A stretch of 64,000 bases of DNA from a virus (lineage: Duplodnaviria > Caudoviricetes), in the IMG/VR virus record IMGVR_UViG_3300033075_001896, positions 27,918-91,917 of that record; one strand, written 5' to 3'. Of this stretch, positions 1 through 64,000 are shown piece after piece. Below the pieces are notes generated by a model, which saw only the letters and a program-made list of their open reading frames with translations, had not been told where the DNA came from and did no database searches. Position numbers and translations under genes: made by a program. How positions within the stretch are numbered: the first letter of the stretch is position 1; every line of letters begins with the position of its first letter.

Positions 1-8
1 ACATCGCG

Positions 9-200
9 GTGGACGCGTCCGCGCGCGAGGTCGAGTGCGCCGCGTGCGGGGTGCTCCTCGACCCGTTCGCGGTGCTCGACCGCTTCGCGCGCGACGGGAC
101 GCTCCTGCGGAAGATGTACGTGGAGCAGTTCCGCTTGCAGGCGGAGCTCGTCGCGCTCCTCCAGAAGGTCACGCAGACGCGCGAGCGCATCGCGCGGTGA
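9..200 (+). CDS. Small Zn-ribbon phage protein (may be 5'-truncated by the window)
   Basis: CxxC (VECAACG..LDPF) followed by a short coiled coil. Confidence 0.5.
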   Translation: MDASAREVECAACGVLLDPFAVLDRFARDGTLLRKMYVEQFRLQAELVALLQKVTQTRERIAR

Positions 201-204
201 AGGG

Positions 205-915
205 GTGAACAGGATGTTCTCAGAACAGGTGCGCGCGGTGCTTCAGTCGCGCGAGCGTCGGCCCGACCCGTCGAAGCTCGACGTGCAGGGCCGCGAGGTC
301 CATCAAATTCGGCTGCACGCGGAGGACGCGTACCGCCACGCGCGCCTCGTCGGGTACGACGCGCGGCAGGCCGTCGTCACGACGCCGAGCGGGTGCCACG
401 CCTTCGAGGTCGTGCGCCTCGGGTGGAACCGCGTGATCGTCCACGGCGACCTCACGCCCGTGACGTTCCGCGCGGGGGGCGACGAGGTGTCGGTGTCGAT
501 CGCGGGGCTCGCGGCGGCGACGCTCCACTACGCCGAGGGCAAGGCCGAGGGCGACTGGCGCGTCTACAGCGCCGAGGCGTTTGCCGCGTACCTCGGTGAG
601 CTCCACGACGAGACCGAGGACATGGCGCGGCGCGCGGCGCTCTTCGAACTCCTCACGCTCGTGACGCGCGACGAGGCGGAGTCGGTGGTCATGGCCGAGG
701 CGTCCGCGATGGGGCTGGAGCTGCGCACGGCGCACACGGTCTACGACCCGTCCCTCGTGTGGGCGCACGAGGCCGCGAAGGTGGCGCACAAGCTCATCGC
801 CGAGGCGCGGTGGGCGGCGTTCACGCGCGACCCCTGCACGGAGCGGCTCGCGCTCTACAACGCAAGCGCGGCCGTGAGTCGGGTGATTCGGCGCAACGAG
901 CGGGAGGGCTGGTGA
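205..915 (+). CDS. Hypothetical phage protein
   Basis: GC3-rich codon usage; tightly coupled to neighbouring genes. Confidence 0.6.
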   Translation: MNRMFSEQVRAVLQSRERRPDPSKLDVQGREVHQIRLHAEDAYRHARLVGYDARQAVVTTPSGCHAFEVVRLGWNRVIVHGDLTPVTFRAGGDEVSVSIAGLAAATLHYAEGKAEGDWRVYSAEAFAAYLGELHDETEDMARRAALFELLTLVTRDEAESVVMAEASAMGLELRTAHTVYDPSLVWAHEAAKVAHKLIAEARWAAFTRDPCTERLALYNASAAVSRVIRRNEREGW

Positions 916-3486
916 ATGTGTAACAGGGTCAAGGAGCACGTCTACACGGTCTTCTTCGCGTTCGCGGGCATCGGCGGCGGCGCGCTCGGGTTCCAACAGG
1001 CGGCGGCCGCGCTGGAGAAGTTCGGGCTCAAGGGGCGCTTCCGCGTGATCGGCGCGTTCGACTTCGACGCGGGCGCCGCCGCGGACTTCGAGCGCCTCAC
1101 GGGCGTCCCGTGCGAGGTGGTCGACGTCCGCAAGCTCACCGTGAAACGGCTGCGCGCGCTCTGCCCGCGTCGGCCCGACGTGGTGTTCGGGAGTGCGCCC
1201 TGCAAAGGCGCGTCGCCGCTCCTCGGCAACGAGCTCGCCGAGACCGAGAAGTACCAGGAGATGAACGAGCTCATGCTCGTGTGGACGGAACTGATGCTCG
1301 CCGCGTGGGGGGACGACCCCCCGCTCCTCGTCATCAACGAGAACGTCCCGCGCCTGGCTTCGAGGGCCAAGGACACCGTGAAGGAGGTTGTGAAGCTCCA
1401 CCAGAAGCACGGCTATGTGGTGCACGCGGGGAGCCACGACTGCGGCGAGGTCGGCGGGCTCGCGCAGCACCGCGTGCGATTCCTTCTCGTGGCGCGGCTC
1501 GCGCGCAAGGTCACGTCGTTCCTCTACCAGCCCCCGAAGCAGCGCGTGCGGGGGTGCGGCGAGGTGATCGGGCCGCTCCCGCTCCCGTCGGACCCCGCGG
1601 GCGGCGACATGCACATCCTCACGGACATCTGCGTGACGAACTGGATCCGCCTCGCGTTGATCCCCCCGGGCGGGGACTGGCGGGACATCGAGGGGGCGCT
1701 CGCCGCCCACGAGGCGCGCAACGCCCACTGGTCGCGCTACCACACCGCGCGCTTCGACCTCGCGACGCCGGTCGTCGCGGGGAGCGGATCGAACGGGGCC
1801 TTTGGTGTGGGCGACGCGCGCGTGTCGCCGAGGGCCGCGACGGGCTTCGTCGCGTGCACGATCCCGGGCCTCGCGGACGATCGGCCGCTCGACGTGCGGC
1901 TCCCGGTGGACGCCTTCCCCCTGATGTACGGCGTCCGCGGGATGGCGCAGACGAGCGTGACGATCACCGGGAAGGCGTCGCCGTCGTGCGGCGCGTTCAC
2001 GCTCGCCGACGAGCGGGTCGCGGCCGAGGTGCGTCGCGTCACGCACGACCCCGACGCGCACCGCAACAAGTACACGGTGGCGTGCGCGGGCTCCGGCGCT
2101 CCCTCGGTCGAAGACCTCCGCGTGCCCGCGGGGACGTATCGCGGTGCGTATGGTGTGCTGCACCTCGGCGACGCCTCGGGCGCGATCACCTCCGCGGAGG
2201 GTCCGAGCATGGGGCGCTTCGCGGTGGCCGACGCGCGCGTCGCGTCTGCCGTCCGCGCGCACGCCTACCACTTCACCAACGAGCTCATGCTCCACGCATG
2301 GAGCCGATCGGCGCGCACGGTCACGGGGGCGACGCACCTCGGCAACGGCGCCGGGGCCGTCGAGGACGTGCGCGTGCCGGGGCACCGCTACGGGATGAAC
2401 TGGCGCGTCGAGGACGCAAGCGCGCCCGCGCACACGGTGATCGGCGTGACGGACATCCAAGCGGGCGCCCCGTCGTACCCGGACGTGCGCGTGCCGCCGA
2501 GCACGTTCCTGAGCTACGGCGTCCTCGCGTTCACGATGTCCACGGGGGCGATCACCGGGAACCACGCGCCGGGGGGCGGGTCGTTCTCGGTCGTGGACGT
2601 CCGCCTCACGTGCGAGGTGCGCGAGAACTCGGGCGCGTACGGCGTGCTCTCGCCAACGCGCCCGGCCTACACGATCACCGCGTGGGGGGACATCAACAAC
2701 GGGCGCTTCGCGTTCGCCGACACGCGCGACCTCGGCGCCGTCGACGGCCGTCGGGACGTGGCGGTGATCCTCGTGGGGATGCTCGCGCCCGAGGCCCCGG
2801 ACTTCGCCGCCGACGTGGAGGCTCGCGTCGAGCTCACCACGGCGCCCGCCCCCGAGGCCCCGAAGAAGCGGGGGCGCAGGCGCGTGCGTCGCGTCGCCGC
2901 GCCGTGCGGTCGTGTGCGCCGTCGGGGCGGTCGCGGCGCACTCTTCGAAGGTGTCGCGCTCGTCGCCGACCCGCGCGTGCCGCGGAACCCCTCGCTCGCC
3001 GTGCGGTTCTGGGCTACGCGCCTCGACCAGCCGCCGCTCTTCGTCCCGGTGCTCGCGACGCCCTCGGGCTACTGGCACCGCCCCCTGACGGTCTGGGAGC
3101 GATTCGCGCTCCAGGGCTTCCCGCTCTACGACGGGGACGGCCGCGCGATCGTGCTCTCGGGGACGACGATCTCGGACTGGTCGGAGCGTATCGGCAACGC
3201 GGTTCCGCCCCCGACCGCGAAGGCCGTCGCGGAGCAGATGCTCTTGACGCTCCTGCACGCCGAGGCCGGGGTGTTCGTCCTGTCGAGCGGGGGCGGGGCC
3301 TGGGTGCAGCCTGGACGCGCGCCGCGGTGGATGCGCGTCCTCGGCGTCCTTGACCTCATTCCGCGCGCGAAGCGGGCGTCGAAGAAACACGCGGCGCGGT
3401 GCGGGTCCTTCGCGCCGATCGAACCGGGCGACCCGTGGGCGTCGCTGGTGACACCGGGCCTGCCGCAGGGGGCCGCGCTCCAATGA
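916..3486 (+). CDS. DNA cytosine-5 methyltransferase, long phage type with repeat insertion
   Basis: Motif I FAGIGG, motif IV SAPC, motif VI ENV, motif VIII QHRVR, C-terminal RFALQGFP and IGNAVPP. Confidence 0.92.
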   Translation: MCNRVKEHVYTVFFAFAGIGGGALGFQQAAAALEKFGLKGRFRVIGAFDFDAGAAADFERLTGVPCEVVDVRKLTVKRLRALCPRRPDVVFGSAPCKGASPLLGNELAETEKYQEMNELMLVWTELMLAAWGDDPPLLVINENVPRLASRAKDTVKEVVKLHQKHGYVVHAGSHDCGEVGGLAQHRVRFLLVARLARKVTSFLYQPPKQRVRGCGEVIGPLPLPSDPAGGDMHILTDICVTNWIRLALIPPGGDWRDIEGALAAHEARNAHWSRYHTARFDLATPVVAGSGSNGAFGVGDARVSPRAATGFVACTIPGLADDRPLDVRLPVDAFPLMYGVRGMAQTSVTITGKASPSCGAFTLADERVAAEVRRVTHDPDAHRNKYTVACAGSGAPSVEDLRVPAGTYRGAYGVLHLGDASGAITSAEGPSMGRFAVADARVASAVRAHAYHFTNELMLHAWSRSARTVTGATHLGNGAGAVEDVRVPGHRYGMNWRVEDASAPAHTVIGVTDIQAGAPSYPDVRVPPSTFLSYGVLAFTMSTGAITGNHAPGGGSFSVVDVRLTCEVRENSGAYGVLSPTRPAYTITAWGDINNGRFAFADTRDLGAVDGRRDVAVILVGMLAPEAPDFAADVEARVELTTAPAPEAPKKRGRRRVRRVAAPCGRVRRRGGRGALFEGVALVADPRVPRNPSLAVRFWATRLDQPPLFVPVLATPSGYWHRPLTVWERFALQGFPLYDGDGRAIVLSGTTISDWSERIGNAVPPPTAKAVAEQMLLTLLHAEAGVFVLSSGGGAWVQPGRAPRWMRVLGVLDLIPRAKRASKKHAARCGSFAPIEPGDPWASLVTPGLPQGAALQ

Positions 3487-3956
3487 GCTTCACGGGCACC
3501 CGAGAGGGCGTGTTCATCGTCGCCCGCGCCTGCGCCTTCGAGGGCTGCGAGGCGGTGCACGTCGCCCGCGTCCCGTTCGCCAACCGCTTCAACGCCCGCG
3601 CCTCGACCGTGCGGACGTTCGTGCGGATGCAGGCCGCCGCGGATTTGAAGCGCGACGGGTGGGCGGCGCGCGAGGAGCACTCATACGCGCTCGACCCCGA
3701 ACCGCCCGTCTGGTGCGTCGAGCACAAAGCGTTCGCCCGCACGCCCCACGAGTGGCCCACGGTCGACCAGCTCGTCGCGCACCTCGCCCACGGCGGCGTC
3801 TGGCAGGTGAAGACGCCCGCGGGGGCGTTCCGCGTCTTCACGCGCGTGCACAACGGCGTCCCCGAGATCCGCCGCGAGAACCGCTCCGAGTGGGACGTCT
3901 ACGGGCTCTACATCGCCCGCCGCGAAGTCACGATCGAGCCGGAGTACCGGCCGTGA
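3483..3956 (+). CDS. Hypothetical protein
   Basis: ATGA overlap with the methyltransferase stop; start MSFTGTREG. Confidence 0.55.
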   Translation: MSFTGTREGVFIVARACAFEGCEAVHVARVPFANRFNARASTVRTFVRMQAAADLKRDGWAAREEHSYALDPEPPVWCVEHKAFARTPHEWPTVDQLVAHLAHGGVWQVKTPAGAFRVFTRVHNGVPEIRRENRSEWDVYGLYIARREVTIEPEYRP

Positions 3957-4126
3957 GCGCGCCCGTCTTCACGCCGCGGGCGACCGGCCGCCACACGCAC
4001 CACTGTACGAAGTGCGGCCTCGCGCGCATCTGCGCGAAGCGGGGCTGCTTCCTGAGCGTGAGAGCGAGCGCGCGGCGGGAGCGGCCCGTGGTGCTCGACC
4101 TCTGCGCGCGGTGCGCCGATGGTTGA
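3953..4126 (+). CDS. Small Cys-rich protein
   Basis: GTGA overlap; HHCTKCG...C...C...CARC. Confidence 0.45.
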   Translation: MSAPVFTPRATGRHTHHCTKCGLARICAKRGCFLSVRASARRERPVVLDLCARCADG

Positions 4127-4682
4127 GCGGATCTACCTCGGGCCGAAGGCGAGCGTCGAGGCCATGCTCCGCGGCGCCCTCGACGAGGTCGTGCGGTGGC
4201 TCGCGCGCGCGCCACGCCTCGACCTCCACGCCGTCGACCTCACCGATCCCGTCCTTCACCCCGCGGCGCTGCTCTTCCACACGTCCCTCGCGCTCGAAGG
4301 GGTGGGGCCGCTCCTCGATGTCGTCGAGCAAATCCTCAAGACGGAGATCACGCTCCTCGCCCGCGCGATGGAGCCCCAGGTCCGCGGGATCGGCGCGCAC
4401 GAGGCCCACGACCACGCGATGGTCACGGCGCTCACCCGCGCGCGCTACCGGTGGGCGTGGCACGTCCACGGCGCGGTCGGGACCTGGCGCGCGGCGTACG
4501 ACCTCGCGGTGAAGGAGGAGGGGTCGCGGGGCGTGCGGGACCGCGTGCGGACGAAGCTCATCGCCCTGGTCGGAGACCTCGACAACGCGCAGGTGCAACT
4601 CGGGGCCCTCATGGCCCCGATGCGCGAGGCCGCCGCGCGGCTCAAGGCGTCGGCGGCGGAGGAGGAGCCATGCTCGACGTGA
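4119..4682 (+). CDS. Hypothetical protein
   Basis: Coding-like composition; overlaps neighbours in an operon. Confidence 0.55.
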   Translation: MVERIYLGPKASVEAMLRGALDEVVRWLARAPRLDLHAVDLTDPVLHPAALLFHTSLALEGVGPLLDVVEQILKTEITLLARAMEPQVRGIGAHEAHDHAMVTALTRARYRWAWHVHGAVGTWRAAYDLAVKEEGSRGVRDRVRTKLIALVGDLDNAQVQLGALMAPMREAAARLKASAAEEEPCST

Positions 4683-4915
4683 CGAATCCGATCTGGAAGC
4701 GCCTGCCGACCGAGGTCCGCCGCGCGGTCCTCGACGTGGTGATGTCGATGGCGGCGAACGACGAGGTGGCCCTCTTCACCTACGAGGGCAAACCGCGCGT
4801 GCTCCTGCCGCTCGTGCCGACGCCCGAACAGCGTGAACGCCTCGAACGCGTCGGGTTCAGCGACCGTCACGCGCCGAGCGCGAAACGCGCGTTCCTCTAC
4901 GCGCCGAAGACGTAG
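4670..4915 (+). CDS. Hypothetical protein
   Basis: GGAGGAG Shine-Dalgarno before MLDVTNPIW. Confidence 0.55.
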   Translation: MLDVTNPIWKRLPTEVRRAVLDVVMSMAANDEVALFTYEGKPRVLLPLVPTPEQRERLERVGFSDRHAPSAKRAFLYAPKT

Positions 4916-4918
4916 CAC

Positions 4919-4934
4919 TGGCCCCGCGCGTGCA
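4919..4934 (+). promoter_or_regulatory. Putative sigma54 -24/-12 promoter
   Basis: TGGCCCCGCGCGTGCA (GG-N10-GC), 14 nt before ATG 4948. Confidence 0.5.
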
Positions 4935-4947
4935 ACACACCGCGGGC

Positions 4948-6081
4948 ATGGACGACCCCTCTCCCCAGGCCGGAACGTCGGCCGACGATCTTCGCGCGCT
5001 CGAAGCGCTCGACCTCCCACATCTCCGCGCCTTCGCGTCGGATCTCATCCACGAGAACCGACGTCTGCGGCTGATCCAGAAGACGCTCGCCAAGGCGGGC
5101 GTCGGGACGGGCGCCGTGGTCGAGCTCTACAGCAACGAGCGCTTCGGCGAGCACTACTTCGGCTTCGTGATCTGTCGCGCCGACCGAGACGAGGTGGCTT
5201 TCTGCGGCGACGTGCGCGAGGCCATCGACCGCCACCTCGGGCCGGTGCTCGTCGCGATGAACCAGAAGCTCCTCGGGACGAGCGCCGTCGATCGAAAGCG
5301 GGCGCCCGAGACCCCCGAGGACCGCGCGGCCCTCGCGACCGCGATCTACGAGGCGCTCGTCGAGAGCGGCGAGATCGAGCACTCGCTCCAGGCGTGCGCG
5401 AACGAGGACTTCTGCGTGCTCTACGGGTACGGGGCGCACCTCGACGCGCTCGTGTCGAACGTCGTCGAGGTCGCCAGCACCTACACGGCCTTCGCCGTCC
5501 GCCGGAGCTACCTCGCGGAGCAGCTCCAGCGCGTCGGTCGGACGGGCGACGCCGAGCTCGTGCGGCGCGTGGTGCCCTCGGACGGCGATCGGGGCCTGCG
5601 AAGCGCGGCGGCGCGGCTCCTCGTCTGTGAGCTCGGCGGGGAGCTGGAGGTGCAGTGGCACGGCGGGCTCGCGGACTCGACCCACGCGGCGACGGTGCGC
5701 GGTGCAGACCACGGCGCGCAGGTGAAGGCCGCGCTCGACGCCTTCCACGCCACGCCGTCGTTCGTCCGCGCTTCCTTCTGGAAGCGCGCCGACGAGGCGT
5801 CATGCGTGGGCGACGCGTCGTGCGTGGTCTTCGGCGCCGGGGCGCACCTTCAGGTCATCTGGCCTGGGGCGTTTGCGCGGCCCGAAGAGTACGAGTGTTT
5901 CGCGTGGTTGGAGCGCGAAGTCGCGTCGTGCTTCGAACTCGCCGATCGCCCCGAAGCGGCGAAGCTCGTGCGCACCGGACCTTCGACGCCGAGGCCCGAG
6001 GGCGCGCGCAAGCTCGTGATCGTGACCGAGGGCGCGGTGGCGGTGTTCTGGTGGAACGGGACGGAGGTCGTAGCTCAATGA
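4948..6081 (+). CDS. Hypothetical protein
   Basis: Long ORF with coding-like bias; start MDDPSPQAG. Confidence 0.6.
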   Translation: MDDPSPQAGTSADDLRALEALDLPHLRAFASDLIHENRRLRLIQKTLAKAGVGTGAVVELYSNERFGEHYFGFVICRADRDEVAFCGDVREAIDRHLGPVLVAMNQKLLGTSAVDRKRAPETPEDRAALATAIYEALVESGEIEHSLQACANEDFCVLYGYGAHLDALVSNVVEVASTYTAFAVRRSYLAEQLQRVGRTGDAELVRRVVPSDGDRGLRSAAARLLVCELGGELEVQWHGGLADSTHAATVRGADHGAQVKAALDAFHATPSFVRASFWKRADEASCVGDASCVVFGAGAHLQVIWPGAFARPEEYECFAWLEREVASCFELADRPEAAKLVRTGPSTPRPEGARKLVIVTEGAVAVFWWNGTEVVAQ

Positions 6082-7577
6082 GCGAGCACACCCCCGACAC
6101 CACGCCCGAGGCGGGCGCCGACGATCCGCTCGCCGCCCTCCGCGCCGAGCGCGACCACTACTTCGAAGGCTTCGAGGCCCTGCGCCGCGGCACTCAGGCG
6201 CTCCTCGACGCCGTGAAGGCGCGCGACTGGCTCAAGGCGACGGTCGTCGCGGCGGAGATGACCGAGACCGAGGTCGCCCGAAAGCGCCTCGTGCTCGACC
6301 GCGACGGGACGATCCACGCGACCGGGTGGGCGGTCGATCTCCTCTCGCAGAGCCTCTACGAATGGCTCGACGCGCTCGGCGCCGAGAACAACTGCCAGTG
6401 GCGCATCTCGAACAAGACCGACCCGCAGGGCCGCGAGCTCACCGTCACCGCGCAGTGGTCGCACGGCCAGACGCCCATGGAGATGCGCGCCGCGGCCCTG
6501 GCCGAAGTCGAGCGGCTGCGCGCGGCGCTCGCCGAGGCCGAGAAGCGCCATCAGGAGCACGGGGCGTTCATCCAGCTCGGCGGCTTCCGCGTCGGGATCG
6601 ACACAGCCGCGGCGTGGCTCGACCAGCGCGCGGCCGCCCTCGACGAGCGCCGCGCGCACCTCGAACCGAACCCGAACGGGTTCCCCGCGGACATCCACCA
6701 CAACCTCGTGGAGGACTTCCGCGAGAGCGCCGCGCAGGCCCGCCTCGACGCGCAGACGATCCGCGACCTCCCGCCGCCCGCGTCCTTCCCCGACGCGGCG
6801 CTCCTGGCCGACGCGCGGCTCCGCGCGCAACACGACGAGCAGGTGAATGAGCTCCGCGCGCAGCGCGACGCGAGCCACCGCCGCGAGGAGTCTTTGCGTC
6901 GGGCGTCGGAGGGGAGCACGGTGCCCCCCGCGGGGTGGGAGGTCGCGGCGCTCGACATGGATGGCGGCGCATTCGTGATCTGCACGGCGCCGGTCCCCGC
7001 GGCGTCGCGCGAGGTTCCGCTCACGGCGCCGAACCTCCGCCGCACGCTGGAGCTGGCGCACTACCACCGGACGCACGCCGACTGCGGCTTCCGCTGGCTC
7101 GCGGTCGATCGGAAGGGGCGCGCGATCGAGCGGCCCGAGGTGCGCCGCGGCGTGGTGATGCTCGTGGAGCGCGACGGCCGCTTCGCGGCGATCCACTCGG
7201 CCAAGCACGGGGGCGCGGTCGAGCTCCCGGGGGGCAAGCTGCACGACGGGGAGCCGCCCGCCGAGGCCGCGATGCGCGAGGCGCGCGAAGAGGTCGGGCT
7301 GGCGGTGAACGTCCTCCAGGGCCTCGGGGACTTCCTCCACAAGCACGAGGGCACGTGGTGGTGCGCGCACGCCTTCGTCGCCGTCGGGGCCGAGGGCGAT
7401 CTCGTCGGGAGCGCGGAGGGCGAGGCGCTCTGGGCCACCCGCGAAGAGCTCCTCGGGGGCACCTACGGCGAGGTCGTTGCGCGCATCCTCGCGACGTACG
7501 ACCGGCTGATGGAGACCCTGCGCAAGGCGGTCGAGGTGCGCGTCGAAGACGCGACCGCGGAGCCGTCCCGTGACTGA
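6078..7577 (+). CDS. Multidomain protein with C-terminal Nudix hydrolase
   Basis: Nudix box GGKLHDGEPPAEAAMREAREEVG; ATGA overlap start MSEHTPD. Confidence 0.8.
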   Translation: MSEHTPDTTPEAGADDPLAALRAERDHYFEGFEALRRGTQALLDAVKARDWLKATVVAAEMTETEVARKRLVLDRDGTIHATGWAVDLLSQSLYEWLDALGAENNCQWRISNKTDPQGRELTVTAQWSHGQTPMEMRAAALAEVERLRAALAEAEKRHQEHGAFIQLGGFRVGIDTAAAWLDQRAAALDERRAHLEPNPNGFPADIHHNLVEDFRESAAQARLDAQTIRDLPPPASFPDAALLADARLRAQHDEQVNELRAQRDASHRREESLRRASEGSTVPPAGWEVAALDMDGGAFVICTAPVPAASREVPLTAPNLRRTLELAHYHRTHADCGFRWLAVDRKGRAIERPEVRRGVVMLVERDGRFAAIHSAKHGGAVELPGGKLHDGEPPAEAAMREAREEVGLAVNVLQGLGDFLHKHEGTWWCAHAFVAVGAEGDLVGSAEGEALWATREELLGGTYGEVVARILATYDRLMETLRKAVEVRVEDATAEPSRD

Positions 7578-7845
7578 GCTCGACCGTCTGCTCCAGGGGA
7601 GCCGCGTGTCCGCGGACGATCAGGCGAAGCTCCGCCACACCGTCGCGGTGATCGAAGGGGGCGGCACCTACGCCGAGGCCCGCGAGGCGGCGGGTCTGTC
7701 CGTCGGCCAGGCCGCGCAGGTGACCGCGATCGACCGTGCCCGTCTGCGCGCGATCGAGGCGGGCGACGCCACGCCCACCGACGCCGAGTTCGCGCGGCTG
7801 CGTGAGACCTACGACGTGGCGGGGTTCGCGGGGGCGACGCGGTGA
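7570..7845 (+). CDS. XRE-family HTH protein
   Basis: AREAAGLSVGQAA...IDRARLRAIEAG pattern. Confidence 0.75.
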   Translation: MTELDRLLQGSRVSADDQAKLRHTVAVIEGGGTYAEAREAAGLSVGQAAQVTAIDRARLRAIEAGDATPTDAEFARLRETYDVAGFAGATR

Positions 7846-8810
7846 GGGCCGTCGCGCCGAAGGGCGCCGACGCCGACGAGCGGGCGCTCCGCCGTGACCT
7901 CGTGCGCATCCTCGCGGCCACGTCCGCCAACTTCTACACGAAGGAGCCGGAGGGGGATCGGCTGCACCGGGATCGGTGGCGCGAGCGCATCCGTCGGACG
8001 AAGGACGTGTGGAACCTCCGCTACATGCCGAAGGCCATCCACCTCGCGAATCACCACCCGGTGCCGTGGGCGCCCGACGCCGCGACGCGCTGGCCCGCCC
8101 TCGTTTCCGTGCTCAACGCGCTGCGCGACAGCCGCGGCGAGGTCGGCGTGGCGTGGGAGGCCCTCTTCGCGCGCGAGGTCCTGCCCGCGTCGTGGTTCGA
8201 GGACCCCGGCCGTCGGTTCTGGTGCGCGGGCTGCGACGGGACGGGGGACGGCATCTGGCGCGACGCGCAGATGTTGGCGTGCCCGTGCGCGGGCCTGCAC
8301 CGCGTCGAGCCGCGCACGTTCCTCGACCTCGTGTCGTGGGCGAGTCTCGGGAAGGACACGATCGGGCGGGCCGAGGAGACGGCCCGCGAGGCGTCGCGTC
8401 GAATCCTCCGCTGGGGGATCGGCTCGACGGCGCAATCGATCGTGTGGCGTGTCGCCCACCCGTCCGAGCTCTATGCCGCCACGACCCCGCCGCACGTCGT
8501 GGGCTACGACAAATTCGCCCGTGGCGTGCGCCTGTCTCCAATCGCGTGCGAGATCGGCGCCCCCGCCAAACGATTCATCCGGTGGGACGACGCCTACCTC
8601 GAAGCCGTGAATCGCACGTGGAGTAAAGCGCAACGCGGCTTCGGATGGTACTGCGGCATCGTGGCGGGCTACTGCGCGTGTTGGCACGACGAGCGCCCGA
8701 ACCCCTACGTGCCGATGCGCGAACTCCTCGACCTCGGCGTGGTGCTCGACGCAATCACCGACGTCGCGATCGTCCTCTCCCTCGCGCCCATCGGAGGCCC
8801 CCGTGCCTGA
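7842..8810 (+). CDS. Hypothetical protein with Zn-finger-like CxxC motifs
   Basis: CAGCDGTG...CPC; operon overlap. Confidence 0.55.
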   Translation: MRAVAPKGADADERALRRDLVRILAATSANFYTKEPEGDRLHRDRWRERIRRTKDVWNLRYMPKAIHLANHHPVPWAPDAATRWPALVSVLNALRDSRGEVGVAWEALFAREVLPASWFEDPGRRFWCAGCDGTGDGIWRDAQMLACPCAGLHRVEPRTFLDLVSWASLGKDTIGRAEETAREASRRILRWGIGSTAQSIVWRVAHPSELYAATTPPHVVGYDKFARGVRLSPIACEIGAPAKRFIRWDDAYLEAVNRTWSKAQRGFGWYCGIVAGYCACWHDERPNPYVPMRELLDLGVVLDAITDVAIVLSLAPIGGPRA

Positions 8811-9363
8811 TCGTGTGCTGCTGATTGCGGGGGCCGTCGCGCTCGGCGACACGCCCCGCGCGCGCCAGTGGGCGCACTTGAAGATCGCCGAGACGATGGC
8901 GTGGCTCCTCGACGGCGACGCGCCCCTTCTCGTCCACGGCGGGTGCACCGACCCGCAGCGCGCGCCCCCGCGCGACAACGTGGACTGGTGGGCCGACGCC
9001 ATCGCCCGTGCGGCGGGCGTCACGCGCCACATCTACATGGCGAAGGGCCTCGTGTGGGTGTGTCGGCCGCCACGGTTCAAACCGGAGCCTTCGTGTTGGA
9101 AGGACGGCGACGCGCCCGACCCGAAGGCCCGCAACGTGCAGATGGTGACCGCCGTGAGCGGGGCGCTTCGCGCGATGGAAAAGGACCTCGGCGTGCCCGC
9201 CGCGGAGCTCGGTCACGCGGTGCGGGTCGTCGGCCTGCGCGCGCCGTGGTCGCAGCGCAACGGCACGGCGCACCTCCTCGGTCGCGCGCGCCGCGCGCAG
9301 CTCCCGCGCATCGACGAACACCTGTGCCCCGAAGCCTACGGGCCCTCGGGGGGAGAGTCGTAG
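8803..9363 (+). CDS. SLOG/YspA-like (DUF2493-like) nucleotide-binding protein
   Basis: VLLIAG...LVHGG...VDWWA...RNxxMV...GTAHLLGRARRA matches the SLOG pattern. Confidence 0.55.
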   Translation: MPDRVLLIAGAVALGDTPRARQWAHLKIAETMAWLLDGDAPLLVHGGCTDPQRAPPRDNVDWWADAIARAAGVTRHIYMAKGLVWVCRPPRFKPEPSCWKDGDAPDPKARNVQMVTAVSGALRAMEKDLGVPAAELGHAVRVVGLRAPWSQRNGTAHLLGRARRAQLPRIDEHLCPEAYGPSGGES

Positions 9364-9366
9364 AGA

Positions 9367-9894
9367 ATGAAGCTCAGTGTTGAAGAAGAGCAGGAGCTGC
9401 GACGGCTCCTCGCGCGCTTCCCAACCACCCGCGCGGGGGAGCGGGAGTTCGCCCTCGCGCTGCACACGATGACCGTCGCGGCGCGCGGGTACGTGCGCTT
9501 CTACCTCGACCTCTCGGGGTACGCGCTCCAGCGGATCGAGCGGTGCGCGATCGAAGGGGCGAAGGCGCCCGACCCGGGGGCCGTGGGCGCCGTCATCGAG
9601 TGGCGGCTGATCCGCCACTTCAAGTCCGTCGCGCAGCTCGCGCTCGCCGAGGTCTCGGCGCTCAAGGCCGTGCAGCACTTCGTCTACGCGGTGCGCACCG
9701 AGGACTACGCGACGCGCGCGGACAACGTGCTCGACGCGATCGAGCACTGGCAGGAGGCCGCGGCGAACGACGCGATCGAGCACCAGAATCTCCCCGAGAA
9801 CGAGGCCGAGGCGCGGGGTCGCGTCTTCCGCCTCGCGGCCGGGCTCCTCGCGGGGCACGCCGAGACGGCCCTCGTGGAGGCGCTCCGTGGGTAG
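9367..9894 (+). CDS. Hypothetical helical protein
   Basis: Coding-like ORF within the operon. Confidence 0.55.
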   Translation: MKLSVEEEQELRRLLARFPTTRAGEREFALALHTMTVAARGYVRFYLDLSGYALQRIERCAIEGAKAPDPGAVGAVIEWRLIRHFKSVAQLALAEVSALKAVQHFVYAVRTEDYATRADNVLDAIEHWQEAAANDAIEHQNLPENEAEARGRVFRLAAGLLAGHAETALVEALRG

Positions 9895-10045
9895 CCCCGC
9901 CCGCGCCCTCCCCCCGGCGACCGTTCGCCCCGCGAACGACACCGCGCCGCCCGCGGTCGATCCCGCGCTCCTGCCGACCCTCGACGCGCTCGCGCACCTT
10001 CTCGTAGCGAATTTGAAGCGTGATCGGGCAAAGTCGCGCCCATGA
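9887..10045 (+). CDS. Small 52-aa ORF coupled to the integrase (possible directionality factor)
   Basis: Read from sequence: MGSPARALPP...LDALAHLLVANLKRDRAKSRP; GGAGG upstream; TGA overlaps the integrase ATG. Confidence 0.45.
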   Translation: MGSPARALPPATVRPANDTAPPAVDPALLPTLDALAHLLVANLKRDRAKSRP

Positions 10046-11718
10046 CCCTCCGCGCCGCCCTCTACGCCCGCCGCTCCACCGAGGAGCACCAGCGCGAGTC
10101 GATCGCCACCCAGGTCGAGAACGCCACCGCCTACGCCCGCGCGAAGCGCTGGACGATCACCCACACCTTCACTGACGAGGGCGTGAGCGGGGCGGAGTTC
10201 GTGCGCCGACCGGGGCTCGCGGCGCTCCTCGCGGCGTGCGCCGAGCGTGAGGTCGACGCGGTGATCGTGCGCGACCTCGACCGCATCGGCCGCGACACGC
10301 TCGAAGTGCCCGTGATCGTGCGGCGCCTCGGGGAGCAGGGCGTCGCGGTCTGGTGCTACGCGACCGACGCGCAGGTGCGCGCCGACGACCCCCTCTCCGC
10401 GTTCATCGCGGCGGCCACGTCCTTCGCGCGCGACATGGAGCGGCACGCGCTCGTCTCGCGCATCAAGGAGTCGCTCCGGCGCAAGGCCAAGAACGGCCTC
10501 GTCGCGGGCGGCGACGTGTACGGCTACGGCCGCGACCGGCGGCCCGACGGCGTGCACTACGTGATCGACGAGGCCGAGGCCGAGGTCGTCCGCGACATCT
10601 TCGAGCGCCGCGCGCAGGGCGAGGGGCTCCGCACGATCCTCCGCGCGCTCAACGCCCGACGCGTCCCCTCGCCGCGCGCGGGGAGCCGCGGCACCGGGTC
10701 GTGGTCGGTGAGCGTCCTGCAGGGCATGCTCTCGAACGAGCGCTACCGCGGCGTGCTCGTCTGGGGGCGCACCGGGGCGGAGTACGCGGGCCGCACGCGG
10801 AAGACCGTCGTGCGCGACGAGAGCCAGGTGGTGCGCGTCGAGCGCGAGGACCTTCGGATCGTGTCCGATGAGCTCTGGCACCGCGCGCAGGCCCGCACCG
10901 ACAAGGACCTCGTGAAGCGCGGGCTCACGGTCGCGCACGGCAAGCCAAAATTCCTCCTGGCCGGGCTCGCGCGGTGCGCCGTCTGCGGCGGGCCGATCCG
11001 CGCCCTGCACCGCCGCCGCAACAAGACCACGATCCGCGTGTACGGGTGCGCGTGGCGCGACGAGCGCGGCCCGGCCGTGTGCACCAACTCCACGCGCCGC
11101 CCCGTCGAGGCGTGCGAGGACGCAATCCTCCAGTGGTTCCGAAACCACGTGCTCGACGACACGGCCGTCGCGTACGTGCTCCACCGCGCGCAGGCGCTCC
11201 TCGCCGAGGAGCGCACGAAGGTCGGCGACGACCCCACGCTCGCGCTCGCCGCCGAGCTCGCCGAGGTCGAGCGCGAGGTCGCGCGTCTGACGCAGGCGGT
11301 GGTCGCGGGCGCGGGCTCCGTGCAGGCGGTCGTGGAGGCCCTCACCGCGCGCGACCGGCGGGCGAAGGAGCTGCGCGCCGAGATCGCCCGCGTCCGCGCC
11401 GAGAACGCGGAGCCGTTGCCCGAGTGGCCCGAGGCCCTCGACGACCTCCGCGCGCGGCTCGCGTCGCTGCGGGAGGAGTTCCGCAAGGGGGTGGACGAGG
11501 CGCGCGAGGTGCTCCGACGGTTCCTCGTCGGCCCGATCCTCTTCGCGCCCGTGGTGTTCGGGCCCCGTCACCACCGTTTCCAGATCACCGGAAAGGCCCT
11601 CGGTGGGAGGGGATTGTTGGCGTCCCTAGATGGGACCGAACAATCACCTTCCACTGCGAGAGGCCCCCTCCCTACCAGAGCGGTCGACGAGACTCAAGCG
11701 TTTCTTACGGCGGCGTAG
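10042..11718 (+). CDS. Large serine recombinase (integrase)
   Basis: YARRS catalytic Ser, DEGVSG, RDLDRIGR, recombinase domain (YGY, NERYRG), Zn ribbon (LAGLARCAVCG...YGC...C), coiled coil. Confidence 0.95.
   Translation: MTLRAALYARRSTEEHQRESIATQVENATAYARAKRWTITHTFTDEGVSGAEFVRRPGLAALLAACAEREVDAVIVRDLDRIGRDTLEVPVIVRRLGEQGVAVWCYATDAQVRADDPLSAFIAAATSFARDMERHALVSRIKESLRRKAKNGLVAGGDVYGYGRDRRPDGVHYVIDEAEAEVVRDIFERRAQGEGLRTILRALNARRVPSPRAGSRGTGSWSVSVLQGMLSNERYRGVLVWGRTGAEYAGRTRKTVVRDESQVVRVEREDLRIVSDELWHRAQARTDKDLVKRGLTVAHGKPKFLLAGLARCAVCGGPIRALHRRRNKTTIRVYGCAWRDERGPAVCTNSTRRPVEACEDAILQWFRNHVLDDTAVAYVLHRAQALLAEERTKVGDDPTLALAAELAEVEREVARLTQAVVAGAGSVQAVVEALTARDRRAKELRAEIARVRAENAEPLPEWPEALDDLRARLASLREEFRKGVDEAREVLRRFLVGPILFAPVVFGPRHHRFQITGKALGGRGLLASLDGTEQSPSTARGPLPTRAVDETQAFLTAA
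11603..11654. other. Candidate attP: imperfect inverted repeat inside the integrase 3' end
   Basis: GTGGGAGG-G-GATTGTT..GTCCC-TAGAT-GGGAC..AACAATC-A-CCTTCCAC; lower GC than flanks. Confidence 0.55.
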
Positions 11719-11724
11719 GGGTGC

Positions 11725-11740
11725 TGGCACTCGGGCTGCA
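11725..11740 (+). promoter_or_regulatory. Putative sigma54 -24/-12 promoter
   Basis: TGGCACTCGGGCTGCA, 13 nt before ATG 11753. Confidence 0.6.
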
Positions 11741-11752
11741 CATCCGTGCAGC

Positions 11753-12184
11753 ATGCGTAAGTCGCACCTGCCGCGGAAGGGGCCGCGGCGTCCCGAACCC
11801 CGTCGCCCCGCTCGACCCGACCCGTCGCGCCCGAAGTGGGTCCGCAACCGCGACGCGCCGACGACCGTCCTCGTCACGAAGCACGCGATGGACCGCTACC
11901 GGCTGCGCTTCGCGCACGCGATGGACGCGCGCTCGGACGGGGAGATCGAGGCGCACCTCCGCGCGCTCCTGGCCGACTCGGACGCGATCGGCGAGCGCGA
12001 CGACCAGGGGGTCCTCTGCGCGCTCCATCGGCCGCGCGCGGAGATCGACGTGCTGCTGGTCTTGAAGCCCGATCAGGCACCCGGGGCGCCGCAAGGGCGT
12101 CGGGTGCTCGTGACGGTCATCTGGCCGCCGAAGCGCGCGACGAGCACGCACGGCCCGACCCCCTACACGCCGCCCGCGGCGTAA
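11753..12184 (+). CDS. Hypothetical protein
   Basis: VTKHAMDRYRLR...VLVTV pattern; start MRKSHLP. Confidence 0.55.
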   Translation: MRKSHLPRKGPRRPEPRRPARPDPSRPKWVRNRDAPTTVLVTKHAMDRYRLRFAHAMDARSDGEIEAHLRALLADSDAIGERDDQGVLCALHRPRAEIDVLLVLKPDQAPGAPQGRRVLVTVIWPPKRATSTHGPTPYTPPAA

Positions 12185-12199
12185 GATCCCCGGAGACCC

Positions 12200-12505
12200 A
12201 TGAACCTCCATGACCCCGTTCTCAACACATACGACCTCGTGGATCGTCTGGTGAAGGTCCTCGGACTCGATGCGGATCGGGCCGCCGCGGTCGAGCGGCA
12301 GGTGCGCGCGCACTCCGAGGCGCACCGTACGTGGACCTTCCTGTGGGCGGTCGCAGAGCCGCCGCGCCCCCTCCCGTTGCAGGCGTGGATGGACGCCGCG
12401 CCGGAAACGCAAGTGTCGCGCACCGCGGTGCTCTCGTTTGAACGGGGACAGCTCGTGTCGATCGCGGCCTTCGACGGCCTGCCGGTGTGGTCGGCTACGG
12501 CGTGA
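12200..12505 (+). CDS. Hypothetical protein
   Basis: GGAG upstream; last gene of the + strand block. Confidence 0.5.
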   Translation: MNLHDPVLNTYDLVDRLVKVLGLDADRAAAVERQVRAHSEAHRTWTFLWAVAEPPRPLPLQAWMDAAPETQVSRTAVLSFERGQLVSIAAFDGLPVWSATA

Positions 12506-13520
12506 CGAGGTGGATTCCCATCGCGCAGGCGGTGTCCTCACCCGCCCATCCATCGACGGCGATCTTCGCGTTCTCGGGCGCGGTGGCGTTGTAGCTCCGC
12601 TGCCACGCGCGCACGGCCTCGCGCGCGTCCACCCCCGGCCCCGCGTGCCCCTCGCGGAGGAGAATCTGCACGATCTTCACCGCGGCGAGCGTCACCGCGT
12701 CGGGCCACGGGTCGCACCAGAGGATGAGCGGCGCGTTCGGCCGCACGCAGCGATCGAGGAGCGCGTGCACCTGTTCGTGCAGCTTCCACCGATACGCCTG
12801 GAGCGTGACGTAGAGCGGACGGTCGAGGCCCTCGGCGGCGAGCGCCGGGGTGATGTTCGCCCACTCCTTGTCCATGCGTTCGAACGTCGGGCGGTAGAAG
12901 GCCCCCTGCGCGTTGTAGATGTACGCCTGCCGGAACCTGCCGAGGTCGCAGACGACCGCGAACTCGTCCACGGGAAAGCCCCGGAAGACGCCCCCGTGCT
13001 CGATCGGCCGCGCGGTGCGGCGCACGTCGCCGTGGGCCTCGATCGCGTACCAGGGCTGATCGCCCACCCGCGCGGACGGCGCGCGACGGCGCAGGGCCTC
13101 GCCGAGTTCGAGCGCCCCTTGCTCGTCCATGTCGTCGGCCGGGCCGAGGTCCGAGTCCCACTGCCCCTCGGCGTCGAGGAGCCCGAAGCGGCACTTGGGT
13201 GCGGCGAGCACCTGTCCGACGAGATCGCCCTTCGCGCGGGCCGAGAGGTCACGGCTGTCGAGCCCCCACGACGCCCCCGCGGGCACGCCGTAGGTGTCGG
13301 CCAGGGCTTCGAGCCGGGGCCACGCATCGCGGAGGTCCTCGCAGAAGCCGTGGAAGACCACGCCGCGGACGAGGCCCTGCGTGCGCAGGCCCGCGATCTC
13401 GCGGACGTAGCGCGCGAGCGTGTCGCGCCGGGCCTGGAGGGTGTTCCCGCGGATCGCGCCGCGGTAGATCTGGAGGTACACGCCCGGGTCGATCCCGGGC
13501 GCGGCGGTCGGCGTGGTCAT
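12495..13520 (-). CDS. Putative endolysin (glycoside-hydrolase-like barrel plus C-terminal peptidoglycan-binding domain)
   Basis: LLDAE acidic motif; C-terminal AVRAWQRSYN...IAVDGWAGEDT typical of PG_binding_1; lysis context. Confidence 0.65.
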   Translation of the reverse strand: MTTPTAAPGIDPGVYLQIYRGAIRGNTLQARRDTLARYVREIAGLRTQGLVRGVVFHGFCEDLRDAWPRLEALADTYGVPAGASWGLDSRDLSARAKGDLVGQVLAAPKCRFGLLDAEGQWDSDLGPADDMDEQGALELGEALRRRAPSARVGDQPWYAIEAHGDVRRTARPIEHGGVFRGFPVDEFAVVCDLGRFRQAYIYNAQGAFYRPTFERMDKEWANITPALAAEGLDRPLYVTLQAYRWKLHEQVHALLDRCVRPNAPLILWCDPWPDAVTLAAVKIVQILLREGHAGPGVDAREAVRAWQRSYNATAPENAKIAVDGWAGEDTACAMGIHLVTP

Positions 13521-13696
13521 GGGCGCTCACCTCGGCGGAGGAAGGTCCCCTCGTTCGCCCGCAGCCGCGCGCAGGCGCACTGCGCCTCGGACGGGCACGT
13601 GCAGCGCGGGAGGAAGCCCGTCTGAAGGGGCTCCTCCCCGCGTCCGCGCAGCACCTCGGCCGGGGGCTTCGGAGGGGGTTGGCAGGGGTCACTCAT
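13517..13696 (-). CDS. 59-aa Cys-containing protein
   Basis: Read from sequence: MSDPCQPPPK...CTCPSEAQCAC...GERP; preceded by the TGAC motif; ATGA overlap with the endolysin. Confidence 0.5.
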   Translation of the reverse strand: MSDPCQPPPKPPAEVLRGRGEEPLQTGFLPRCTCPSEAQCACARLRANEGTFLRRGERP

Positions 13697-13711
13697 GCCC
13701 CTTGCCGCGCG

Positions 13712-14482
13712 TCAACGCGGCGGCGGGACGGTGGGCGCCGCGACGCGCACGGCGCGGACGGCGTGGAGTTCGCCCGTCCAGAAGACGTGCGTCGCGTAGG
13801 CGTAGGGGAGCCACGCGCGGCCCTGATCGCCCCAGGTGCTCCCCCACGAGTTCTGGATTCGAAAGGCCTTTCGCGCGTCGGAGTAGCCCACGAGGCAGAG
13901 GGCGTGTCCGCCCACGTAGACGCCCGAGGGGAGCGGGACCGTCGCGTCCTCCCCGAGACGTTCGAACGACTCGTAGATCCGCGCCCCCATCACGACGGGG
14001 TGGCCCGACGCGAGCTCCCACCGGAGCGTGTCGAGGTCCCAATCCAGGGGCTCCCAGGTGAGGAGCCGCGCGCGGCCGCGGTCGCGCTCGAGCTTCGTGG
14101 GCGGCGGGCCGCGGAAGTCGAGGCTGTGCTCCGCGAAGGGCCAGAGCGTGTCGGGGGCGAAGCCCGCCGTCTCGGCGTGCGTGAGCACGTCGGCGAGCAT
14201 CGCCCCGGCGTCGCGCTCGACCGTGCCCGCGCGCATCCGGCCGCCCCGGTAGAGGTCGAGCGGGGACGGGAACCACGACGCCGACCCTTGGAAGAGGAGC
14301 CGGAGGTAGAGGGCCAGCGCGGCCGCGTGGCCGGTGCAGCTCCCGAGCGGGCCCTGGTCGGTCGCCGGGTGCAGGTGCGCGAGCTCGACGTGGGGCGCGA
14401 GCGCGAGGAGATCGGACGCGGAGGCGCGCGTGCGCGTCCCGCGGTGCCCTTCGGGGGGCGGTGTCCAGCCGAAAGCCCTCAT
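13712..14482 (-). CDS. Papain-like C1 cysteine peptidase
   Basis: DQGPLGSCTGHA (catalytic Cys), GGHALCLVGY (His), QNSWG (Asn). Confidence 0.92.
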   Translation of the reverse strand: MRAFGWTPPPEGHRGTRTRASASDLLALAPHVELAHLHPATDQGPLGSCTGHAAALALYLRLLFQGSASWFPSPLDLYRGGRMRAGTVERDAGAMLADVLTHAETAGFAPDTLWPFAEHSLDFRGPPPTKLERDRGRARLLTWEPLDWDLDTLRWELASGHPVVMGARIYESFERLGEDATVPLPSGVYVGGHALCLVGYSDARKAFRIQNSWGSTWGDQGRAWLPYAYATHVFWTGELHAVRAVRVAAPTVPPPR

Positions 14483-14562
14483 GGCGTCCCGCGGACCTTC
14501 CAACGCACGACGGCGAAGGCGAGCATAAGCGCGCCGAGGAGGATGAAGCCGAGGAGCATCAT
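14479..14562 (-). CDS. 27-aa single-TM peptide
   Basis: MMLLGFILLGALMLAFAVVRWKVRGTP; ATGA overlaps on both sides. Confidence 0.55.
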   Translation of the reverse strand: MMLLGFILLGALMLAFAVVRWKVRGTP

Positions 14563-15146
14563 CGGACGCCACCGTCGGGCGGGTGAAGGTGGTCGAGGTC
14601 GCGGCGCAGGATCACGCCGCGGGACGCGGCGCGCAGCTCCAGCTCGCGCAGTTCCGCGTTGGTCGCGCGGCCTTCGGAGCGCCACCCGGCGTCCCCGTCG
14701 CACCCGGGCACGAGCGTATCGACCAGGGCGGCGACGGTGTCGGTCACGCGCTCGAGGACCCGACCGAGCGCCACCCCGTTGTCCGTGAGGGTCTGCGCGG
14801 CGACGACGAGCGCGGTGCGGACGCCCCCGACGGCCGCGTGCGCGGCGCATCGGTCGCCGCCCCGTTGCTCGTACGCATCGAGGGCGGTCTGGAGACCCTC
14901 GGCGGCCGTCGCGACGCCATCGAGGGCGCGGCCCACGACCGTCCGTGCAGGTTCGGGGAGGATCAGGTCGGTGATGGCGTGCGCGGCGGGCACGGCCCAC
15001 GTCAGGGTCGTGAGCACCGTGCGCGCGGTGTCCGTCCAGCTCGACGGCGTGACGGCGGGCGTGTCGGGCGAGGGTGGGGGGAGGGGGCGGCACGCGCCGA
15101 TGAGCGCGAGCACCAGGGCGAGGAGAAACAGTCGGAGGATCTTCAT
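14559..15146 (-). CDS. Lipoprotein in the lysis cassette (spanin-like?)
   Basis: Signal peptide and lipobox MKILRLFLLALVLALIGAC; helical body. Confidence 0.7.
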   Translation of the reverse strand: MKILRLFLLALVLALIGACRPLPPPSPDTPAVTPSSWTDTARTVLTTLTWAVPAAHAITDLILPEPARTVVGRALDGVATAAEGLQTALDAYEQRGGDRCAAHAAVGGVRTALVVAAQTLTDNGVALGRVLERVTDTVAALVDTLVPGCDGDAGWRSEGRATNAELRELELRAASRGVILRRDLDHLHPPDGGVR

Positions 15147-15833
15147 GCCCCTCCGCGGGGTGTCATCCCCGCGGCGCGTTAGCAGGCTTCGAGGTAGCCG
15201 CCGCGCAGGAAGCCGTGGTAGTCGCCCGCGAGGATCGACCCCCCGCCCGCGCCGCAGGTGTGCCCGTTCTTGTCGACGGTGATCGCGGGGACCGCGCCGT
15301 GCCGCACCCAACAGCGGTGCGCGTTGTCGTCGGGCATCGTGCAGTTCGCTGCGCGCGAGTCGATCGTCCAGTCGCGGCCGTTCGGCAGGCGCACCGTGAG
15401 GCAGTAGTCATCATCCCCGACGTGGAACGACCCCACGAGGCCGTGCAGCCACTCGGCGTCCCACATCGCGCCGATCGGCGCCTCCTTGAGCGTCGTCGGT
15501 TCGCCGCCGTCCGAGCGCGCGTAGAGCGCCTCCTCGCGCACCTGATAGGGGTCCGTCGGGGCGAAGGGCTGCTTGCACGCCTCGCAGTGCGTCGGGTAGC
15601 GCGGGTCGTCGTGGGGGTAGCGCTCGGCGTCGTCCGCGTCGCGCGGGGGGCGCCCGTTGAGCGCGACCGTCGCGACGCCCTTCGTCGTCGCGTCGCAGCC
15701 CCAGGCGCCCTTCACGGTGCAGGGGCGGGTGGAGGTCGGGGAGAAGCGCCGAAGGTCCACGCGGGCCTCGCCCGTCGGCGTGAGGAAGAAGCAGGGGACG
15801 CGTTCCATGCCCCTCCGCGGGGTGTCATCCCCG
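15144..15833. repeat. Exact 28-bp direct repeat (15144-15171 and 15806-15833)
   Basis: CATGCCCCTCCGCGGGGTGTCATCCCCG occurs twice. Confidence 0.95.
15179..15808 (-). CDS. Cys/His-rich protein, DUF6527-like C-terminus
   Basis: C-terminal ...GGSILAGDYHGFLRGG; several Cys. Confidence 0.6.
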   Translation of the reverse strand: MERVPCFFLTPTGEARVDLRRFSPTSTRPCTVKGAWGCDATTKGVATVALNGRPPRDADDAERYPHDDPRYPTHCEACKQPFAPTDPYQVREEALYARSDGGEPTTLKEAPIGAMWDAEWLHGLVGSFHVGDDDYCLTVRLPNGRDWTIDSRAANCTMPDDNAHRCWVRHGAVPAITVDKNGHTCGAGGGSILAGDYHGFLRGGYLEAC

Positions 15834-16607
15834 TAGGCGGTCGGCGAGCTCGGTGACGAGCGGGATGCCGCCGCCGACGCCGAGCACCGCGAGGTGCGAG
15901 AGCCCCCGCACGTCGAGCGCGTCGCCGAGGAGCGCGAACCCGACCATCGCCGCCGCGCCGCCCGCGGCCGTCACGGGCCGGGCCTTGGCCGCCTTGAGCG
16001 CGCCCTCGACCCCGAGGGCCATCACGGACAGCGCGACCACGACGGGCGTCGGGACGGTGTGGCCGCGGCTCTCGAAGTAGAGCGTCACGACGGTCGTCAG
16101 GATGGCGATGAGGCCGCGCAACATGCGGCGGCTGTGGAGGTCGGCGATCTCGACGCGCGGGTCGCGCGGGGCAGGCGACGTACTCGCGTCGACGGCCGTC
16201 GCCACCAGGTCGGACTTCGGCGCGGGCGGCACCGCGCTCGTCGGCACGGCCGTCGTGCGACCCGGGCGCGCGAGGAGCTCGTGCACGAGGCTGCGCAGCA
16301 CGGCGGGCTCGAAGGGCTTGGAGAGGTAGCGCCACCCGCGCTCCCCTGCGATGCGCTCCAGCTCCTTTCCGTCCGCGCCCGAGAAGAGGAGCACCGGGAG
16401 CTGCTGCGCGGTGAGCGCGTCGTGGAGGCGCTCGGTCGCGACGCCGAGCACGAGGTCGAGGAGCACCGCGTCCGGTCGGTCGGCGAGGATCGCGGCGAGC
16501 GCGTCGCCCACGTCGCGGGCCTCGGTGACGGCGTGCTCCGGGCGGAGCATCGCCGCGACGGCGGCGCGTACCGCGTCGTTGTCGTCGATGAGAAGGATCT
16601 TCGGCAT
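15825..16607 (-). CDS. Response-regulator receiver domain fused to 3-4 TM helices (holin candidate)
   Basis: KILLIDDN, DAVLLDLVL (phospho-Asp), LLFSG, YLSKPF; hydrophobic C-terminal third. Confidence 0.85.
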   Translation of the reverse strand: MPKILLIDDNDAVRAAVAAMLRPEHAVTEARDVGDALAAILADRPDAVLLDLVLGVATERLHDALTAQQLPVLLFSGADGKELERIAGERGWRYLSKPFEPAVLRSLVHELLARPGRTTAVPTSAVPPAPKSDLVATAVDASTSPAPRDPRVEIADLHSRRMLRGLIAILTTVVTLYFESRGHTVPTPVVVALSVMALGVEGALKAAKARPVTAAGGAAAMVGFALLGDALDVRGLSHLAVLGVGGGIPLVTELADRLRG

Positions 16608-16682
16608 GGTCGCTCGTCGGTGATCCCGCAGCGCGGGAGGGACCGTCCCGCAGTGGGGCGGCGTTCACCGCTCGACACGACG

Positions 16683-16925
16683 TCACCCCGGCGGCGGAGC
16701 GGGCGCGGGCTCGATCACCCAGGTGGGCGGGAGCGGATCGGGGGCGGGCGCGAACCCCGGCGCCCCGGGCGGAGCGGCTTCGCGCACCTCCACGAGCGGG
16801 TCTTCGGTGTCGCCGACCTCGCGCGGGGTGCGGTAGATCGTGGCGCCCTCCCCGCGAAGGGAGTGGAGCAGATAGTTGCGAATGCCCCGGTGCGGCGAAG
16901 GGGGGATGCGACGGTAGACGGCCAT
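16683..16925 (-). CDS. Small Pro-rich protein after the tail fibre
   Basis: MAVYRRIPP; starts 2 nt after the upstream stop. Confidence 0.5.
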   Translation of the reverse strand: MAVYRRIPPSPHRGIRNYLLHSLRGEGATIYRTPREVGDTEDPLVEVREAAPPGAPGFAPAPDPLPPTWVIEPAPAPPPG

Positions 16926-16927
16926 GG

Positions 16928-18124
16928 TCAGACGCCTCCAGGGCGACCCGTGCGGATCGCGTGAATCGCCACGTCGAGATTCACACCGGAGCCCGTCGTG
17001 AGCCCCACGATCACGCAGTACGTCCCGGCCGCGCAGCGCACGGCGTTCCGCGCCGCGGCGGCATACCCGAGCCCCGCGTGATCGATCGTGCTGTAGATCG
17101 GGACCCACTTCGTCGGGAGCGCACCCGACGTGCCCGTGTTGATGCCGTACTTCCACGACACGGCGTCGTGCGTGCGCGTGATGAGGAACCACAGCTCCCC
17201 GCCCGTGCGCACGGCGTCGGTGAGGGCGGCTACCGAGATGATCGCGAGGGAGCTGTACGCCCCCGCATCGACGTACGCGGGCTCCACCTGCCCGTTCGTC
17301 CAGAAGGCGAAGTTGCAGGTGTTCTCGTCGTCGCTCCCGATGTTGAACACGATGCGCGTGGCCGAACTGCCGTCCCCGTTGAGGACCTGCACGCGCACCG
17401 CGAGGAGGCATTCCTCGGGCGACGTGAAGAGGTCGGGGATCTCCGCGCCGCAGAAGCCCATCGCCGCGGGGTCGACGTCCAGCGTGAGCTTGCCATCCGC
17501 CCACGTCGCGGTCGCCCCGCCCGTGGCGGTGAGCGCCGCCCACCCGTCGCCCGTCATGTCCTCGCTGCGCAGGCCCGCGGTCGTGGGCGCCGCCGACTGC
17601 CACACGCTCCCGTCGTAGGTGAGCACGTGCCCCGCCGTGGGCGACGTGGGCGCCTTGATCGCGCCGAGCTCGGCGAGCACGTCATCGGCGGTCGCGCCCA
17701 TCGAGCGGAAGCGCCACGCCCCGTTCACCCGCTTCCAAAGCGTGCCCGACCCGGAGCCCGAGGACACGTACCACTGGTCGCCCTCGCGCACGGGCGAGAG
17801 GGCGTCGCGCTCGGCGAGCGTGCCCGAGAGGACGCGCGCCCGCGCCGCGTAGCTCGTGCCCGAACCCGTGGAGAGGAGCATCTGCCCCGCGGCCGTGGCC
17901 GACGGGAGCGTCGCGCCGCCCATCGAGCGCCACGTGCTCCCGTCCCAGAGCGTCACGGCCGGCGTGTCGGTCGCGTAGTGGAGCGAGGGCTGCGCGGGGG
18001 ACGCGGGCCGCGACCCCGCCACGGTCGCGCCCGCCCACAGGACGGCCGTCTCGGGCTCGATGAGCGTCGGCGGCTGCGTCGGATCGACGAGGCGGCGACG
18101 GCTCGTGCCGGGGGAGAGCTGCAT
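16928..18124 (-). CDS. Tail fibre / receptor-binding protein
   Basis: Fibre-type repeats (YATDT..LWDGSTW, AGHVLTYDGSVW, GDQWY) and a beta-rich C-terminus. Confidence 0.7.
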   Translation of the reverse strand: MQLSPGTSRRRLVDPTQPPTLIEPETAVLWAGATVAGSRPASPAQPSLHYATDTPAVTLWDGSTWRSMGGATLPSATAAGQMLLSTGSGTSYAARARVLSGTLAERDALSPVREGDQWYVSSGSGSGTLWKRVNGAWRFRSMGATADDVLAELGAIKAPTSPTAGHVLTYDGSVWQSAAPTTAGLRSEDMTGDGWAALTATGGATATWADGKLTLDVDPAAMGFCGAEIPDLFTSPEECLLAVRVQVLNGDGSSATRIVFNIGSDDENTCNFAFWTNGQVEPAYVDAGAYSSLAIISVAALTDAVRTGGELWFLITRTHDAVSWKYGINTGTSGALPTKWVPIYSTIDHAGLGYAAAARNAVRCAAGTYCVIVGLTTGSGVNLDVAIHAIRTGRPGGV

Positions 18125-18127
18125 CGG

Positions 18128-19990
18128 TCACTTCTCCTTGAAGCCGAGGACGCGGACGGTGGCCGTGCCGCTGTAGCCGCTCGGGATGCGGTAGTCGAAC
18201 TGCTGCGCGCCCCCGAGGTGCAGGTGCACCTCGCGGCGGACCTCCTGCGCGGCGGTGTTGGCCTCGACGAGGAGCGGCACGCCCGTGCCCGGGGCGTTGA
18301 TCTTGCGCACCTCGACGCCGCCGTTCGCCGCCCCCGACGCGTTCACCTGAAGCTCCAAGAGCGCCAGCGTGACGGTCGAGCCGACGGGGGGCACGAGGGA
18401 CGCGCACGAGACGCTCGTCCACGAGGTCTGCGTCCCCGCCGTGAGCACGTCGAGGCCCGACGTGAAGATCGTCCGGTCCCAATACCACCAGCCCTCGTAG
18501 CGGTGCCCGGGGAGCGGCACGCCGGAGCCGTCGGTGCGGATCGGGCCGAGGTAGCGGTGCGTCCCGGCCGCGCCGCCCTTCCACGTGTACGAGTCGTCCG
18601 GGGGCGTCGGCGAGACCTCGACCGCGAGCGTGCCGCCCGAGGCGTAGAGGTAGAGGTAGCGCCAGGCCCCGGCCGCGTAGCCCGAGGGCGTGATCGTGAA
18701 GCCGCCCGTCGCGCTGTAGCTCCGCTGCCCGAGGACCACGAGCTGAATCGGGGCGACGTAGATTTTCGTGCCTGCCCCGATGTCCTTCACCGAGTAGTTG
18801 CCGCCGATCAGGAGCCCGTTGAGGGAGTCGGTGACCGACGCGAGCGCGACGGTTTCGAGCGCCGAGGTGTCGAGCGCCCGCACCGAGACCTTCTCGCCGC
18901 CCGAGAGCGCCGAGAGGAGCGTGACCGTGGTCGCGTCGGTCTCGGTGTACTCGGACTCGGCGAGCACCGCCCCATCGACGATCACCTCCAGGCAGTGCGC
19001 CCCGGGCGTGTACGCGAACGGGAGGTTGAGCGCCGTCTGCGAGCTCGTCCCGGTCGTCTCGTAGTAGCGGCGCGTGCCCGTGGTCGCGCGCTGGAAGCCG
19101 CGCGCGTCCTGGAGGTTCTGCGGCGTGATCGTCGTCTGACTCGGCGAGAGGCCGACGAACGCGAGCGGGAGGACGCCGCGCGTCGAGGGCCGCACGGGCG
19201 AGGACGCCTCGGTGCCCTGCCGCACGCCGAGCGTGCCGTTCGCCGCGAGGTAGAGGAGGTCGATGCGCGGGTTCGAGGTCGGGGCCGTGAAGGTCGGCGA
19301 CGTGCCGCCCACGTAGGCCACGTGCGTGTCGTCGATGTTGAAGCGCCCCGCGGCCACGCGCAGGGCCAGTGAGGGCGGGTCGGTGGGCGTGACCTCGCCG
19401 TCGCGCTTGACCGACTCGTCGTACACGTCCTCCGCGCGGTTGAGCACGGGGACGTCGAGGAGCCGCACGTCCGTCGTGCGGATCGCCGTCAGGCCGTTCG
19501 TGATCTTCACCCGCCCGAGGAGCACGGGGTTCCCCGAGGGGGCCGCGGGGTAGGTCGCGGTCGAGACCGGCGCCGAGGTGCCCGAGACCCGCAGGATCTC
19601 GTACGACTCAGGCTGCGTTGTGTAGACCGTCGTCGCGTCCGGGGCGGTGGAGGGGTCCGCGGAGGTGCGCGCGAAGCGGAGGTAGATCGCGACGAAGCGC
19701 TCCTGCCCCGAGGCGACGGCCGTCGCCGTGTTGCCCGAGTCGAGGCTCAGATCCACGGTGACTGTGGTGGGGACGTTGAGGCGACGTCCGAGCGCGTCGT
19801 ACGCCACGCCCGCCGAGAGCTGGAGCGTCAGGTTCGGCGACGCCTGCTCCGTGAGCTGGAGCCCCGCGGCGACGCCGTAGCCGAGGAGGTCGGTGACGAT
19901 CGCGCGGTCGGCGTTCTCGGCGTTGTCCTGCCAGGAGTGCACGTCCGTGTGCTCGATCACGAAGTCGCGGTGGTATACGCGTCGGTCCAT
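18128..19990 (-). CDS. Baseplate-anchored tail fibre protein
   Basis: GVAYDALGRR, NPRIDLL...GT..P..P motifs; Thr/Gly-rich. Confidence 0.7.
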   Translation of the reverse strand: MDRRVYHRDFVIEHTDVHSWQDNAENADRAIVTDLLGYGVAAGLQLTEQASPNLTLQLSAGVAYDALGRRLNVPTTVTVDLSLDSGNTATAVASGQERFVAIYLRFARTSADPSTAPDATTVYTTQPESYEILRVSGTSAPVSTATYPAAPSGNPVLLGRVKITNGLTAIRTTDVRLLDVPVLNRAEDVYDESVKRDGEVTPTDPPSLALRVAAGRFNIDDTHVAYVGGTSPTFTAPTSNPRIDLLYLAANGTLGVRQGTEASSPVRPSTRGVLPLAFVGLSPSQTTITPQNLQDARGFQRATTGTRRYYETTGTSSQTALNLPFAYTPGAHCLEVIVDGAVLAESEYTETDATTVTLLSALSGGEKVSVRALDTSALETVALASVTDSLNGLLIGGNYSVKDIGAGTKIYVAPIQLVVLGQRSYSATGGFTITPSGYAAGAWRYLYLYASGGTLAVEVSPTPPDDSYTWKGGAAGTHRYLGPIRTDGSGVPLPGHRYEGWWYWDRTIFTSGLDVLTAGTQTSWTSVSCASLVPPVGSTVTLALLELQVNASGAANGGVEVRKINAPGTGVPLLVEANTAAQEVRREVHLHLGGAQQFDYRIPSGYSGTATVRVLGFKEK

Positions 19991-20049
19991 CGACCCTCGC
20001 GCGTGGTCACCCGTGGAGTTCGGCGACCCTCGGAGAACTTGTACCGCAG

Positions 20050-21201
20050 GTGGCGGCCATGTACTTTGATCTCGCGATGTTCCTGATCTACTTGGACGCT
20101 GGCACCATCAACCACATTGCCGATGGCAAATGCCCTCCCGAACAGGTCGCGGACCTACACGCTGCCATGCGGGAGGTCGGCGCCTCGCTGATTCTTTCAC
20201 TCGCGCATGTGTGGGACTTCTGCAACAACACGGACGACGCCACAAAGCAGCGTGTTGCGACGGCGATCGATGCGTTCCCTTCCCGTATGTTGATCGCGGA
20301 CAGCCCCGAAGCTACCGAACGTGAGGCGCTCGACAGGATCGGTGATGGCGCGGAATTCGATGCAGACACCTACGCCCCGCCGCACTGGCAGGGGCGATTG
20401 TTCCAGGCGCGTGACTTCATGCGTGTCTGCGAGCCGAAGGTGATGGATGCCGCCGACCGTTTCATCACGTGTGTTCGTGCCCTTACTGAAGCTCATCGGT
20501 TGGGCGTCCAGGCGAGGCGCGCATCCACCTCGGGTCCGTCGGCTCAAAAGCAGGAACGCGATGCGGTACGGGCCTTCCTCGAAGGGCTATTCGCAGCGCA
20601 AAACGATGAAGAAATCAAAGCGCTTGTCGAAATGCGCCTTGCCTCTCTATCTCCAGAAGCACGGGCGGCGAGCGACAAAATGCTCAAGGATGGTTTTGAA
20701 AAGGGCATCGCAATGTTTCCTCCGGAAGTACGCGAACAAATGCCGCAGTGGTCGCTCGACCTGTTTTGCCGCGCCGTCATGCAAACTCGCAGAGACGCGG
20801 AAACGCATGGAATTACCCCAGGACGGGCCGTCCAACTCGCGGTGAAACAGCCCGCACTAAACAGCGTCAACTGGGCGGGTGCACGGATTCGTGGTGGGAT
20901 GGACCGATGGTACGAGATCGCGGGTGCCGTGGCTCCCGGCATGGCGATCCGGGTGAAGATCATCGAGCAAAACACAGGCAACGCGATGCGCAACCCGCTG
21001 CACAGCGACACGGCCGACACGATCCATGTGCTCTACCTGCCCTACATGGATCTCTCGGTCGTGGATGCGAATAACTTCTCTGCCTACCAGTCGTTGCAGA
21101 GCAAGGTGAGACCCAGGCGCAAAGGGGTCGTCGTGAAAGATCCAGGGCGCGACCTGAGGCCGCTGATTCAGAGAATCAGGTCACTTCCCATCGACCCGTG
21201 A
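20050..21201 (+). CDS. Lower-GC moron, PIN-like acidic motif pattern
   Basis: IYLDAG near the N-terminus; DTADTIH..YLPYMDLSVVD near the C-terminus; visibly lower GC; opposite strand. Confidence 0.6.
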   Translation: MAAMYFDLAMFLIYLDAGTINHIADGKCPPEQVADLHAAMREVGASLILSLAHVWDFCNNTDDATKQRVATAIDAFPSRMLIADSPEATEREALDRIGDGAEFDADTYAPPHWQGRLFQARDFMRVCEPKVMDAADRFITCVRALTEAHRLGVQARRASTSGPSAQKQERDAVRAFLEGLFAAQNDEEIKALVEMRLASLSPEARAASDKMLKDGFEKGIAMFPPEVREQMPQWSLDLFCRAVMQTRRDAETHGITPGRAVQLAVKQPALNSVNWAGARIRGGMDRWYEIAGAVAPGMAIRVKIIEQNTGNAMRNPLHSDTADTIHVLYLPYMDLSVVDANNFSAYQSLQSKVRPRRKGVVVKDPGRDLRPLIQRIRSLPIDP

Positions 21202-21203
21202 CC

Positions 21204-22247
21204 TCACCCGAGGGCGGTGTTCCGTCCGAGCAGGGACGTGCCGAGGCGCCACGACGGGTGCCGCGCGGCGGCGTCGTCGAGCGTGACGGTCATCGTGGAG
21301 GGGCGCATCACCTCGATCACCTGCGCGAGCGCGCGCCGCTCGTCGCTCGTGAGCACGCGCGGCAGGACGAGCGCGAGCGTGAACGCGTCGTCGGCCGGGG
21401 TCGCCCCGCGGGCCGACGCGGCGAGCGCCGTGGCCAGGACCTCGGTGGTCGCGAGCTCGATCCGGTCGCCCGCCGTGAGGCCCGTCGGATTCTCGCGGCG
21501 CCACACCCGCACGACCGCCCCCCGCGCGAGCGGCGCGGCGAAGGTGATCGTGGACGCGGACGTCTCCGACCACGCGGGCGCGTCCACGCGAAGACGGTCG
21601 ACCGTCACGACCAGCGTCCCGATCCCCACCGTGTAGCTGAAGGGGAGCGTGAGCGCCGACTCGCCGCCGTAGGCCGTGTATTCATGGCCGCGCGTGAGGA
21701 GCTCGACCCGTCGCGGCTCGACCGCGAGGAAGGCCGTCCGGTCGAGCTCCACCCCGTTGCGCCACGCCCGCAAGGTCCCTGTGTGCGGCGTCACGCGCCA
21801 GCGCGCGTCGGTCACGTCGATCGCGGTCTCGCCGCCCGTCGCGGTGTAGACGAACGAGAGGCCCCCGAGGTGCGACCGCCCGAGGCGCCACGCCTGACGT
21901 CGCTCGCCGCGCAGGTACGCCTCTTCGCCGAGGAAGAGGCGTACGGCGTCGAGGAGCCCGGGGGCCGTGCCCTTCTCGCGGTAGAGCGGCACGAGGAGCG
22001 CCACGACCTTGCGCTGGAGCGCCTCGGGGAGGGTCGTGTCGAGCGTCCAGCCCTTCGCCCGCGCAAGCTCGGGGAGCCACCGCGCCGCGCAGGTGAGCGG
22101 GTCGTCGAGCGTGAGGAGCTGCCCCGTGTCGTCGTAACGGTCGCCGAGCGCGTCGTCGGCGAGGCGCACGAGGGACGCGAGGGGTTCGGCCGGGGCCTCG
22201 CGCCGCCAGAACCGGGGGAGGGCGTCCCAGAGCGTCGGGCGGGCCAT
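21204..22247 (-). CDS. Baseplate/tail protein, P2 gpI-like
   Basis: LPELARAKGW...LYREKGTAPG...FLG. Confidence 0.85.
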   Translation of the reverse strand: MARPTLWDALPRFWRREAPAEPLASLVRLADDALGDRYDDTGQLLTLDDPLTCAARWLPELARAKGWTLDTTLPEALQRKVVALLVPLYREKGTAPGLLDAVRLFLGEEAYLRGERRQAWRLGRSHLGGLSFVYTATGGETAIDVTDARWRVTPHTGTLRAWRNGVELDRTAFLAVEPRRVELLTRGHEYTAYGGESALTLPFSYTVGIGTLVVTVDRLRVDAPAWSETSASTITFAAPLARGAVVRVWRRENPTGLTAGDRIELATTEVLATALAASARGATPADDAFTLALVLPRVLTSDERRALAQVIEVMRPSTMTVTLDDAAARHPSWRLGTSLLGRNTALG

Positions 22248-23701
22248 CAGGGCGTCTCCTGAATCACCGTCACGGCGGGCGTCGCGGCGAGCGCGGCGAA
22301 CTGCACGGCCGTGAAGGTCGGGTCGCTCGCGGGCGACGTGACCTCGACGCGCGTCACGCCCGCGAGGGACTGGCAGGCGTCGTACATCCTCGACCGCGGC
22401 ACCGGGTAGCCGAAGCGCAGCACGTAGAAGCCCTCCTCGTCGCGCGCCCCCGGCGTCCAGAGCGCGGCGAGGGCGGCCTGCGCGGCGGTCTGGAGGGCCG
22501 CGGCGTCCACGTCCGCGCGGCAGTAGACCGTCACGGCGATCGACTGCGCGACGTACACGGCGCTCACGACCGACACCTCAAGGCCCGCGGGGCAGGGCTT
22601 GGTCTCGGTGACGTACGTGTGCACCGCGTCGAGGAGCGTCGCGTCGGGCGATCCGCCCGCCGTCGGGACGACGTAGAGGCGGTGCTGGAGGTGGCCGAGG
22701 GTCGCGTCCTCGCGCCGCGTGTGGCAGAGCGCGCGGGCGACGCCCGGCACCTCGACCGCGTGGAGCTCGTAGTCCTCGCGGCTCACCGTCCGATCCGTGG
22801 CGCGGAGCGAGTCGGGCGCGGCGTACCGGGCGTGCTCCAGGCTCTCGCGGTCGGTGCCGCCCGCGGCGTCGCCGGGGTTCGTCACGGTGACCTCGACGGG
22901 CAGGCCCGCGGCGGTCGCGAACGAGCCCTGCACGCGCCGCAGCGTGCCGCGCCGCACGCGCCCGGCCGCGCCGAGCGTGGTCCGGTAGGTGACGGTGATC
23001 GTGGCGCCCTCGGCGGGGCGCTTGCCGTTCACCCCGTCGCCGAAGACGACCGTGGCGCGCTCGTCGGCGTCGCGCTCGACCACGTAGTGCTGCGACGCGG
23101 ACGTCGACGAGAGGAAGTTCGCGACGCGCGTCCACGTCACGCCGCCGACCCGCACCACCTCGCTCGCGCGCACGAAGGGCGTGGCCGAGAGGGTCACGCG
23201 CTGGCCCGTGGGCCACGCGCCCGCCGCGTCGCCGACGAAGCTCTGCGTCTGCGCGCGCCCCTCGGTGCAGGCCACCGTGCGCGACGTCTGCCCCGGCGCG
23301 AAGGTCACCGCGGCGTCGGTCGTGTAGACCACCGCGCCGTCTTCCGTGTAGACCTCGGTCCCCGCGGCGATCGGCACCGCGTCCGACTGCGACGGGATCG
23401 CGAGCGAGACGGTGACCGTCGGGGGCGTCGGCGACGCGAGCTCGTACGCGAGGCCCCGCGCGTGGTCGATCACGCTCTGGCGCAGGCGCGCGCGGTGGAT
23501 GAACGCCTCGTTGAGGCCGCGGTTCTGGTAGTACGTGAGCTTCGCGCCGACGGTCGCGACGGCCACGAACCAGCGCCGGTCGGGCGACCCTTCGGAGAGG
23601 TCGAGGCCCGCGAGCGAGGGCTCCCCCGCGGCGTTCGTCGTGAGCTCCGCGAGGATGCCCTCGAAGTCGAGCACGGTGTACTGAAGCGCACGAGGGGCCA
23701 T
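22247..23701 (-). CDS. Baseplate J-like wedge protein
   Basis: DFEGI, FGDGVNGKRP, GGTDRES, DRTVSREDYE; start MAPRALQY after the TGAC motif. Confidence 0.92.
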   Translation of the reverse strand: MAPRALQYTVLDFEGILAELTTNAAGEPSLAGLDLSEGSPDRRWFVAVATVGAKLTYYQNRGLNEAFIHRARLRQSVIDHARGLAYELASPTPPTVTVSLAIPSQSDAVPIAAGTEVYTEDGAVVYTTDAAVTFAPGQTSRTVACTEGRAQTQSFVGDAAGAWPTGQRVTLSATPFVRASEVVRVGGVTWTRVANFLSSTSASQHYVVERDADERATVVFGDGVNGKRPAEGATITVTYRTTLGAAGRVRRGTLRRVQGSFATAAGLPVEVTVTNPGDAAGGTDRESLEHARYAAPDSLRATDRTVSREDYELHAVEVPGVARALCHTRREDATLGHLQHRLYVVPTAGGSPDATLLDAVHTYVTETKPCPAGLEVSVVSAVYVAQSIAVTVYCRADVDAAALQTAAQAALAALWTPGARDEEGFYVLRFGYPVPRSRMYDACQSLAGVTRVEVTSPASDPTFTAVQFAALAATPAVTVIQETP

Positions 23702-23731
23702 CGCCCCTCGCGGGTGGTCACCCCGACGCGG

Positions 23732-23747
23732 TGGCACGCCGCGCGCA
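23732..23747 (+). promoter_or_regulatory. Putative sigma54 -24/-12 promoter
   Basis: TGGCACGCCGCGCGCA upstream of the ParB-like gene. Confidence 0.5.
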
Positions 23748-23800
23748 ACGCGGGGACGGGCGCGCGGCCGCACAGGGCGACCCGCGTTCAGGAGCACGCC

Positions 23801-24895
23801 ATGACACGACGCCAGAAGATCGAAGCGCCCGACGCGCAGCCGACCTCGCCCGCCACCCTCCCCGCGTCCGAGAAGGTGCGCGTCACGCCCGCCCTCGCCC
23901 GCGAGTGGCTGGAGAAGTACAACCGGCGCAACCGCCCGCTGCGCGAGGCGGTCGTGGATCGCTACGCCGAACAGATGAAAGAGGGCGAGTGGCAGGAGAC
24001 GGGGGACACCGTGAAGTTCGGGGCGGACGGTCTCCTCTACGACGGCCAGCACCGCCTCTCCGCGGTCGCGCGGTCGGGCCGCACCGTGGAGCTGTGGGTG
24101 GTGCGCGGCCTGCCGCCGGGCGCGCGCGAAGCGATCGACATGGGCGAGGCGCGGCGCGCGTTCGACAACCTCGCCATCTCCGACGGGTTGAGCCTCGCGG
24201 CGGAGGACCGGACGTGGCTCACGGCCATCGCGCGCCACGCCTACGGCGTGCACCACAAGCTCACGGTCTCCGTCGCGCGGGCGGTGCTCGCCGCGTACGG
24301 CCCCGGGCTCAAGGTCGCGCGCGAGGTGTTCAAGGGCCACCAGCGCGGGCTCTGCCGCGCCTCGTACGTCGGGGCGTTCATCTTCGCGTACCGCAAGGAG
24401 GGCGAGCGCGTGGCCGAACTCATGCGCCGGTTCCGCGACGGCGCGAACCTCGACGCGAAGGACCCGATCCTCTTGCTCCGCAACTCGATGATGACGACGT
24501 CGTCGGGCGGGTACGTCGTCGGCCACGCGGAGTTCGAGCGGACGTGCGCGGCCGTGGCCGCGGCGCTCGACGGCGAGAAGCGGGCGCGCCTCATCCGCAG
24601 CGCCGCGGCGCTCGAACGCTTCCGCGTGCCGAACGACACGTGCCTCGCCACGGCGAAGGAAGAGGCCGTGACCCTCGACGGGCTCATCAAGACCTACGGT
24701 GAGGTCTGCGTGCGCGCCGCGCTCGACGCGAAGGACGTGCTCACGGAGCGTCAGAAGGAGGTCCTGCGCGAGGTGCTCTCGGGCAAGGACACGTCCTCGA
24801 TCCGCGCGCAGGACGGCGTGACCCGCCAGGACATCTTCAAGGTCCGACGGGCGGCGCTCCGCAACCTGCACAAGCACCTGTCCGCGCAGGGGTAG
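23801..24895 (+). CDS. ParB-like N-terminal domain protein with C-terminal sigma70-r4/LuxR-type HTH
   Basis: VTPALAREWLE..NRPL, DGQHRL; LTERQKEVL...GVTRQDIFKVRRAALRNL; AGGAG SD. Confidence 0.75.
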   Translation: MTRRQKIEAPDAQPTSPATLPASEKVRVTPALAREWLEKYNRRNRPLREAVVDRYAEQMKEGEWQETGDTVKFGADGLLYDGQHRLSAVARSGRTVELWVVRGLPPGAREAIDMGEARRAFDNLAISDGLSLAAEDRTWLTAIARHAYGVHHKLTVSVARAVLAAYGPGLKVAREVFKGHQRGLCRASYVGAFIFAYRKEGERVAELMRRFRDGANLDAKDPILLLRNSMMTTSSGGYVVGHAEFERTCAAVAAALDGEKRARLIRSAAALERFRVPNDTCLATAKEEAVTLDGLIKTYGEVCVRAALDAKDVLTERQKEVLREVLSGKDTSSIRAQDGVTRQDIFKVRRAALRNLHKHLSAQG

Positions 24896-24923
24896 CGGCC
24901 CGTCGCGTGCAGCGCCACCGCGC

Positions 24924-25964
24924 ATGATTGGACTCGCGCATGCAGACGGGAAGGAGTACCCCAACCTCGCGCTCGCGTCTCTCTCCGCGTATTTCAAAGC
25001 GCTCGGCGAAGAGGTGCGACTCATCCGCCCCGACGATCGCCCCGACCTTTTCCGGGGCGGCTTCCCCGAACGCATCTACGGCTCGTCGATCTTCGACGAA
25101 TCCGCTTCGCAGCGAGAGGACATTGAGCAGCACTGGGGGCACGTCCTGTGGGGCGGGACCGGGGTGCGTCTCGCTTCCTCACTCCGCGAGGTTGATGCGT
25201 CGGTGGATTGGGACGCAATCCGCCCCGACTTCTCGCTCTACCCCGATTTCGCTGCATCCATGGGGTTCCTCACGAGGGGGTGCCGTCTGCGCTGTGGTTT
25301 TTGCGTGGTGCCCGAGAAGGAGGGGAGGCCGCGCGTCGTGTCGGACGTGCACCGAGTGTGGCGCGGCGAGGGGCACCCTCGGCACCTGCACCTTCTCGAC
25401 AACGACGCCTTCGCGAAGCCGTTGCGAGACTTCTGGCGAGATGCGGTTGAGGAGTTCCGGAAGGGTCGGTTCCGCGTGTGCTTTACGCAGGGGATCAACG
25501 TCCGACTGATCGACGACGAGGCGGCGGCGCTCATCGCGCGGACGCCTTATTACGGCAACGACTTCAACAAGCGCATCCTCTATACGGCGTGGGATAACCT
25601 TCGCGACGAATCCATCTTCAAGGCGGGTGTTGAGCGACTGCGCCGCGCGGGTGTGTCACCCCACAGGCTCCGCGTGTTCATGCTCGTGGGCTACCGCGAA
25701 GACGAGACGTGGGAGGAGAGGTTCTATCGGTTCGCGGAGATCGCGGCTCTGCGTGCCGAACCCTACGTGATGGTGTATGGCGCCGAAGGCGCACGCCCCG
25801 AACTCGACGCGTTCCAACGGTGGTCGAATCGTTGGTTCTTCCGCTCGATCGCGTGGCCGGACTACGCGCGTGATGGGAAGTGGGACACGCGTATTTATGG
25901 CGACGCGCGCGCGGACTCAGACGCCGCGTGGAACCGCGTGGTAGAGCGAATGCTCACCCGTTGA
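24924..25964 (+). CDS. Radical SAM protein
   Basis: TRGCRLRCGFCVVPEKEG (CX3CX2C), LLDND, QGINVR; GG-N10-GC 13 nt upstream. Confidence 0.9.
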   Translation: MIGLAHADGKEYPNLALASLSAYFKALGEEVRLIRPDDRPDLFRGGFPERIYGSSIFDESASQREDIEQHWGHVLWGGTGVRLASSLREVDASVDWDAIRPDFSLYPDFAASMGFLTRGCRLRCGFCVVPEKEGRPRVVSDVHRVWRGEGHPRHLHLLDNDAFAKPLRDFWRDAVEEFRKGRFRVCFTQGINVRLIDDEAAALIARTPYYGNDFNKRILYTAWDNLRDESIFKAGVERLRRAGVSPHRLRVFMLVGYREDETWEERFYRFAEIAALRAEPYVMVYGAEGARPELDAFQRWSNRWFFRSIAWPDYARDGKWDTRIYGDARADSDAAWNRVVERMLTR

Positions 25965-26310
25965 CTTCCACGACGCGGGACTCGCCCGTCCCGCGCGGGC
26001 GGAGGGTGATCGCGGCCTTCGTGCTCCGCTCCCCCTGCGTGATCTCCGCGCGCTCGACCTTGAGCCGCTTCTCCCACCGACCGAGCGCGTCGGCCGTCGA
26101 CGTCTTCATCTCCAGCGCGAGCGCGGCGTCGTTGGGCTCGTGGAGGAGCTGGCGCACGCGCGACCCGAACTCGGGCTGAAACTCGATCTCGCCGGGGGTC
26201 GTGTCGAGGATCGTGCGCGCGGCGACGAGGGCCGTTGCGGTGCCGGTCACGGTCGCGAGGTAGCCGCGGGCGCCGAGGTGCAGCGGGCGGTCGTAGCCGA
26301 AGGTCGTCAC
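25954..26310 (-). CDS. Baseplate protein gp25/gpW-like
   Basis: ILDTTPGE...PEFGS...EP...ALGRWEKRL. Confidence 0.9.
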   Translation of the reverse strand: MTTFGYDRPLHLGARGYLATVTGTATALVAARTILDTTPGEIEFQPEFGSRVRQLLHEPNDAALALEMKTSTADALGRWEKRLKVERAEITQGERSTKAAITLRPRGTGESRVVEVNG

Positions 26311-26609
26311 GGGAGGATCTCCACCTGCACGCGCGTGAGTGAGGGGATGCGCAGCTCGCCGGTCGTGGGGAGGTTGAAGGGGTCGATCACGTCGTTCGCG
26401 TCGGCGATCACCCACCAGAGATGCGGCGTGCCGTAGAACTCCTGGGCGAGGAGTCCGAGCTTCGTCGCGGCCGTGGCGGGCACGCGAGCGTCGGGGTCGC
26501 GCGCGTCCTCGGGCAGGAGCGCCGGGGCGCGCGGGCCGTGGAAGGTCTCGTCGCGCACGAGGTCGCGGTAGTGGGGCTCGCGGGCGAAGGGGTTGTAGAC
26601 CGAGCTCAT
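26307..26609 (-). CDS. LysM-like / tail X baseplate protein
   Basis: LAQEFYGTPHLWWVIADANDVIDP...LRIP. Confidence 0.85.
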   Translation of the reverse strand: MSSVYNPFAREPHYRDLVRDETFHGPRAPALLPEDARDPDARVPATAATKLGLLAQEFYGTPHLWWVIADANDVIDPFNLPTTGELRIPSLTRVQVEILP

Positions 26610-26613
26610 CGGA

Positions 26614-27093
26614 TCACCTTCCGGCCAGGACGTCGTCGCGGGAGAGGTCGCCGTTCACGGGCACGTTCGTCCACTTGAGCGTGGCGCGCAGCTCCCCGGG
26701 CGCCGTGGTGTCGGGGTCGAACCAGGGCCCGCTCTTGAGCATGACCTCCGTGATGATCACACGCAGCGTCCGGTAGCCGCCGAAGACGAGGAGCACCGGG
26801 TGCGGCCCGTTCCTGAGGCGCCCTGTGTCGTCGTACTCGGGGAGCGGGAGCGCTTCGAGCTGGCGGCGCACGCGCTCGATGTCTTGCGCGTCGAGTTCGC
26901 GCCGGATGAACACGAGCTCGACCTCCCCGTCGCGCCCCTTGCCGCCCGTGTAGTGCTGGCGCGGGAAGGAGCCGCCGCGGACGTTCTTCTCCGACCAGTT
27001 CGCGCCGACCGTGACCGGGAGGTCCTCGGGGTTGAACTGCCAGTCGAGGCGCAACCCGTCGACAAGATCGCGGAGGTAGCCCGTGGTCGCCAC
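26614..27093 (-). CDS. Contractile-tail tube initiator-like protein
   Basis: QFNPE..., QHYTGG, P.VLLVFG, LRATL. Confidence 0.75.
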   Translation of the reverse strand: MATTGYLRDLVDGLRLDWQFNPEDLPVTVGANWSEKNVRGGSFPRQHYTGGKGRDGEVELVFIRRELDAQDIERVRRQLEALPLPEYDDTGRLRNGPHPVLLVFGGYRTLRVIITEVMLKSGPWFDPDTTAPGELRATLKWTNVPVNGDLSRDDVLAGR

Positions 27094-27142
27094 GCCCCTC
27101 CGCGCGGGGTCACCCGGGAGGGATGACTGCGCGGCGAAGGGC

Positions 27143-28567
27143 GTGGGCGTCCTCGATCAGGTCCCGATCCTCTACCTCTCGCTCGACGGCCAGCGCGCGC
27201 CCGCCGACCTCACGCGCCGGGTGCTCGAACTCACCGTCGACGAGGGCGAGAAGAAGGGCAAGGCCCTCGCGCTGCACGTCACGCTCAAGCTCGACGACGC
27301 GGACCACACGCTCCGCGAGCGCCTGCCGCAGGGGACGGTACTCGGCGTGCGGTGGGGGTATCCCGGCACGCTCTCCGCCCCGTTCGGCGCCGTCGTCCAC
27401 GAGGTCACGCCGAGCTACGACGACGCGACCGTGACGGTCGAGGCGTTCGGCCGGGAGCTTGAGCTCTCGCGCGGCGCGATCCGCCACGTCTTCGAGGGCC
27501 GCACCTTCCGCGAGGCCGCCGAGGAGATCGCGCGCCACGCGGGGCTCACGGTGCGCTTCGAGGCGGAGGACACGATCCGCTTCGACGGGCAGGTGATCGA
27601 CCACGAGACGGCCTGGAGCTGGATCACGCGCCGCTCCGCCGAACTCGGGCTCTCGGTCGAGATGGAGGGCGACACGATCGTGGTGCGGGAGCCGCCCGTG
27701 GGCGACCCCCCCGCGCTCGTGCTCCTCCACGGGTGGCGGAACGGCAACGTGCTCAACTTCGAGGTCAAGGAGGACACGAAGAAGGGGCGCACCGAGGACG
27801 AGGGGGTCGTGGCGCTCTTTCACGACCCGGCCTCGGGCCAGGTCCTCGCGCACGCGGCGGGCGACCCGAACACGACCCGGCAGACGCTCGCCGCGCGACG
27901 ACTCGCCGCCGAGCGCCGCCGCGCGCAGGCCGCCGAGGGGGCGGGGCTTTCGGCCTTCCTCGCGGCGCACCCCGACCTCCAGACCGCCACGCCCGAGGCG
28001 CAGGCCGAAGCGTGGCAGGCGTCGCGGGCGGCGGCCCGACGTTCGAACGCCGCGCCGACCGAGGACGACGCGGCGTTCTTCGTGGTGAGCACCGAGAGCG
28101 GGGAGGTGCTCTCCGAGGGCGGGCGCGCCCCGGTGACCTCACCGCCGAACGGAGCCCCCGAGGCCGGACGCGTCGTCACGCCGCCCGCGACGGGCTCGAC
28201 CGCCGCCGCGCGCCAGCACGTCGCGCGGGTGGCGTCGGCGACCTTCAAGCACCACGAGGCGCGGAAGGTCGAGGCCACCGCGAAGGCCCTCGGGCTCCCG
28301 CGCGCGCGCCGCGGGGTCCTCGTCAAGGTCCTCGGGGTCGAGGCCCGCGACGCGGGGCTCTGGCGGGCGAAGGGGTGCCGCCACACGATCGACGCGAGCG
28401 GCTACGAGACCGAGCTCACGCTCACGCGCGACGGCGTGAACGCGGGGCGGCGCAACCCGCGGCGCACCGGGGCCGCGCAGCCGACGCCCACCACGGGTCA
28501 GCCGGGGCGCGCCGCGGGGTCGCCGCAGACGACCGAGGCGCCCGATGTGGTGAACTTGGAGGAGTAG
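27143..28567 (+). CDS. Baseplate hub (late control D / gp27-like), inverted orientation
   Basis: LGVRWGYPG, ETAWSWITRRS, GLWRAKGCRHTIDASGYETEL; GTG start 15 nt after TGAC. Confidence 0.85.
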   Translation: MGVLDQVPILYLSLDGQRAPADLTRRVLELTVDEGEKKGKALALHVTLKLDDADHTLRERLPQGTVLGVRWGYPGTLSAPFGAVVHEVTPSYDDATVTVEAFGRELELSRGAIRHVFEGRTFREAAEEIARHAGLTVRFEAEDTIRFDGQVIDHETAWSWITRRSAELGLSVEMEGDTIVVREPPVGDPPALVLLHGWRNGNVLNFEVKEDTKKGRTEDEGVVALFHDPASGQVLAHAAGDPNTTRQTLAARRLAAERRRAQAAEGAGLSAFLAAHPDLQTATPEAQAEAWQASRAAARRSNAAPTEDDAAFFVVSTESGEVLSEGGRAPVTSPPNGAPEAGRVVTPPATGSTAAARQHVARVASATFKHHEARKVEATAKALGLPRARRGVLVKVLGVEARDAGLWRAKGCRHTIDASGYETELTLTRDGVNAGRRNPRRTGAAQPTPTTGQPGRAAGSPQTTEAPDVVNLEE

Positions 28568-28780
28568 CTCAGAAGGGCCAGCACCGTCGGCACAGGCAGA
28601 GCGACGTGCGCACGCGCCGCGGCAGGAGCCCCCGGCGCCAGTGCGCGTGCGGGTGCTCGAACCACGTCGGCCCGCCCGGGTGGCGTCGCGGCGGGGAGGC
28701 GACGGCGCCGAAGTGCACCGGGGCGCTCGGGATCGCGGCCGTCGCGCCGAAGGCCAGGAGCAGGAGTCCGAGCGGGTACC

Positions 28781-29356
28781 TCACCGGAGGTTCGCGCGGT
28801 CGAGCTGGAGGTACGCGACGACCTTCGCCATCGACTCCATGAGGGGCGCGTCGGTCGAGACCTCGACCGAGCGGACGCGCGTGTCGGCGAGCGCCCGATA
28901 ACGCTCGCGCATCGCGTCGCGCCGGGGGTCTTCGTCGAGCGCGGCGAGCGCCGAGGCGACGCGCGGGCGGTCGCGGAGGCGCGCGTTGAGCACCGCATCG
29001 GGCGCGGTGAGGAGGACGAGTACCGGTTCGATCCCCATCTCGGCGAGCGTGATCTCCTCGGCGCGCGCGAGCTCGGCGGCCCACCGCGCGCCCGTCACCG
29101 CGTAGCTCGTCCAGTGCGAACGGTCGAGGAGGTGCACGCCCGGGAGGTCGCGGACGAGGCAGTGGATGCGCGCGCGCTCGTACGCGTACCAGTACGCGCG
29201 GCGCACGTCGTCGGCGAGGTCCTTGGGGTCGTAGGGCGTCGCGTGGACGTGCCGATGCACGTGCGCGCCCTTGCCCGTGAGTTCGCCCGCGACGGCGGAG
29301 AGGATCGTGCCCTTCCCCACCGCGTCGGGGCCGTCGATCATGTAGAGCTGCTTCAT
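28781..29356 (-). CDS. Thymidylate kinase-like P-loop kinase
   Basis: IDGPDAVGKGT, LLDRS. Confidence 0.8.
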   Translation of the reverse strand: MKQLYMIDGPDAVGKGTILSAVAGELTGKGAHVHRHVHATPYDPKDLADDVRRAYWYAYERARIHCLVRDLPGVHLLDRSHWTSYAVTGARWAAELARAEEITLAEMGIEPVLVLLTAPDAVLNARLRDRPRVASALAALDEDPRRDAMRERYRALADTRVRSVEVSTDAPLMESMAKVVAYLQLDRANLR

Positions 29357-29970
29357 CGGTCATACCCCCGCGATGGCATGTCGTTTGGGTCGTAATCGAA
29401 CACGGGCCAGGCCCGCGCCGCCGACCTTTCGCCGTCGAGCCCCGACACGAACCAGGACCACCCTTCGCCCTTCACGAGGAGCACGCGCTGCTTCGGACGA
29501 TCGATCACACCGACCTGGACGCTTTGACCGAAGCCGAAGAACGGGACGGCCCACACGAACCGCCACGGATCGAACGGCAGGCCGCAGACCGAGACGGGTG
29601 GCGGGGTGTGGTAGCGCGTCCAGGCGCAGGGCCGCGGAGGCTCGATCGGGCACCCGTCGTTCCCGCAGTGCGGGCACGGCTCCGTGGGCTCCTTGGGGAC
29701 GCAGCCGTCCAGCCACGCGCCCATCGCCTTCGCATCGAAGCGAAACAACTTGATGAGCGCCTGGCACTCGCGGACGAACATCGCGTTCGCGTACGTGACC
29801 ATTGGAAGCGTCGAGGGCACCTCGGGCGCGTGCTCGACAAGGAGCACCTCGTAGCGTGAGATCAGGGCGATCGAGTCATCGACGGTGCCGATCTCGATCA
29901 CGTCCCCGCCGTCCTCTGCGTCGGCGACGGCGAGCATGAAGGCTTCCGAGAGATTCATGGCCGCGCTCAA
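29353..29970 (-). CDS. Hypothetical protein
   Basis: Operon overlap; CPHC motif. Confidence 0.5.
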   Translation of the reverse strand: MSAAMNLSEAFMLAVADAEDGGDVIEIGTVDDSIALISRYEVLLVEHAPEVPSTLPMVTYANAMFVRECQALIKLFRFDAKAMGAWLDGCVPKEPTEPCPHCGNDGCPIEPPRPCAWTRYHTPPPVSVCGLPFDPWRFVWAVPFFGFGQSVQVGVIDRPKQRVLLVKGEGWSWFVSGLDGERSAARAWPVFDYDPNDMPSRGYDR

Positions 29971-30440
29971 AGCAGAAACCGTGCACGCGCGCAGTCCGCG
30001 TCGGTGAGTCCGACCGCGAGGTCCGTCCGCACGAACCGTTCACCCGGCACCCCCACGAGCGGAAGGTCGTCGATCACACACCAGCGCTCGACCTCGGGGT
30101 GCGCGTCGAGCCACGCCCGAATCTCGAACCAACGCCCTTTCTCGGTGCGGCGGTCATCGTCCAGCGACACGGGGTTGTCGTCGGGGGTTGCGCCCACGAT
30201 GGGCGCGGTGAGGCCCGCGGCGCGCAGCACGTCCTCGGTGTGTGCGAGATACGTCCGCCACGAGGAGCTGATCACCAGCGACGCCCCCATCTCCGCGCAG
30301 AGCCGGTTGAGTCGGTCGATGCACGCGGGGTCAAGCCAGTCCACAGGCTTCGTCGTGCCGAGACGTGGCTTGAGCAGTTCGTACCACCCCGCGTGGTTGA
30401 GCACGCCGTCGATGTCGAGGAAGATCACGACGGGCATCAC
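29967..30440 (-). CDS. HAD-family protein (Swiss-Army-knife RNA-repair type)
   Basis: IFLDIDGVLN, ISSSWR, EIRAWL, VIDD, GLT. Confidence 0.88.
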   Translation of the reverse strand: MMPVVIFLDIDGVLNHAGWYELLKPRLGTTKPVDWLDPACIDRLNRLCAEMGASLVISSSWRTYLAHTEDVLRAAGLTAPIVGATPDDNPVSLDDDRRTEKGRWFEIRAWLDAHPEVERWCVIDDLPLVGVPGERFVRTDLAVGLTDADCARARFLL

Positions 30441-31252
30441 GCGTCCTCACTCTCGTCGGTCGCGTCCTCGGTCTCCTCGCACCACCGACAGACGAGCTTC
30501 TTGAAGCCCGTGTATTCGGCCGTCGCCTGGCAGGTGAGGCAGGCGCCCGTCTTGTCGCGGTAGCGCGCGGCCACCTGCGCGCGTCGGTCTTCCTGCGACA
30601 TGAAGGGCGGTGCCTCGTCCGCGCGCCGCAGGGCCTCGTCGCTGTAGCGGCGCATCCCGCGGTCGAGGAACATCACCGTGAGGAACACCCACGCGCCCAT
30701 CGCGAATCCCGTGACGTACGCGCCCATGCGTTCGGTTCCCACGGCATCGGCCACAGCGATGAAGCCTGCGCACGCCGAACCGAAGAGGACGAGTTCGTGC
30801 TTGAGCGCGCGCCACATCGAGGGCCGCGCAGTGGCGAGGAGGGCGCTTTCTTCGGCGGTGAGACCGCCCTCCGCGACCTCATCCAGCACCCGCACTGTGC
30901 TCGGCGTGAAGAAGTCGCCCACGTCGAGCTTCTTCTTGTCCTCGGGCGTGAGCGCGTGCGTCCACGTCTCGATCGCCGCGCCGGGCTTGCTCGTGCAGAC
31001 GAAGCCCTCCCCGGGCGACTCGTCCGCGCGCTGCGCGCGGCCCGCGTCGGTGATCGTGTAGCGGCGGAGCGGGAGGTCGCGCCCCTCGACCGGGAGGGCC
31101 TCGGACGTGACGAGGCCGCGGTCTTCGAGCGCCTGAAGGTGCACGTAGACGGTGCCGCGCTGGAGCGCCCCGTCGGCGCGTTCGACGAGCTCACGGCCGG
31201 TCTTCGGCCCGGTCGCGAGGAGGTGCAGGATGGTGCGGTGAGCGTCGTTCAT
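30437..31252 (-). CDS. PadR-like wHTH fused to two TM helices and a Zn ribbon
   Basis: GTVYVHLQALEDRGLV...RRYTITDAG; two hydrophobic segments; CLTC...CRWC. Confidence 0.75.
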   Translation of the reverse strand: MNDAHRTILHLLATGPKTGRELVERADGALQRGTVYVHLQALEDRGLVTSEALPVEGRDLPLRRYTITDAGRAQRADESPGEGFVCTSKPGAAIETWTHALTPEDKKKLDVGDFFTPSTVRVLDEVAEGGLTAEESALLATARPSMWRALKHELVLFGSACAGFIAVADAVGTERMGAYVTGFAMGAWVFLTVMFLDRGMRRYSDEALRRADEAPPFMSQEDRRAQVAARYRDKTGACLTCQATAEYTGFKKLVCRWCEETEDATDESEDA

Positions 31253-31557
31253 GGCGACGGCGGGATCGCAAGGCCCACGCCACCGGGCGTGCATCCGGCG
31301 TTGAGGCGCTCGATCGCGGCGCGCTCGTCGCGCGCGAGCGCGGGGAGGCGCTGGCAGACGAGGACGAGGACGGCCTGGGTGAGCACGCGCACCGAGGCCC
31401 GCGCGCCCGTCCCGCCCCCCGCGTAGCGGCGCACGGTCGACTCGCTCTCGCCCGCGAAGGCCGCGACCTCCGCGAGGTCGAGCTCGGCCAGGAGCGCCAC
31501 GAGGAGCCGTTGCGCGTCGGCGGTGAGGGCCTGGGAGGGCTTGGGGCGGCGGGCCAT
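31249..31557 (-). CDS. Small HTH protein
   Basis: LAEVAAFAGESESTVRRYA. Confidence 0.55.
   Translation of the reverse strand: MARRPKPSQALTADAQRLLVALLAELDLAEVAAFAGESESTVRRYAGGGTGARASVRVLTQAVLVLVCQRLPALARDERAAIERLNAGCTPGGVGLAIPPSP
31268..31282 (-). promoter_or_regulatory. Putative sigma54 -24/-12 promoter
   Basis: TGGCGTGGGCCTTGC, 15 nt before the PadR ATG. Confidence 0.6.
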
Positions 31558-31597
31558 CACCCGTCGCGGGCGCGTCAACGCGGCGCGCGGTTGGCGC

Positions 31598-32308
31598 TCA
31601 ATCCCCGTCGAGCATCGCGGCGTCGATCGCCAACGACTCGAAGAACTCCGCGATCACCCCGAGGAGTTCGGCCTGCGTGTCGCACACCGCGTACTCCCCC
31701 TCGTGGAAGTCCTCCCAGGTGTAGAGGTCCCCTTCGGTGCCGTCGGTGTAGCGCACGCGGAGGTGGTAGGCCGTGAAGCGGTGCTCGGGCGCGAGGCCGG
31801 GGGGATCGGGGAGGAGCTCGGTCACGAGGATTCGCTCGATCGCGGCGAGCCGCGTCCAGCCGACGCGCGGCGTCCCCGCGTCGGAGCCCCACACCGCATC
31901 GAGGAGCGCCACCGCGTCGGCCGCGAGGGCGGTCGGGGGCTTCGCGCGCGTCGAGGCGTCGAGGCCCATCGCGGCCGTCATCGCACCGTCCGACCAGTAC
32001 GCCCACCGCGCGGTCGCGTGCACGAGGTCGGCGGCGACGGTGCGCGTCGCGACGGTCGAGCGCAACACCACGTCGTGCCCCTTGGCCCGCGCGCGTTCGC
32101 CGTCGAGCCGGATTCGTTCGGCGACTTCGAGGTCGCGGGCGCGCGTGGGCGCGTCCGAGGCCGCGACGAGCGCGTCTTGTGCCGCGCCGAAGGTCCTCCA
32201 CAACGAATCGAGCTGGACGAGCGCGTTCGGGGAGAGAGCCCACGGGAACGCCGCGCGGAGGTCGTCCTCGGTCATGGCCTCGGTCTGGAGTCGGATCTCG
32301 TGCCTCAT
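31598..32308 (-). CDS. Hypothetical protein
   Basis: AAGGAG SD before MRHEIRLQ. Confidence 0.55.
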   Translation of the reverse strand: MRHEIRLQTEAMTEDDLRAAFPWALSPNALVQLDSLWRTFGAAQDALVAASDAPTRARDLEVAERIRLDGERARAKGHDVVLRSTVATRTVAADLVHATARWAYWSDGAMTAAMGLDASTRAKPPTALAADAVALLDAVWGSDAGTPRVGWTRLAAIERILVTELLPDPPGLAPEHRFTAYHLRVRYTDGTEGDLYTWEDFHEGEYAVCDTQAELLGVIAEFFESLAIDAAMLDGD

Positions 32309-32646
32309 CGTCGCTTCTCCTTCGTGCGCCTCTCCTTCACCGTCCGTGCCGCCGCGGTGGGGCGGCCCCGCGGCGGGATCGGGCACGCGGCCGAGACCTC
32401 GGGCACCTCGCGTTGCATGCGCCGCCACACGCTCGGCGCGATCCCCACCCGGCCCGCGGCGTCCCGCACCCGGTCGCGCGCGAGGGCGGCGGCCGTCCAG
32501 GCGGGCGCGAGCGCCGCGGCGAGGTGCTTCGCGGCCCGGTCGCGCGCCTCGCGCAAGGGGCCGCGCACGTCCTCGGGGTAGCCGTCGGGCACGAGGTCCA
32601 TCAGCGCGATCAGGCGGTGTACGGGGTCGTTTCGGTCGGTCGTCAT
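32305..32646 (-). CDS. Small protein, possible HTH regulator
   Basis: VRDAAGRVGIAPSVWRRM; TACGAT 6 nt before ATG. Confidence 0.5.
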   Translation of the reverse strand: MTTDRNDPVHRLIALMDLVPDGYPEDVRGPLREARDRAAKHLAAALAPAWTAAALARDRVRDAAGRVGIAPSVWRRMQREVPEVSAACPIPPRGRPTAAARTVKERRTKEKRR

Positions 32647-32688
32647 GGGCGGATCGTACGCGCCGAAACCGTGACAGGATACGACCAA

Positions 32689-32714
32689 AAAAGCAACGTT
32701 TGAGCGTTGCTTTT
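32689..32714. promoter_or_regulatory. Operator-like perfect inverted repeat in a divergent promoter region
   Basis: AAAAGCAACG-N6-CGTTGCTTTT. Confidence 0.7.
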
Positions 32715-32755
32715 GTCGCGCTCGCACGTACCTATCTACAGAAGCGAGGGCGAGG

Positions 32756-33070
32756 ATGCGCATCGTGCTCGAAGTGACGGTGGCGACGGGCGGTCTCACG
32801 GCGGACGACTTCATGGCGCGCGCGCTCGCGGGGCTCCGCTCGGTGAACGACCAGGGCGAGGAGCTCCTCACGGCGATGGAGGCGGCGGTCTCCCCCGCGC
32901 CCGTGACCTACGGCGCCCTCACCGCGGCGCGCACGCGCATCCCCCGCGCGGCGCTCCTCGCGTCGCTCGAAGCCCACGGCTGGCGCATCGCGGCCGTCGC
33001 GCGGGAGTTCGGCGTGTCGCGCGCGACCGTCCGCGACCGCATGGCGGACTACGGCATCACCCGGGCGTAA
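32756..33070 (+). CDS. Fis-type HTH protein
   Basis: ALLASLEAHGWRIAAVAREFGVSRATVRDRMADYGI. Confidence 0.75.
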   Translation: MRIVLEVTVATGGLTADDFMARALAGLRSVNDQGEELLTAMEAAVSPAPVTYGALTAARTRIPRAALLASLEAHGWRIAAVAREFGVSRATVRDRMADYGITRA

Positions 33071-33097
33071 CGCCCACGAAGGAAAGGACGAACGACC

Positions 33098-33445
33098 ATG
33101 GAAGCTCTCTTCACGGCAGACGACCTCATCCACGCCTACACCCGCGCGCAGGCCCTCGAAGACGGCGTGCTGGTGGACGTGACGGCCGCGGCGGACGCCG
33201 TGGGCGTGCGCGTCCACACCGCGATGACCGCGGGCCTCTTCGCGGACGTGGGTGGCGAGGACGGGGCGCGTCTCCTGCGCGCGTTCGGCGACGTGCGCGC
33301 GGCGCTCCTCGCGGCGCCCGCGGACGAAGACCGCGTGTACTTCACGCTGCGCGGCGTCGGGGGCGACGTCGACGCGTGGGCGCACATCGGCCCCGGCGAC
33401 GACGGCGAGCCCGTGCTCACGCTCATGCGCCAGGGCGAGGACTGA
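33098..33445 (+). CDS. DUF6573-like protein
   Basis: IHAYTRAQALEDGVLVDV...GPGDDGEPVLTLM. Confidence 0.75.
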   Translation: MEALFTADDLIHAYTRAQALEDGVLVDVTAAADAVGVRVHTAMTAGLFADVGGEDGARLLRAFGDVRAALLAAPADEDRVYFTLRGVGGDVDAWAHIGPGDDGEPVLTLMRQGED

Positions 33446-33501
33446 TCCACGGGCGAGGGGCGGGGCCTTCGGGCTCCGCCCCTCGCCAGGAGGATGCGAA
33501 G

Positions 33502-33834
33502 ATGAACATGAACCCGGAGCGTCTGCGTCTCCCGATCGTGTGCGACGGCTGCGGCGGTCTCGGCGAGATTCGCGCGCGGCGCGCGTCGCCCGAGGCCACC
33601 TGCGACCTCGAAGAGTGCCCCGACTGCCGCGGCAACGGCACGCGGTACGTCACGCTCGACCCGGGCGACCCGTGGGCGATCCTGCGCGCCCTGCGGGCCT
33701 TCCCGCCCGTCGATGCGACCGCCGACGAAGGCGCGAGCCTCGACGGCTGCGACGCGGTCGACGCCCTCGGCGCGCTGCGCGCGTTCCTCGACATCGCGCT
33801 CGCGCAGGCCCCGACCTCGGCCTTCCCGCGGTAG
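33502..33834 (+). CDS. Small Zn-finger protein
   Basis: CDGCGG...CPDCRG; AGGAGG SD. Confidence 0.6.
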   Translation: MNMNPERLRLPIVCDGCGGLGEIRARRASPEATCDLEECPDCRGNGTRYVTLDPGDPWAILRALRAFPPVDATADEGASLDGCDAVDALGALRAFLDIALAQAPTSAFPR

Positions 33835-34233
33835 CCCGAGGGGGTGTACGCTCCGCGCGTGCACCCCTACCGCACCCCCGCACCGCCACGCTGGCGCCTC
33901 ACGCCCTCTCGGGCGGCCCTGATCGTCGCAGGGCTTCTGTTCTTCGCCGCACTCACGTTCCTCGTACGCGTCTCGTGGCGCGTGTGGGGCGGTGGGTGAG
34001 CTGGAAGAGTCGCCGCCCCGATTCCCCCTCCGCACCCGGCCCGATGCCGGGCACACCCCGTCGCCCGATGCAACCGCACTCGATCGCGTACGTCCCGCAG
34101 TCGTCCGTGCTCGAACCTACGCCTGAGGTGATCCCGCCGCCGCCCGAGCCGTACGACGAGCTCGCCGACGCGGTGGCCGAGCGCGCCGCAGTCGAGCGAC
34201 TCAGGCGCGGGGAGTAACGCGGCACTTGCCGCC

Positions 34234-35184
34234 CTACCACGCGAGCCCGCTCCCGAGGAAGCTCGTGAGCCGCTGCGCGTCGGCCATCACGGCCGTGAGC
34301 TCCGCCTCGCGCTGCGCGAGCACGTTCCGCAGGGTGGGCTTCTCCGCCCACGCGCGCTCCAGGTCGAGGACCGTCTCACGGAGGAGATCGACCTCCACCG
34401 CGCGCAGCGCCCCTTCGCCCACCGGCAGGGCCGCGAGCCCGAGGAGGCGGTTGCGCACGGCGTCGAGGACCCCGCCCGCGCTGTTGCCGAGCGTGAGCGC
34501 GCTGCGGATCTCGGGCACGGCGCGCTTCAGGTGCACGAACGGGAGCACGAGGAGACTCTCGTCCTGGGAGCCCGTGCCGCCCTCGGCGGTGAAGTCGAGG
34601 TCGTCGTAGACCTCGCTGTAGGACCCGAGGCGCAGGATCACCTTGCGGTGCGTGGCGTCGCCGTCACTCGCGGCGGCGACCTCGACGCTCACGCGCCCGC
34701 CCGCGATGCCGAGCTCGCGCGCTTCGATGCGCGCGACGGGCGCCCCGCCGCCGTCGAGGATCGTGTCCCAGGCCCGCGCGGGCGAAGGGTCCGTGAAGGG
34801 GTCGGGGAAGGGCACGGTGTGCTCGCCGAGGACGATGGGCCCGCGGGTCGTCTCGGCGATGCGCGGCGTGAGGGTCGTGCCGTAGCTCGACTGGTAGGCC
34901 ACCTGCGCGGCTTCGAGGTAGCGGCAGAGGTTGGTGGCGCGCGTCCAGACCGGGCCCATCGCCGTCGTCCACGTGGTGAGCGCGGCGCTGTAGGTCGCGT
35001 CGTCGGCGTCGACCGTGGTGCGCAGGCGGGCGTTGTCGGCGTCGTAGGCCGCGCCCGTGGCGTTCAGGCGCGCGAGGAGCCCCTGCCCGTAGAGCTTCGC
35101 GGGCGCGTCGGCCGCGAGCGAGACGTGCGCGAGGGCCGTCCCGAGCGCGTCGCGCGTCGTCGTCCAGGTGATGACCGAGGGCAT
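34234..35184 (-). CDS. Putative virion protein downstream of the tape measure
   Basis: Starts 2 nt after the TMP stop; contains a sheath-like beta segment. Confidence 0.6.
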   Translation of the reverse strand: MPSVITWTTTRDALGTALAHVSLAADAPAKLYGQGLLARLNATGAAYDADNARLRTTVDADDATYSAALTTWTTAMGPVWTRATNLCRYLEAAQVAYQSSYGTTLTPRIAETTRGPIVLGEHTVPFPDPFTDPSPARAWDTILDGGGAPVARIEARELGIAGGRVSVEVAAASDGDATHRKVILRLGSYSEVYDDLDFTAEGGTGSQDESLLVLPFVHLKRAVPEIRSALTLGNSAGGVLDAVRNRLLGLAALPVGEGALRAVEVDLLRETVLDLERAWAEKPTLRNVLAQREAELTAVMADAQRLTSFLGSGLAW

Positions 35185-35186
35185 CG

Positions 35187-37847
35187 CTACTCCGTCTCGA
35201 CCGCGCGCCCGCTGCGCAGGGCCGTGGTGGTGTTCTGCCGATTGACGGCCCGCATGACCTCGCGGCCGTCGATCTCTACGATCGTGGGCCCCGGGGGCGG
35301 CGGCGGGGGCGTGTTCACGACGACGGCGGCGGGGGTCTGCGCGGCGGCCATCACGCCCGTCGTGCGGGCGACGTTCGCGGCCGTCACCGCGCCCGCGCCG
35401 GCGGCCTGGGTGTCCACCACGGCGCCCGCCTGCGCGGGGGTCGCGGGGCCTTGCGCGAAGGTCTCCAGGGTGCGCGCCGCGCCCTCCAGGCCCGAGGGCC
35501 GCAGCGCCGCCGGGAGCCCGCGGTACATCGACACGATCTCGCGCGCCACGAGGCGCAAGGGGGCGAGGAGGAGGTTCGGGAGCGAGCTGAAGGTCGTGCG
35601 AATGCCCGCGACGAGGAGCACGAGCGCGAGGCGCGCCCCCGCGAGGTGCACCCCGAACCGCCGCTCCAAGAACCCCCCGACGGCCCGCAGCGCGCCGAGG
35701 ATGAGCCCGAACGCGAACCGGGCCACGAAGATGAAGGGGGCGAAGAGGACGCGGGCGAGGGCGGCGAAGACCCCGACGCGCGCGCGGATCCACCCGAAGA
35801 GGGCCACGAAGGGGGCCGTGAGGGTGCGGCCGATCGCGAGCGCCGCGCGTCCGAGGGCACCCCCGATCCACACCGCCGCCCGCGCGAGGGCCCCGACCAT
35901 CCACGCGAGCGCCATCCCGACGCGCGCCTGCACGACGTACCACGCGAGCACGATCATCGCGACGGCCACGCGCAGGGGCCAGAGCGCGCGCCAGAGCGAC
36001 TGCGCGCCCGCGACGACGCGCCCGCGGAACCGCTCGAACGACCCGTCGGTGCGGCCGAGGAGCACCGCGAGCTCGATGAAGGGGCCGAAGACGAGGTTCA
36101 GGGCGACGCGCAGCGCGCGCCACTTCGGCGACGAGGACGCGAGCTGGTCGGCGTGGCGGTAGGCCCAGAGCGAGGCCAGGCCGATCGCCACCACGGCCAG
36201 GGCGACGGCCGCCAGGACCGGGTTCAGGAGCACGAAGCGCAAGGTCACGCCCGTGAGGCGCTCCATGCCGATGCGCGTCTGCGCGAGGATGCCGGGGAGG
36301 GCGCGCCCCGTCGCGACGAGCTGGCGCCCGAGGGCCTGCGCGAGCGCCGCGGCGTTGCCCGCGACGAAGCGGCCCGTCGTCGGGTCGCGCGTCGGCCCGA
36401 GGAGCCGGAGGACGGGCAGGGTGATCAGGCCCGCCGCGCGGACGGCGAGCGTCGCGGCCTTCACGAGCGCGAGCATCGTCACGAGGCGTCCGAGGCGCTC
36501 CCCGAGGCGGGTCGCTTCGGCCCGCGTCATCGTCATGCCCGCCTGCGTGATCCCGAGCGCGTCGGTCACGGCGCGGATGCGCCGCGCGCCGTCGCTAAAA
36601 CCCCGGGCGAGGCCCTCGACGAAGCCGCCGACGAGCGCGCGCACGCGGTTGAAGAACCGCGCCGTCGCGACGACCGTCGGCCAGAGCCCTTTGTCCACGA
36701 GGTTCATGCGCAGGCCGCGGGGGATCTGCGCGAGCCCTCGGCCGTTGTCCGAGGACACGAGCGCCGCGACGCCCTCGATCACGAGCGCGAAGCGGCGGAG
36801 CGTCTGCGTGACCGAGCGCGTGGCGCCCCCCGCGTCCCGGTTCCAGCGCTCGCGCACGTCGACGAACGCGCCGCCGAGGACGCCCACGAGGATGCGCCCG
36901 ACGCCGAGCACCGTCGCGACGGTGTACTTCACCGTGCGCGCGATCTCGCTCATGTTGCCCGTGAGCGCGCCCGAGAGCTTGTCGATGAACCAGATGAGGT
37001 AGGGGCCGAGCTCGCGGTAGAGCGTCCGGTAGAAGAGGCCCGCGAGGTCCTGAAGGTCCGAGAGCTTCGCGGCCAGGGTCGCCGCGGCGCGGTCGAGGCC
37101 GCCCGAGAACCGCGCGCGCATCCCCTCGCGCAGGGCCGTGATCACCCGCTCGGCGGGGATGCCGCTGCGGGCGATTTTCTGGAGCTGCTCTCCGGTGAGG
37201 CCCAGGCGCTCGCGCAGAATGTCGTACGCGGGGACGCCTGAGCGGACGAGCATGTTCAGATGCCCGACGGTGGTCTTGCCCGTCGCGCGGATCTGCCCGA
37301 ACACGCGCGACATGCGCTCGACGCCCTCGAAGCCCGTGTTCGCCGTGAAGGCCGCGTCGCCGAAGTCCGTGAGGAGACCCGTCACGTCCCGGGCCTGGAA
37401 GCCGAACGTCTGGAGGAGCCGCGACGCGCTCGCGAGCTGCGCAAACTCGAAGGGCTTCCCGATCGCAAAGCGCTGGAGTTCTTCGAGGTGCGCGCGCGCC
37501 GCGTCCGCGCCACCGAGCATCGTTGTGAACGCGAGCTCGAGGTTCTCGATCTCGGAGCCCGACCGGATCGCGTGGCCGATGAGGTCGCGGAGCATCGACC
37601 CGGCCGTTCGAAGCATCGACCCGAACGACGGGAGGATCGTGGTCGTGCCCGCGAGCGCGCGGTTGAGGCGCTCGGCGGCGCCCTTCACCCCGTCGAGGCC
37701 GCGCTGAAGGAGCGTGGGGCCCTGCGTGTTCCCGCGGAGCCGCGCCTGGAGCCCCTTCCAGGCCCCCTCGATCTTCGTTGCGGCGGAGCTGAACGCGTCC
37801 TTCAGCGTTACGCGCAACCCGATGTCGAGCTCCTCGTCGTCGAACAC
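35187..37847 (-). CDS. Tape measure protein
   Basis: LAFTTMLGG, PFEFAQL, FGQIRATGK, GVPAYDIL; hydrophobic helical C-terminal half. Confidence 0.92.
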   Translation of the reverse strand: MFDDEELDIGLRVTLKDAFSSAATKIEGAWKGLQARLRGNTQGPTLLQRGLDGVKGAAERLNRALAGTTTILPSFGSMLRTAGSMLRDLIGHAIRSGSEIENLELAFTTMLGGADAARAHLEELQRFAIGKPFEFAQLASASRLLQTFGFQARDVTGLLTDFGDAAFTANTGFEGVERMSRVFGQIRATGKTTVGHLNMLVRSGVPAYDILRERLGLTGEQLQKIARSGIPAERVITALREGMRARFSGGLDRAAATLAAKLSDLQDLAGLFYRTLYRELGPYLIWFIDKLSGALTGNMSEIARTVKYTVATVLGVGRILVGVLGGAFVDVRERWNRDAGGATRSVTQTLRRFALVIEGVAALVSSDNGRGLAQIPRGLRMNLVDKGLWPTVVATARFFNRVRALVGGFVEGLARGFSDGARRIRAVTDALGITQAGMTMTRAEATRLGERLGRLVTMLALVKAATLAVRAAGLITLPVLRLLGPTRDPTTGRFVAGNAAALAQALGRQLVATGRALPGILAQTRIGMERLTGVTLRFVLLNPVLAAVALAVVAIGLASLWAYRHADQLASSSPKWRALRVALNLVFGPFIELAVLLGRTDGSFERFRGRVVAGAQSLWRALWPLRVAVAMIVLAWYVVQARVGMALAWMVGALARAAVWIGGALGRAALAIGRTLTAPFVALFGWIRARVGVFAALARVLFAPFIFVARFAFGLILGALRAVGGFLERRFGVHLAGARLALVLLVAGIRTTFSSLPNLLLAPLRLVAREIVSMYRGLPAALRPSGLEGAARTLETFAQGPATPAQAGAVVDTQAAGAGAVTAANVARTTGVMAAAQTPAAVVVNTPPPPPPGPTIVEIDGREVMRAVNRQNTTTALRSGRAVETE

Positions 37848-37871
37848 GGCGCCCTTCCCGCGGTGTCACCG

Positions 37872-38075
37872 TCAGACTTTGGGGGTGGCGCTCTGGTACG
37901 CGGCGCGCTCGGCGTCGAGGTCGCGCTTGAGCTGGTCGGCGTAGATCCACCGCAGGGGCGCGGCGAGGTTCATCACGTCGTCGTAGTTCGAGAACACGCG
38001 CCCCTTCATGAGGAGGTACGCGTCCCCGTCGGGGTTCATCAGTCCAGCGCGGACACAATGTGCTGGAAGAAAAAA
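37872..38075 (-). CDS. Tail assembly chaperone C-terminal extension (-1 frameshift product)
   Basis: Open -1 frame after the slippery T TTT TTC. Confidence 0.7.
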   Translation of the reverse strand, partial: FFLPAHCVRAGLMNPDGDAYLLMKGRVFSNYDDVMNLAAPLRWIYADQLKRDLDAERAAYQSATPKV

Positions 38076-38938
38076 CTTGGATCGTCGTGCAGGCTGAAGA
38101 AGAAGGGCTTGGAGCACCCCCTGCACGCGAGCTGCACGCGCGTCTTCGGCCCGCCCATCGGGAACCAGAGCTTCTCGTCGCCCTCGTCCTCGCCCTCCGT
38201 CGGCTCCTCACGCTCGATCGTCACGCCGAGCTTGCGCCCGAGGTCGAGGGCCTTCTCGCGCCACGCGGCCTCGTGGTCGGGGGAGAGGAACGTCCTGGGT
38301 TCGGTGAGGGCGTGCACCTGCCGCAGGGCGTTGAGCACGTCGCCCGGGAGGTCGAGGAGCGCGCGCGGGCCGACGACCTTGCCGTCGAGCTCCTTCACCA
38401 ACGCGAGCGGTCGATCGATCGGCCCGAGGTGGCCCTGCGTCACGAACTTCTGGAACTGCTCATCGGTGACCCCGGACTCGACGCCGATCAGGAATCGGTA
38501 CGCCTTGCCCGCGTGGTCTTGGAGCGTGAGCGTCCACCCATCCGCCAGGATCGCGGGGTCGTAGGCGAGGTCGGCGATCTCGTCGAGGTGCCACGCGCTC
38601 TCGTTGTCCTGCCCGCAGTGGGGGCACTTCGGCGTGACGCGACACTCCGAGCCGTAGGTGATCGTGCGCGCGAGCATGAACGCCCGACGCCGCGAGCCGT
38701 CGGGCATCCGGCGCACGAGGTCGCGCAGCCGGTCGTTCGTGTGGCGCTTGCCGTCGAGGGTGAGGATCGACCGCACGAGCGCGTCGGTGATCGCCCCGGG
38801 GAGATCTTCGAACTTCCCGTCGCGGTTCGGGGTGAGGCGCTTCTGCGCGTGGCCGTCGAGAGGGCGGACGACGATCGACCGGCCGCACGGGAGCACGGTG
38901 GCCTTCTGGGGGTCGTACGTGGTGGAGGAGTCGCTCAT
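38039..38938 (-). CDS. Tail assembly chaperone
   Basis: Between tube and TMP; TYG..CPHC and CRGC; start MSDSSTTY after the TGAC motif. Confidence 0.75.
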   Translation of the reverse strand: MSDSSTTYDPQKATVLPCGRSIVVRPLDGHAQKRLTPNRDGKFEDLPGAITDALVRSILTLDGKRHTNDRLRDLVRRMPDGSRRRAFMLARTITYGSECRVTPKCPHCGQDNESAWHLDEIADLAYDPAILADGWTLTLQDHAGKAYRFLIGVESGVTDEQFQKFVTQGHLGPIDRPLALVKELDGKVVGPRALLDLPGDVLNALRQVHALTEPRTFLSPDHEAAWREKALDLGRKLGVTIEREEPTEGEDEGDEKLWFPMGGPKTRVQLACRGCSKPFFFSLHDDPSFFFQHIVSALD

Positions 38939-38976
38939 ACGCCTCCGCGCGGCGTCAACGTGGCGCCGCGTTGGCG

Positions 38977-39447
38977 TCAGGCGAGTTCGGCCGTGTCGAG
39001 CGAGAACTTCATGTCGGGCACGAGCGCGTCTTCCTTGCCCGCTTCGAGCTCGAGCTTCCCGAAGTCGGTCGGGAAGCACCCACTGAGCTTCCACGTCTCC
39101 TTTTCGGTGCCGTCGAGGTCGTAGATCACGACGGAGAGCTCACGCTTCGCGGCCTCGGGCGTCGCCGAGGTCTTGCCCGTCTGGGGGTTGATGCACTGCC
39201 GCCGCCACGCCTGGAGGTACTGGCGCACGGTCCCATCGGCGGCCTCGAACATCGACACTTCGAGTTCATCGAGCTCGCCCATGCCCGAAGGGAAGTGGGT
39301 CGGCATGGCGTTGCCCGCGGACTGCACGCTGGTGCGCTTGATCTTGCCGATGGGGACCGAGACCTTCTTGCACCAGCCGAGGGGCATCCCCTCGCCGAAG
39401 AGCTGGAAACGGCCAGAGACGAGCGGGGGACCGGGGGTAGGGTACAT
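38977..39447 (-). CDS. Tail tube protein (T4 gp19-like)
   Basis: AWRRQC, KRELSVVIYD..G...WKLSGCFP. Confidence 0.9.
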   Translation of the reverse strand: MYPTPGPPLVSGRFQLFGEGMPLGWCKKVSVPIGKIKRTSVQSAGNAMPTHFPSGMGELDELEVSMFEAADGTVRQYLQAWRRQCINPQTGKTSATPEAAKRELSVVIYDLDGTEKETWKLSGCFPTDFGKLELEAGKEDALVPDMKFSLDTAELA

Positions 39448-39497
39448 GGTGCGACTCCTCACCTGTAGGAGCGCGCGTCACCCGCGGGGGCGGGGGA

Positions 39498-41684
39498 TCA
39501 GGCGGTGGCGCCGGGCGGGAGGACGACGATGCCGATCTCCTGCTCTTCGGACGCGCCCTGGGGCACGACGAACACGTCGATGTGCGTGCGCTTCGCGGCC
39601 CGCTCCTCGGGCGGGTTGTTGCTCGATCCGCACTCGACGCGGAAGCGCGGCACGTCCTGGTCGTCGCGCTCGATCGTCCCGCGCTTCTGCGCGAGGCGCT
39701 CCATGAACTTCTCGGTGCGGGCCTTCATCCCGCGCCAGAGGATCGTGTCGTTCGGCTCGTGGCGGTCGGGGCGGTTGCCCTCGCGCACCTGCTCGCCGAT
39801 GAAGTCCACGAGGAGGCAGGCGTTCAGGCGGTCGAGCTGCGAGGGGGTGCGCTGGAGCGTGGCCTGCCCCTCGATCACGAACCCGTCGGAGGGGTCGTTG
39901 TAGAAGGGGTTCACGCCCGTGCGCACCATGGCCTCGACGTCGTCGGGCCCCGGGGCGACGCGCAGCTCGCGCACCTCGATCGAGAGCTTCGCCCGCTTCG
40001 AGCCCGCCATCGGGAGCCAGGGCCCGGACTCCTTCGTCGCGGCGGCGAGCGCGGCGTAGACCTCGCCCTCCGACGGAATCCACAGCTCCTCGCGGGTGCG
40101 CGGGTCGATCACCCGGTGCCACCCGGCGTAGAGGGCGCCGTAGGCCGAGTCGATCGCCGTCCCCGAGGCGTAGGGACTCTCGCGGCGGCGGAACGCCTTG
40201 GCGTTCGCGACGGTGGTGATCGCATACGGGATCGTGCCGACGTACCGGACCTCGGTGAGGTTCGCGGCCCACGCGGTGCCCGCGACGTGCGCGTCGTGGT
40301 CGGTGACGCCGGGGCAGGACGCGAGGCGGAAGTGGGCGTCGGGGTCGAACGCGTGCAGGCCCGTGCGCGTCGTCGCGTGCCCGATGTAGTCCGTGTAGGC
40401 CAGCGACGTGAGCCCGTCGTTCCCGCCCGTGGGCGTGTACGTGCCGTTCGCGGGGCGGTTCGACGGCGCGGCCGTGACGCTCGCGAGGTTCGCCCCGCGG
40501 TAGCGGATCGACTCGTCCCGCAGCACGCTCACGAAGTAGCGCGGGTCGGTCGAGCTCATCGAGAGCCGGTCGTGCGTCTCCAGCACGACGCCCGCGGCGG
40601 TGGTGACGCGCACCCGGAAGCGCGTCGCGGGCTCGCCCGGGTCGTCGTCGATCACGAGCCGCGTCCCGTGCGCCCACGTGCCGTCCGAGCTCGCGGTGAA
40701 GGTGGCCGTGTTCACGCCCGTCGAGGCGCCCTGCACCTCGGCGTTGCCGAAGCCGAGTTCGTCGTCAGCCGTCGACGAGCTGATCACCTGCACGTAGCTC
40801 CCGCTCCCGGTCGTCGTGGACTCGACGTAGGGGTGGCCGTCCGCGTCGGCGCCCGCGGCGGAGCCCGTGACGGCGCCCTCCACCACGCTCTCGAACTCGG
40901 CGGCCGTGACCGCCTCGATGTCGGCGACGTTCGACGACCCGAGGGAGCTCGACGCCTGGCCGCTCGTGAAGCCGAGCGACGCGAGCACGTCCGCGTCGGT
41001 CGAGGCGTGGACGGAGAGGGCGGCGCCCGTGCCCTTCTTGTCGGTGGTGATGCGGACGTTGCCGCTCGACACGTCGGCGTAGACGCCCGGGATGCCGATG
41101 TTGATCGCGGCGGCGAAGAGGTCGGCGCTGTTCTCGGACCCGGCGAAGGCCACCGCGCGCTGGACGCCGTTCACGACGAGGACGAGCGAGTGCCCGCCCG
41201 TGACGGCCGCGTGGGTGCCGCCCGAGGCCGTGAGGCGCCGCGCGTACGCGTTGAAGGTGGCGGTGAGGTTCGAGCCGCGATCGACGCTCACGATGAACGT
41301 GTCGCCGTGGGCGAGGCGCACCGGGAAGGTGGCGGAGCCCGTGACGCGCGCGCGGCCCGCGACGCTCGATCGGTCGCGCACCGTGACGGACGCGGCGGCG
41401 CTCGTCTTCGTGGCGGAGTCGGCGATGTCGGAGTAGTGCACGACGCGCGAGACGCGCAGGGCGCACCCCGCGTCGAGCGCGCGCTTCGCGCATCGCGTCC
41501 CGACGTAGCCGCTCACGTGGTCCCCGTAGAGGGCCTGGAACTCGGGCCACGAGGTGACCTCCCGCGACTCGCCGATCGGGCCGCGCTCGGTGACGAGCGC
41601 CATCGCGCCGAGGGCCACCGCGTCGGCGGCGATGTACCCGGAGCGATCCTGAATGCTGGTTCTCTGTCCTACGCTTCGCGCCAT
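39498..41684 (-). CDS. Tail sheath protein
   Basis: TERGPIG..VTSWPEF..YG, GLHAFD, GVNPF, RLN, FRVEC..NNP, VVP...EE. Confidence 0.95.
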   Translation of the reverse strand: MARSVGQRTSIQDRSGYIAADAVALGAMALVTERGPIGESREVTSWPEFQALYGDHVSGYVGTRCAKRALDAGCALRVSRVVHYSDIADSATKTSAAASVTVRDRSSVAGRARVTGSATFPVRLAHGDTFIVSVDRGSNLTATFNAYARRLTASGGTHAAVTGGHSLVLVVNGVQRAVAFAGSENSADLFAAAINIGIPGVYADVSSGNVRITTDKKGTGAALSVHASTDADVLASLGFTSGQASSSLGSSNVADIEAVTAAEFESVVEGAVTGSAAGADADGHPYVESTTTGSGSYVQVISSSTADDELGFGNAEVQGASTGVNTATFTASSDGTWAHGTRLVIDDDPGEPATRFRVRVTTAAGVVLETHDRLSMSSTDPRYFVSVLRDESIRYRGANLASVTAAPSNRPANGTYTPTGGNDGLTSLAYTDYIGHATTRTGLHAFDPDAHFRLASCPGVTDHDAHVAGTAWAANLTEVRYVGTIPYAITTVANAKAFRRRESPYASGTAIDSAYGALYAGWHRVIDPRTREELWIPSEGEVYAALAAATKESGPWLPMAGSKRAKLSIEVRELRVAPGPDDVEAMVRTGVNPFYNDPSDGFVIEGQATLQRTPSQLDRLNACLLVDFIGEQVREGNRPDRHEPNDTILWRGMKARTEKFMERLAQKRGTIERDDQDVPRFRVECGSSNNPPEERAAKRTHIDVFVVPQGASEEQEIGIVVLPPGATA

Positions 41685-41722
41685 GGGGGGCTTTCCTCCG
41701 CCCCTCGCCCGCGCGTCACCCG

Positions 41723-42331
41723 TCAGGGCAGGACGCGCACGGCGCTCGCGGTCACCACCAGCGTCTCGGCGGTGTCGACCGTGACGGCCGCCTCGGTGTC
41801 CTGCACCCACGCGAGGCGGATCGACCCGCGGGCCTCGAAGAGGTCCGCCGCGGTGGGCCGCACGTTCGGCATCGACCCGAGGGCCTTCACGGTGAAGAGG
41901 GCGGCGCCGTCGACCTTCGGGTGCAGCTCACACCACCGCTCGAAGTGCGAGATCCCCGCGAGGAGCTGGCGCTCGGCGGAGGTGGCGCCTGTGTTCACGC
42001 CGCTGCGCGTCTGCCACACGACCGTGAAGGTGAGTTCGAAGAACCGCGGCCAGGGCGCCTCTTGCACGGTATCCGCGTCGGCGTTGTAGTTCGCGAGCAC
42101 GCGGGCCTGCGGGGTCGTGTGCTCCTTCAGGCGCCGGGGGTCGGGGCCGAAGAGGAGGAGGCACGGCCAGGCGACCTTCACCGGGTTCCCGGTGTCGGGG
42201 CCCGCGACCTCGACGACGTCGGAGGTGCGGCGGAGGTGGACGCGCGCGCCCCACGGCGCGGCGCCCGACACGAGCTGGCCCTCGGCGCGCAGGCCGTCGA
42301 GGAGCGCCGCGGTCGCGGAGAGGATCGTCAC
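41723..42331 (-). CDS. Putative tail terminator/completion protein
   Basis: Immediately upstream of the sheath; size and composition. Confidence 0.55.
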   Translation of the reverse strand: MTILSATAALLDGLRAEGQLVSGAAPWGARVHLRRTSDVVEVAGPDTGNPVKVAWPCLLLFGPDPRRLKEHTTPQARVLANYNADADTVQEAPWPRFFELTFTVVWQTRSGVNTGATSAERQLLAGISHFERWCELHPKVDGAALFTVKALGSMPNVRPTAADLFEARGSIRLAWVQDTEAAVTVDTAETLVVTASAVRVLP

Positions 42332-42493
42332 GCCCCTCGCCCGCGCGTCTACCCCGTCAGGGGCGGAGGATCGCGTCGGAGGGCGCGTACCAGTCCCACC
42401 GGAGGCGCGCGGCGTCGTCGCGCCACTGCCGCAGGGCGGAGCCCGCGGCGGCGAGCGCGAGCCAGAGCGCCGCGACGCACACGAGGAGGCGGG

Positions 42494-43129
42494 TCAACGG
42501 CGGGTGATCTCCAGCAGCTCGCGCAGGGTCACGTCGGAGAAGCCCGCCTTGCGGCACGCCTCGGCGAAGCGCGCGAGGGCGCGGACCTCCATTTCCGCCA
42601 CGCCCTGGTGCGTGACGTTGAAGAGGTCCGCGATCGTGTAGTGGTCGAGCCCGCCCGGGTGCGCCTCGACCACGCGCAGCGTGCAGGTGTGCGGCGCCGC
42701 CTGGGGCTCCTCACTCGGGCGGTTGAGCGTGATCCCGCCCGAGGGCGTCACGTCGATCGCGAGGTGGTAGCGGCACGCGACGTACGCGCACGGCGACGCG
42801 GCCGTCCCGAGGCCGCGCGCCTGACACTCGCCCCAGGTCCTCGGGCGCGGCGGGAGCGTGCGGTCGCGGAGCGGGTAGCGCTTCTGCCCCGCTTCGAGCG
42901 CCTTCTTGCTCGTCCGCTGGAGCTGGAGGGTGAGCTTCGCGTCGTCGCGGGTGGCGCGTCGCGCGCGCCGCCGCTTGAGGTGGTCGCGCGTCCCCGACAG
43001 AAACTCCTCCCAGAACGGCGCGATCGGCGCGGCCTCGTGGACGACCGGGAGGCGTCGGCGCGCGGGAGGGGCGGGGTCGGTCGTGGGCGGCGCGTCGTCG
43101 CGCGGGGCGTCGAAGTCGAGTCGGTCCAT
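42494..43129 (-). CDS. Zn-binding plus sigma70 region-4-like HTH protein
   Basis: RPRTWGEC...PCAYVACRYHL...TCTL; GGLDHYTIADLFNVTHQGVAEMEVRALARF. Confidence 0.7.
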   Translation of the reverse strand: MDRLDFDAPRDDAPPTTDPAPPARRRLPVVHEAAPIAPFWEEFLSGTRDHLKRRRARRATRDDAKLTLQLQRTSKKALEAGQKRYPLRDRTLPPRPRTWGECQARGLGTAASPCAYVACRYHLAIDVTPSGGITLNRPSEEPQAAPHTCTLRVVEAHPGGLDHYTIADLFNVTHQGVAEMEVRALARFAEACRKAGFSDVTLRELLEITRR

Positions 43130-43143
43130 GGCGCGGGGAGAGA

Positions 43144-43158
43144 GCAACGTGCGCGCCA
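43144..43158 (-). promoter_or_regulatory. Putative sigma54 -24/-12 promoter
   Basis: TGGCGCGCACGTTGC(T), near consensus, 14 nt before ATG. Confidence 0.7.
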
Positions 43159-43659
43159 CTACCGGCGGCGGAGCGCGTCGCGCACGATCTCGTGGACGGT
43201 GCCCCGGACGCGTCGCGCGGCGCGGCGGAGGAAGGGGCGCGGCGGGATCACGATCGCCTCGGTGTCCGCGCGCAGGTGCAGGCCCTCGGCGTGGAGGTAG
43301 CCGCGCATCCGGTCGGTGACGGCGATCGTGACGCCGTACTCGTGGATGCGCACGAGCCGCGCGACCTCGCCCGTGTAGCCCACCCACACCCCGAGGCCCT
43401 CGTTTGCGCCGAGCACGCGCGACGTGAGCGCGTCGTCGAACCGGCCGCCGAGCGGCTCGGTCGAGCCCTTCTGCGCGGCCGTGAAGGGGTGCAGGGCGCG
43501 CGTCCCGCGCATCTCTTCTTGGATCGACTCGACGAGTCGGATGCGCAAGGGGAAGGTCGCGCGGACGAGGCGCGCCCGCAGACGGTCCTTGAGCCCGGTG
43601 AGGAGCTTGTCGGCCTTCGACCAGTCGCCGAAGGTCGTGATCGACACGTCACCACTCAC
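43159..43659 (-). CDS. Virion morphogenesis / neck protein
   Basis: LHPFTAAQKGSTEPL, IHEYG, IVIPPRPFL. Confidence 0.85.
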   Translation of the reverse strand: MSGDVSITTFGDWSKADKLLTGLKDRLRARLVRATFPLRIRLVESIQEEMRGTRALHPFTAAQKGSTEPLGGRFDDALTSRVLGANEGLGVWVGYTGEVARLVRIHEYGVTIAVTDRMRGYLHAEGLHLRADTEAIVIPPRPFLRRAARRVRGTVHEIVRDALRRR

Positions 43660-44042
43660 GCCCGGTCCTCGTCCTCGAAGTACGCCCAGCGGTGCCAGTG
43701 CCGCCCGGCGTAGGTCGCGTGGTCGTCGAGGTGCGTGACGCGGTGGCGGACGGCGCGACCGGCCACCGACACGATCACGTCGCCCACGTGCAGCGTGACG
43801 CCTGCGGCCGCGAGGGCGTCGATCTCGAAGACGACGCGGCCGTCGCTGTTCGCGATCGGACTCGCGCCGCCGGCGGTCATGGCGAGCGCCTGGTTCCGCC
43901 CGGTCTTCACCTGCCCGCGGAGCGTGACGTTCGCGCGGACGGGCGTCCCGATCGGCTCCTCGAACGTCGCGTCGAGCGTCTGCGCGCCGGGGGTCACCTG
44001 CGACACGACGATCTCGACGGGGTGGATGAGGCGCGGGCGCAT
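43656..44042 (-). CDS. Head-closure-like protein
   Basis: Position and size; D..FEEP and GDVI motifs. Confidence 0.6.
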   Translation of the reverse strand: MRPRLIHPVEIVVSQVTPGAQTLDATFEEPIGTPVRANVTLRGQVKTGRNQALAMTAGGASPIANSDGRVVFEIDALAAAGVTLHVGDVIVSVAGRAVRHRVTHLDDHATYAGRHWHRWAYFEDEDRA

Positions 44043-44053
44043 GGGGATCTCCG

Positions 44054-44359
44054 TCAGAGCGAGCGGAACACGCCGCCCGTGAGGTAGCCGTGCCACCCGC
44101 AGCCCTTCGGCGTGCCGGTCGCCGGGTGGTAGATGGACGGTTGGAGCGAGAGCGTCGTCGGGTCGGTCCAGTCGCCCGCGGTGACGGTCCAGCCGCGCGA
44201 TCCGCCCACGGGCAAGACCATCTGCATCGCGCACCCAGGGCAGGCCATGAAGTAGCCGTTGGCGATGCGTTGTACGCAGCCCGGTTCGCATTGGCCCTCG
44301 GCGTCGATGTCCTCGACGAGGCGCGCGGGGACCGTCCTTCGAACGTCGACGTCGGCCAT
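44054..44359 (-). CDS. DUF6527-like protein
   Basis: MACPGC...W.....LSLQPSI...CGWHGYLTGG. Confidence 0.7.
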   Translation of the reverse strand: MADVDVRRTVPARLVEDIDAEGQCEPGCVQRIANGYFMACPGCAMQMVLPVGGSRGWTVTAGDWTDPTTLSLQPSIYHPATGTPKGCGWHGYLTGGVFRSL

Positions 44360-45006
44360 CACACCCTCGCGCCTTGCGACGGCCTGCGGAAGGCCGCGAG
44401 CACCACGTCGATCTCGGGGTCGCCCGTGAGCCCGCCCTGCCGCCACGCCCCGACGGCGCCCGGGAGGACGCCCGCGAGCTCGTAGCCGTGCCCGTCCGTG
44501 GTCTCGCGGAAGACGCGCCCGCGCTGGCGTTCGCCCTGTGCCGCGGCGTCGGTGATGAGCCCGAGCTCGCGCACCGCGAGCCGCACGCACACGTCGCGGA
44601 TCTCGGTCGGGGTCGTGCCGTCCGACTCGACGAAGCCGAAGCTCCCGACGACGGTGATGTTCTTCCGCCCCTTCGGCCACCGGACGTCGTTCCTCCGTGC
44701 GAGGCGCGGCGCGCGAAGGGACTGGCGCGGGGCGGCCGTCGACCCGTAGACGAGCACGTCGCCGAGCGTGAGGGCCGTCCCGTCGATCGACACCGAGGTG
44801 AGGGTGATCACGGGCGCCGGGAGCCACACGCACGCGGTGTCCTGGCCGTCGAAGGGGAGGGTGAGGGTGCGGGCCTCGAACCACCAGCCGGTCACGCGGT
44901 CGATCCGCTTCGACGCCTCGTCGAGGAGCCGCTGGAGCCGCGTGTCGTCGGCCTGCTGCGAGGTGATGCCCTGGTCGCGGGCGTAGGAGAGCGAGGCGTA
45001 GCTCAC
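44359..45006 (-). CDS. Head-tail connector protein
   Basis: YASL...DDTRLQRLLDEASKRIDRVTG, WPKGRKNITV, PTEIRDVC. Confidence 0.8.
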   Translation of the reverse strand: MSYASLSYARDQGITSQQADDTRLQRLLDEASKRIDRVTGWWFEARTLTLPFDGQDTACVWLPAPVITLTSVSIDGTALTLGDVLVYGSTAAPRQSLRAPRLARRNDVRWPKGRKNITVVGSFGFVESDGTTPTEIRDVCVRLAVRELGLITDAAAQGERQRGRVFRETTDGHGYELAGVLPGAVGAWRQGGLTGDPEIDVVLAAFRRPSQGARV

Positions 45007-45022
45007 GCCTCTTCAGGACGGG

Positions 45023-45529
45023 TCACCCGCCCGCGGGCGGGTCGTTGGGGCGGCGCGCGGTCGGGCGCGTGGGACGGCCGCGCTCCTCGGGCGTGGCGGG
45101 GACGACCGCCGGGGCGCTCGTCGGGGCGGGCGCCACGGGCTCGTCGGCCGTCACGAGGTCCGTCGTGGTCTCGGCCGCGGCCTCGGCGAGCCACGCGTCG
45201 GGCGTGTGTTCGAGGAGGTCCGCGTCGTCCTCGGGGGCGGCGGCGGTCTCGACCTTCGGCGCGGGCCAGGGCGTGCGCGAGATCGCGAAGCGCGGCACCG
45301 AACCGCGGCCCTCGCCCTCGTGGTTGTACTTCGGCACGCGCTCCTCGTGGAGCTTGAGCCTGCGCACGAAGTCGGCGGGGATCGGGTGCGGGCAGACGGG
45401 CGCGGACTCGGTGAAATGCACCGTACCGACGTCGGGGACGCCGTGGAGCACGTACGTCTCGCCTGCGGCGAGCTTGAGGTAGACGTGGCCGGGCTTGGGG
45501 GTGGAAGCTGGAGCGGTGGGGTTTGCCAT
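45023..45529 (-). CDS. Hypothetical head-associated protein
   Basis: Follows the capsid gene; AAAGGA SD; low-complexity C-terminus. Confidence 0.55.
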   Translation of the reverse strand: MANPTAPASTPKPGHVYLKLAAGETYVLHGVPDVGTVHFTESAPVCPHPIPADFVRRLKLHEERVPKYNHEGEGRGSVPRFAISRTPWPAPKVETAAAPEDDADLLEHTPDAWLAEAAAETTTDLVTADEPVAPAPTSAPAVVPATPEERGRPTRPTARRPNDPPAGG

Positions 45530-45591
45530 CGGGTGCGGAGGTCCTTTCGACACTTCCGCGGTCGGTCAACCCGGCGGCAGGATGGGCGGGA

Positions 45592-46551
45592 TCAGGTCGT
45601 CTCGCGCAGGGCCGTGATCTTGGCCGCGGCGTTCTCCTGTTCGACCGAGAAGGCCGCGCGCATGCGGATGTACACGTGCACGCCGCCGTTCCAGGGCTCG
45701 TCCACGACCTTGATGACCATCTTCTTGTACCACCCGAGGATGAGGTTCTTCGGGTCGGTGAAGATCGCCGGGGCCGTGTCGGGCGTGCCCGTGGTGACGG
45801 GCATGTTACCGACCTGAACCACACGCGATCCGCCGCAGACGGGCAGATCGACCGATTCGAGCGCGCGGTCGCCCGTGGCCGTCGCGCGGTCGGCGACGAT
45901 GTTGCGCCAGCGGTCGCCCGCCTTCTCGGCGACGTAGAACGCGTGGCGGTTCATGCGCCGGAACTTCAGGCGCACGCTCGACCGGGCCTGCTCCAGCAGC
46001 TCGCGCGAGAGGTAGGCGTTCGACGCGTTCACGACGTTCGAGGTGATGCGCTTGAGCCAGCCGTCCTGCTGGGCCATGCCGTGCGCGACGAGCGTCGTGT
46101 CGGTGATGTCCACGTCGCTCATCAGCGCCATCTCTTCGAGATCGACGCCCACCTTCTCGGCCAGGAGCCGGAGGTAGGTCTCCTCGAACATCTCGCCCTC
46201 GACGTTGTCTTCGAGCGCGGTGTAGCCGAGGAAGCCCTCGACCTCGATCACCTTGGCGTTGAGCGTGACCTCCGAGGTGGTCGGGGCGATGCGCTGGCTC
46301 GACCCGAGCGCGGCGCCGTCGCCGGGGTCGGCGCGCACGACGCGCGAGGCGAAGAGGATCTTGGGGAGCTTCTTCGTCTTCGAGGCCATCGGCTCGACGC
46401 GGCACGCGGCGAGGAGCGGCGTCGCGTTCTGCGCGATCTCGATGAACTTTCCTGCGACCTCGGTGGGGAGCTCACCACCCGACGAGAGGGCGGACGCGAG
46501 GAAGTCCGTGCGCTGCTCGCTGGTCATCTGTCGAAGGGACTTGGCGCTCAT
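45592..46551 (-). CDS. Major capsid protein (HK97 fold)
   Basis: GGELP...FI, ALEDNVEG..FE, DLEEMA, DGWLKR, FTDPKNLILG. Confidence 0.92.
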   Translation of the reverse strand: MSAKSLRQMTSEQRTDFLASALSSGGELPTEVAGKFIEIAQNATPLLAACRVEPMASKTKKLPKILFASRVVRADPGDGAALGSSQRIAPTTSEVTLNAKVIEVEGFLGYTALEDNVEGEMFEETYLRLLAEKVGVDLEEMALMSDVDITDTTLVAHGMAQQDGWLKRITSNVVNASNAYLSRELLEQARSSVRLKFRRMNRHAFYVAEKAGDRWRNIVADRATATGDRALESVDLPVCGGSRVVQVGNMPVTTGTPDTAPAIFTDPKNLILGWYKKMVIKVVDEPWNGGVHVYIRMRAAFSVEQENAAAKITALRETT

Positions 46552-46606
46552 GGCGTTCTACCTCTTGGGCGCGTCAGGTGCGCCGTACCGTGTGAAACGA
46601 GAAGGT

Positions 46607-48277
46607 TCACTCCTCGCCGTCGTCGTCACCCTGCGCGTCCACCGCGGGCTTCGTCCCGGCGCGTCCGACGAAGCGCCGGAGGCCGAGGACGCCCTGGAGC
46701 GGGCTCGCGGGGGCGCGCGTCGCGGCCGCTTCGGGCGGGGGGTCGCCGGCGCGGGGCGCGGGCCGTGCGGCTTCGAGCGCGCCGACGCGCTTCTCGGCCG
46801 TCTCGGCGCGCGTGCGCAGGGCCGTCTCGGTCGTGCGCGCGGCCGTGAGCTCGGTCTCGCGGGTGGCGAGGGCGGCGCGGGCCGTGTCGAGCGCGGCGCG
46901 GAGCTCGGCGAGCTCGCGGGCGCTCTTGGTCTCGCTCTCCGTCTCGCTCTCCTCGGTCTCCTCCCCGAGGAGCCCGTCGAGGTGGCCGCCGCAGTCGCTC
47001 GCGCACTGCCTGGCCTTCTCCAGCACCTCGCGCGTGGCCTTCGAGAGCTTCTTCCCGGCGCGCTGGTGGGCCTCGGCGACGTCGCCTTCGGTCGAGGCGG
47101 CGCGCGTCGAGACGCCCATCGCGGCGTCGGCCTCGTCGCAGACGCCCTGGACGACGGCGCCGAAGTCCACGCCGAGCGCGCGGAACTTCCGCACCATCTC
47201 TTCGTCGGTGGGGGAGCCGTAGTACGCGCACTCGTAGAACACCGACTCCGCCGCCATGAGGGCGCGGCTCATCGCGTCGCGCACCTTCCAGCGGTTCGCG
47301 CACGCGCCCCACACGGAGGCGAGGCTCGACCAGTCGGTGGTCGCGCGGCTCTCCACCTGCCGCACGAACGCCTCGACCTCTTCGCGGCCGAGGTCCTGCG
47401 CGCTGCGGAAGCCCCCGAGGAGGGCGGCGAAGTTCGCGCGGAGGGCCAGGGCCGTGACCGGCGTGGGGGGCTCCGCAGACGGGGCCGCGGCGGGCGTCTC
47501 GCGGGCCTCGGTCGTGGGGGCGAGGGGCGGGGCCGCGGCGGGCTCCGAGGGGGTCTGCGCGGCGGCCTGGGTGTCAGTCTTGATGGTCATATCGTCACAC
47601 CTCCAGAGCGGGGTCACCCCGCCCGAGTCGTCGCGTGCGCTCCGCGCCTCGACGCCCTCGAAGAGAATCCCGATCGCCGGGGCCTTCACGAGCGAGAGCG
47701 TGAGCGGGTAGGGGTCGAGAATCTCGCCCGTGCGGACCCTGCCGACGCCCGTAACGACGAGCGTCTTCTCGCGGTACTTCCCGGTGAACTCAATGCTGAA
47801 GCCCTTGAGCTTGCCGTCGCGGAGCTCCTGGCGCGTCGTCTCCTTGAGGACCTTCACCGTGACGACCCAGACGAGCGCCGGGTACTGCGCCGAGTCCTCG
47901 CGCGTGATCCAGCTCTCGACGATCGCGCCGACCGTGCCGTGGTCGTGGTGCGAGTCGATGCCCCCGGTCCCGCGTTCGAGAAACTTGTACGCGAAGGCCC
48001 GGAGCGTCTCGGGGCTCATCCACGTGCGGTAGGAGTCGATGCGGAAGGCGTCCTCGCCCGGGACCTCGCCCGACTCGGGCACGTCGAGCGCGGGGTACGC
48101 GATCCCTTCGACGAGCGTGTAGTCCGTCTCCTCGCGTACCGCGCGGATCGCGAAGTCGACGCGGCGACGCGCCGCGACCTCCGTGGGCGCGTCGAGCGAC
48201 GCATCCAGGGACCGTTGCAGGACGGCGCCGAGGGAGGCAGGCCAGAGCGCGACGAGGGAGAGGGCGGAGAGGCTCAC
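46607..48277 (-). CDS. Prohead protease (XkdF-like) with C-terminal scaffold
   Basis: IDSHHDH, IVESWI, DGKLKGFSIE, SLVKAPA; coiled-coil C-terminus. Confidence 0.85.
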   Translation of the reverse strand: MSLSALSLVALWPASLGAVLQRSLDASLDAPTEVAARRRVDFAIRAVREETDYTLVEGIAYPALDVPESGEVPGEDAFRIDSYRTWMSPETLRAFAYKFLERGTGGIDSHHDHGTVGAIVESWITREDSAQYPALVWVVTVKVLKETTRQELRDGKLKGFSIEFTGKYREKTLVVTGVGRVRTGEILDPYPLTLSLVKAPAIGILFEGVEARSARDDSGGVTPLWRCDDMTIKTDTQAAAQTPSEPAAAPPLAPTTEARETPAAAPSAEPPTPVTALALRANFAALLGGFRSAQDLGREEVEAFVRQVESRATTDWSSLASVWGACANRWKVRDAMSRALMAAESVFYECAYYGSPTDEEMVRKFRALGVDFGAVVQGVCDEADAAMGVSTRAASTEGDVAEAHQRAGKKLSKATREVLEKARQCASDCGGHLDGLLGEETEESETESETKSARELAELRAALDTARAALATRETELTAARTTETALRTRAETAEKRVGALEAARPAPRAGDPPPEAAATRAPASPLQGVLGLRRFVGRAGTKPAVDAQGDDDGEE

Positions 48278-49941
48278 GCCCCTGCGTCGGTGTCACCCGC
48301 GGCGGGGGCTTCGGCGGCGGGGGCTTCGGCGCCGTCGCCTCCACCGCCCTCCGTGGGCGTCGTCGCGCCGTCGCCCGTGTCCGCGCTCGACCCCCCGACC
48401 TTCGTCACCGCGCCGAGGGCCTTCGTCACGTCCGCGGGCAGGAGGAGGTTCTTCGCGAGCGCGTCGAGGAGCGCCGCGGGGATCTTGCGCCAGCTCTCGG
48501 GCGACGAGAGCTCGACGCCGAGGAGCGGCTCCAGAAGGTCGGCGACGTTCGCGACGGTGAGGACGCCCGCCTTGATCCCGACCTCGATGACCTTCAGGAG
48601 CTGCTCCTCCGAGAGGAGCGGCGGCCCCTTCGTGATCACGCGGCAGTGCCGCGCGCCGAGCTCGGGGAGGACGAAGCTGTTCAGGAGCTCGTCCTCGTCC
48701 GCGCGCTCCGGCGCGAACACCTGCTCCTCGGCCACCTGCCGCGCGGCCTGCGCGGTCGCGAAGTTGTACTCCTCGCTGCGGCCCATGAAGATCGGGGGCA
48801 GGCGGAACGCCATCGCCACGTCTTCGACGCAGCGGGTGCGGTATTCGAGGAACTGCGCGTCGGTCTGCGCGGCCTTGGTGAGGTCCTTGAAGTCGATGCG
48901 CGGCACGGCGCCCGGCCGCGCGATCGCCATGGGGTCGGCGGGGTCGGAGGTGGCGTCGGACTTCGCTTCGAGGATCAACGGGACGTGGCGGTTCGCGCGC
49001 CCCTTCACGGTCCCGAAGTGCTCCTTGAGCCGCTCGATCACGTCGTCGTCGAAGCTCGCGCCCTGCACCAAGATCGCCATCGGGGGGATGGCGTTGTTGT
49101 CGAAGATATCGACGTTGACCTCGCCCGCGGCGGCGCGACCGGCCGCGGAGGACGCCGCGCCACGCCAGCAGGGCTTTCCGTACACGCTCCCCGGCTCGTA
49201 GCGGCAGAGGTTGAGCACCTCGGACGCGAGGTCCTGGGGCGCGGCGTTCGGGTCCTCATCGCCCGTGTCGGCGCGCAACGGCCGCGGGTCGCCGAGCTCC
49301 TTGAACCAGACCATCCGGCCGTTCACGTACTGTGCGTACCGGCGGAAGCGCCGGTACTGCGTGACCTTCGTGAAGGCGCCGTCGGGCGCGCGCACCCACC
49401 GCGCGGTCTCGACGATCGCGCGGTCCCACCGGGTCTTGCGCATCGTGTAGGTCGGGCAGTGGTCGAGCCCCACGAGGCGCCCCTTCGCGTCGCGCAAGAC
49501 CTCGTAGTAGCCGTCGCCGAAGACGGCCAGGTCCTTGCGCACGCGCTTGCGCGCGGCGGTGAAGCTCCCGACCGAGGAGGCGGCGTCGAACCACGTCTTG
49601 AGCCGCTCCCGCTCCCCCTGGATCGCGTCGTTGAGGGCGGGGGGCGGCGCGGCGAGCACGGGCACGAACTGCACGCCGAACGAGCACGTGTTGACGACCA
49701 TCGCGTCGACGGCCGACTGGAGCACGTCCGAGTCGTCGTAGCGGCGCTGCACGTAGCTGTAGGGGTAGGGCGGCTCGATGAGCCCGTGAAGGCCGTATTG
49801 GTCGGCGAAGGGGTCGAGCTGCTTCGACGCGCCCGCCTTGGCCGCCTCGGGCGTGACGCCGGTCTCCAGCGGCAGGATGCGGACCTTGACGGTGGCGGTG
49901 GGCTTCGTGCGCTTCTTCGGGCGTCGGGAGGGCGTCGTCAC
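48274..49941 (-). CDS. Portal protein (PBSX-like)
   Basis: LIEPPY, GDGYYEVLRD, WFKELGDPR, FDNNAIP, DAQFLEY, AFRLPPIFMGRSEEYNFATA. Confidence 0.93.
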   Translation of the reverse strand: MTTPSRRPKKRTKPTATVKVRILPLETGVTPEAAKAGASKQLDPFADQYGLHGLIEPPYPYSYVQRRYDDSDVLQSAVDAMVVNTCSFGVQFVPVLAAPPPALNDAIQGERERLKTWFDAASSVGSFTAARKRVRKDLAVFGDGYYEVLRDAKGRLVGLDHCPTYTMRKTRWDRAIVETARWVRAPDGAFTKVTQYRRFRRYAQYVNGRMVWFKELGDPRPLRADTGDEDPNAAPQDLASEVLNLCRYEPGSVYGKPCWRGAASSAAGRAAAGEVNVDIFDNNAIPPMAILVQGASFDDDVIERLKEHFGTVKGRANRHVPLILEAKSDATSDPADPMAIARPGAVPRIDFKDLTKAAQTDAQFLEYRTRCVEDVAMAFRLPPIFMGRSEEYNFATAQAARQVAEEQVFAPERADEDELLNSFVLPELGARHCRVITKGPPLLSEEQLLKVIEVGIKAGVLTVANVADLLEPLLGVELSSPESWRKIPAALLDALAKNLLLPADVTKALGAVTKVGGSSADTGDGATTPTEGGGGDGAEAPAAEAPAAGDTDAGA

Positions 49942-49963
49942 GCCCCTTCGGGCGAGTCACCCG

Positions 49964-50434
49964 TCAGGTGTAGTCCGACGAGACGGTCGTGCGGAGCGTG
50001 TAGCCCGCGCGCGTCGTCTGCACGGCGCGCAGCGCCACGACCTCGACGCGCAGGGCCTCGGCGTAGCTGCGGAGCTGCACGATCTCGGCGCGCATGGCCT
50101 CGGCGTAGTTGCGGAGCTGCACGACCTCGGTGCGGAGGGCGTTGATCGTGGTGCGGTCGGCGGCGTTCTCGGTGTCGGTGGGCGTGGCGGGGGTGGCGTA
50201 GGCCGCGAGGGGGCTCGCGAGCGCGGCGTCGAGCGTCGGGACGGTCGTCTCCGCGGGCGACGTGATCGTCGGGACGGTGGTGCCCGCGGGCGACGTGATC
50301 GTCGAAGGCGCGGAGCCCTTCAGCCGGTTCACGTCGTACGCGAGGCCGTTGAGGAGCGTCTTCACGTCGGGCGAGCCGTGGCCCTGGTTCAGGCCCGCGC
50401 CGCCCGTGCCGAAGTTCTGGGGGATTGCGACCAT
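49964..50434 (-). CDS. Putative head fibre/decoration protein
   Basis: TITSPAxTTVP x2 and 14-aa heptad repeats; TGAC motif plus strong SD. Confidence 0.55.
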   Translation of the reverse strand: MVAIPQNFGTGGAGLNQGHGSPDVKTLLNGLAYDVNRLKGSAPSTITSPAGTTVPTITSPAETTVPTLDAALASPLAAYATPATPTDTENAADRTTINALRTEVVQLRNYAEAMRAEIVQLRSYAEALRVEVVALRAVQTTRAGYTLRTTVSSDYT

Positions 50435-50497
50435 GGTGGGGGTGTTCCTTTCGGACCTTCGGCCCGGTCACCCCCGCAACCGGCCGGGCCCCGAACC

Positions 50498-50947
50498 TCA
50501 GACCGGCTCCCTCGCGGCGAGTGCCACGAAGGCGTCGAAGCGATCGTGCTTGCACGCCTCGACGAGCGCGTAGAACCACACCTCGTTCGCGCTCAGGTGG
50601 GCGCCGCTCGGCAGTGCGTCGCGCCGCACGAACTGCCCCGCAATGCAAAGCGCCTCGTGGACCGTCGGCCAGCGTGCCGCGAGCGCGTCGCGAAGGGCGA
50701 CGGCCTCGCGTCGAGGCACGACGACGGGCTGCGGCGCCCGCGGGTAGTGCTTCTGGACGGCGGCGATCAGCGCGGGGAGCTGGTCCTGTGCGGCCACGTG
50801 CTCGATCAGGTGGCCGAGCACGCGGTACGCCGATCCGCCGACATCGAGCTTCGCGAGGTCGACGCCGACACTCCAGCCGACCATCTCCACGAGGGGGACG
50901 CGATCGAGGTAGCCGGTCAGGGCTTCGTGCAGGTCTTCGGTGGTCAT
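50498..50947 (-). CDS. Tandem effector-associated domain (EAD1-like) protein
   Basis: Two ~70-aa helical units: LHEAL...GVDLAKL...LIEHVAAQDQLPALIAAVQKHYP and LRDALAARWP...W..ALVEA.K.DRFDAFVALAAREP. Confidence 0.65.
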   Translation of the reverse strand: MTTEDLHEALTGYLDRVPLVEMVGWSVGVDLAKLDVGGSAYRVLGHLIEHVAAQDQLPALIAAVQKHYPRAPQPVVVPRREAVALRDALAARWPTVHEALCIAGQFVRRDALPSGAHLSANEVWFYALVEACKHDRFDAFVALAAREPV

Positions 50948-51200
50948 GGGGTGTTCTACTCCGTGTGGTTCCGTGCCGTGCAATCTTGAGGACACATTCT
51001 GTCGAGGGTGGGGGCTCGGTGCGGTCACCCCCGGAGGCGCGCGGGCCAACGCCCGCCGCGATGGGACGTCGACGCGAGGAACCGCCACCAGGGCCCCGCG
51101 CTCCCGCGGGCCTCGTAGAAGTCCCGCACGGCCGCGGTGACCTCGGCGTAGAGCGGGGCGAACTGCCAGTGTTCGGGCATCGCCGTCTGGTGGGGCGTGG

Positions 51201-51716
51201 TCACGCCGCGAGTCGATGCAAACGCCGTCCCTCGCGCGTGAGGGGCGTCCACTCGGCGCCCTCCATCAGGCGGAAGGGGTCGTCGTCCCACTTCGCACCG
51301 AAGTCGACGCCGGGGATGCTCGCGTGGAGCCAGTCGCCGTCGCTCGACACGAGGAGCACCATCGGGCGCCACTCGTCGCCGTGACGTACGCGCGACACCT
51401 GCCAGAAGCCGCCGTGCTCCTGAAGATGGCGCTCGACCTCTTCGCGCGTCGGCGGGGCGGTGTTCGTGACCATCCGCGGGGTCAGCGCAGGGGTGAAGCG
51501 CACCTCGGCCCACTGTTCGCGGATCGCCTTGACGTAGAGCGGTCTCATGTCTCCAGGGACGGCCACGAACCAGTTGCCGTCGTGGAGCTGCGTGGCACGT
51601 GCAATCTCCGTTCGCTCCTGCCCGTCGCGCGTGAGATGAATCCACCACAGCCCCTCGTAGAGAGGCGCGTCGAACCATTGCACGGGCGGAGGTTGCGGGT
51701 TGGCGGAGTTGTTCAT
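51201..51716 (-). CDS. Hypothetical Trp-rich protein
   Basis: AAGGAGG SD before MNNSANP. Confidence 0.55.
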   Translation of the reverse strand: MNNSANPQPPPVQWFDAPLYEGLWWIHLTRDGQERTEIARATQLHDGNWFVAVPGDMRPLYVKAIREQWAEVRFTPALTPRMVTNTAPPTREEVERHLQEHGGFWQVSRVRHGDEWRPMVLLVSSDGDWLHASIPGVDFGAKWDDDPFRLMEGAEWTPLTREGRRLHRLAA

Positions 51717-51991
51717 GGGTTTGGCCCTCCTTCGTCGGCCGCGACCGTCGCTTTCAAGGACCGCTCCAACGCGAGGAACCACCCGTCGGACCCGCCGCTC
51801 TTGCTGCACTCGAACAGCACGCTGTCGAACGCCCAGAGCGCGGCCACGAGGTCGAGCGCGTGCTCCTCACACGCCGTGCACGTCGGGAGCGAGACGGTCA
51901 GCGTGCCGAGTCGATACGCCTCCGCCGCCGGTCGCTCGCCGCAGAGCACGCAACGGTCGGTCGCCGTGACGGTGAGGCTGTACTCCGCCAT
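51713..51991 (-). CDS. Small Zn-finger protein
   Basis: CVLC...CTAC. Confidence 0.5.
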   Translation of the reverse strand: MAEYSLTVTATDRCVLCGERPAAEAYRLGTLTVSLPTCTACEEHALDLVAALWAFDSVLFECSKSGGSDGWFLALERSLKATVAADEGGPNP

Positions 51992-51998
51992 GGCGGAC

Positions 51999-53051
51999 TC
52001 AGACGCCCGTGCGTCGGCGGAAGTTACACGCGATGAGTTGTGCCTGAAGGGAGACAAGCCGTTGCACGACGCCGATCGCCGGGAGGCGCCGGTCGTAGTG
52101 TGTCCGCGCGCGATCGAGGAGCGCCGTGAGCCTCGCGGGGTCGTACCCCTCGGCCGCGCCCCAGAAGCCGTCTGCGTCGTCCTGGGTGAGCTGCGTGACC
52201 TCGCCGCGGAGGTAGCGCGGCGCGAGCTCGGTGCGCGAGAGCGCGAACACGACGCGCGCCTCACGGTCGGTGAGCGGGCCGTGGTCGATCGGCGGCGCAG
52301 GGGGCGGGGCGGGGGGCGTGAGGACCGGATCGGGCACCGCCGGGGGCCGCGGTACGGTGAGGCCATGGGCCTCGCGGCGGGCGCGATCCACGTCGATCCC
52401 GTAGGACTTCACGAGCGCGTAGAGGTTCGAGCGTGAGCAGTCGAGGATCTGCGCGGCGCGGCGCATGTTGTACCCGGTCTCGGCCAGCGTGCGCTCGATC
52501 GTGATGCGCTTCTGCATGGCGAGCGAGGTGCCGCCCGAGGCCGTCACGCGACGCGCGCGGAGCTTCGGCAGACGGACGCGTCGCCGCAGACGACGTACGA
52601 TCCGCTTCCGGCGCGGCGTGGCGGGGGCCTCGGTCGCGTCGGCGGCGGGGAGTGACGCGGCGATCGTGCGGCCCTCGGGCGTGAGCCGCAGGCCGCCCTT
52701 CACCCGCTCGAAGTACCCTTGCCCGACGAGGCCCGCCTTGCCGAACACCCGCACCCGCACCTTCACGTGGTCGGGGTGTTCGGGGAAGCCCTGGAGCGCG
52801 AACACTGCGGGGTGGAGGTGGTGCGCGGCGACCGCGAGGTCCTCGGTCGAGAAGACGGGGAGGCGCGCGGAGAGCTTCGCGGCGGCGGCCAGGAGAAGGG
52901 CGGCGTGCGAGTGCGTGGCAGGGCCGCGGGGCGTGGTGCGCAGCGGGCAGGTGCTCCGGTAGTGCCCCGGGTCGCGACAGAGGGAGCAGCCGCGGGAGTC
53001 GTCGCGGTCCTCGCGGACACGCTCGGCGTCGAGAGCTTCGTGCAGGCTCAT
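51999..53051 (-). CDS. Zn-knuckle plus wHTH-like plus Fis-type HTH protein
   Basis: CSLCRDPGHYRSTC; IERTLAETGYNMRRAAQILDCSRSNLYALVKSYGI. Confidence 0.75.
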   Translation of the reverse strand: MSLHEALDAERVREDRDDSRGCSLCRDPGHYRSTCPLRTTPRGPATHSHAALLLAAAAKLSARLPVFSTEDLAVAAHHLHPAVFALQGFPEHPDHVKVRVRVFGKAGLVGQGYFERVKGGLRLTPEGRTIAASLPAADATEAPATPRRKRIVRRLRRRVRLPKLRARRVTASGGTSLAMQKRITIERTLAETGYNMRRAAQILDCSRSNLYALVKSYGIDVDRARREAHGLTVPRPPAVPDPVLTPPAPPPAPPIDHGPLTDREARVVFALSRTELAPRYLRGEVTQLTQDDADGFWGAAEGYDPARLTALLDRARTHYDRRLPAIGVVQRLVSLQAQLIACNFRRRTGV

Positions 53052-53368
53052 GGCGACGCGAGGCCCTGGAGTTCGGCCAGCATGTCCGTACGGAGCTCCT
53101 CCGCCTTGCGCAGGAGGAGCGGGATCGCCGTCTCGATCGCGGGCGGCGTCATCGTGCGAGAGGGCGGGCTGAAGACGTTCACAGCGATCTGTCCCACCAC
53201 GGGGTTCCCTTCGGTCATGCCGTTCATCACCACCGCCGCGCGGGCCTCGTAGCGATACCCCGCGCTGTCATCACAGAGTCGCCACGCTTCGAGTCGAAGG
53301 GCGGTGAGGGGGCGCGAGAAGTGGTTGAGGGCGGTGAGAAGGAGGCGCAGTCGGTCGGCGTCGGTCAT
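53048..53368 (-). CDS. Hypothetical protein
   Basis: ATGA overlaps on both sides. Confidence 0.5.
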   Translation of the reverse strand: MTDADRLRLLLTALNHFSRPLTALRLEAWRLCDDSAGYRYEARAAVVMNGMTEGNPVVGQIAVNVFSPPSRTMTPPAIETAIPLLLRKAEELRTDMLAELQGLASP

Positions 53369-54168
53369 GCCCCGCGCCGTCGCAAAACGCGGTCCATCGC
53401 CGGGTAGAGCTCACACACCCGCACCTCGGAGAGGCCCGACCGCTGGCCGTCGTTGACCTCGATCACGATCCAGTCGCCCGCGGCCGTGCGCGCCACGTCG
53501 AGGGCGTAGAAGCGCAGGCGGGGGTGGACGCGGGCGAGGGCCTCGCGGAGGAAGTCCGCGGGGATCTCCGAGGCGGGCGGCGGGTCGCGCACGGTGCAGT
53601 CCTCGGGCGGCCAGTAGAAGCCCCGGCCGACGACCTCGCGGTCGAGCACGAACACCCGGAACTCCGTCGAGACCGGGCACCCCCCGAGGCCGTCCCCGAG
53701 GCGCTCCAGGGGCACGTAGCGCCGCGCGACGAGCGTTTGCGCGCGCATGCCGGTGTCGCGCTGGAGGAGGCTGCGGAGCTGGATCGCGCCGGCCTTCGTA
53801 GGCGCGTACATCCGCTCCCAGGCCCCCTTGTCCGCGCTCGACCCCTTCACGATGAAGGCCGTGCCGTCGTCGGGGAGCTGCGCGAAGTCCACCCAGGTGT
53901 CGGGGGTGAGCCCGCGGAGGTCCTCGGCCCACCGGGAAGGGTCCGCGGCGTAGCGGTACGCGAAGCCGTCGTTGAGGAGCGTCGCCCCGAGGCGGGCCAC
54001 GTCGGCGTCGAGGCGTCGCTCCCACGGCCACGCGTAGTGTCGGGCGTACACGAGGTCGCCCGCCTGCACGTCGAGGATGGAGGTCGCCGGGCGCCACCCG
54101 ACGGCCTGCGCGTAGATGAGCTCGCCGGGGTCGAGCTGCGATGGTTCGTGGAGGAAGACGAGGTTCAC
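53365..54168 (-). CDS. ATP-grasp protein (R2K-like)
   Basis: FIVKG, RRYVPL, EFRVFVL, FYALDVA..G.WIVIEVNDGQRSG. Confidence 0.85.
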   Translation of the reverse strand: MNLVFLHEPSQLDPGELIYAQAVGWRPATSILDVQAGDLVYARHYAWPWERRLDADVARLGATLLNDGFAYRYAADPSRWAEDLRGLTPDTWVDFAQLPDDGTAFIVKGSSADKGAWERMYAPTKAGAIQLRSLLQRDTGMRAQTLVARRYVPLERLGDGLGGCPVSTEFRVFVLDREVVGRGFYWPPEDCTVRDPPPASEIPADFLREALARVHPRLRFYALDVARTAAGDWIVIEVNDGQRSGLSEVRVCELYPAMDRVLRRRGA

Positions 54169-54770
54169 AGGAGTCTCTCCCAGGTCTCGACCGGGACAAC
54201 GCCCGCACCTTCACAGGGCGTTCGCTCGCACCGGCCGTCGACGAGCGTGCGGGCGCGGTCGAGCGATCGTACCGCGGCGTGCTCGATCAGCCGCAGATAC
54301 CCGCGCTCGCCCACGTGGTATCGAGCGACGCGGAAGCGCGGGGCGCCGAGCGGGTACATCGACGCGGGCGCGCGTCGTCCCGCGTAGCATTCGAGGTCGT
54401 AGAGGCACCAGACCTCGCGCGTCGCGCGCGTCGGGGCAGGCTTTGTGCCGCGATTCAACCACTCCCGCGTGCGTCGAAGGTCGGGGTCGAGTTCGGACGG
54501 GTCGGCGGGAACGAGCATGTCCTCGACGTCGGGCGTGCGCGGGGCGTGGACGACGCGCACGTCGCCCGGTCCCGGCGTGAGCGTGCTCACGTAGGGGCGG
54601 CGCTCGTCGATCGCGTCGGCCATGGCGGTGTACGTCTCCAGCACCTCACGCTTCGTACGAAACTCGCCGTGCTCCGCCATCTCGCGGCGCTTGAGCGCAT
54701 CGAAGGTGTCCATGATGTGCGCGACGTCGCGCCCTCCAACGAGCGCGAGCTTCGGTCGGGGTTGGGCCAT
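54165..54770 (-). CDS. Protein whose N-terminus resembles the C-terminal tail of large N6-adenine R-M methyltransferases
   Basis: DVAHIMDTF...RE..EHGEFRTKREVLETY.AMA.AI...RPY.S.L.P.P.D.RV.H; AAAGGA SD. Confidence 0.55.
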   Translation of the reverse strand: MAQPRPKLALVGGRDVAHIMDTFDALKRREMAEHGEFRTKREVLETYTAMADAIDERRPYVSTLTPGPGDVRVVHAPRTPDVEDMLVPADPSELDPDLRRTREWLNRGTKPAPTRATREVWCLYDLECYAGRRAPASMYPLGAPRFRVARYHVGERGYLRLIEHAAVRSLDRARTLVDGRCERTPCEGAGVVPVETWERLL

Positions 54771-54802
54771 GGGCGGTGTCCTTTGTCCTTTCTGGGGAAG
54801 TC

Positions 54803-55453
54803 TCAGGCTGCAACGTCCTGGCCGAGGAAGGGCCCCGCGCCCCAGGACCACGCGCGGATCAAGAATTTGTTGGCCTCGTGGGGCGGGGGCGGCGGGCCGT
54901 TGCGCCACCGCTCGATGCGCCCGGTGAAGCCCGTCGCACTGAGATCTTTCGCCCGGCGCGAGAGGTGCTCGAGATCGAAGCCCGCGCGGGTGAGGGCGAT
55001 CCCGAGGCCGTTCCATCGCCAGTCTCGGGGCTTGCCGAGAAGGTTCCAGAGCTCATACGAAGCGCCCGAGGGCGAGACCCACAGGGGGTGGAGCGGGTCC
55101 TCGCGCACGCCGGGTTGTGGCGTCCACTCGTTGTCTTTTAGCCACGGCGTCCAGACGTGGCGCCAGAGCGCGCGCCAGTAGCCCCCGGCCTGGAGCCGCG
55201 TCTTCTTCTTGCGGAAGACGGCCGTGTGGAGTTCGAAACGGCCCGAGTAGGGGTTCCGACGGAACTCATGCGCGAGGTCGTAGCCCCACTGCCGGAGGAA
55301 GGTCTCGGGGTCGAGGATGAGCCGGTCGTCGAGCGCCGCGACGAAGAGAACGAGCGGATGACCGACGGCGTAGCAGTAGATCCCCGGCCACAGGCCGTGC
55401 GCGTCGAGGACGGGCGCTTCGATCACCTTGCGCGGGCGGGTCTCATCGCTCAT
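54803..55453 (-). CDS. Hypothetical Trp-rich protein
   Basis: GGGAGAG SD; coding-like composition. Confidence 0.55.
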   Translation of the reverse strand: MSDETRPRKVIEAPVLDAHGLWPGIYCYAVGHPLVLFVAALDDRLILDPETFLRQWGYDLAHEFRRNPYSGRFELHTAVFRKKKTRLQAGGYWRALWRHVWTPWLKDNEWTPQPGVREDPLHPLWVSPSGASYELWNLLGKPRDWRWNGLGIALTRAGFDLEHLSRRAKDLSATGFTGRIERWRNGPPPPPHEANKFLIRAWSWGAGPFLGQDVAA

Positions 55454-56156
55454 GGGTCTCTCCCTCGGTGTCTTCATCGGTGGGGGCGTGCAGGGCGAGG
55501 ACCTCGGCGCCGTCGACGAAGTCGCGGACGAAGGCCGCGCAGAGGGCGGCCACGAGGAGGTCGTCGTCGCCGTCGAACTCCAGCGGCGTGACGGTCGTGA
55601 GGACGCCGCGGAGCATCACGGTGCAGCCGTGCGGGGAGGTCACGGTGTCGATCCAGGCCCACACGTCGCCGAGCTCGGTCTCGATGCGCCACGGGCGCGG
55701 AACGGCGCGGTGGATCGCGCTCACGCGCCCTTCTCGACGGGCGTCAGGCTCACGAGGAGGTAGCGCCACACCGAACAGTGCGTGCCCGCGTAGCGGCGGT
55801 TGAGGACGACGTCCACCGCGACGCGCGCGCCCTTTCGCCCGCGCGGGGGGGTGAGCCGTCGCATGACGCTTCCGCGCTTCGAGAACGGACGCGCGGACGT
55901 GCTCCGCCGAGGGTGGCGTGTCGGTGCGGCCGACAAGCCAGTCGAGGCTACAGCCCAACGTCTCCGCCCACGCCACCGCGACGGCGAGCGAGGGGTTTGG
56001 CCTCGCCCCAGACACGAGACCCGCCGCGAGCGAAGCGGCGTTCCCTGCGAGGCGATCGAGCTCCCGCAGGGACAGGTCCTCCGCGAGAACAACGGCTTCT
56101 GCGAGACGCTCTCGGAGCAACACGGCGAACGTGGGGTGAGCTTTCTCGTCGTTCAT
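55443..56156 (-). CDS. XRE-family HTH protein (3' part may be separate small genes)
   Basis: LSLRELDRLAG...NPSLAVAVAWAETLGCSLDWLVG. Confidence 0.65.
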   Translation of the reverse strand: MNDEKAHPTFAVLLRERLAEAVVLAEDLSLRELDRLAGNAASLAAGLVSGARPNPSLAVAVAWAETLGCSLDWLVGRTDTPPSAEHVRASVLEARKRHATAHPPARAKGRARRGGRRPQPPLRGHALFGVALPPREPDARREGRVSAIHRAVPRPWRIETELGDVWAWIDTVTSPHGCTVMLRGVLTTVTPLEFDGDDDLLVAALCAAFVRDFVDGAEVLALHAPTDEDTEGETHER

Positions 56157-56914
56157 CAGTCCTCTCCGTCAGTTCCACGTGCCGCGGATACCCCGGACGT
56201 GAGCGGAGTGACGTCCGGGGAGGAAGCGGCCCCAGAAGCGGGCGAGAGTGCGTCGAGCGCCGCCAGCGCCCCCACGAGCGCCGTCCGTTCCGCGGCGACC
56301 GAGTTCGTCCAGTCCGGTCCCGCCGCGGCCATCTGCGACACGAGTGCGAGGGCGCAGCGCTGCGCCTCGACGACCGCGCGCCATCGCGCCGGGTCGATCC
56401 ACGGGCGCGGGACGTCGGCGACCTCCATGCGGACGCGGTAGCGCTTCTCCATCACGTCGCGCAGGTCGTTTTGACGTGCCAGGACATCCCTATCTGCGGC
56501 GCGCGCCGCCGTGATCGCCGGGTCGAGCCCGGCGTACGCGGTGAGCCACCGCGCTTCTGCCGCACGCAACGCCTGCGTACAACGCTCGATCTCAGCCTCC
56601 CACGCCGCGCGGTCGGTCCACTGATCCAGTCGCGGGTCCCCGCCGATGGCGATGCGCTCGACGCGCGGCATTGCCAACGGCTGCGTCGTGGACTCCTGCG
56701 CGGTGTCCCCGGCCGGCGGTGGCGGGGCAGGCTCGGTCGCGGGCTGCACGTGGAGCTCAGGCGCGCACTTCGGGCAGTAGCACTCACCGAGCTCTGCGCG
56801 CGCGCGGTTGTGACGCACGGTGGGGCGGGGGGCCGAAGCCCCCGGCTTCTTGCCGGGGGAGCTGTTCACACCGAACGCGAGAGCACGGAGCGGGCCACGG
56901 TTGCCCCCCTCCAC
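56156..56914 (-). CDS. Hypothetical protein (Zn motif plus coiled coil)
   Basis: CYCPKC; helical C-terminus; start uncertain. Confidence 0.45.
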   Translation of the reverse strand: MEGGNRGPLRALAFGVNSSPGKKPGASAPRPTVRHNRARAELGECYCPKCAPELHVQPATEPAPPPPAGDTAQESTTQPLAMPRVERIAIGGDPRLDQWTDRAAWEAEIERCTQALRAAEARWLTAYAGLDPAITAARAADRDVLARQNDLRDVMEKRYRVRMEVADVPRPWIDPARWRAVVEAQRCALALVSQMAAAGPDWTNSVAAERTALVGALAALDALSPASGAASSPDVTPLTSGVSAARGTDGED

Positions 56915-56915
56915 C

Positions 56916-56983
56916 GCTCCGTTCTTTCGCTTCGTGTGTCCGAAAACGCGGGTTTGAACCCGACGCGACCGAAAGAACGGAGC
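56916..56983 (-). other. Long stem-loop directly after the terminase stop
   Basis: 14-bp perfect stem GCTCCGTTCTTTCG / CGAAAGAACGGAGC. Confidence 0.7.
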
Positions 56984-56984
56984 A

Positions 56985-58763
56985 TCAAGGCGGGGCGTTG
57001 AGGGTGATCACCCGACTGGTGCTCTTCTTCGCCGCGAGCTTCTTCTCGGTGAGGAGGATCCACCGACGGACCCACACCTCCGAGATCCAGTGGCAAAGCA
57101 CGGTGTCGTCGTGGGGCTCGGTCCCGAGGCCGTGCAGCTCCTTCACCAGCTCGTCCACGAGGGCGCGGGCGTCTTCCTCGTCGGCGCGGAGGTCGGACGC
57201 GCGGCCGTAGGGCAGGACCACCTTCCCGAACTCGTAGAGGCTCGACATGCCCGGCACGCCCTCGTAGAGGTTGTGCTTCTTCTTGTCGGTGGTGTGGCCG
57301 ACGATCGGGAGGTCCTTCGTGCGGCGCAGGCCGATCTCGTAGAGCTTCCCGAAGGCGTTGTTCTCGACGACGATCGCGGCGCGCTGCGGGAAGCGCGCGG
57401 CCTCTTCGAGGATGAGCGCCGTGATCTGCCCCGGCGTGAGCCCCCGGCGGCGGACCATGCGGAGGAGCACGCGCTCCTGCGTCTTCCAGCGCAGCCCCCA
57501 GGTCATGCCCACGGTGTAGTCCGAGTCCTGCTCCTCGGCCTTCTCCGCGTCATCGACGAGGGCGAAGTCCCACGTCTGCCAAATGACCGCGAACTCCTCG
57601 GTGAGGGGGTGCGGGCGGTCGGCGTCGACGTCCCACCCCTCGCGCAAGAACCCGCGCGTCGCGCCGCGGGCCTTCGCCGCCTTGAGCCAGTCCGCGCGGA
57701 AGGCCGCCGCCGAATCGTCGGTGACCTGGTTCTGGTACTCGCGGGCGAAGAGGAAGCTCCCGATGCTCCGCCAGACGAGAAGCATCTTCTCGATCGGCCA
57801 CTTCTCGGGCCAGAGGGTCTTCCCTCCGGCGTCGGCGGGGACGTGCGCGCCGCGGACGACCTCCTTGCCCGAGGCGTCGACCGTGACGTCCCAGGTGACC
57901 CGCGTGAGGTCGGGCCACTCCAGAATGGCCTCGGTCTGGATCGTGGCGAAGGTCGGGTCGTCGAGAAGGTCCTGGTAGGTGTCGTCGCTGTGCTTGCGCG
58001 TGCCGATGGCGACCACGGAGCCCCCGTCGTCGAGCATCGGGAGCACGGTGCCCTTGAGCCAGTGCTTCGTCTTGCGCCGCCGGCGGGCGTTCGCGACCGT
58101 CGTCTCGTCGTCGATGTCGTCGAGGATGATGAGGTCGTACCGGCCGCCCGTGATCGACGACCCGACGCCCACGGCCTTCACCGTGCCGTCGCGGAGGTTC
58201 TTCGAGCGGCGGACGCAGATGGAGGACTTGCCCCACCGCCCCTTCGAGCGGAGCGTCCCGCCCTCCTCGGGCACCTCCCAATCGACCTTGATGCGGGGGT
58301 TCTCTTCGAGGTCGTGCTTGATCATCGCGAGCGAGTCGCGGGCCGACTCGGCGCTCTTGCAGACGATCAGGATGCGGACGTTGCGGTTGGTGAGGATGCG
58401 GTGCAGCGCCAACACCCGCGCGACGACGTGCGTCTTGCCGTGCGAGCGGGGGGCGAGGAAGACGATGCGCTTCTCCTCGTCGAAGCGCCGATACCAGTCG
58501 CGGTGACAATCGGGCGTGGCGAGCCCGAGGTAGTGGTAGGCGAGCCACGTGAGCCCGCGACCGCCCCCGAGGCGCGTCAGGGCGCGGCGGCCCTGCGGGG
58601 TCGCGACGAGGGCGCGGGCCTGGATCTCGGCGAGCTCGCGGGCGTTGTCGTTGGCGGAGCGGGGCGGGAGCGGCGAGGCCGCGGGGGCCGCGCGTCGTCG
58701 GGTGCGCGTGCGGGGTCGGCGGGTCGGGGAGGCAGGCGAAGTACTCGCCCCCGCGGAGCTCAT
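56985..58763 (-). CDS. terL: Terminase large subunit
   Basis: APRSHGKT Walker A, ITGGRYDLIILDD Walker B, IGTRKHSDD, FAREYQN, nuclease WDFA...DYT...HDD. Confidence 0.95.
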   Translation of the reverse strand: MSSAGASTSPASPTRRPRTRTRRRAAPAASPLPPRSANDNARELAEIQARALVATPQGRRALTRLGGGRGLTWLAYHYLGLATPDCHRDWYRRFDEEKRIVFLAPRSHGKTHVVARVLALHRILTNRNVRILIVCKSAESARDSLAMIKHDLEENPRIKVDWEVPEEGGTLRSKGRWGKSSICVRRSKNLRDGTVKAVGVGSSITGGRYDLIILDDIDDETTVANARRRRKTKHWLKGTVLPMLDDGGSVVAIGTRKHSDDTYQDLLDDPTFATIQTEAILEWPDLTRVTWDVTVDASGKEVVRGAHVPADAGGKTLWPEKWPIEKMLLVWRSIGSFLFAREYQNQVTDDSAAAFRADWLKAAKARGATRGFLREGWDVDADRPHPLTEEFAVIWQTWDFALVDDAEKAEEQDSDYTVGMTWGLRWKTQERVLLRMVRRRGLTPGQITALILEEAARFPQRAAIVVENNAFGKLYEIGLRRTKDLPIVGHTTDKKKHNLYEGVPGMSSLYEFGKVVLPYGRASDLRADEEDARALVDELVKELHGLGTEPHDDTVLCHWISEVWVRRWILLTEKKLAAKKSTSRVITLNAPP

Positions 58764-59482
58764 CCGCCGTCCTTCTTCGGGGCCTTGTTGCGCTCGGCGA
58801 TCGTGTCCACGACGGCGAACATCACCTCGGCGGGGAGCGAGGGTTCCGTGGCCGGGACGGCCGTCGACACCGGGGACTCCTCGCGGTTGTGGCCGCCGGA
58901 GCCGGGGAGGGCCTGCGACGGGGCGACGCCGTAGATCGCGCGGAGCGTGTCGTAGAGGGTCCGCTGCGCGTTCGACAGCTCCAGCACGGTCCTCGACGGC
59001 ACCGGGCGGCGGGGCTTCGGGATCTTCGGGGCGGCGCTCGGGTCGGGCGACGCTTCGGGCTCCGTCGGGACGAGCGGCTCACTCACGTCCGCGAAGGGGC
59101 TCTTGTCGGGCGAGGCGGGCAGGAGCTCCCGGTAGAAGCGGACGGTGTACTCGATCTCGGCGAGGAGGAGCGTGGTGTTCGCGACCACCTGTGCCCCCGC
59201 GTTTCCCAGGACTTCAGCCGCGTTTTGCACGTACGCCTGGCTCTGCCGGGCGACGTCGTCGCGCAGGGTGTGCTTCCACGCCTCGCGCTTCGAGGACCAC
59301 TGGTGGCGCAGGGCCCGGTCGCGGACGGTGCGGTGGAGGACCTTGAAGCGGGTGGCGAGGTCCTGGGTGGAGGGCCAGGAGCGCTCGGTGACCTTGGTCG
59401 CGTCCGGGGGGATCTCCCCCTGGACGTAGAGGCGCTCCAGCTCCTCCCACGGGGTGTCTCGGCGTCGGGGCGTCTTCGCCAC
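58760..59482 (-). CDS. terS: Terminase small subunit
   Basis: WEELERLYVQG...DLATRFKV..RTVRDRA...W HTH; directly upstream of terL. Confidence 0.75.
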   Translation of the reverse strand: MAKTPRRRDTPWEELERLYVQGEIPPDATKVTERSWPSTQDLATRFKVLHRTVRDRALRHQWSSKREAWKHTLRDDVARQSQAYVQNAAEVLGNAGAQVVANTTLLLAEIEYTVRFYRELLPASPDKSPFADVSEPLVPTEPEASPDPSAAPKIPKPRRPVPSRTVLELSNAQRTLYDTLRAIYGVAPSQALPGSGGHNREESPVSTAVPATEPSLPAEVMFAVVDTIAERNKAPKKDGG

Positions 59483-59871
59483 GTCCCTTCCGGCGCGTCA
59501 ACGCGGCACCGGATTGACGGGGTTCAGGGGTCGCGCCGGAGGTCTTCCGCGGCGGCGATCCAGGCGTCCTGTGCGGCGAAGGGGAGGGCGGACCAGGGAA
59601 GGGGGGCGGGGGACTCGGCGCCGTAGGTGCGGGTGAGGGCGCGGCTGTAGGCTTCGAAGGCGCGACGGGCGCGGCGTTCGAGGCGGGCGCGCGCGCAGCG
59701 AAGGGCCGACTCGCGGTCGAGGTGCTGGCAGGCGCAGATCGCCCAACGGTTGCCGTCACGGTCGACGAGGTCGGCACCCCACGCGGCGCGACCGAGCTCC
59801 ACCGGGACGGGCGTGAGGGAGGGGTCGGGCTGGACGATCGGGGGCGACGGGAGCACGGCGCCGAGCGGGGG

Positions 59872-60225
59872 TCAGGGGACGGCCGGGAAGAGCATCATGC
59901 GGAGGGCGAAGGAACTCGCCGCGCGCACCGAGGGCCACCCGCAGTAGGCGCCCGCGTAGGTCGGGGTCGCGAGGCGGGGCGTGGGGTTGAGCGGGGTGTT
60001 CGCCGGGATGCGCACGCCCTTGTCGCCCGTGGCCGGGGACGGCTTGAACGTGAGCTCGTACGCCGCCGAGGCGCCCTCGATGAGGAGGGCGTAGCTCATG
60101 CCCTGGAACTCCGCGGGGGGCGTGATCGTCGTCCACGTGGTCGGGTCGGCGTCGGTCGTGACCTCGACGACGAGCGGGTAGGGGGGCGCCTGAGCTTCGC
60201 GGGCGTTGTCCTCGTAGTTCGGCAT
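59872..60225 (-). CDS. Small beta-rich protein, probable virion component
   Basis: Preceded by the TGAC motif. Confidence 0.5.
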   Translation of the reverse strand: MPNYEDNAREAQAPPYPLVVEVTTDADPTTWTTITPPAEFQGMSYALLIEGASAAYELTFKPSPATGDKGVRIPANTPLNPTPRLATPTYAGAYCGWPSVRAASSFALRMMLFPAVP

Positions 60226-60338
60226 GGCGCCCCTTCGAGGGGGTCACCCGCGGCGAGTACTTTCGAAGGCGATGGCGCCGGAGGGTCGATCGTGTGTAGC
60301 GTGGGCGTCGGCCTGGGAGAGGACCCGGGCCGAAGGAG

Positions 60339-61031
60339 ATGTTCATGCAGCAGCAACCGCCGGGTTGGGGACCGCCGCAGGGCTATGGTCCCCCGGGGTA
60401 TCCGCCCCAGGGTTATCCACCGCCGGGGTATCCGCCGCCGACGCCGCCGCGGAAGAAGACGCCTGTGGCGTTGATCGCGGTCGGGGCGCTCGTCGGGGTT
60501 TGTGGGGTGTGCACGGTGATCGGGGCCCTCGTCCCGAAACCACCCGCCCCACCTCCGACACCCACGACCACGACGCAAGCCGTGGCCCCCGATCCGGCGC
60601 CGACTCCCTCGGCGCCGAGCGTCCCGAACCCACCCACGCCCCCCGCGGCGCCGCAAGCCGTGGCGCCGACCGAGCAAGACGGGCGGCAGTTCATCCCGCA
60701 GACGTGCGCCGAGGTCTCGCACCTCTTTGGGGCGCAGTCCGAGCTCAGTGAGTTGCAGCAAGAGGAGACGTGGCGCCAATATGACGGGCGGTGGGTGCGC
60801 TGGCGCGTGAAGGTGGTCGAGGTCGGGGAGACGCTCGGCACGCTCCAGCTCCAGTTCAAGTGCACGCGGGAGGTGCTCGTGTCGGACGGGATCGCGTCGT
60901 TCGAAGACGACCAGCGGGCGCGACTTCTGGCCGTGAGGACCGGCCGCACCATCGAGATCGTCGCCCGCCTGGAGGATCACGGGCGGCTCCTCGGACTCTC
61001 CCTGCGGGACGCCTCGATCGTCGGGCCCTGA
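60339..61031 (+). CDS. Membrane-anchored Pro-rich protein with OB-fold-like C-terminus
   Basis: (G)YPPxG repeats, one TM, YDGRWVRWRVKVVEV...G.TIEIVARL; AAGGAG SD. Confidence 0.7.
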   Translation: MFMQQQPPGWGPPQGYGPPGYPPQGYPPPGYPPPTPPRKKTPVALIAVGALVGVCGVCTVIGALVPKPPAPPPTPTTTTQAVAPDPAPTPSAPSVPNPPTPPAAPQAVAPTEQDGRQFIPQTCAEVSHLFGAQSELSELQQEETWRQYDGRWVRWRVKVVEVGETLGTLQLQFKCTREVLVSDGIASFEDDQRARLLAVRTGRTIEIVARLEDHGRLLGLSLRDASIVGP

Positions 61032-61484
61032 TCAGGCGTCGAGACCCCAGAGGCGCCGGAGCTGCGTCTCGGTCTCCACCGCGTCCACGACGAGGTACTT
61101 GCGCGGGTTGGCGCGCTCGACCACGACCATCCACCCGGAACCCTGCGCCCGCATCGCCGCGCGACCCGCGTCGGCGGCCTCGTCGCGCGTCGCCGCGTCG
61201 CCGTGGTCGCGCTCGATGACCCATCGATAGGGGAGCGCCGCGGGGTCGGTCGCCGCGCGCAGTTCCCCGGGCCTGTAGTAGTTCACGCACCCGAGGCCGC
61301 GCACGCCTACGCTGCCATAGGTCGAGACGGACACGACCTCCGACACGCGGAAGTCGACGTTGAGCCACGGCTGGAGGAGATGGGGCCCGAGATAGCGAGG
61401 CTCGACGCGAGACCCGATCAAGAACAGGTACGGGGCCGTCGCGCAGCGGGTCGTCTTCGAGCGAGTCGTCTGGCAGGTCGTCAT
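61032..61484 (-). CDS. Hypothetical protein
   Basis: AAAGGA SD. Confidence 0.5.
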   Translation of the reverse strand: MTTCQTTRSKTTRCATAPYLFLIGSRVEPRYLGPHLLQPWLNVDFRVSEVVSVSTYGSVGVRGLGCVNYYRPGELRAATDPAALPYRWVIERDHGDAATRDEAADAGRAAMRAQGSGWMVVVERANPRKYLVVDAVETETQLRRLWGLDA

Positions 61485-61500
61485 CGGCGTGTCCTTTCAA

Positions 61501-61948
61501 GGGCACGAGGGGAGCGCCCGAAGGCGCCCCCGTGCCCCGGTGTGGGTTCAGTGGCGTGTGGTCGCGCGGTCCTTGAAGAGAAGGTCGCCCGCGTCCGCCG
61601 CGGTCATGCCGAAGTCCACCATGCGGGCGACCGTGAGCATCCGCGCGGCGTCAAAGCAGTCCTCGAACTCCGAGGCGTGCTTCTTCCACGAGTTCACCGC
61701 GTGGTTCTGGTGGCGCATGGTGCGCATGTGCGCGGCCCACCCTTCGAGGCGCCAACGCTCCTCGGGGCCGTGCGCGGCGACCGCGATGGAGAGCACGGTG
61801 TCCATCGTGGGGGTCGTGGACGAGGGAACGGGCGCGGGGGTCGTGGTGTTCTTCGTGGTGGTCTTCATGGTTCGTTCTCCGTGGTGGGTTGAAAGAGGCC
61901 CCGGAGGGGCGCCCGAAGGCGCCCCCCATCGGCCCGTGTGGGTTCAGT
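61501..61948 (-). repeat. Two copies of a stop-ACCCACAC-hairpin(cUUCGg) module (61501-61552; 61898-61948)
   Basis: Shared GCGCCCGAAGGCGCCCCC and GTGTGGGTTCAGT. Confidence 0.8.
61548..61868 (-). CDS. Hypothetical early protein
   Basis: GGAG SD; lies between the repeat modules. Confidence 0.6.
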   Translation of the reverse strand: MKTTTKNTTTPAPVPSSTTPTMDTVLSIAVAAHGPEERWRLEGWAAHMRTMRHQNHAVNSWKKHASEFEDCFDAARMLTVARMVDFGMTAADAGDLLFKDRATTRH

Positions 61949-62282
61949 CGTCGTACCCGACGCCCGGGTAATCGTCGTACCCGGTGTCATAGCCGTCGTC
62001 GTCGGAAGCCCCCGTGTAGGGGTTATAGCCCTCGTCGCTGTCGATGTCGTAAGGCTCCTCGTCGTAGTCCGCGTCACAGGGGTTGTCGTCATCGAGCCCC
62101 ATCGGCGTATCCGCCTCCATCGCCGCCTCGCGCGCCTCGTCCACCGAGACCTCTTCGGAGAGCACGAGGCCGAGGCCGCAGCCCGCGCAGGTGCCCGTGC
62201 CCTCGCCGGGGGCGAACTCGTGGTCGGTCCCGCAGATGCAGGTGAGCGTGATCGGAGCGATGAGGTTGGTGTTGGTGGTCAT
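61944..62282 (-). CDS. Zn-ribbon protein with highly acidic, Tyr-rich tail
   Basis: CICG...CAGC; DDDNPCDADYDEEPYDIDSDEGY... Confidence 0.65.
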   Translation of the reverse strand: MTTNTNLIAPITLTCICGTDHEFAPGEGTGTCAGCGLGLVLSEEVSVDEAREAAMEADTPMGLDDDNPCDADYDEEPYDIDSDEGYNPYTGASDDDGYDTGYDDYPGVGYDD

Positions 62283-62325
62283 CTCGGTTTCCCTTGCCCT
62301 TTCTGTCTATAAAGTACGTAACGAA

Positions 62326-62339
62326 GTAACTATAGTTAC
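62326..62339. promoter_or_regulatory. Perfect 14-bp palindrome in an AT-rich divergent control region (operator)
   Basis: GTAACTATAGTTAC. Confidence 0.75.
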
Positions 62340-62368
62340 ACGTAAGACGACACGAAAGGACGGGAGTC

Positions 62369-62722
62369 ATGCCGATTGAGACGCTCTCCGCCGACACCGC
62401 CGAGGTGCGGCTCCTCCAGGCCGCGCCGCAGATGCCCGAGGCCCTGCGGCGCGCGGTCGTGCGCGCCCTCTACCGCCGCGCGTACGCCTTCCTCGACACC
62501 GAGACGGGGGAGGTCACGGTCTCGCCCGCGGGCCACCGCGCCGCCTCGAACGCGCTCGCGGGCGAGGGCTTCACGAAGCGCACGCGCGGGGGCGTCGCGT
62601 ACGTGTGGACGCCCCCGAAGCCCACCCTCGAAGAGCTCCAGGCCGCCGACGCGAAGCGCGCCGAGCTCCAGGCGTGGCTCCGCGACTATCTCGCCCGCGC
62701 GGGGCAGGACGTGCCACGATGA
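62369..62722 (+). CDS. Hypothetical protein
   Basis: AAAGGA/GGGAG SD. Confidence 0.55.
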   Translation: MPIETLSADTAEVRLLQAAPQMPEALRRAVVRALYRRAYAFLDTETGEVTVSPAGHRAASNALAGEGFTKRTRGGVAYVWTPPKPTLEELQAADAKRAELQAWLRDYLARAGQDVPR

Positions 62723-63000
62723 GGCGCATGACGACCTCGAAGAAGGCCCCCGACGTGGCGGAGCGGCTCAAGGCGGCGCGCGCGGGGCGCGGGCTCACCG
62801 TCGCCGAGCTCGTGCGACGCGCGCGGGTCGAGGGCGAACCGATCTCCCGGCAGGCCGTGATGAAGATCGAGAGCCGCGCCGTGACGAACCCCGGCATCCT
62901 CACGGTCGCGGGCCTCGCCGAAGCGCTCGACGTGCCCGTGGCGTGGCTCGCGTACGGCGGCGGCCCCACCCCCGCGGGGTTGACCGCCGCGAAGGCGTGA
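62719..63000 (+). CDS. XRE-family HTH repressor
   Basis: RLKAARAGRGLTVAELVRR...ISRQAVMKIE...NP...LAEALDVPVAWL. Confidence 0.85.
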   Translation: MRRMTTSKKAPDVAERLKAARAGRGLTVAELVRRARVEGEPISRQAVMKIESRAVTNPGILTVAGLAEALDVPVAWLAYGGGPTPAGLTAAKA

Positions 63001-63074
<74 letters not shown>

Positions 63075-63078
63075 CCTA

Positions 63079-63305
63079 AAGCCCCAGGACCGAGCTTCTC
63101 CCTGGAAGGGAGCGGCGCGTGAGGACCTGGGGCTTGACCCTCTCCTCCTCGCCCGACCGGCAAGACGCCTGCGTGCAGGCGCTCCCCGCGAACAGGCCGC
63201 CCCGACGGCCTGGGGCGCACACGAAAGAACCCCCCGCGCGTCGCCCGAGACCCCGAGGTTGCTCATCGAGCATGGGGCCAAGCGGGCGGAGAAGCGCGCG
63301 GGGGG
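63079..63305 (+). ncRNA. Candidate structured RNA downstream of the tRNA
   Basis: Four consecutive stems, two of 10-11 bp with nested helices; no convincing ORF. Confidence 0.4.
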
Positions 63306-63337
63306 ATCGGTCCTTTTCCTGCACGCCGTCATTCGTC

Positions 63338-63646
63338 ATGGATGATGAATACGACGACCCGTGCCACGACACGGACGACGAAGACGACGGGGGTTATGCA
63401 GACGACGCGGATGATGAGGGCCGCGAAGAGGAGACGTGCGCGCAGTGCCTCCACTTCGGGGACTACCAGTGCGAAACGCACGGCCCGGCGGTGATCGAGG
63501 CGCAACGGCAGTACGCGGAGTTCCACATGCTGAAGGGGGCGCTCGAAAGCGTGCTCGCGCTCCCCGACGCGTGGTCTTCACCCGCCGCTGCGCAGCTCCA
63601 GAAGGTCGCGCGCGAGGTGCTCACAGAGATGGAGAAGGTCGGGTGA
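63338..63646 (+). CDS. Acidic N-terminus, Cys/His motif protein
   Basis: MDDEYDDPCHDTDDEDD...CAQC...CETH. Confidence 0.55.
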   Translation: MDDEYDDPCHDTDDEDDGGYADDADDEGREEETCAQCLHFGDYQCETHGPAVIEAQRQYAEFHMLKGALESVLALPDAWSSPAAAQLQKVAREVLTEMEKVG

Positions 63647-63945
63647 GACACTTCGATCACGACGAAGCCACGCACCTCTACACGGTCACGAAGTGGACGA
63701 CCACGCAGCTCGCCGCTCGCTTTCGCGTGAGCGTCGGCAGCATGAGCGCCATGTTGCGCAGGCGCGGCGTCGCGCTCCGTGGGAACGCTCACCACCTCGA
63801 CGGCCAGCGCATCGGACGGCTGGTCGTGCTCGGACGCGAGGGACTCTCGCCGCGCGGTGCTGTCCTTTGGCGGTGTCGGTGCGACTGCGGTAAAGAGGTC
63901 GTGGTCTGCACGATGCGGCTCGTGCGCGCGGAACGGGCGACATGA
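63643..63945 (+). CDS. HTH plus N-terminal fragment typical of phage HNH/AP2 proteins
   Basis: LDGQRIGRLVVL...WRCRCDCGKE; no nuclease domain before the stop. Confidence 0.6.
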   Translation: MRHFDHDEATHLYTVTKWTTTQLAARFRVSVGSMSAMLRRRGVALRGNAHHLDGQRIGRLVVLGREGLSPRGAVLWRCRCDCGKEVVVCTMRLVRAERAT

Positions 63946-64000
63946 CCCGTCCAACGCGTGCTCACGAGGACGACCGCAACCCGGACGTCTATTGGACGGG

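Follow-up and report, generated by a model that had tools for sequence, protein, structure and literature searches.

What is the function of a short two-part DNA signal that sits directly before some 22 late genes and a tRNA of an uncultivated, high-GC (72% GC) phage and its relatives? The first-pass annotation had described it as an unrecognised late-promoter-like motif, read it as giving gene-by-gene leaderless transcription, and judged that its geometry fits neither sigma-70 nor sigma-54 promoters. We addressed the question in a 64,000-nt window (positions 27,918 to 91,917 of the 91,917-bp phage contig); coordinates below are those of the window unless stated otherwise. We first asked whether the copies are real, and read every site back on its coding strand. 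The observation held in full: all 15 listed start-proximal sites show the motif with the gap from TGAC to the start codon that had been given, and the four copies ahead of Shine-Dalgarno (SD) leaders and the copy before the tRNA are also where they had been placed. We found three further copies, at 31560, at 46628 (before the capsid gene) and at 47616 (inside the protease/scaffold gene). The copies and two associated features are as follows.

13697..13716 (-): copy with a gap of 14 nt; TGAC at 13714-13711, where TGA is also the stop codon of the upstream gene; predicted +1 is the ATG at 13696 of a 59-aa ORF coupled to the 341-aa gene.
15147..15167 (-): copy, leaderless class, gap 15; predicted +1 is the ATG at 15146.
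15809..15829 (-): copy, leaderless class, gap 15; predicted +1 is the ATG at 15808; the TGA of TGAC (15827) is the stop codon of the upstream gene.
19991..20011 (-): copy, leaderless class, gap 15; predicted +1 is the ATG at 19990 (620-aa fibre-like gene), the first gene after a 1.2-kb stretch with no confident gene.
23702..23722 (-): copy, gap 15; predicted +1 is the ATG at 23701 (baseplate J-like gene), the first minus-strand gene after a plus-strand island.
27094..27114 (-): copy, gap 15; predicted +1 is the GTG at 27093; one half of a back-to-back divergent pair.
27122..27142 (+): copy, gap 15; predicted +1 is the GTG at 27143 (474-aa gene); the other half of the divergent pair, with only 49 nt between the two start codons.
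31561..31579 (-): additional copy, gap 13/16; GTTGAC-N13-GTG at 31560, or the ATG 3 nt further on; the second block is weak (CGACGG).
37848..37870 (-): copy before the tape measure gene; GTG at 37847, gap 17.
38939..38959 (-): copy, leaderless class, gap 15; predicted +1 is the ATG at 38938.
39463..39482 (-): copy before the tube gene; predicted +1 is G at 39462; a 15-nt leader carries GAGGAG, and the ATG is at 39447.
41700..41720 (-): copy before the sheath gene; predicted +1 is G at 41699, the first base of GGAGGAAAG; the ATG is at 41684.
42332..42352 (-): copy, AGAC variant, gap 15; predicted +1 is the GTG at 42331.
42494..43129 (-): 211-aa paralogue of the phage Cys/His plus sigma-region-4-like protein family, among the neck genes, with a diverged recognition helix; candidate reader family only.
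45007..45027 (-): copy, gap 15; predicted +1 is the GTG at 45006; the orthologous 215-aa gene carries the motif in the related lineages L001, L004 and L006.
45549..45570 (-): copy, leadered class; predicted +1 is G at 45548, the first base of GAAAGGA; the ATG is at 45529.
46609..46630 (-): additional copy, in the last codons of the protease/scaffold gene; predicted +1 is about 46608, giving a roughly 57-nt leader before the major capsid ATG at 46551.
47597..47618 (-): additional copy, inside the protease/scaffold gene; predicted +1 is about 47596, followed by an in-frame ATG at 47590 (codon 230; nested 327-aa product).
48278..48297 (-): copy before the XkdF-type protease/scaffold gene, gap 14; predicted +1 is the GTG at 48277.
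49942..49961 (-): copy before the portal gene, gap 14; predicted +1 is the GTG at 49941; kept before the portal gene in all six lineages.
50453..50472 (-): copy, leadered class; predicted +1 is G at 50452, the first base of GAAAGGAAC; the ATG is at 50434.
59483..59502 (-): copy, gap 14; predicted +1 is the GTG at 59482 (240-aa gene upstream of the large terminase gene).
60226..60248 (-): copy, gap 17; ATG at 60225, the first gene of the long minus-strand late block, after a 434-nt gap with no gene.
62979..63000 (+): copy before tRNA-Met, TGAC at 62981, 16 nt before the tRNA; predicted +1 is 62999/63000, 1-2 nt before the tRNA 5' end; no protein gene starts here.
63001..63076 (+): tRNA-Met (CAT), served by the motif; it has three G-C pairs in the anticodon stem, but C1-G72 is paired.

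We next asked whether the pattern could be a chance or compositional artefact of a GC-rich genome, in which TGA stop codons are followed by SD-like purine runs. GGTGAC-N7-9-RAGG gave 10 hits against 1.05 +/- 0.97 expected from dinucleotide-preserving shuffles, with none of 100 shuffles reaching 10. The relaxed form G[GTA]TGAC-N7-9-[AG]AG gave 24 hits in the late 49.5 kb against 6.5 +/- 2.8 (maximum 13), and a stricter form with N3-[CGT]-purine gave 17 against 2.2 +/- 1.5 (maximum 7), so that the composite is 4-8 times enriched. Only 4-6 hits fall in the early 41.5 kb. The hexamer G[GTA]TGAC alone is not enriched (82 against 75), and in two sites (13714 and 15827) the TGA is indeed the upstream stop codon, but in most sites the stop is a separate codon. 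The density is 3-4 sites per 10 kb in six phage lineages, against 0-1 in the early half of this phage, in GC-matched Kofleriaceae-like chromosomal loci and in more distant relatives. The shuffle and comparative tests refute the artefact reading.

To refine the consensus, we compared orthologous late genes in five further lineages with 43-55% portal identity. Both blocks and their spacing are kept before the portal, protease, 215-aa neck and sheath genes, while the spacer sequence and flanks have diverged. Relative to a predicted +1, the consensus is G at -21, TGAC at -19 to -16, a variable spacer of 7-9 nt, R-A-G at -7 to -5, C at -1 and a purine at +1, so that the element lies wholly within about 21 bp upstream of the predicted start point. 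This corrects one detail of the first-pass annotation, which had given the second block as AGGGG: across relatives the conserved second block is R-A-G-N3-C, with GAG-N3-C as its core, and the G-run is a peculiarity of this phage.

We then considered whether the motif acts in translation or in transcription. In the first case it would be an RNA-level, start-associated signal in a polycistronic late mRNA, recruiting or positioning ribosomes, or a phage factor, at start codons that lack a well-spaced SD, comparable to the start-associated sequences (SAS/ESAS) of Cluster K mycobacteriophages, which show a similar placement and orientation (PMC3203893). Most copies do end 0-3 nt before an ATG or GTG, and in this phage the second block looks like a badly spaced SD and pairs with the anti-SD at -5 to -10 kcal/mol. 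However, the best anti-SD match ends a median of 2 nt before the start in motif genes, against a median of 7 nt in 79 other genes of the same phage, which upholds the earlier claim that the block is too close to the start to be an SD. In relatives the second block is often not SD-like (GAGACCC, GAGTCGC, GAGCGTC). In leadered genes a true SD (GAGGAG, GAAGGAG or GAAAGGA) begins right after the second block, so that block is not the SD. Copies lie 65-85 nt upstream of the capsid start in three lineages (G000, L002 and G005). Copies also precede two different tRNA genes with the same geometry: in the independent lineage G005 the motif ends exactly at the first base of a different tRNA-Met (TGAC, then 14 nt, then the tRNA), which much strengthens the tRNA argument. 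Finally, at divergent pairs each mRNA would need a promoter inside the opposite gene. We therefore regard a translation signal as unlikely.

RNA processing would give the same geometry as the promoter model, including the tRNA cases; here a sequence-specific endoribonuclease would cut long late transcripts about 15 nt after UGAC, releasing leaderless mRNAs and a mature tRNA 5' end. A hairpin model failed a permutation test: native folding energy at the sites is -4.41 kcal/mol against -4.22 kcal/mol for cross-site chimeras (p = 0.27). The element is G/C-rich and unstructured, unlike known RNase E, RNase III or RNase P determinants, and no nuclease candidate was identified. In addition, divergent pairs and first-gene copies would still need promoters, and none was visible in window 12-32 kb. 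We consider processing improbable.

A third alternative is that the sites are operators or roadblocks, like the stoperators of Cluster A mycobacteriophages (PMC3203893). In this view a phage DNA-binding protein with two reading heads would silence or time late expression, the real late promoters would lie elsewhere, and start codons would abut the sites only because the gaps are minimal. The sites are asymmetric, point in one direction relative to transcription, number about 20 and lie in short intergenic gaps; a two-block site with +/-1 spacing suits a two-domain protein, such as the phage's Cys/His plus HTH protein; and the phage is temperate, with a serine integrase. Because intergenic spaces are minimal, a protein-binding site that merely fills the gap would also abut the next start codon or SD. 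On the other hand, the 3' edge abuts the start codon, SD or tRNA, whereas the 5' edge lies at variable distances from the upstream stop codon. The motif can also stand alone: it forms back-to-back divergent pairs (27112-/27124+ here; 11673-/11727+ in G005) and precedes first genes after gaps or strand switches (60225, 19990 and 23701), both being places with no upstream transcription to block, and it lies inside the protease/scaffold ORF before a nested in-frame start here and in G005. The sites are largely restricted to the late region, and the sigma-4-like gene lies in the replication operon, not beside the CI-like repressor. No sigma-70-type promoter was found in window 12-32 kb, so this part of the late region has no other repeated promoter candidate. 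An operator function is thus possible but unlikely.

The evidence favours transcription, and more likely than not the motif is a phage-specific late promoter, or at least the DNA signal that fixes the 5' ends of late RNAs. The interpretation of the first-pass annotation is supported, in that each of its predictions open to computation was borne out: enrichment over GC- and dinucleotide-matched shuffles; conservation at orthologous late genes; a start codon, SD or tRNA 5' end beginning at the same distance (14-15 nt, range 13-17) after TGAC; and a geometry that fits neither sigma-70 nor sigma-54, as there is no TANNNT and the blocks are only 7-9 nt apart. One part is overstated, namely gene-by-gene transcription, because many late genes without the motif are translationally coupled to the gene before them and have ordinary SDs. 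Our analysis establishes the motif itself, its enrichment, its late-region restriction, its conservation and its geometry, whereas promoter function, the exact +1, leaderless translation and the identity of the reading factor are inferred from sequence alone, the sequencing runs found having given contigs only. C at -1 and a purine at +1 match the usual start-site preference of bacterial RNA polymerase. Start codons in the leaderless class are ATG or GTG, apart from one ambiguous site in L006/L007 where a TTG and an ATG 3 nt downstream both fit; this is the rule shown for leaderless initiation in mycobacteria (PMC4633059). Host-type TANNNT-N6-ATG arrangements elsewhere in the phage suggest that the host translates leaderless mRNAs. 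Against a promoter, the element has no TANNNT or any A/T-rich segment to melt, G/C fills -15 to -1, and no sigma class is known to use this geometry.

We also looked for a factor that might read the motif. No phage RNA polymerase or complete sigma factor was found, although the contigs are only 61-78% complete. A 189-aa phage Cys/His (Zn) protein, encoded outside the window at contig 23270-23839, keeps a canonical recognition helix, TRERTRQ, that aligns with sigma-70/sigma-S/sigma-A region 4.2, the helix that reads TTGAC. However, this protein is not seen in G005 or in the L004/L006 loci, and another phage that has it (L182) lacks the motif, so it is only a weak candidate.

Among known systems, late promoters of the Thermus phages phiYS40 and Lalka27a offer a precedent: many late promoters, one before most late genes or small gene groups, without intervening terminators; mostly leaderless transcripts with the A or G of the start codon at the 5' end; a class-specific consensus implying that a phage factor retargets host RNA polymerase; and divergent pairs sharing one short intergenic region (bioRxiv 10.64898/2026.04.20.719267; for phiYS40, as reported by Sevostyanova et al. 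2007, cited there). The Thermus promoters keep a TANNNT -10 box (TAGGGT) six bases before +1 and a conserved C at -25, whereas here there is no TANNNT and the conserved bases lie in a wholly G/C-rich setting. Phage T4 late promoters (TATAAATA, read by gp55 with gp33 and the gp45 clamp) are likewise dozens of short, class-specific elements scattered through the structural genes of a contractile-tail phage, with no -35 element at the normal place, and the present phage has a T4 gp19-like tube protein and a T4-type terminase N domain. The T4 element, however, is a single A/T-rich -10 box, whereas the present one is bipartite and G/C-rich, T4 late mRNAs have leaders, and no gp55-like or sigma region 2 protein was found here. 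Phage P1 Lpa-dependent late promoters, a candidate closest system for GTCGTGAC-type motifs, have a conserved upstream box closer to the start than a -35 (around -22), which replaces the -35 and depends on a phage activator; but they keep a standard -10 hexamer, their box is an inverted repeat and their transcripts are leadered, none of which holds here. The SAS/ESAS repeats are short, asymmetric and in one orientation, present in 11-19 copies a few bases before start codons, restricted to one half of the genome and conserved across subclusters (PMC3203893). The SAS differs in containing a canonical AGGAG core 3-7 bp before the start and in lying in the non-structural arm, whereas the present motif also precedes tRNAs, long leaders and real SDs and lies in the structural/late arm. 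Promoters of single-subunit (T7-like) phage RNA polymerases are also compact elements of about 20 bp that end at +1 with a purine, occur in many copies of identical geometry before late genes and lack separate -35/-10 boxes. Their sequences are not similar to the motif, the present phage is temperate, and a search run without a positive control detected no T7-like polymerase gene in the 61-78% complete contigs.

In the model that we favour, host RNA polymerase would be directed after the early/middle phase to about 22 such sites in the late half of the genome by an unidentified phage factor, of which the Cys/His plus sigma-region-4.2-like protein is one candidate. Where +1 is the A or G of an ATG or GTG, the mRNA would be leaderless; this would apply to the portal, protease, tape measure, baseplate, fibre and lysis genes, mostly low-copy products. 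Where high output is needed (sheath, tube, the 45529 and 50434 products, and capsid), +1 would open a short leader that begins with, or contains, a canonical SD, and one copy would drive a phage tRNA-Met with almost no 5' leader. On this reading, the motif is probably a new late-promoter architecture with leaderless output.

The phage contig (IMG/VR virus contig of 91,917 bp, G000 hereafter; 72% GC; CheckV completeness 78%), of which the window is the last 64 kb, encodes a contractile-tail virion: sheath, T4 gp19-like tube, PBSX-type portal, XkdF-type protease/scaffold, HK97-type capsid, tape measure, baseplate J and a T4-type terminase N domain. It also encodes a large serine recombinase, DnaB, primase, a C5 methylase, NUDIX and a DpdA/PAPS-reductase-like deazaguanine cluster. 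Near and distant DNA searches of the INPHARED phages returned no close relative, only distant sheath matches at 23-29% identity. The nearest cellular relatives of the portal with similar GC, and the homologues of one of the phage regulators, come from Kofleriaceae and other Myxococcota. We therefore infer that the host is probably a Kofleriaceae-like myxobacterium. Twenty sequencing runs hold the stretch or a 95%-like relative, mostly from wastewater and sludge, with some labelled RNA. All of these are contigs whose breaks are assembly joints, and no part without cover was meaningful. They carry no information on 5' ends, strand or expression level, and the start points discussed below are therefore predicted from sequence alone.

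The first-pass annotation had described a motif, GGTGAC-N7-9-RAGG, directly before late genes and a tRNA. This observation held, and every coordinate was verified. GGTGAC-N7-9-RAGG occurs 10 times, against 1.05 expected. A looser form, G[GTA]TGAC-N7-9-[AG]AG, occurs 24 times in the late 49.5 kb, against 6.5 +/- 2.8 in dinucleotide shuffles, and a stricter form occurs 17 times, against 2.2 +/- 1.5. The early 41.5 kb has only background numbers, and the hexamer alone is not enriched. We note that a motif-like copy (GGTGAC-N8-AAG-GAC-C) lies at contig 25889, outside the window and 46 nt before the primase gene in the early/middle operon; it is either a chance hit or a sign that the signal is not strictly late. 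The claim that the G-rich second block is too close to the start to be an ordinary SD also held: the best anti-SD match ends a median of 2 nt before the start, against 7 nt for 79 other genes of the phage. We count 23 copies in the window, as follows.

16 copies with an ATG or GTG 13-17 nt after TGAC
4 copies followed by a leader that starts with an SD (sheath, tube, 45529, 50434)
1 copy about 57 nt before the capsid gene (46628)
1 copy inside the protease/scaffold gene, before a nested in-frame ATG (47616)
1 copy before tRNA-Met

Five further lineages carry the motif: G001/L001 (92-95% identical), the L002/L003/L088/L090 group (portal 55%), L089 (48%), L004-L007 (46-47%) and G005 (43%). An exact-pattern scan of IMG/VR gave 103 single-hit loci, almost all chance, and only one of these (L210, which is G005) was a real new family member. 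In all five lineages the two blocks and their spacing are kept before the same late genes, while the spacer and flanks differ. G005 alone has about 25 clean copies. Relatives at about 35% portal identity, Kofleriaceae-like chromosomal loci and an unrelated phage show 0-1 hits per 10 kb, against 3-4 in the family. Pooling the sites refines the consensus to G-N-TGAC, then 7-9 nt, then R-A-G, then 3 nt, then C, then a purine. The AGGGG of this phage is a local flavour of GAG-N3-C; relatives have GAGGCGC, GAGGTGC, GAGACCC, GAGTCGC and GAGCGTC. In G005, the GTTGAC-type copies (sites 2300, 11272, 11673, 16948, 22092, 25908, 29251 and 44935) share an extra upstream box, GTGCGCACGG, at about -30 to -21 relative to the predicted +1. 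The GGGTGAC-type copies lack this box, and all leadered copies are of the GGGTGAC type, so there may be two promoter subclasses.

We next asked whether the motif acts in transcription or in translation. Both G000 and G005 carry a tRNA-Met directly behind the motif:

window 63001-63076 (+): tRNA-Met of G000, closely resembling initiator tRNA (three G-C pairs at the foot of the anticodon stem) but with a paired C1-G72
G005 34662-34735 (-): tRNA-Met of different sequence, with an A1.G72 mismatch but only two such G-C pairs

In G005 the first base of the tRNA is exactly 14 nt after TGAC, which is the position taken by the A or G of start codons elsewhere. In G000 the predicted +1 is 1-2 nt before the tRNA-Met, and no ORF starts there. 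A late-expressed, initiator-like tRNA could favour leaderless translation. No motif copy lies before a 67-nt tRNA-Tyr with a poor D arm that ARAGORN calls at window 55911-55977 (-), and this call may be spurious. The capsid gene has a motif copy 65-85 nt upstream in three lineages, overlapping the end of the preceding ORF. In the leadered class a canonical SD (GAGGAG, GAAGGAG or GAAAGGA) begins right after the second block, so that block is not the SD. Back-to-back divergent copies fill a 49-nt gap between divergent starts here and a similar gap in G005, and copies also head blocks that follow gene-free gaps or strand switches. A copy inside the XkdF-protease/scaffold gene (window 46607-48277) precedes a nested in-frame ATG with its own SD at window 47590 (-) (codon 230; 327-aa product), and G005 has the same arrangement at codon 202; this is likely separate expression of the scaffold part. 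Finally, C(-1)/purine(+1) is the usual start-site dinucleotide of bacterial RNA polymerase. Together with the lack of any detectable sigma-70-type promoter in window 12-32 kb of the late region, these observations favour a DNA signal that defines RNA 5' ends, most simply a promoter.

The motif resembles in appearance the start-associated sequences (SAS) of Cluster K phages, a 13-bp repeat with an AGGAG core that always lies 3-7 bp before a protein start codon. It fails these defining features, because copies lie before tRNAs, 65-85 nt before capsid starts and before separate SDs, and because the second block is often not SD-like in relatives. We consider an SAS-like translation signal unlikely. 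Pairing of GGTGA as an extended anti-SD match was rejected because relatives mostly have GTTGAC, which does not pair with the 16S tail. The reading of TGAC as the stop codon of the upstream gene is true for only two sites here (13714, 15827) and one in L002, whereas elsewhere the stop codon is separate. We also considered RNA structure between TGAC and the start. Many sites can fold, but native energies (-4.41 kcal/mol) do not beat chimeras built from the left half of one site and the right half of another (-4.22 +/- 0.31, p = 0.27) or mononucleotide shuffles (-4.09), and composition alone explains the folding. An RNA-processing reading cannot be excluded on sequence evidence, although we regard it as improbable. 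A roadblock/operator reading likewise remains possible but unlikely: the orientation and intergenic placement of the sites resemble Cluster A stoperators (asymmetric sites bound by the immunity repressor that are found in both genome arms and block elongation), but the sites are late-only.

We then compared the motif with known promoter classes. Sigma-70 promoters have a TANNNT -10 hexamer ending about 6-7 nt before +1, but in the aligned sites positions -12..-7 are G/C (for example GCGCGG), the logo shows no A/T signal there, and the consensus scan found 0 sigma-70-type sites in window 12-32 kb. A (G/T)TGAC block exists but lies at -20..-16, only 7-9 bp from the second block, instead of at about -35 and 16-18 bp upstream of a -10. 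If TTGAC is read as a normal -35 with a start inside the ORF, no conserved -10 lies 17 bp downstream, and such a start would cut off the SDs of the leadered genes. Sigma-54 promoters have GG at -24 and GC at -12 (TGGCAC-N5-TTGC), with the start about 12 nt after the GC; here the GG of GGTGAC and the terminal GC are about 18 nt apart instead of 11, and the start or SD follows the GC immediately. The single A/T-rich TATAAATA box at -13..-6 of T4-type late promoters is absent, and no Sigma70_r2-like protein, as expected of a gp55-family sigma, was found in G000, G001 or G005. A search with PF00940 for a T7-like single-subunit RNA polymerase found nothing in G000, G001 or G005, in contigs that are incomplete and with control genomes that could not give a hit either. 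The motif fits no sigma-70, sigma-54 or T4 geometry, nor, as far as can be judged from sequence, a T7 one.

In function, the closest systems are the late promoters of Thermus phages YS40 and Lalka27a. These phages have many late promoters, few terminators and mostly leaderless transcripts, and the geometry of the output is the same, with a start codon at the predicted +1. However, they keep a TANNNT box, a class-specific -10 (TAGGGT) six bases before the start codon, which is absent here. T4 late promoters share the plan of many small late promoters, and P1 Lpa promoters share an upstream box nearer than -35.

Other features were noted on the contig:

window 32647-32700 (-) and contig 17286-17340 (outside the window): host-type promoter arrangements with a TANNNT box 6 nt before the ATG (TACGAT-CCGCCC-ATG and TACAAA-GGTCGC-ATG, the latter with TTGACG 18 nt upstream)
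window 62283-62368: an A/T-rich divergent control region with the palindrome GTAACTATAGTTAC, between genes 61944-62282(-) and 62369-62722(+)
window about 61485-61535 and 61869-61925 (-): two nearly identical G/C hairpins (GGGGGCGCC-TTCG-GGCGCCCC) just upstream of genes 61484 and 61868, one followed by a T-rich run
contig 9990-14197 (outside the window): a DpdA-like transglycosylase flanked by PAPS-reductase-family genes

The first pair are ordinary leaderless genes, which suggests that the host translates leaderless mRNAs. The divergent region looks like an early promoter/operator region, and the hairpins are terminator-like elements in the early/lysogeny corner. The last cluster indicates that the phage DNA is probably modified with a 7-deazaguanine, and a modified G could matter for how a G/C-rich promoter is read.

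We searched for a factor that might read the motif. No phage RNA polymerase, sigma region 2 protein, full sigma factor or T7-like enzyme was found, although the contigs are only 61-78% complete. A weak Sigma70_r4 hit in G005 is a Fis-type HTH. The phage has two paralogues of a family of small proteins with the pattern RPxTRxEC...RPCPFVxCKHHL (four conserved Cys/His) followed by a C-terminal, sigma region 4.2-like helix-turn-helix:

contig 23270-23839 (outside the window, 4.1-4.6 kb before its start): 189-aa copy in the replication operon
window 42494-43129 (-): 211-aa copy among the neck genes, with a diverged helix
window 43143-43158 (-): near-consensus sigma-54-type element, TGGCGCG-CACG-TTGC, ending 14 nt before the ATG of the 211-aa copy (43129)

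In the 189-aa copy the helix reads TLDEVGARMGMTRERTRQLE, and it aligns with region 4.2 of RpoS, RpoD and SigA, including the TRERxRQ recognition helix. In solved complexes that helix is reported to contact the TTGACA -35 element (Campbell et al. 2002; 1KU7). Only region 4.2 is detectable (PF04545 at 33 bits; the alignment to RpoS/RpoD/SigA covers residues 117-162), and no region 2 was found. A predicted structure (pLDDT 71) hits only sigma region 4 folds, and weakly, with nothing for the Cys/His module. By sequence and predicted fold it is thus a sigma-4-like DNA-binding protein, not a sigma factor. The L002 and L178 loci have one copy at the place of the 211-aa gene, with the canonical helix. 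Homologues are common on Kofleriaceae/Myxococcota chromosomes in a conserved neighbourhood (sigma-54 activator, YacG). Weaker sigma-54-like matches (TGG[CT]-N8-TGC) lie at 11725(+) and 4919(+), and together with the element before the 211-aa gene they suggest a cascade of sigma-54 promoter, then regulator, then late motif. These features make the family a plausible reader of the (G/T)TGAC block. However, the protein is missing from the available parts of G005, L004 and L006, another phage that has it (L182) lacks the motif, and the chromosomal homologues L180 and L183 sit in host loci with almost no motif (1 and 0 hits). The link between protein and motif across phages is therefore not general, and we regard the assignment as doubtful.

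Taken together, the promoter interpretation proposed in the first-pass annotation is the best supported of those we considered. The motif itself, its enrichment and its conservation are shown by the sequence analysis, whereas its action as a promoter, the position of +1, leaderless translation and the identity of the reader are inferred. We are fairly confident that this is a transcription-level signal, and we consider it more likely than not that it is a promoter with +1 about 15 nt after TGAC. Phage late promoters with leaderless output are already known; what is new here is the form of the element, for which recognition and melting remain unexplained. A bolder possibility, which we consider unlikely but not excluded, is a previously undescribed promoter architecture for bacterial RNA polymerase. 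In this view, a small phage protein that combines a Cys/His (zinc-type) module with a sigma region 4.2-like helix-turn-helix would read TGAC at -19..-16 and GAG at -7..-5, replacing both the -35 and -10 recognition of the host sigma. That would allow initiation from a fully G/C-rich 21-bp element exactly at the start codon of about 15 late genes and at the first base of a tRNA. The result would be a whole late regulon of leaderless mRNAs, plus a leaderless tRNA-Met that may itself favour their translation.

If the sites are promoters, they would show that host RNA polymerase can be sent to a compact, G/C-rich element with no -10-like A/T box, which raises the mechanistic question of how such DNA is opened, and by which factor. 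The phage group is common in wastewater and activated-sludge data, and its probable hosts, Kofleriaceae-like Myxococcota, are a group with almost no studied phages. In practice, the motif marks true start codons and late genes in these 70+% GC genomes, where gene calling is hard. The design also links three things: (i) a dense set of late promoters; (ii) leaderless translation of low-copy virion proteins, as against SD-led translation of abundant ones, which would be a simple transcript-level way to set stoichiometry; and (iii) a tRNA whose primary transcript may need little or no RNase P trimming.

What the first reader, a model, noticed from the sequence alone, without database searches (positions are those of the whole stretch)
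15825..16607. Receiver domain fused to holin-like TM helices at the head of the lysis cassette: possible phosphorylation-gated lysis
Seen: a complete REC domain retaining the acidic pair (IDDN), phospho-acceptor Asp (LLDLVL), Ser (LFSG) and Lys-Pro (SKPF), then a Pro/Ala/Thr linker and 3-4 hydrophobic helices. It lies between the tail fibres and the lipoprotein/peptidase/endolysin genes, where a holin is expected; no other multi-TM holin candidate and no histidine kinase were seen in the window. Established: REC phosphorylation switches oligomeric state, and holin triggering depends on oligomerisation. Inference: lysis timing could be wired to a host two-component signal or to acetyl-phosphate. 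I know of no described REC-holin fusion.
Basis: partly seen in the sequence, partly recalled or inferred. Interest (0 to 1): 0.87.

Follow-up and report, generated by a model that had tools for sequence, protein, structure and literature searches.

The report
Receiver-domain membrane protein in phage holin slot
An uncultured high-GC temperate phage encodes a bacterial phospho-receiver switch fused to a new four-helix membrane domain, sitting where phages normally keep their hole-forming lysis gene, so host phospho-signalling may help set the time of cell bursting, though nothing has been tested at the bench.

Summary
ORF 15825-16607 (-) encodes 260 aa: a complete receiver (REC) domain, a Pro/Ala/Thr linker and about 110 aa forming four Gly/Ala-rich hydrophobic helices.

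The membrane domain matches no known family. It defines a small metagenome-only family of about 30 clusters at 50% identity. About 18 carry the REC, whose phosphorylation residues are invariant in 22 aligned members. At least seven lack it, including one in-frame REC deletion.

Context was recovered for ten lineages. Eight place the gene directly upstream of a lipoprotein gene (in this window one inserted gene intervenes). Seven have a cell-wall enzyme one to six genes downstream: GH25 twice, Amidase_2 twice, and three putative enzymes, including this window's TIM-barrel protein. A 155-aa REC-less member occupies the same slot before a GH25 enzyme.

No histidine kinase, second REC or classical small multi-TM holin was found in the 92-kb virus record.

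My best reading (about 0.5) is a new holin-type lysis protein with a REC regulatory module. Hole formation and phospho-gating remain untested. The rivals are an antiholin or lysis regulator, an inner-membrane partner of the lipoprotein, or a non-lysis role.

Earlier unchecked notes of this scan report membrane-anchored receivers beside lysis genes in other, unrelated phages.

The parts
15825..16607 (-). REC-TM gene (260 aa plus stop)
   Evidence: ORF with third-position GC 0.95. Nine close clusters and 30 representative clusters for the C-terminal domain.
16269..16607 (-). Receiver (REC) domain, residues 1-113. It has the acidic pair D8/D9, phospho-acceptor D51, S76 and K97-P98.
   Evidence: Pfam PF00072 at E 2.4e-9. 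AF2 pLDDT about 90. Foldseek matches to CheY, PhoB and Spo0F. D9, D51, S76, G77, K97 and P98 are invariant in 22 family members.
16164..16268 (-). Pro/Ala/Thr-rich linker, residues 114-148, with a semi-conserved R-x-T-x-x-x-P motif
   Evidence: pLDDT below 50. It is the least conserved part of the protein, with mean pairwise identity 0.31. P122 is nearly invariant.
15828..16163 (-). Juxtamembrane helix (conserved SRR) plus four Gly/Ala-rich hydrophobic helices, residues 149-260. This is a new membrane domain.
   Evidence: Hydropathy. AF2 helices. Charge distribution. Profile search returns only this family. No Pfam, PHROGs or NCBIfam family matches.
16683..16925 (-). 80-aa non-membrane ORF between the tail fibre gene and REC-TM. 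It starts 2 nt after the fibre stop codon.
   Evidence: A 76-aa gene is called at the same place in L005.
16928..19990 (-). Two tail-fibre genes (398 and 620 aa) directly upstream
   Evidence: PHROG matches. Homologues sit upstream of REC-TM in L001, L005 and L013.
15179..15808 (-). 209-aa gene of unknown function, bracketed by an exact 28-bp repeat. It is probably a recent insertion between REC-TM and the lipoprotein gene.
   Evidence: Repeats at 15144-15171 and 15806-15833. Its homologue lies upstream of REC-TM in L001-L004.
14559..15149 (-). Lipoprotein, 196 aa, with a signal peptide ending in the lipobox L-I-G-A-C
   Evidence: Homologue in L001 at 27% identity.
14479..14562 (-). 27-aa single-TM micro-ORF, joined by ATGA overlaps to the lipoprotein stop and the peptidase start
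   Evidence: It is kept in L005-L008 and L019, with only hydrophobic-for-hydrophobic substitutions.
13712..14482 (-). Papain-like (Peptidase_C1 / C39-like) peptidase, 256 aa from the ATG at 14482
   Evidence: Pfam PF00112 at E 2.9e-5 and phrog_16701 'peptidase' at E 4.5e-14. Start site.
12495..13520 (-). 341-aa TIM-barrel glycoside-hydrolase-like protein with a C-terminal three-helix domain. It is the candidate endolysin.
   Evidence: AF2 pLDDT 94. The best VIA-align match is the peptidoglycan hydrolase Cwp19 (Z 16.0), tied with many GH18, GH5 and other TIM barrels. Two of 70 homologue clusters carry PG_binding_1.

Best explanation
The gene encodes an inner-membrane lysis protein of a temperate contractile-tailed phage, most likely the holin.

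Anatomy (shown or modelled): an N-terminal cytoplasmic receiver domain with every residue needed for Asp phosphorylation; a disordered linker of about 35 aa; a conserved basic juxtamembrane helix (SRR); and four Gly/Ala-rich helices. The likely topology is N-in/C-in, with a conserved short periplasmic loop (G-H) and a conserved cytoplasmic R/K-R-P loop.

Working model (inferred): the gene is expressed with the late genes, and the membrane domain accumulates in the inner membrane. There it self-associates to let the signal-less cell-wall enzymes encoded downstream reach the peptidoglycan. The membrane domain is the effector. The REC is an add-on regulator whose phosphorylation state changes how readily the membrane domains assemble. 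The phosphate would come from a host histidine kinase or acetyl phosphate, since the phage record has no kinase. Lysis timing would thus be tied to host physiology.

Shown here: domain composition, conservation, gene neighbourhood, and the existence of REC-less forms. Inferred: membrane insertion, hole formation, phosphorylation, and which way phosphorylation pushes the system.
For: 1. The REC is real and looks able to accept a phosphate. Pfam, fold model and fold search agree. D9, D51, S76, G77, K97 and P98 are invariant across 22 members that fall to about 33% identity with the window protein.

2. The membrane domain is an independent, conserved unit. Its mean pairwise identity (0.42) equals that of the REC (0.43) and exceeds the linker (0.31). 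Glycines in helices 2, 3 and 4 are invariant.

3. Seven of 30 representative clusters have the membrane domain without the REC.
- P0024 equals P0028 minus the REC, an in-frame loss.
- P0011 starts in an ATGA overlap with a different upstream gene.
- P0016 (155 aa) sits two genes upstream of a GH25 gene.

4. The family keeps company with lysis enzymes, on the same strand and often with 4-nt start/stop overlaps.
- This window and L005: lipoprotein, papain-like peptidase and TIM-barrel enzyme.
- L001: lipoprotein, peptidase and a 381-aa protein whose C-terminus reads like a peptidoglycan-binding domain; this last point is my reading of the sequence, not a tool match.
- L013 and L024: Cys-rich lipoprotein, then Amidase_2 at E 8.9e-14 and 3.8e-18.
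- L030 and L029: lipoprotein, then GH25 at E 8.8e-25 and 3.9e-28.
- L018: lipoprotein, then an unassigned protein of at least 215 aa that runs off the contig end and only weakly resembles the L001 381-aa protein (E 0.006).

5. The downstream enzymes start without a hydrophobic signal or anchor. By established lysis biology they would need a holin to reach the wall.

6. The family protein is the only multi-span membrane protein in these cassettes. No Amidase_2, Phage_lysozyme, SLT or PG_binding_1 match lies elsewhere in the 92-kb record.

7. Related cassettes that lack this family have other small membrane proteins in the equivalent upstream position. L025 has 2-TM ORFs before the lipoprotein homologue, and L027 has a multi-TM region fused to the Cys-rich lipoprotein-like domain.

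8. The gene sits in a tightly packed late-strand array: fibre stop, 2 nt, 80-aa ORF, 75 nt, REC-TM, then the shared 28-bp element. There is no sign of a separate transcription unit.
Against: - The membrane domain has no detectable similarity to any described holin family. Pfam gave no match even at E up to 10, and the best PHROG holin match was E 0.63.
- At 260 aa the fused protein is larger than typical holins.
- Helices 3 and 4 are only marginally hydrophobic, and the AF2 model of this part has low confidence.
- Two lineages show no lysis enzyme in the short sequence available. In L016/L017 a convergent gene follows. In L014 the next gene looks non-membrane, possibly structural, and the contig ends soon after.
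- A conserved 27-aa TM micro-ORF in the same cassette and two single-TM ORFs elsewhere could be the real hole-former or a partner.
- The virus record is about 78% complete, so a holin or a kinase could lie in the missing part.
- There is no expression, membrane or phosphorylation data of any kind.
Confidence: 0.5

Rival explanations
1. Lysis regulator or antiholin. The REC-TM protein forms no holes itself. It binds and restrains, or licenses, a separate holin in the membrane and passes on host phospho-signals. The separate holin could be the 27-aa TM peptide or a gene outside the cassette.
For: - It shares the lysis-cassette linkage described for the best explanation.
- A conserved single-TM micro-ORF lies in this cassette.
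- L018 has a 124-aa protein with an N-terminal TM directly upstream of, and overlapping, the REC-TM gene.
- Earlier unchecked notes of this scan describe membrane-anchored receivers next to separate holin-like genes in other phages.
- By established knowledge, antiholins are often membrane proteins encoded beside holins.
Against: - In L013, L024, L029 and L030 no other integral membrane protein is visible between the fibre genes and the endolysin.
- The micro-ORF is not found outside the close relatives of this window.
- REC-less members are kept in the same slot. That fits an effector better than a signal relay.
Confidence: 0.2
2. Inner-membrane partner of the lipoprotein: a spanin-like or other envelope complex. 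The four-helix protein anchors or receives the downstream lipoprotein through its conserved periplasmic loop. The pair would act on the outer membrane at the last step of lysis.
For: - A lipoprotein gene directly follows the family gene in L001, L013, L018, L022, L024 and L029.
- In L030 it follows after one gene.
- In this window it follows after the 209-aa gene, which an exact 28-bp repeat marks as a likely insertion.
- Four of the small lipoproteins form one family with a single conserved Cys and a Pro/Ala-rich tail, which resembles o-spanins.
- No classical i-spanin was seen.
Against: - The protein has no periplasmic domain. Its two periplasmic loops are about 7-10 residues long. The defining i-spanin architecture, one N-terminal TM plus a long periplasmic coiled coil, is therefore absent.
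- The lipoproteins of different lineages are not all homologous.
- This reading leaves the cassettes with no holin at all.
Confidence: 0.1
3. Not a lysis gene. It would be a membrane-tethered receiver that acts on the host: a phosphate sink or decoy for a host two-component pathway, or a superinfection-exclusion or conversion function carried next to the tail-fibre genes.
For: - The gene always follows tail-fibre or lectin-like genes.
- By established knowledge, phage exclusion lipoproteins such as Cor and Llp are encoded next to receptor-binding genes.
- L016/L017 and L014 show no lysis enzyme nearby.
- Kinase-less single-domain receivers commonly act as phosphate sinks.
Against: - The gene has tight, often overlapping coupling to downstream cell-wall enzymes in most lineages.
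- It has no separate promoter-like or terminator-like signals, and its composition matches the late genes.
- REC-less members are kept in the same slot, which a phosphate sink would not explain.
- The membrane helices and loops are too strongly conserved for a simple tether.
Confidence: 0.12

Closest known systems
Phage T4 holin T with antiholin RI (lysis inhibition)
   Same: A holin that carries a soluble regulatory domain, through which an outside signal delays or permits hole formation. This rests on established knowledge. It is the closest functional analogy to the proposed model.
   Different: T has one TM span and a periplasmic regulatory domain that binds a separate protein. Here the regulatory module is a cytoplasmic two-component receiver fused in cis to four helices. 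There is no sequence similarity.
Phage N4 pinholin gp63 with lysis regulator gp62 (PMC12642591)
   Same: The paper describes a holin with a conserved regulatory region, placed by the authors in the cytoplasm, where mutations speed up lysis. The idea of tuning a holin from the cytoplasmic side is the same.
   Different: The N4 'Receiver domain' is the authors' name for a short region. It is not a Response_reg fold and no phosphorylation is proposed. gp63 has a single TM span.
Lambda S105/S107 and phage 21 pinholin S21-68
   Same: Small inner-membrane proteins encoded at the head of a lysis cassette and triggered by oligomerisation. The pinholin has a weakly hydrophobic Gly/Ala-rich helix, which recalls helices 3 and 4 here. 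This rests on established knowledge plus composition.
   Different: They have two or three TM spans and are regulated by a dual start. No dual-start motif is present here, there is no homology, and this protein is twice the size.
LytSR-controlled LrgAB / CidAB holin-like proteins
   Same: A two-component signal linked to holin-like membrane proteins with four helices (established knowledge).
   Different: That control acts on transcription through a DNA-binding response regulator, in bacterial chromosomes. Here the receiver is physically fused to the membrane protein, inside a phage. No Pfam match to LrgA or CidA was found.
Single-domain response regulators (CheY, Spo0F, DivK, CpdR)
   Same: The receiver fold and all catalytic residues are the same. 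The best structural and sequence matches are of this kind, plus PleD and PhoB receivers. They have no DNA-binding output.
   Different: Those proteins are soluble and act by contact with other proteins. This one is joined to an integral membrane domain and is encoded by a phage with no kinase.

Membership tests
Response regulator receiver domain (Pfam PF00072, CheY-like) | Sequence match above the curated threshold | tested here: met
   37.8 bits against a cut-off of 30.2, E 2.4e-9, covering profile positions 1-110 of 111. 46 PDB receiver sequences match at E up to 0.001.
Response regulator receiver domain (Pfam PF00072, CheY-like) | (beta/alpha)5 fold | tested here: met
   The AF2 model has five strand-helix units at pLDDT about 90. 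Foldseek target-normalised TM-score is 0.8-0.87 to CheY4, PhoB, Spo0F and RR468.
Response regulator receiver domain (Pfam PF00072, CheY-like) | Acidic pair, phospho-acceptor Asp, conserved Ser/Thr and Lys | tested here: met
   D8/D9, D51, S76 and K97 are present in the window protein. D9, D51, S76 and K97 are invariant in 22 family members.
Response regulator receiver domain (Pfam PF00072, CheY-like) | Actual phosphorylation on Asp | not testable with these tools
   Needs acetyl phosphate or kinase assays. No kinase is present in the 92-kb record.
Holin (functional class) | Small integral inner-membrane protein with at least one TM span and a charged cytoplasmic end | tested here: inconclusive
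   There are four predicted helices. Two are clear by hydropathy and two are marginal. The charged C-terminal tail is short. The fused protein is 260 aa, but REC-less relatives are 135-188 aa.
Holin (functional class) | Encoded next to the endolysin in a lysis cassette | tested here: met
   GH25, Amidase_2 or putative wall enzymes lie one to six genes downstream on the same strand in seven of ten lineages examined.
Holin (functional class) | Homology to a described holin family | tested here: not met
   Pfam gave no match at E up to 10. The only PHROG holin match was E 0.63. NCBIfam gave none. The profile search of 1.8 billion representatives returned only this family.
Holin (functional class) | Lethal membrane permeabilisation that releases endolysin | not testable with these tools
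   Needs expression and complementation tests.
i-spanin (Rz-like) | Single N-terminal TM span followed by a long periplasmic coiled-coil domain | tested here: not met
   There are four helices with periplasmic loops of about 7-10 residues. The soluble domain is N-terminal and is a cytoplasmic-type receiver.
Known anti-phage defence proteins (PADLOC) | Match to a defence-system model over most of the protein | tested here: not met
   The only match is a partial one to SduA, over residues 2-58 of the receiver, at E 4.5e-5. The four neighbouring proteins give nothing.

The most novel reading that the evidence does not exclude
The receiver domain directly gates hole formation. Its phosphorylation, by a host kinase or by acetyl phosphate, switches the fused four-helix domain between an inert and a hole-forming assembly. 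The phage would then read the host's signalling or energy state to decide when to burst the cell. This would be the first holin controlled by two-component phosphotransfer, and REC-less relatives would be natural unregulated versions.
Probability: 0.3. Interest if true: 0.85.

Novelty: new variant of a known kind. Interest (0 to 1): 0.68.

Why it matters
How phages set and adjust the moment of lysis is a long-standing question. The well-studied answers are holin concentration, dual-start antiholins and T4-type lysis inhibition, and none of them involves host phospho-signalling.

A holin-position membrane protein fused to a fully conserved receiver domain gives a directly testable design. Natural REC-less versions in the same slot serve as built-in controls. 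One aspartate can be mutated, the membrane domain can be expressed alone, and the phosphodonor can be varied.

The finding also adds a new membrane-domain family and a new receiver output type (an integral membrane effector). It links to several unchecked scan notes of membrane-anchored receivers beside lysis genes in unrelated phages, so the principle may be widespread.

Tried and rejected
- **Known families for the membrane domain.** Pfam at E up to 10, PHROGs on nine members, NCBIfam and PADLOC gave nothing usable.
- **ESM Atlas on residues 146-260.** The best scores were 0.78, below the level at which hits mean anything.
- **GenBank phages.** tblastn found no match for REC-TM or for the 341-aa protein. 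The portal protein gave only hits below 35% identity to phages of many different hosts, so it gave no host call.
- **185,579 species genomes.** No relative of the membrane domain was found by pattern scan. IMG/VR gave one. JGI metagenome contigs gave only three close relatives. A broader alignment (A4) was too diverse for that tool.
- **Fold search of the membrane domain.** The full-length model was searched against PDB, but only the receiver matched.
- **Complex prediction, two copies of residues 146-260.** No verdict: score 0.00, controls not run. This is not evidence either way.
- **Promoter and terminator consensus scan of 12300-18300.** Nothing found. This is uninformative for a 72% GC organism.
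- **Literature.** No paper describing a receiver-holin fusion was found. The 'Receiver domain' of N4 gp63 is an unrelated use of the term.
- **Internal start idea.** I considered an internal start at Met162 that would make a REC-less isoform. I rejected it because that residue is Leu in most relatives.
- **Misassembly idea.** I considered that the REC-less short proteins are truncated gene calls. I rejected this for P0011, P0016 and P0024, whose contexts or alignments show complete genes. It remains open for P0017, P0018, P0037 and P0038.
Full report
**1. Setting**

The window is 72% GC and is part of a 91.9-kb IMG/VR virus record. That record is linear and estimated about 78% complete; the window is bases 27918-91917 of it. 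Its minus strand carries a contractile-tail structural module:
- portal (48274-49941);
- capsid (45592-46551);
- tape measure (35187-37847);
- baseplate J (22247-25075);
- Tail_P2_I (21204-22247);
- two fibre genes (18128-19990 and 16928-18124).

A large serine recombinase lies at 10042-11718 on the plus strand.

The host is unknown. Homologues of the neighbouring 341-aa enzyme occur in genome bins labelled Myxococcaceae, Myxococcales and Deltaproteobacteria, plus one bin labelled Saccharibacteria whose assignment I doubt. A Gram-negative Myxococcota host is therefore plausible but not shown.

**2.

ORF 15825-16607 (-) has third-position GC of 0.95 and encodes 260 aa.
- Residues 1-113 are a receiver domain. 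Pfam gives E 2.4e-9, above the curated cut-off. The AF2 model has pLDDT about 90. Foldseek matches to CheY4, PhoB, Spo0F and RR468 reach target-normalised TM-score 0.8-0.87. The best PDB sequence matches are PleD and CheY-like receivers.
- The acidic pair (D8/D9), phospho-acceptor (D51), S76 and K97-P98 are all present.
- Residues 114-148 form a disordered Pro/Ala/Thr linker.
- Residues 149-260 begin with a conserved basic juxtamembrane stretch (SRR) and are modelled as four helices.
- By hydropathy the first two helices are clear membrane spans. The last two are marginal and Gly/Ala-rich.
- Lys and Arg cluster before helix 1, between helices 2 and 3, and at the C-terminus. This fits an N-in/C-in four-span topology with the receiver in the cytoplasm.

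**3. The membrane domain is a new family and is the constant part**

Whole-protein search found only nine clusters, all REC-fused and all metagenomic.

A profile of the C-terminal domain alone, searched against 1.8 billion representatives, found 30 clusters and nothing else.
- About 18 are 250-320 aa with an N-terminal REC.
- Seven (135-188 aa) have the membrane domain preceded only by a Pro-rich tail.
- The rest are fragments.

Three of the REC-less forms are genuine:
- P0024 equals P0028 with residues of about 30-175 (the REC) missing, while the leader and membrane domain remain at 69% identity.
- P0011 starts in an ATGA overlap with a lectin/fibre-like gene.
- P0016 is a complete gene inside a 13-kb contig.

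In 22 aligned REC-bearing members that fall to about 33% identity with the window protein, D9, D51, S76, G77, K97 and P98 are invariant. So are G199, A206, P211, G217 and G243 in the membrane part. REC and membrane domain are equally conserved (0.43 and 0.42 mean pairwise identity), and the linker less so (0.31).

The membrane domain matches no Pfam, PHROGs, NCBIfam or PADLOC family. No relative was found in 185,579 species genomes or in GenBank phages.

**4. Neighbourhoods point to lysis**

I recovered context for ten lineages.

| Lineage | Family protein | Genes that follow, same strand |
|---|---|---|
| Window, L005-L008 | REC-TM | 209-aa gene, lipoprotein, 27-aa TM micro-ORF, papain-like peptidase, 341-aa enzyme |
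| L001-L004 | REC-TM | lipoprotein, 62-aa, papain-like peptidase, 107-aa, 381-aa protein whose C-terminus reads like a peptidoglycan-binding domain (my reading, no tool match) |
| L013 | REC-TM | Cys-rich lipoprotein, 276-aa protein, Amidase_2 (E 8.9e-14), SLT-like fragment |
| L024 | REC-TM | Cys-rich lipoprotein, HExxH protein, 165-aa, Amidase_2 (E 3.8e-18); the first four genes joined by 4-nt overlaps |
| L018 | 124-aa N-terminal-TM protein, then REC-TM | lipoprotein, then an unassigned protein of at least 215 aa that runs off the contig end; all overlapping |
| L030/L031 | REC-TM | 94-aa, lipoprotein, GH25 (E 8.8e-25) |
| L029 | REC-less 155-aa member | lipoprotein, GH25 (E 3.9e-28) |
| L022 | REC-less 135-aa member | lipoprotein, then the contig ends |
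| L014/L015 | REC-TM | a non-membrane protein, then the contig ends |
| L016/L017 | REC-TM | a convergent gene |

Seven of the ten lineages therefore have a known or putative cell-wall enzyme one to six genes downstream, and these enzymes are of at least three unrelated kinds. This kind of shuffling around a constant membrane gene is typical of holin-endolysin cassettes.

The enzymes begin without hydrophobic signal or anchor sequences, so they would need a holin to cross the membrane.

The window's own 341-aa protein folds with high confidence (pLDDT 94) into a TIM barrel plus a small helical C-terminal domain. Its best structural neighbour is the Clostridioides difficile peptidoglycan hydrolase Cwp19 (Z 16.0), but many chitinases and other glycosidases are statistically tied. 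Two of its 70 homologue clusters carry PG_binding_1. I therefore call it a candidate endolysin, not a proven one.

No Amidase_2, Phage_lysozyme, SLT or PG_binding_1 match lies elsewhere in the 92-kb record.

**5. The slot**

Related cassettes that keep the lipoprotein, peptidase or 341-aa homologues but lack this family have other membrane proteins in the upstream position.
- L025 has two small 2-TM ORFs before the lipoprotein homologue.
- L027 has a multi-TM Gly/Ala-rich region fused to the Cys-rich lipoprotein-like domain, followed by homologues of the L013 276-aa protein and of the 341-aa enzyme.

None of the four p341-bearing genome contigs has a REC-TM relative within 10 kb. This supports the view that the family occupies a replaceable 'membrane protein at the head of the cassette' position.

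**6. Constant companion**

A lipoprotein gene directly follows the family gene in most lineages.

In the window they are separated by the 209-aa gene. That gene is bracketed by an exact 28-bp repeat (15144-15171 and 15806-15833), which contains the stop of the preceding gene, a small hairpin-like GGGG...CCCC, a GGAGG and the ATG. In L001-L004 its homologue lies on the other side of REC-TM. The 209-aa gene is therefore probably a recent insertion, and REC-TM followed directly by the lipoprotein is probably the ancestral order.

Four of the small lipoproteins (L018, L022, L029, L030) form one family with a single conserved Cys and a Pro/Ala-rich tail, reminiscent of o-spanins.

Because no classical i-spanin is visible, I keep as a rival the idea that the four-helix protein is the inner-membrane partner of the lipoprotein. 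Its lack of any periplasmic domain argues against a spanin-like role.

**7. What remains open**

- No kinase is present and this is the only REC in the record, so any phosphodonor must be host-derived or acetyl phosphate. This is inference.
- A 27-aa single-TM micro-ORF (14479-14562) is joined by ATGA overlaps to both neighbours. It is kept in the close relatives with only conservative hydrophobic substitutions. It could be a partner or even the real hole-former, but it is absent from the more distant cassettes.
- Single-TM ORFs at 33844-33999 (+) and 42357-42557 (-) also exist.
- The self-association test of the membrane domain gave no verdict.
- I found no published description of a receiver-holin fusion.
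- The closest published analogy is regulation of holins through soluble domains: T4 holin T with RI (established knowledge) and N4 gp63 (PMC12642591).
- Earlier unchecked notes of this scan report membrane-anchored receivers beside lysis genes in several unrelated phages. I did not test those.

**8. Verdict**

The comparative evidence makes a lysis role likely, at about 0.8 summed over the holin, regulator and lipoprotein-partner readings. The holin reading is the single best explanation at about 0.5. Hole formation and phospho-gating are still inferences.

The feature is a new variant of a known kind: a holin-position membrane protein of a new family that carries a two-component receiver.

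Noticed in passing
window 15144-15171 and 15806-15833: An exact 28-bp direct repeat brackets the 209-aa gene. It holds the stop of the upstream gene, a GGGG...CCCC mini-hairpin, GGAGG and the ATG. In L001-L004 the homologue of that gene lies on the other side of REC-TM. The repeated element may serve as a recombination point for moving gene cassettes.
   Followed up: partly
window 14479-14562 (-): A 27-aa single-TM micro-ORF overlaps the lipoprotein stop and the peptidase start by ATGA at both ends. It is kept in L005-L008 and L019 with only hydrophobic-for-hydrophobic changes, and is absent from the more distant cassettes.
   Followed up: partly
L001 8889-9149: An 86-aa chimeric ORF joins a copy of the lipoprotein signal peptide to a copy of the last part of the REC-TM membrane domain. 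It is absent from the otherwise identical L002 and L003. It is either a real local duplication or an assembly artefact.
   Followed up: no
L023 18-584 (P0024) versus L018 616-1575 (P0028): This is a natural in-frame loss of the whole receiver domain. The short N-terminal leader and the membrane domain are kept at 69% identity.
   Followed up: yes
L027 8792-9388: A single 198-aa ORF joins a Gly/Ala-rich multi-TM region to a lipobox and a Cys-rich domain homologous to the L013 lipoprotein. A possible in-frame internal start would give a separate lipoprotein. It sits upstream of a homologue of the window's 341-aa enzyme.
   Followed up: partly
window 12495-13520 (-); L026 10004-11005: The 341-aa TIM-barrel protein defines a family of at least 70 clusters with no Pfam match to its TIM-barrel catalytic part. 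In a Myxococcaceae bin (L026) a homologue stands alone beside RND efflux pump genes, away from any phage genes seen in that locus.
   Followed up: partly
window 16164-16268 (-) and alignment A5: The otherwise variable linker holds a semi-conserved R-[PT]-T-x-x-x-P motif, and P122 is nearly invariant. In many relatives the middle position is Met, and several REC-less proteins start near it. It may be a docking or processing site.
   Followed up: no
L030 6001-6846 (P0013): This family member has an extra, fifth hydrophobic helix appended after the usual C-terminus.
   Followed up: no
window 916-3486, 5655-7577, 10042-11718 (+): The plus-strand block left of the cassette holds a large C-5 cytosine DNA methylase fusion, a long protein ending in a NUDIX domain and a large serine recombinase. 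The 28 kb of the virus record outside the window contains an ORF with an SGGxDS motif, as in QueC-type enzymes; I did not check this further.
   Followed up: no

Follow-up and report, generated by a model that had tools for sequence, protein, structure and literature searches.

A dispensable phage cassette encoding a tandem EAD1-type protein, a candidate decoy for host EAD1 modules

The 149-residue protein P0001, encoded in an IMG/VR virus record, consists of two EAD1-type domains with no effector attached, and its gene is an accessory cassette that some related phages lack. Its N-terminal half is assigned to EAD1 from sequence profiles, and both halves are modelled as helical bundles resembling the Death fold. 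We infer from these features, with a probability of roughly 45%, that P0001 is an accessory, 'moron'-type decoy that binds and caps EAD1 modules of the host and thereby inhibits them. The window analysed is a stretch of 64,000 nucleotides, bases 27918-91917 of the 91.9-kb record, which is judged 78% complete.

Among roughly a dozen small adaptor domains, EAD1 is the most frequent; nine of the twelve are helical and have counterparts in structure within the Death-like superfamily (Kaur et al., PMC7159879, PMC8195603). In bacteria EAD1 is predicted to connect effector enzymes with a core that senses or regulates, in conflict systems centred on NTPases. In the systems described there, one EAD1 copy is found on a core component (VMAP, iSTAND, GAP1, TRADD-N or Ubl) and the other on an effector, which may be caspase-like, trypsin-like, a peptidoglycan hydrolase or of another type, and cognate EADs tend to be close relatives (PMC7159879, PMC8195603). 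The initial annotation of this DNA took coupling by EADs to be established; the principle is set out in both papers, but homotypic coupling is there a computational prediction (Kaur et al., PMC7159879, PMC8195603). These two papers, both from the Aravind group, are the only literature that we found on EAD1 in this sense, and phage-encoded copies or decoys of this kind go unmentioned in both. For a phage inhibitor that is adaptor only, the literature gave a single paper, in which the CARD-only protein of Acinetobacter phage 133 (pCARD) reduces the cleavage of gasdermin and gives T4 a partial rescue from a gasdermin system that depends on CARD, and in which pyrin-only proteins of animal viruses are cited as analogues (Wein et al. 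2023, PMC10312443).

The gene and its two EAD1-type domains

The gene and the two domains that it encodes are placed as follows.

50498..50947, minus strand: P0001 gene, 149 aa, stop included (translation, GC3 of 0.89, Pfam EAD1 at 33 bits)
50726..50947, minus strand: N-terminal EAD1 domain, residues 1-74 (Pfam, hhalign, VIA-align)
50501..50725, minus strand: C-terminal divergent EAD1-like domain, residues 75-149 (local profile, TM-scores to ESM Atlas clusters, model)

In translation, the frame of 149 codons plus stop runs from an ATG at 50947 to a stop at 50498-50500. Its GC content by codon position (0.79/0.45/0.89) matches the coding pattern of the source sequence, which has 72% GC, and we therefore regard it as a real coding gene. 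The start Met is shared by P0002 (93% identical, seen in 18 contigs) and P0003 (67%), which supports the start, and intact homologues occur at 93%, 67%, 31% and 30% identity; the ORF lies where the initial annotation had it. A longer, GTG-started frame reaching 51088 was rejected as the gene because P0002 and P0003 begin at the Met of P0001, and also because 51025-51180 is the tail of another gene.

The family had been called by eye in the initial annotation, which suggested HMMER against Pfam EAD1 as a check, and that comparison upholds the call: against PF19955, whose curated gathering cut-off is 24.2 bits, the whole protein scores 33.0 bits (E=8.5e-8) in two stretches, and residues 1-75 alone score 24.7 bits, above the cut-off. 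EAD7, the second Pfam match, is sub-threshold. When the N-terminal halves of P0001 and its relatives are aligned by hhalign to the three canonical EAD1 repeats of P0008, a protein of 323 aa that also matches EAD8 below threshold, at 25.2 bits where 27 is required, the probability is 97% (E=1.3e-10, 71 columns). The N-terminal half ends in HYPRAP, corresponding to the EYPxNP end of the canonical repeats. Since the hhalign match runs through this shared (E/H)YPxxP ending, we conclude from the profiles that the N-terminal half is a true EAD1 domain.

An exhaustive HMMER search of 1.84 billion representatives gave seven matches in all, P0008 among them. P0006 (143 aa) and P0009 (156 aa) are distant full-length relatives, about 30% identical, in which the two-part layout is kept. 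The nearest cellular EAD1 proteins are remote, with P0008 at E=4.5e-4 and a best E of about 1e-4.

For the C-terminal half, the earlier description of two helical repeats holds in structure and, in sequence, weakly. BLASTP finds no similarity between the two halves and hhalign a probability of 0.6%; the C-terminal half alone has no Pfam match, and its hhalign probability against the EAD1 repeats is 34% only. On the other side, a local EAD1 profile, built from the N-terminal halves and the EAD1 repeats of P0008, gives six C-terminal halves 4.3-11.1 bits, with P0001 the highest at 11.1; the four that belong to this phage group lie at 9.3-11.1 bits, above the maximum of 8.5 for 1200 composition-matched shuffles. 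The C-terminal half of P0006 reaches 19.2 bits against Pfam EAD1, and whole P0001 outscores its own N-terminal half by 8 bits on PF19955, consistent with a weak second copy. In structure, the C-terminal half has the same order of helices as the N-terminal half and superposes on ESM Atlas clusters annotated as Trypsin_2+EAD1 (TM 0.75), EAD1-CHAT (0.69) and stand-alone EAD1 (0.64).

Pfam, PHROGs and PADLOC find no effector or enzymatic domain in P0001, in agreement with the initial annotation; the usual effector, signalling or core fusion partner of EAD1 is absent, and we call the protein 'adaptor-only'. Shared-word searches, which are weak evidence here, turned up no longer fused forms and no shorter single-domain forms. 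A second true EAD1 protein is absent from the 91.9-kb record, which is 78% complete. One sub-threshold EAD1 match of 18 bits in that record is the helical N-terminal domain of DnaB (L002, G000:C1:8399-8527), and we regard it as spurious and not as a partner of P0001. That the DnaB domain reaches 18 bits shows how easily helical domains approach the EAD1 profile.

A predicted fold resembling Death domains

The AlphaFold2 model of P0001, built from a five-sequence alignment, has a mean pLDDT of 91.2 and a pTM of 0.81. It comprises two bundles, each of five helices and about 70 residues, with identical helix order, the helices spanning residues 3-11, 17-26, 31-34, 40-53 and 57-67 in the N-terminal domain, and 79-92, 96-103, a short turn, 120-133 and 137-145 in the C-terminal domain. 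Each is thus modelled as a small, non-enzymatic, all-alpha domain, as is typical of EAD1, whose domains run to about 80-90 residues, and catalytic families are unmatched.

Foldseek returned no match at E<=0.001 from either the PDB or BFVD, and a PDB sequence search with P0001 was empty. In an exhaustive VIA-align search of 48,161 PDB representatives, CARD, DD, DED or PYD domains fill about 40 of the top 50 rows. The Z-scores of the death-fold matches, among them those below, lie between 4.4 and 7.8, a range that VIA-align warns can come from common helical arrangements.

NLRC4 CARD: Z 7.8
ARC CARD: Z 7.6
FADD DD: Z 7.1
NOD1 CARD: Z 6.9
caspase-1 CARD: Z 6.9
RIPK1 DD: Z 6.4
bacterial death-like domain 8ss1: Z 6.0
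MyD88 DD: Z 5.7
vFLIP 7pdj: Z 5.3

The N-terminal domain is aligned to death-fold domains at Z 5.3-7.8 over 66-79 residues with an rmsd of 2.4-3.4. Modelled alone (pLDDT 88.7), the C-terminal domain gives a similar list, headed by the ARC CARD and 8ss1 (both Z 5.5) and the NOD1 CARD (5.3), followed by the FADD and Fas DDs (4.8-4.9) and the MC159 vFLIP 2f1s (4.4). Because these Z-scores fall in a possibly generic range for helical bundles, we take the consistency of the match lists as the evidence, and not any single score. Read in this way, the model supports a resemblance of P0001 to the Death fold, as had been proposed from the sequence, with CARD and Death domains dominating the matches though the Z-scores are modest and Foldseek is empty.

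Further down the lists, at Z 4-5.5, are SAP, Rho-N, GcrA and phage P7 domains, and one ESM Atlas match by language-model features carries the automatic name of a TetR regulator. These would fit if P0001 were a small helical protein with no role in immunity, binding RNA polymerase or DNA or serving as a head-assembly chaperone, its likeness to EAD1 reflecting no more than distant ancestry or a common helical fold; the position of the gene beside the head genes, always directly upstream of a 156-aa gene and the portal gene, points the same way. We consider this explanation rather improbable. Death-fold rows clearly outnumber the other structural matches, EAD1 is the sole Pfam family above its curated cut-off, distant homologues lie in unrelated gene contexts, and natural deletions, described below, retain the 156-aa gene and portal while losing P0001, which is therefore not needed for assembly.

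The nearest ESM Atlas clusters by language-model features consist of 65-79-aa proteins (64, 85 and 236 members). They are partly EAD1 or EAD7, and their commonest known taxon is Uroviricota, which gives a lead that small EAD-only proteins are common in phages.

The whole chain of P0001 also aligns with tandem CARDs, with 138 residues of MDA5 at Z 7.8 and 140-144 residues of RIG-I at Z 7.1-7.3, modest values at an rmsd of 3.8-4.0. Given these alignments and the pTM of the model, we propose that the two EAD1-type domains are packed into one rigid unit. Among the tandem death-fold proteins known from animals, some activate (ASC, FADD, RIG-I) and others inhibit (vFLIP). P0001 might accordingly be thought of as a bridging or hijacking adaptor, whose dissimilar domains would join two host EAD1 partners or nucleate an assembly, so that the phage or prophage could redirect or trigger effectors for superinfection exclusion, timed cell death or proteolytic processing. 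That the halves are so unlike would fit two specificities, that effector-less multi-EAD cellular proteins such as P0008 exist, presumably as adaptors, gives this idea a model, and that the best whole-chain alignments are to RIG-I and MDA5, whose tandem CARDs nucleate signalling, lends it structural colour. We nevertheless judge it unlikely: no EAD1 effector or sensor of the phage's own is encoded in the record, setting off suicide effectors of the host is normally harmful to a phage, and the sole phage death-fold-only protein to have been tested, pCARD, is an inhibitor (PMC10312443).

An exchangeable cassette between terminase and portal

The genes around P0001 include those for phage terminase and head proteins, with an accessory island between terminase and portal.

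56985-59078, minus strand: large terminase (phrog_38, E=1e-70)
between terminase and portal, minus strand: accessory island of about 6.5 kb, small non-structural genes
53365-54168, minus strand: R2K-clade ATP-grasp protein (Pfam R2K_3, E=2e-22), conserved island member
51999-53051, minus strand: 350-aa protein with a Zn-knuckle-like CxxC..H..C motif and a Fis-type HTH_8, conserved island member
49964-50434, minus strand: 156-aa conserved gene
48274-49941, minus strand: portal
46607-48277, minus strand: protease/scaffold
45592-46557, minus strand: major capsid

P0001 is phage-borne, as the initial annotation held: its record is a viral one from IMG/VR, and genes for terminase, portal, protease and capsid surround it. 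The record also encodes DnaB and a queuosine-type cluster. Both this phage and others related to it occur widely in samples of wastewater, activated sludge and rivers. The terminase is at most 30% identical to those of cultured phages of many hosts, and the phage has no close cultured relative; a search of 185,579 species genomes gave no relative for the capsid protein or for the tandem-EAD alignment, and QueC, with matches of 30-50% identity only to scattered phyla, points to no host. IMG/VR yielded no relatives other than the window's own record, and neither P0001 nor the triple-EAD1 protein P0008 has a match among the 50,697 phage records of INPHARED. Pfam searches with ten further neighbouring ORFs were empty, and P0001 and eight neighbours are unmatched in PADLOC.

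Two tRNA genes lie in the window, a tRNA-Tyr(GTA) that is unusually short at 67 nt (55911-55977, minus strand) within the accessory island, and a tRNA-Met(CAT) near the record end (63001-63076, plus strand). Relatives carry an extra Mom-like gene (PF25680) in the terL-portal island. The 156-aa protein (49964-50434, minus strand), which always directly precedes the portal and has a weak match to phrog_23836 as its sole match, contains Pro/Thr-rich tandem motifs and near-repeated heptads, RTEVVQLRNYAEAMRAEIVQLRSYAEALRVEVVALR, at its C-terminus; its gene evolves fast, with a dN/dS of 0.71 compared with 0.09 for the portal gene, and the product is possibly a head protein of the decoration or fibre-like kind.

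Contigs from four wastewater runs were aligned to 46000-55900; those from RNA libraries may include DNA and are uninformative on transcription. Relatives with 90-95% identity lack the EAD gene, each of them keeping the 156-aa gene and an upstream gene remnant. In two of the deletions the joints, 50484->51042 and 50464->51022, each skip 557 nt, and in a third, 50436->51022, 585 nt are skipped with 29 substituted letters between. Alleles with and without the cassette are both present in run X3. The elements that delimit the cassette are given below.

50465..50476: 12-nt direct repeat CGGTCACCCCCG (coding strand, GGGGGTGACCG), right copy, lying 22 nt past the stop codon
51022..51033: left copy of this repeat, overlapping the TGA stop of the upstream remnant
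50948..51021, minus strand: 74-nt leader, with GGAG 11 nt before the ATG
51025..51180, minus strand: 51-codon in-frame remnant (MPEHWQF...ARLRG-stop), recognised by alignment to L003 and L004

The repeat, which contains a GGTGAC core, has two exact copies only in the window. The joints of the two 557-nt deletions lie at these copies, whose spacing is also 557 nt; we conclude that the gene, together with its 74-nt leader, is one unit with a direct repeat at either end. The leader is nearly identical in the related contigs L003 and L004 and is lost together with the gene in the deletion variants. A scan of 49900-52100 found no consensus for a sigma-70-type promoter or for a terminator. The parent gene of the remnant, of 186 aa, is whole in L003 and L004 (7363-7923), and the 51 codons left here mark a recombination scar at the upstream edge of the cassette.

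Other genes of the island come and go in the same manner. In related wastewater phages three small ORFs, at 51233->51740 (171 aa), 52997->53357 (106 aa) and 54167->54808 (201 aa), are each precisely absent or replaced, and the terL-portal island is thus a set of independent, exchangeable presence/absence cassettes. In L009 (3850-4381), the DNA upstream of codon ~64 of the EAD gene has been replaced by unrelated sequence, which codes for a portion of another small protein that has a hydrophobic helix; the break coincides with the boundary between the domains, by the inter-domain linker (VQKHYPRAP), and a 90-aa ORF with the C-terminal domain alone remains. Homologues at 67% and about 30% identity keep both domains and adjoin genes without counterpart in this phage; one of their contigs carries a PHROG-family gene. 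The EAD gene is therefore a dispensable accessory cassette, and, as natural variants delete it, an essential role in the virion or in packaging is ruled out despite its site next to the portal.

The dN/dS values rest on small counts and are inflated by GC3 bias. Measured against L003, the EAD gene has a ratio of 0.55, the portal 0.09 and the remaining neighbours 0.4-0.7; with the 67%-identical copy as reference, the EAD gene gives 0.75-0.95; the capsid and protease genes have 0.44 and 0.40. The EAD gene thus evolves fast, like its accessory neighbours, and dN/dS does not set it apart from them. Within P0001, variable stretches alternate with the conserved blocks GYLDRVPLVEMVGW, LGHLIEHVAA, HYPRAP, RWPTV and WFYA.VEACK.

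A fast-evolving gene that is present in some relatives and absent from others, and whose N-terminal domain has been replaced in L009, could be a decaying or neutral passenger with no current function. This we think very improbable, for homologues as distant as 30% identity, P0006 and P0009, still have an open frame with the two domains, there are blocks of strictly conserved core residues, and the model is confident and well packed; the high dN/dS, for its part, is common to the functional capsid and protease genes, the ratio being inflated as noted above.

Possible function and comparison with known systems

If P0001 is a decoy, it would dock through one or both EAD1 domains onto EAD1 modules of the host. 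Composed of two EAD1-type domains and nothing else, it can hardly do anything but bind such modules, and inhibition, by competition or capping, would be the simplest outcome because it brings no effector: P0001 would cap the host modules in a dominant-negative manner and leave effectors uncoupled from the core, and this uncoupling would blunt abortive infection or defence. The remoteness of the cellular EAD1 proteins counts against the decoy reading, since it implies that the domain was not recently copied from a target; given the tendency of cognate EADs to be close relatives (Kaur et al.), we regard it as mildly unfavourable. A more specific version, which we put forward tentatively, would have P0001 as a minimal, vFLIP-like, tandem-EAD1 counter-defence cassette that is mobile and poisons EAD1-mediated assembly, and so perhaps the first inhibitor of the vWA-MoxR/VMAP, iSTAND or GAP1 systems found in bacteria of multicellular type.

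Kaur et al. describe EAD-coupled conflict systems that are large, widespread and hardly characterised at the bench. A phage protein consisting of the docking domain only would be a ready-made probe for them, and whatever partner it binds would be a system relevant to the phage. If the decoy reading is true, it would provide direct evidence that these purely predicted ternary systems act against phages and that EADs dock homotypically, and it would extend the parallel with animal virology (viral FLIPs, pyrin-only and CARD-only proteins) beyond the single case of a phage CARD-only protein. Given a host, the natural alleles with and without the cassette offer a clean genetic contrast.

Compared with the EAD1 domains (PF19955) of the vWA-MoxR/VMAP, iSTAND, GAP1-GTPase, NucA-trypsin, EACC1 and TRADD-N systems, the N-terminal half of P0001 has the same conserved core and YPxxP end and lies above the Pfam cut-off, and the C-terminal half is modelled with the same fold. 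Cellular EAD1 domains, however, occupy one end of a protein with an effector, signalling or core role, and a cognate copy lies close by, whereas in P0001 two EAD1-type domains stand alone, in a phage, with the partner absent from the record.

The closest functional precedent is pCARD of phage 133. Like pCARD, P0001 is phage-encoded, of about 140 aa, made up only of adaptor domains, here with a predicted death fold, and the product of a dispensable accessory gene. Interference with adaptor-mediated activation of a defence effector has been shown for pCARD, whereas P0001 is likened to it from its gene and model. The two have no sequence similarity (P0001 has no match in the 50,697 phage records), and pCARD is CARD-like and reported as a single domain, whereas P0001 is of the EAD1 type, with two domains in tandem joined by a linker of about 10 residues.

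The vFLIPs, such as MC159 and KSHV vFLIP, with tandem DEDs, are effector-less viral proteins that block assembly of the death-signalling complex. P0001 resembles them, as it does the poxviral and cellular pyrin-only and CARD-only proteins, in being an effector-less protein with a predicted death fold, and shares with the vFLIPs the tandem arrangement. The likeness is one of analogy, homology being undetectable: vFLIP aligns over one domain only, and the predicted packing between the domains of P0001 aligns better, over 138-144 residues, to the tandem CARDs of RIG-I and MDA5.
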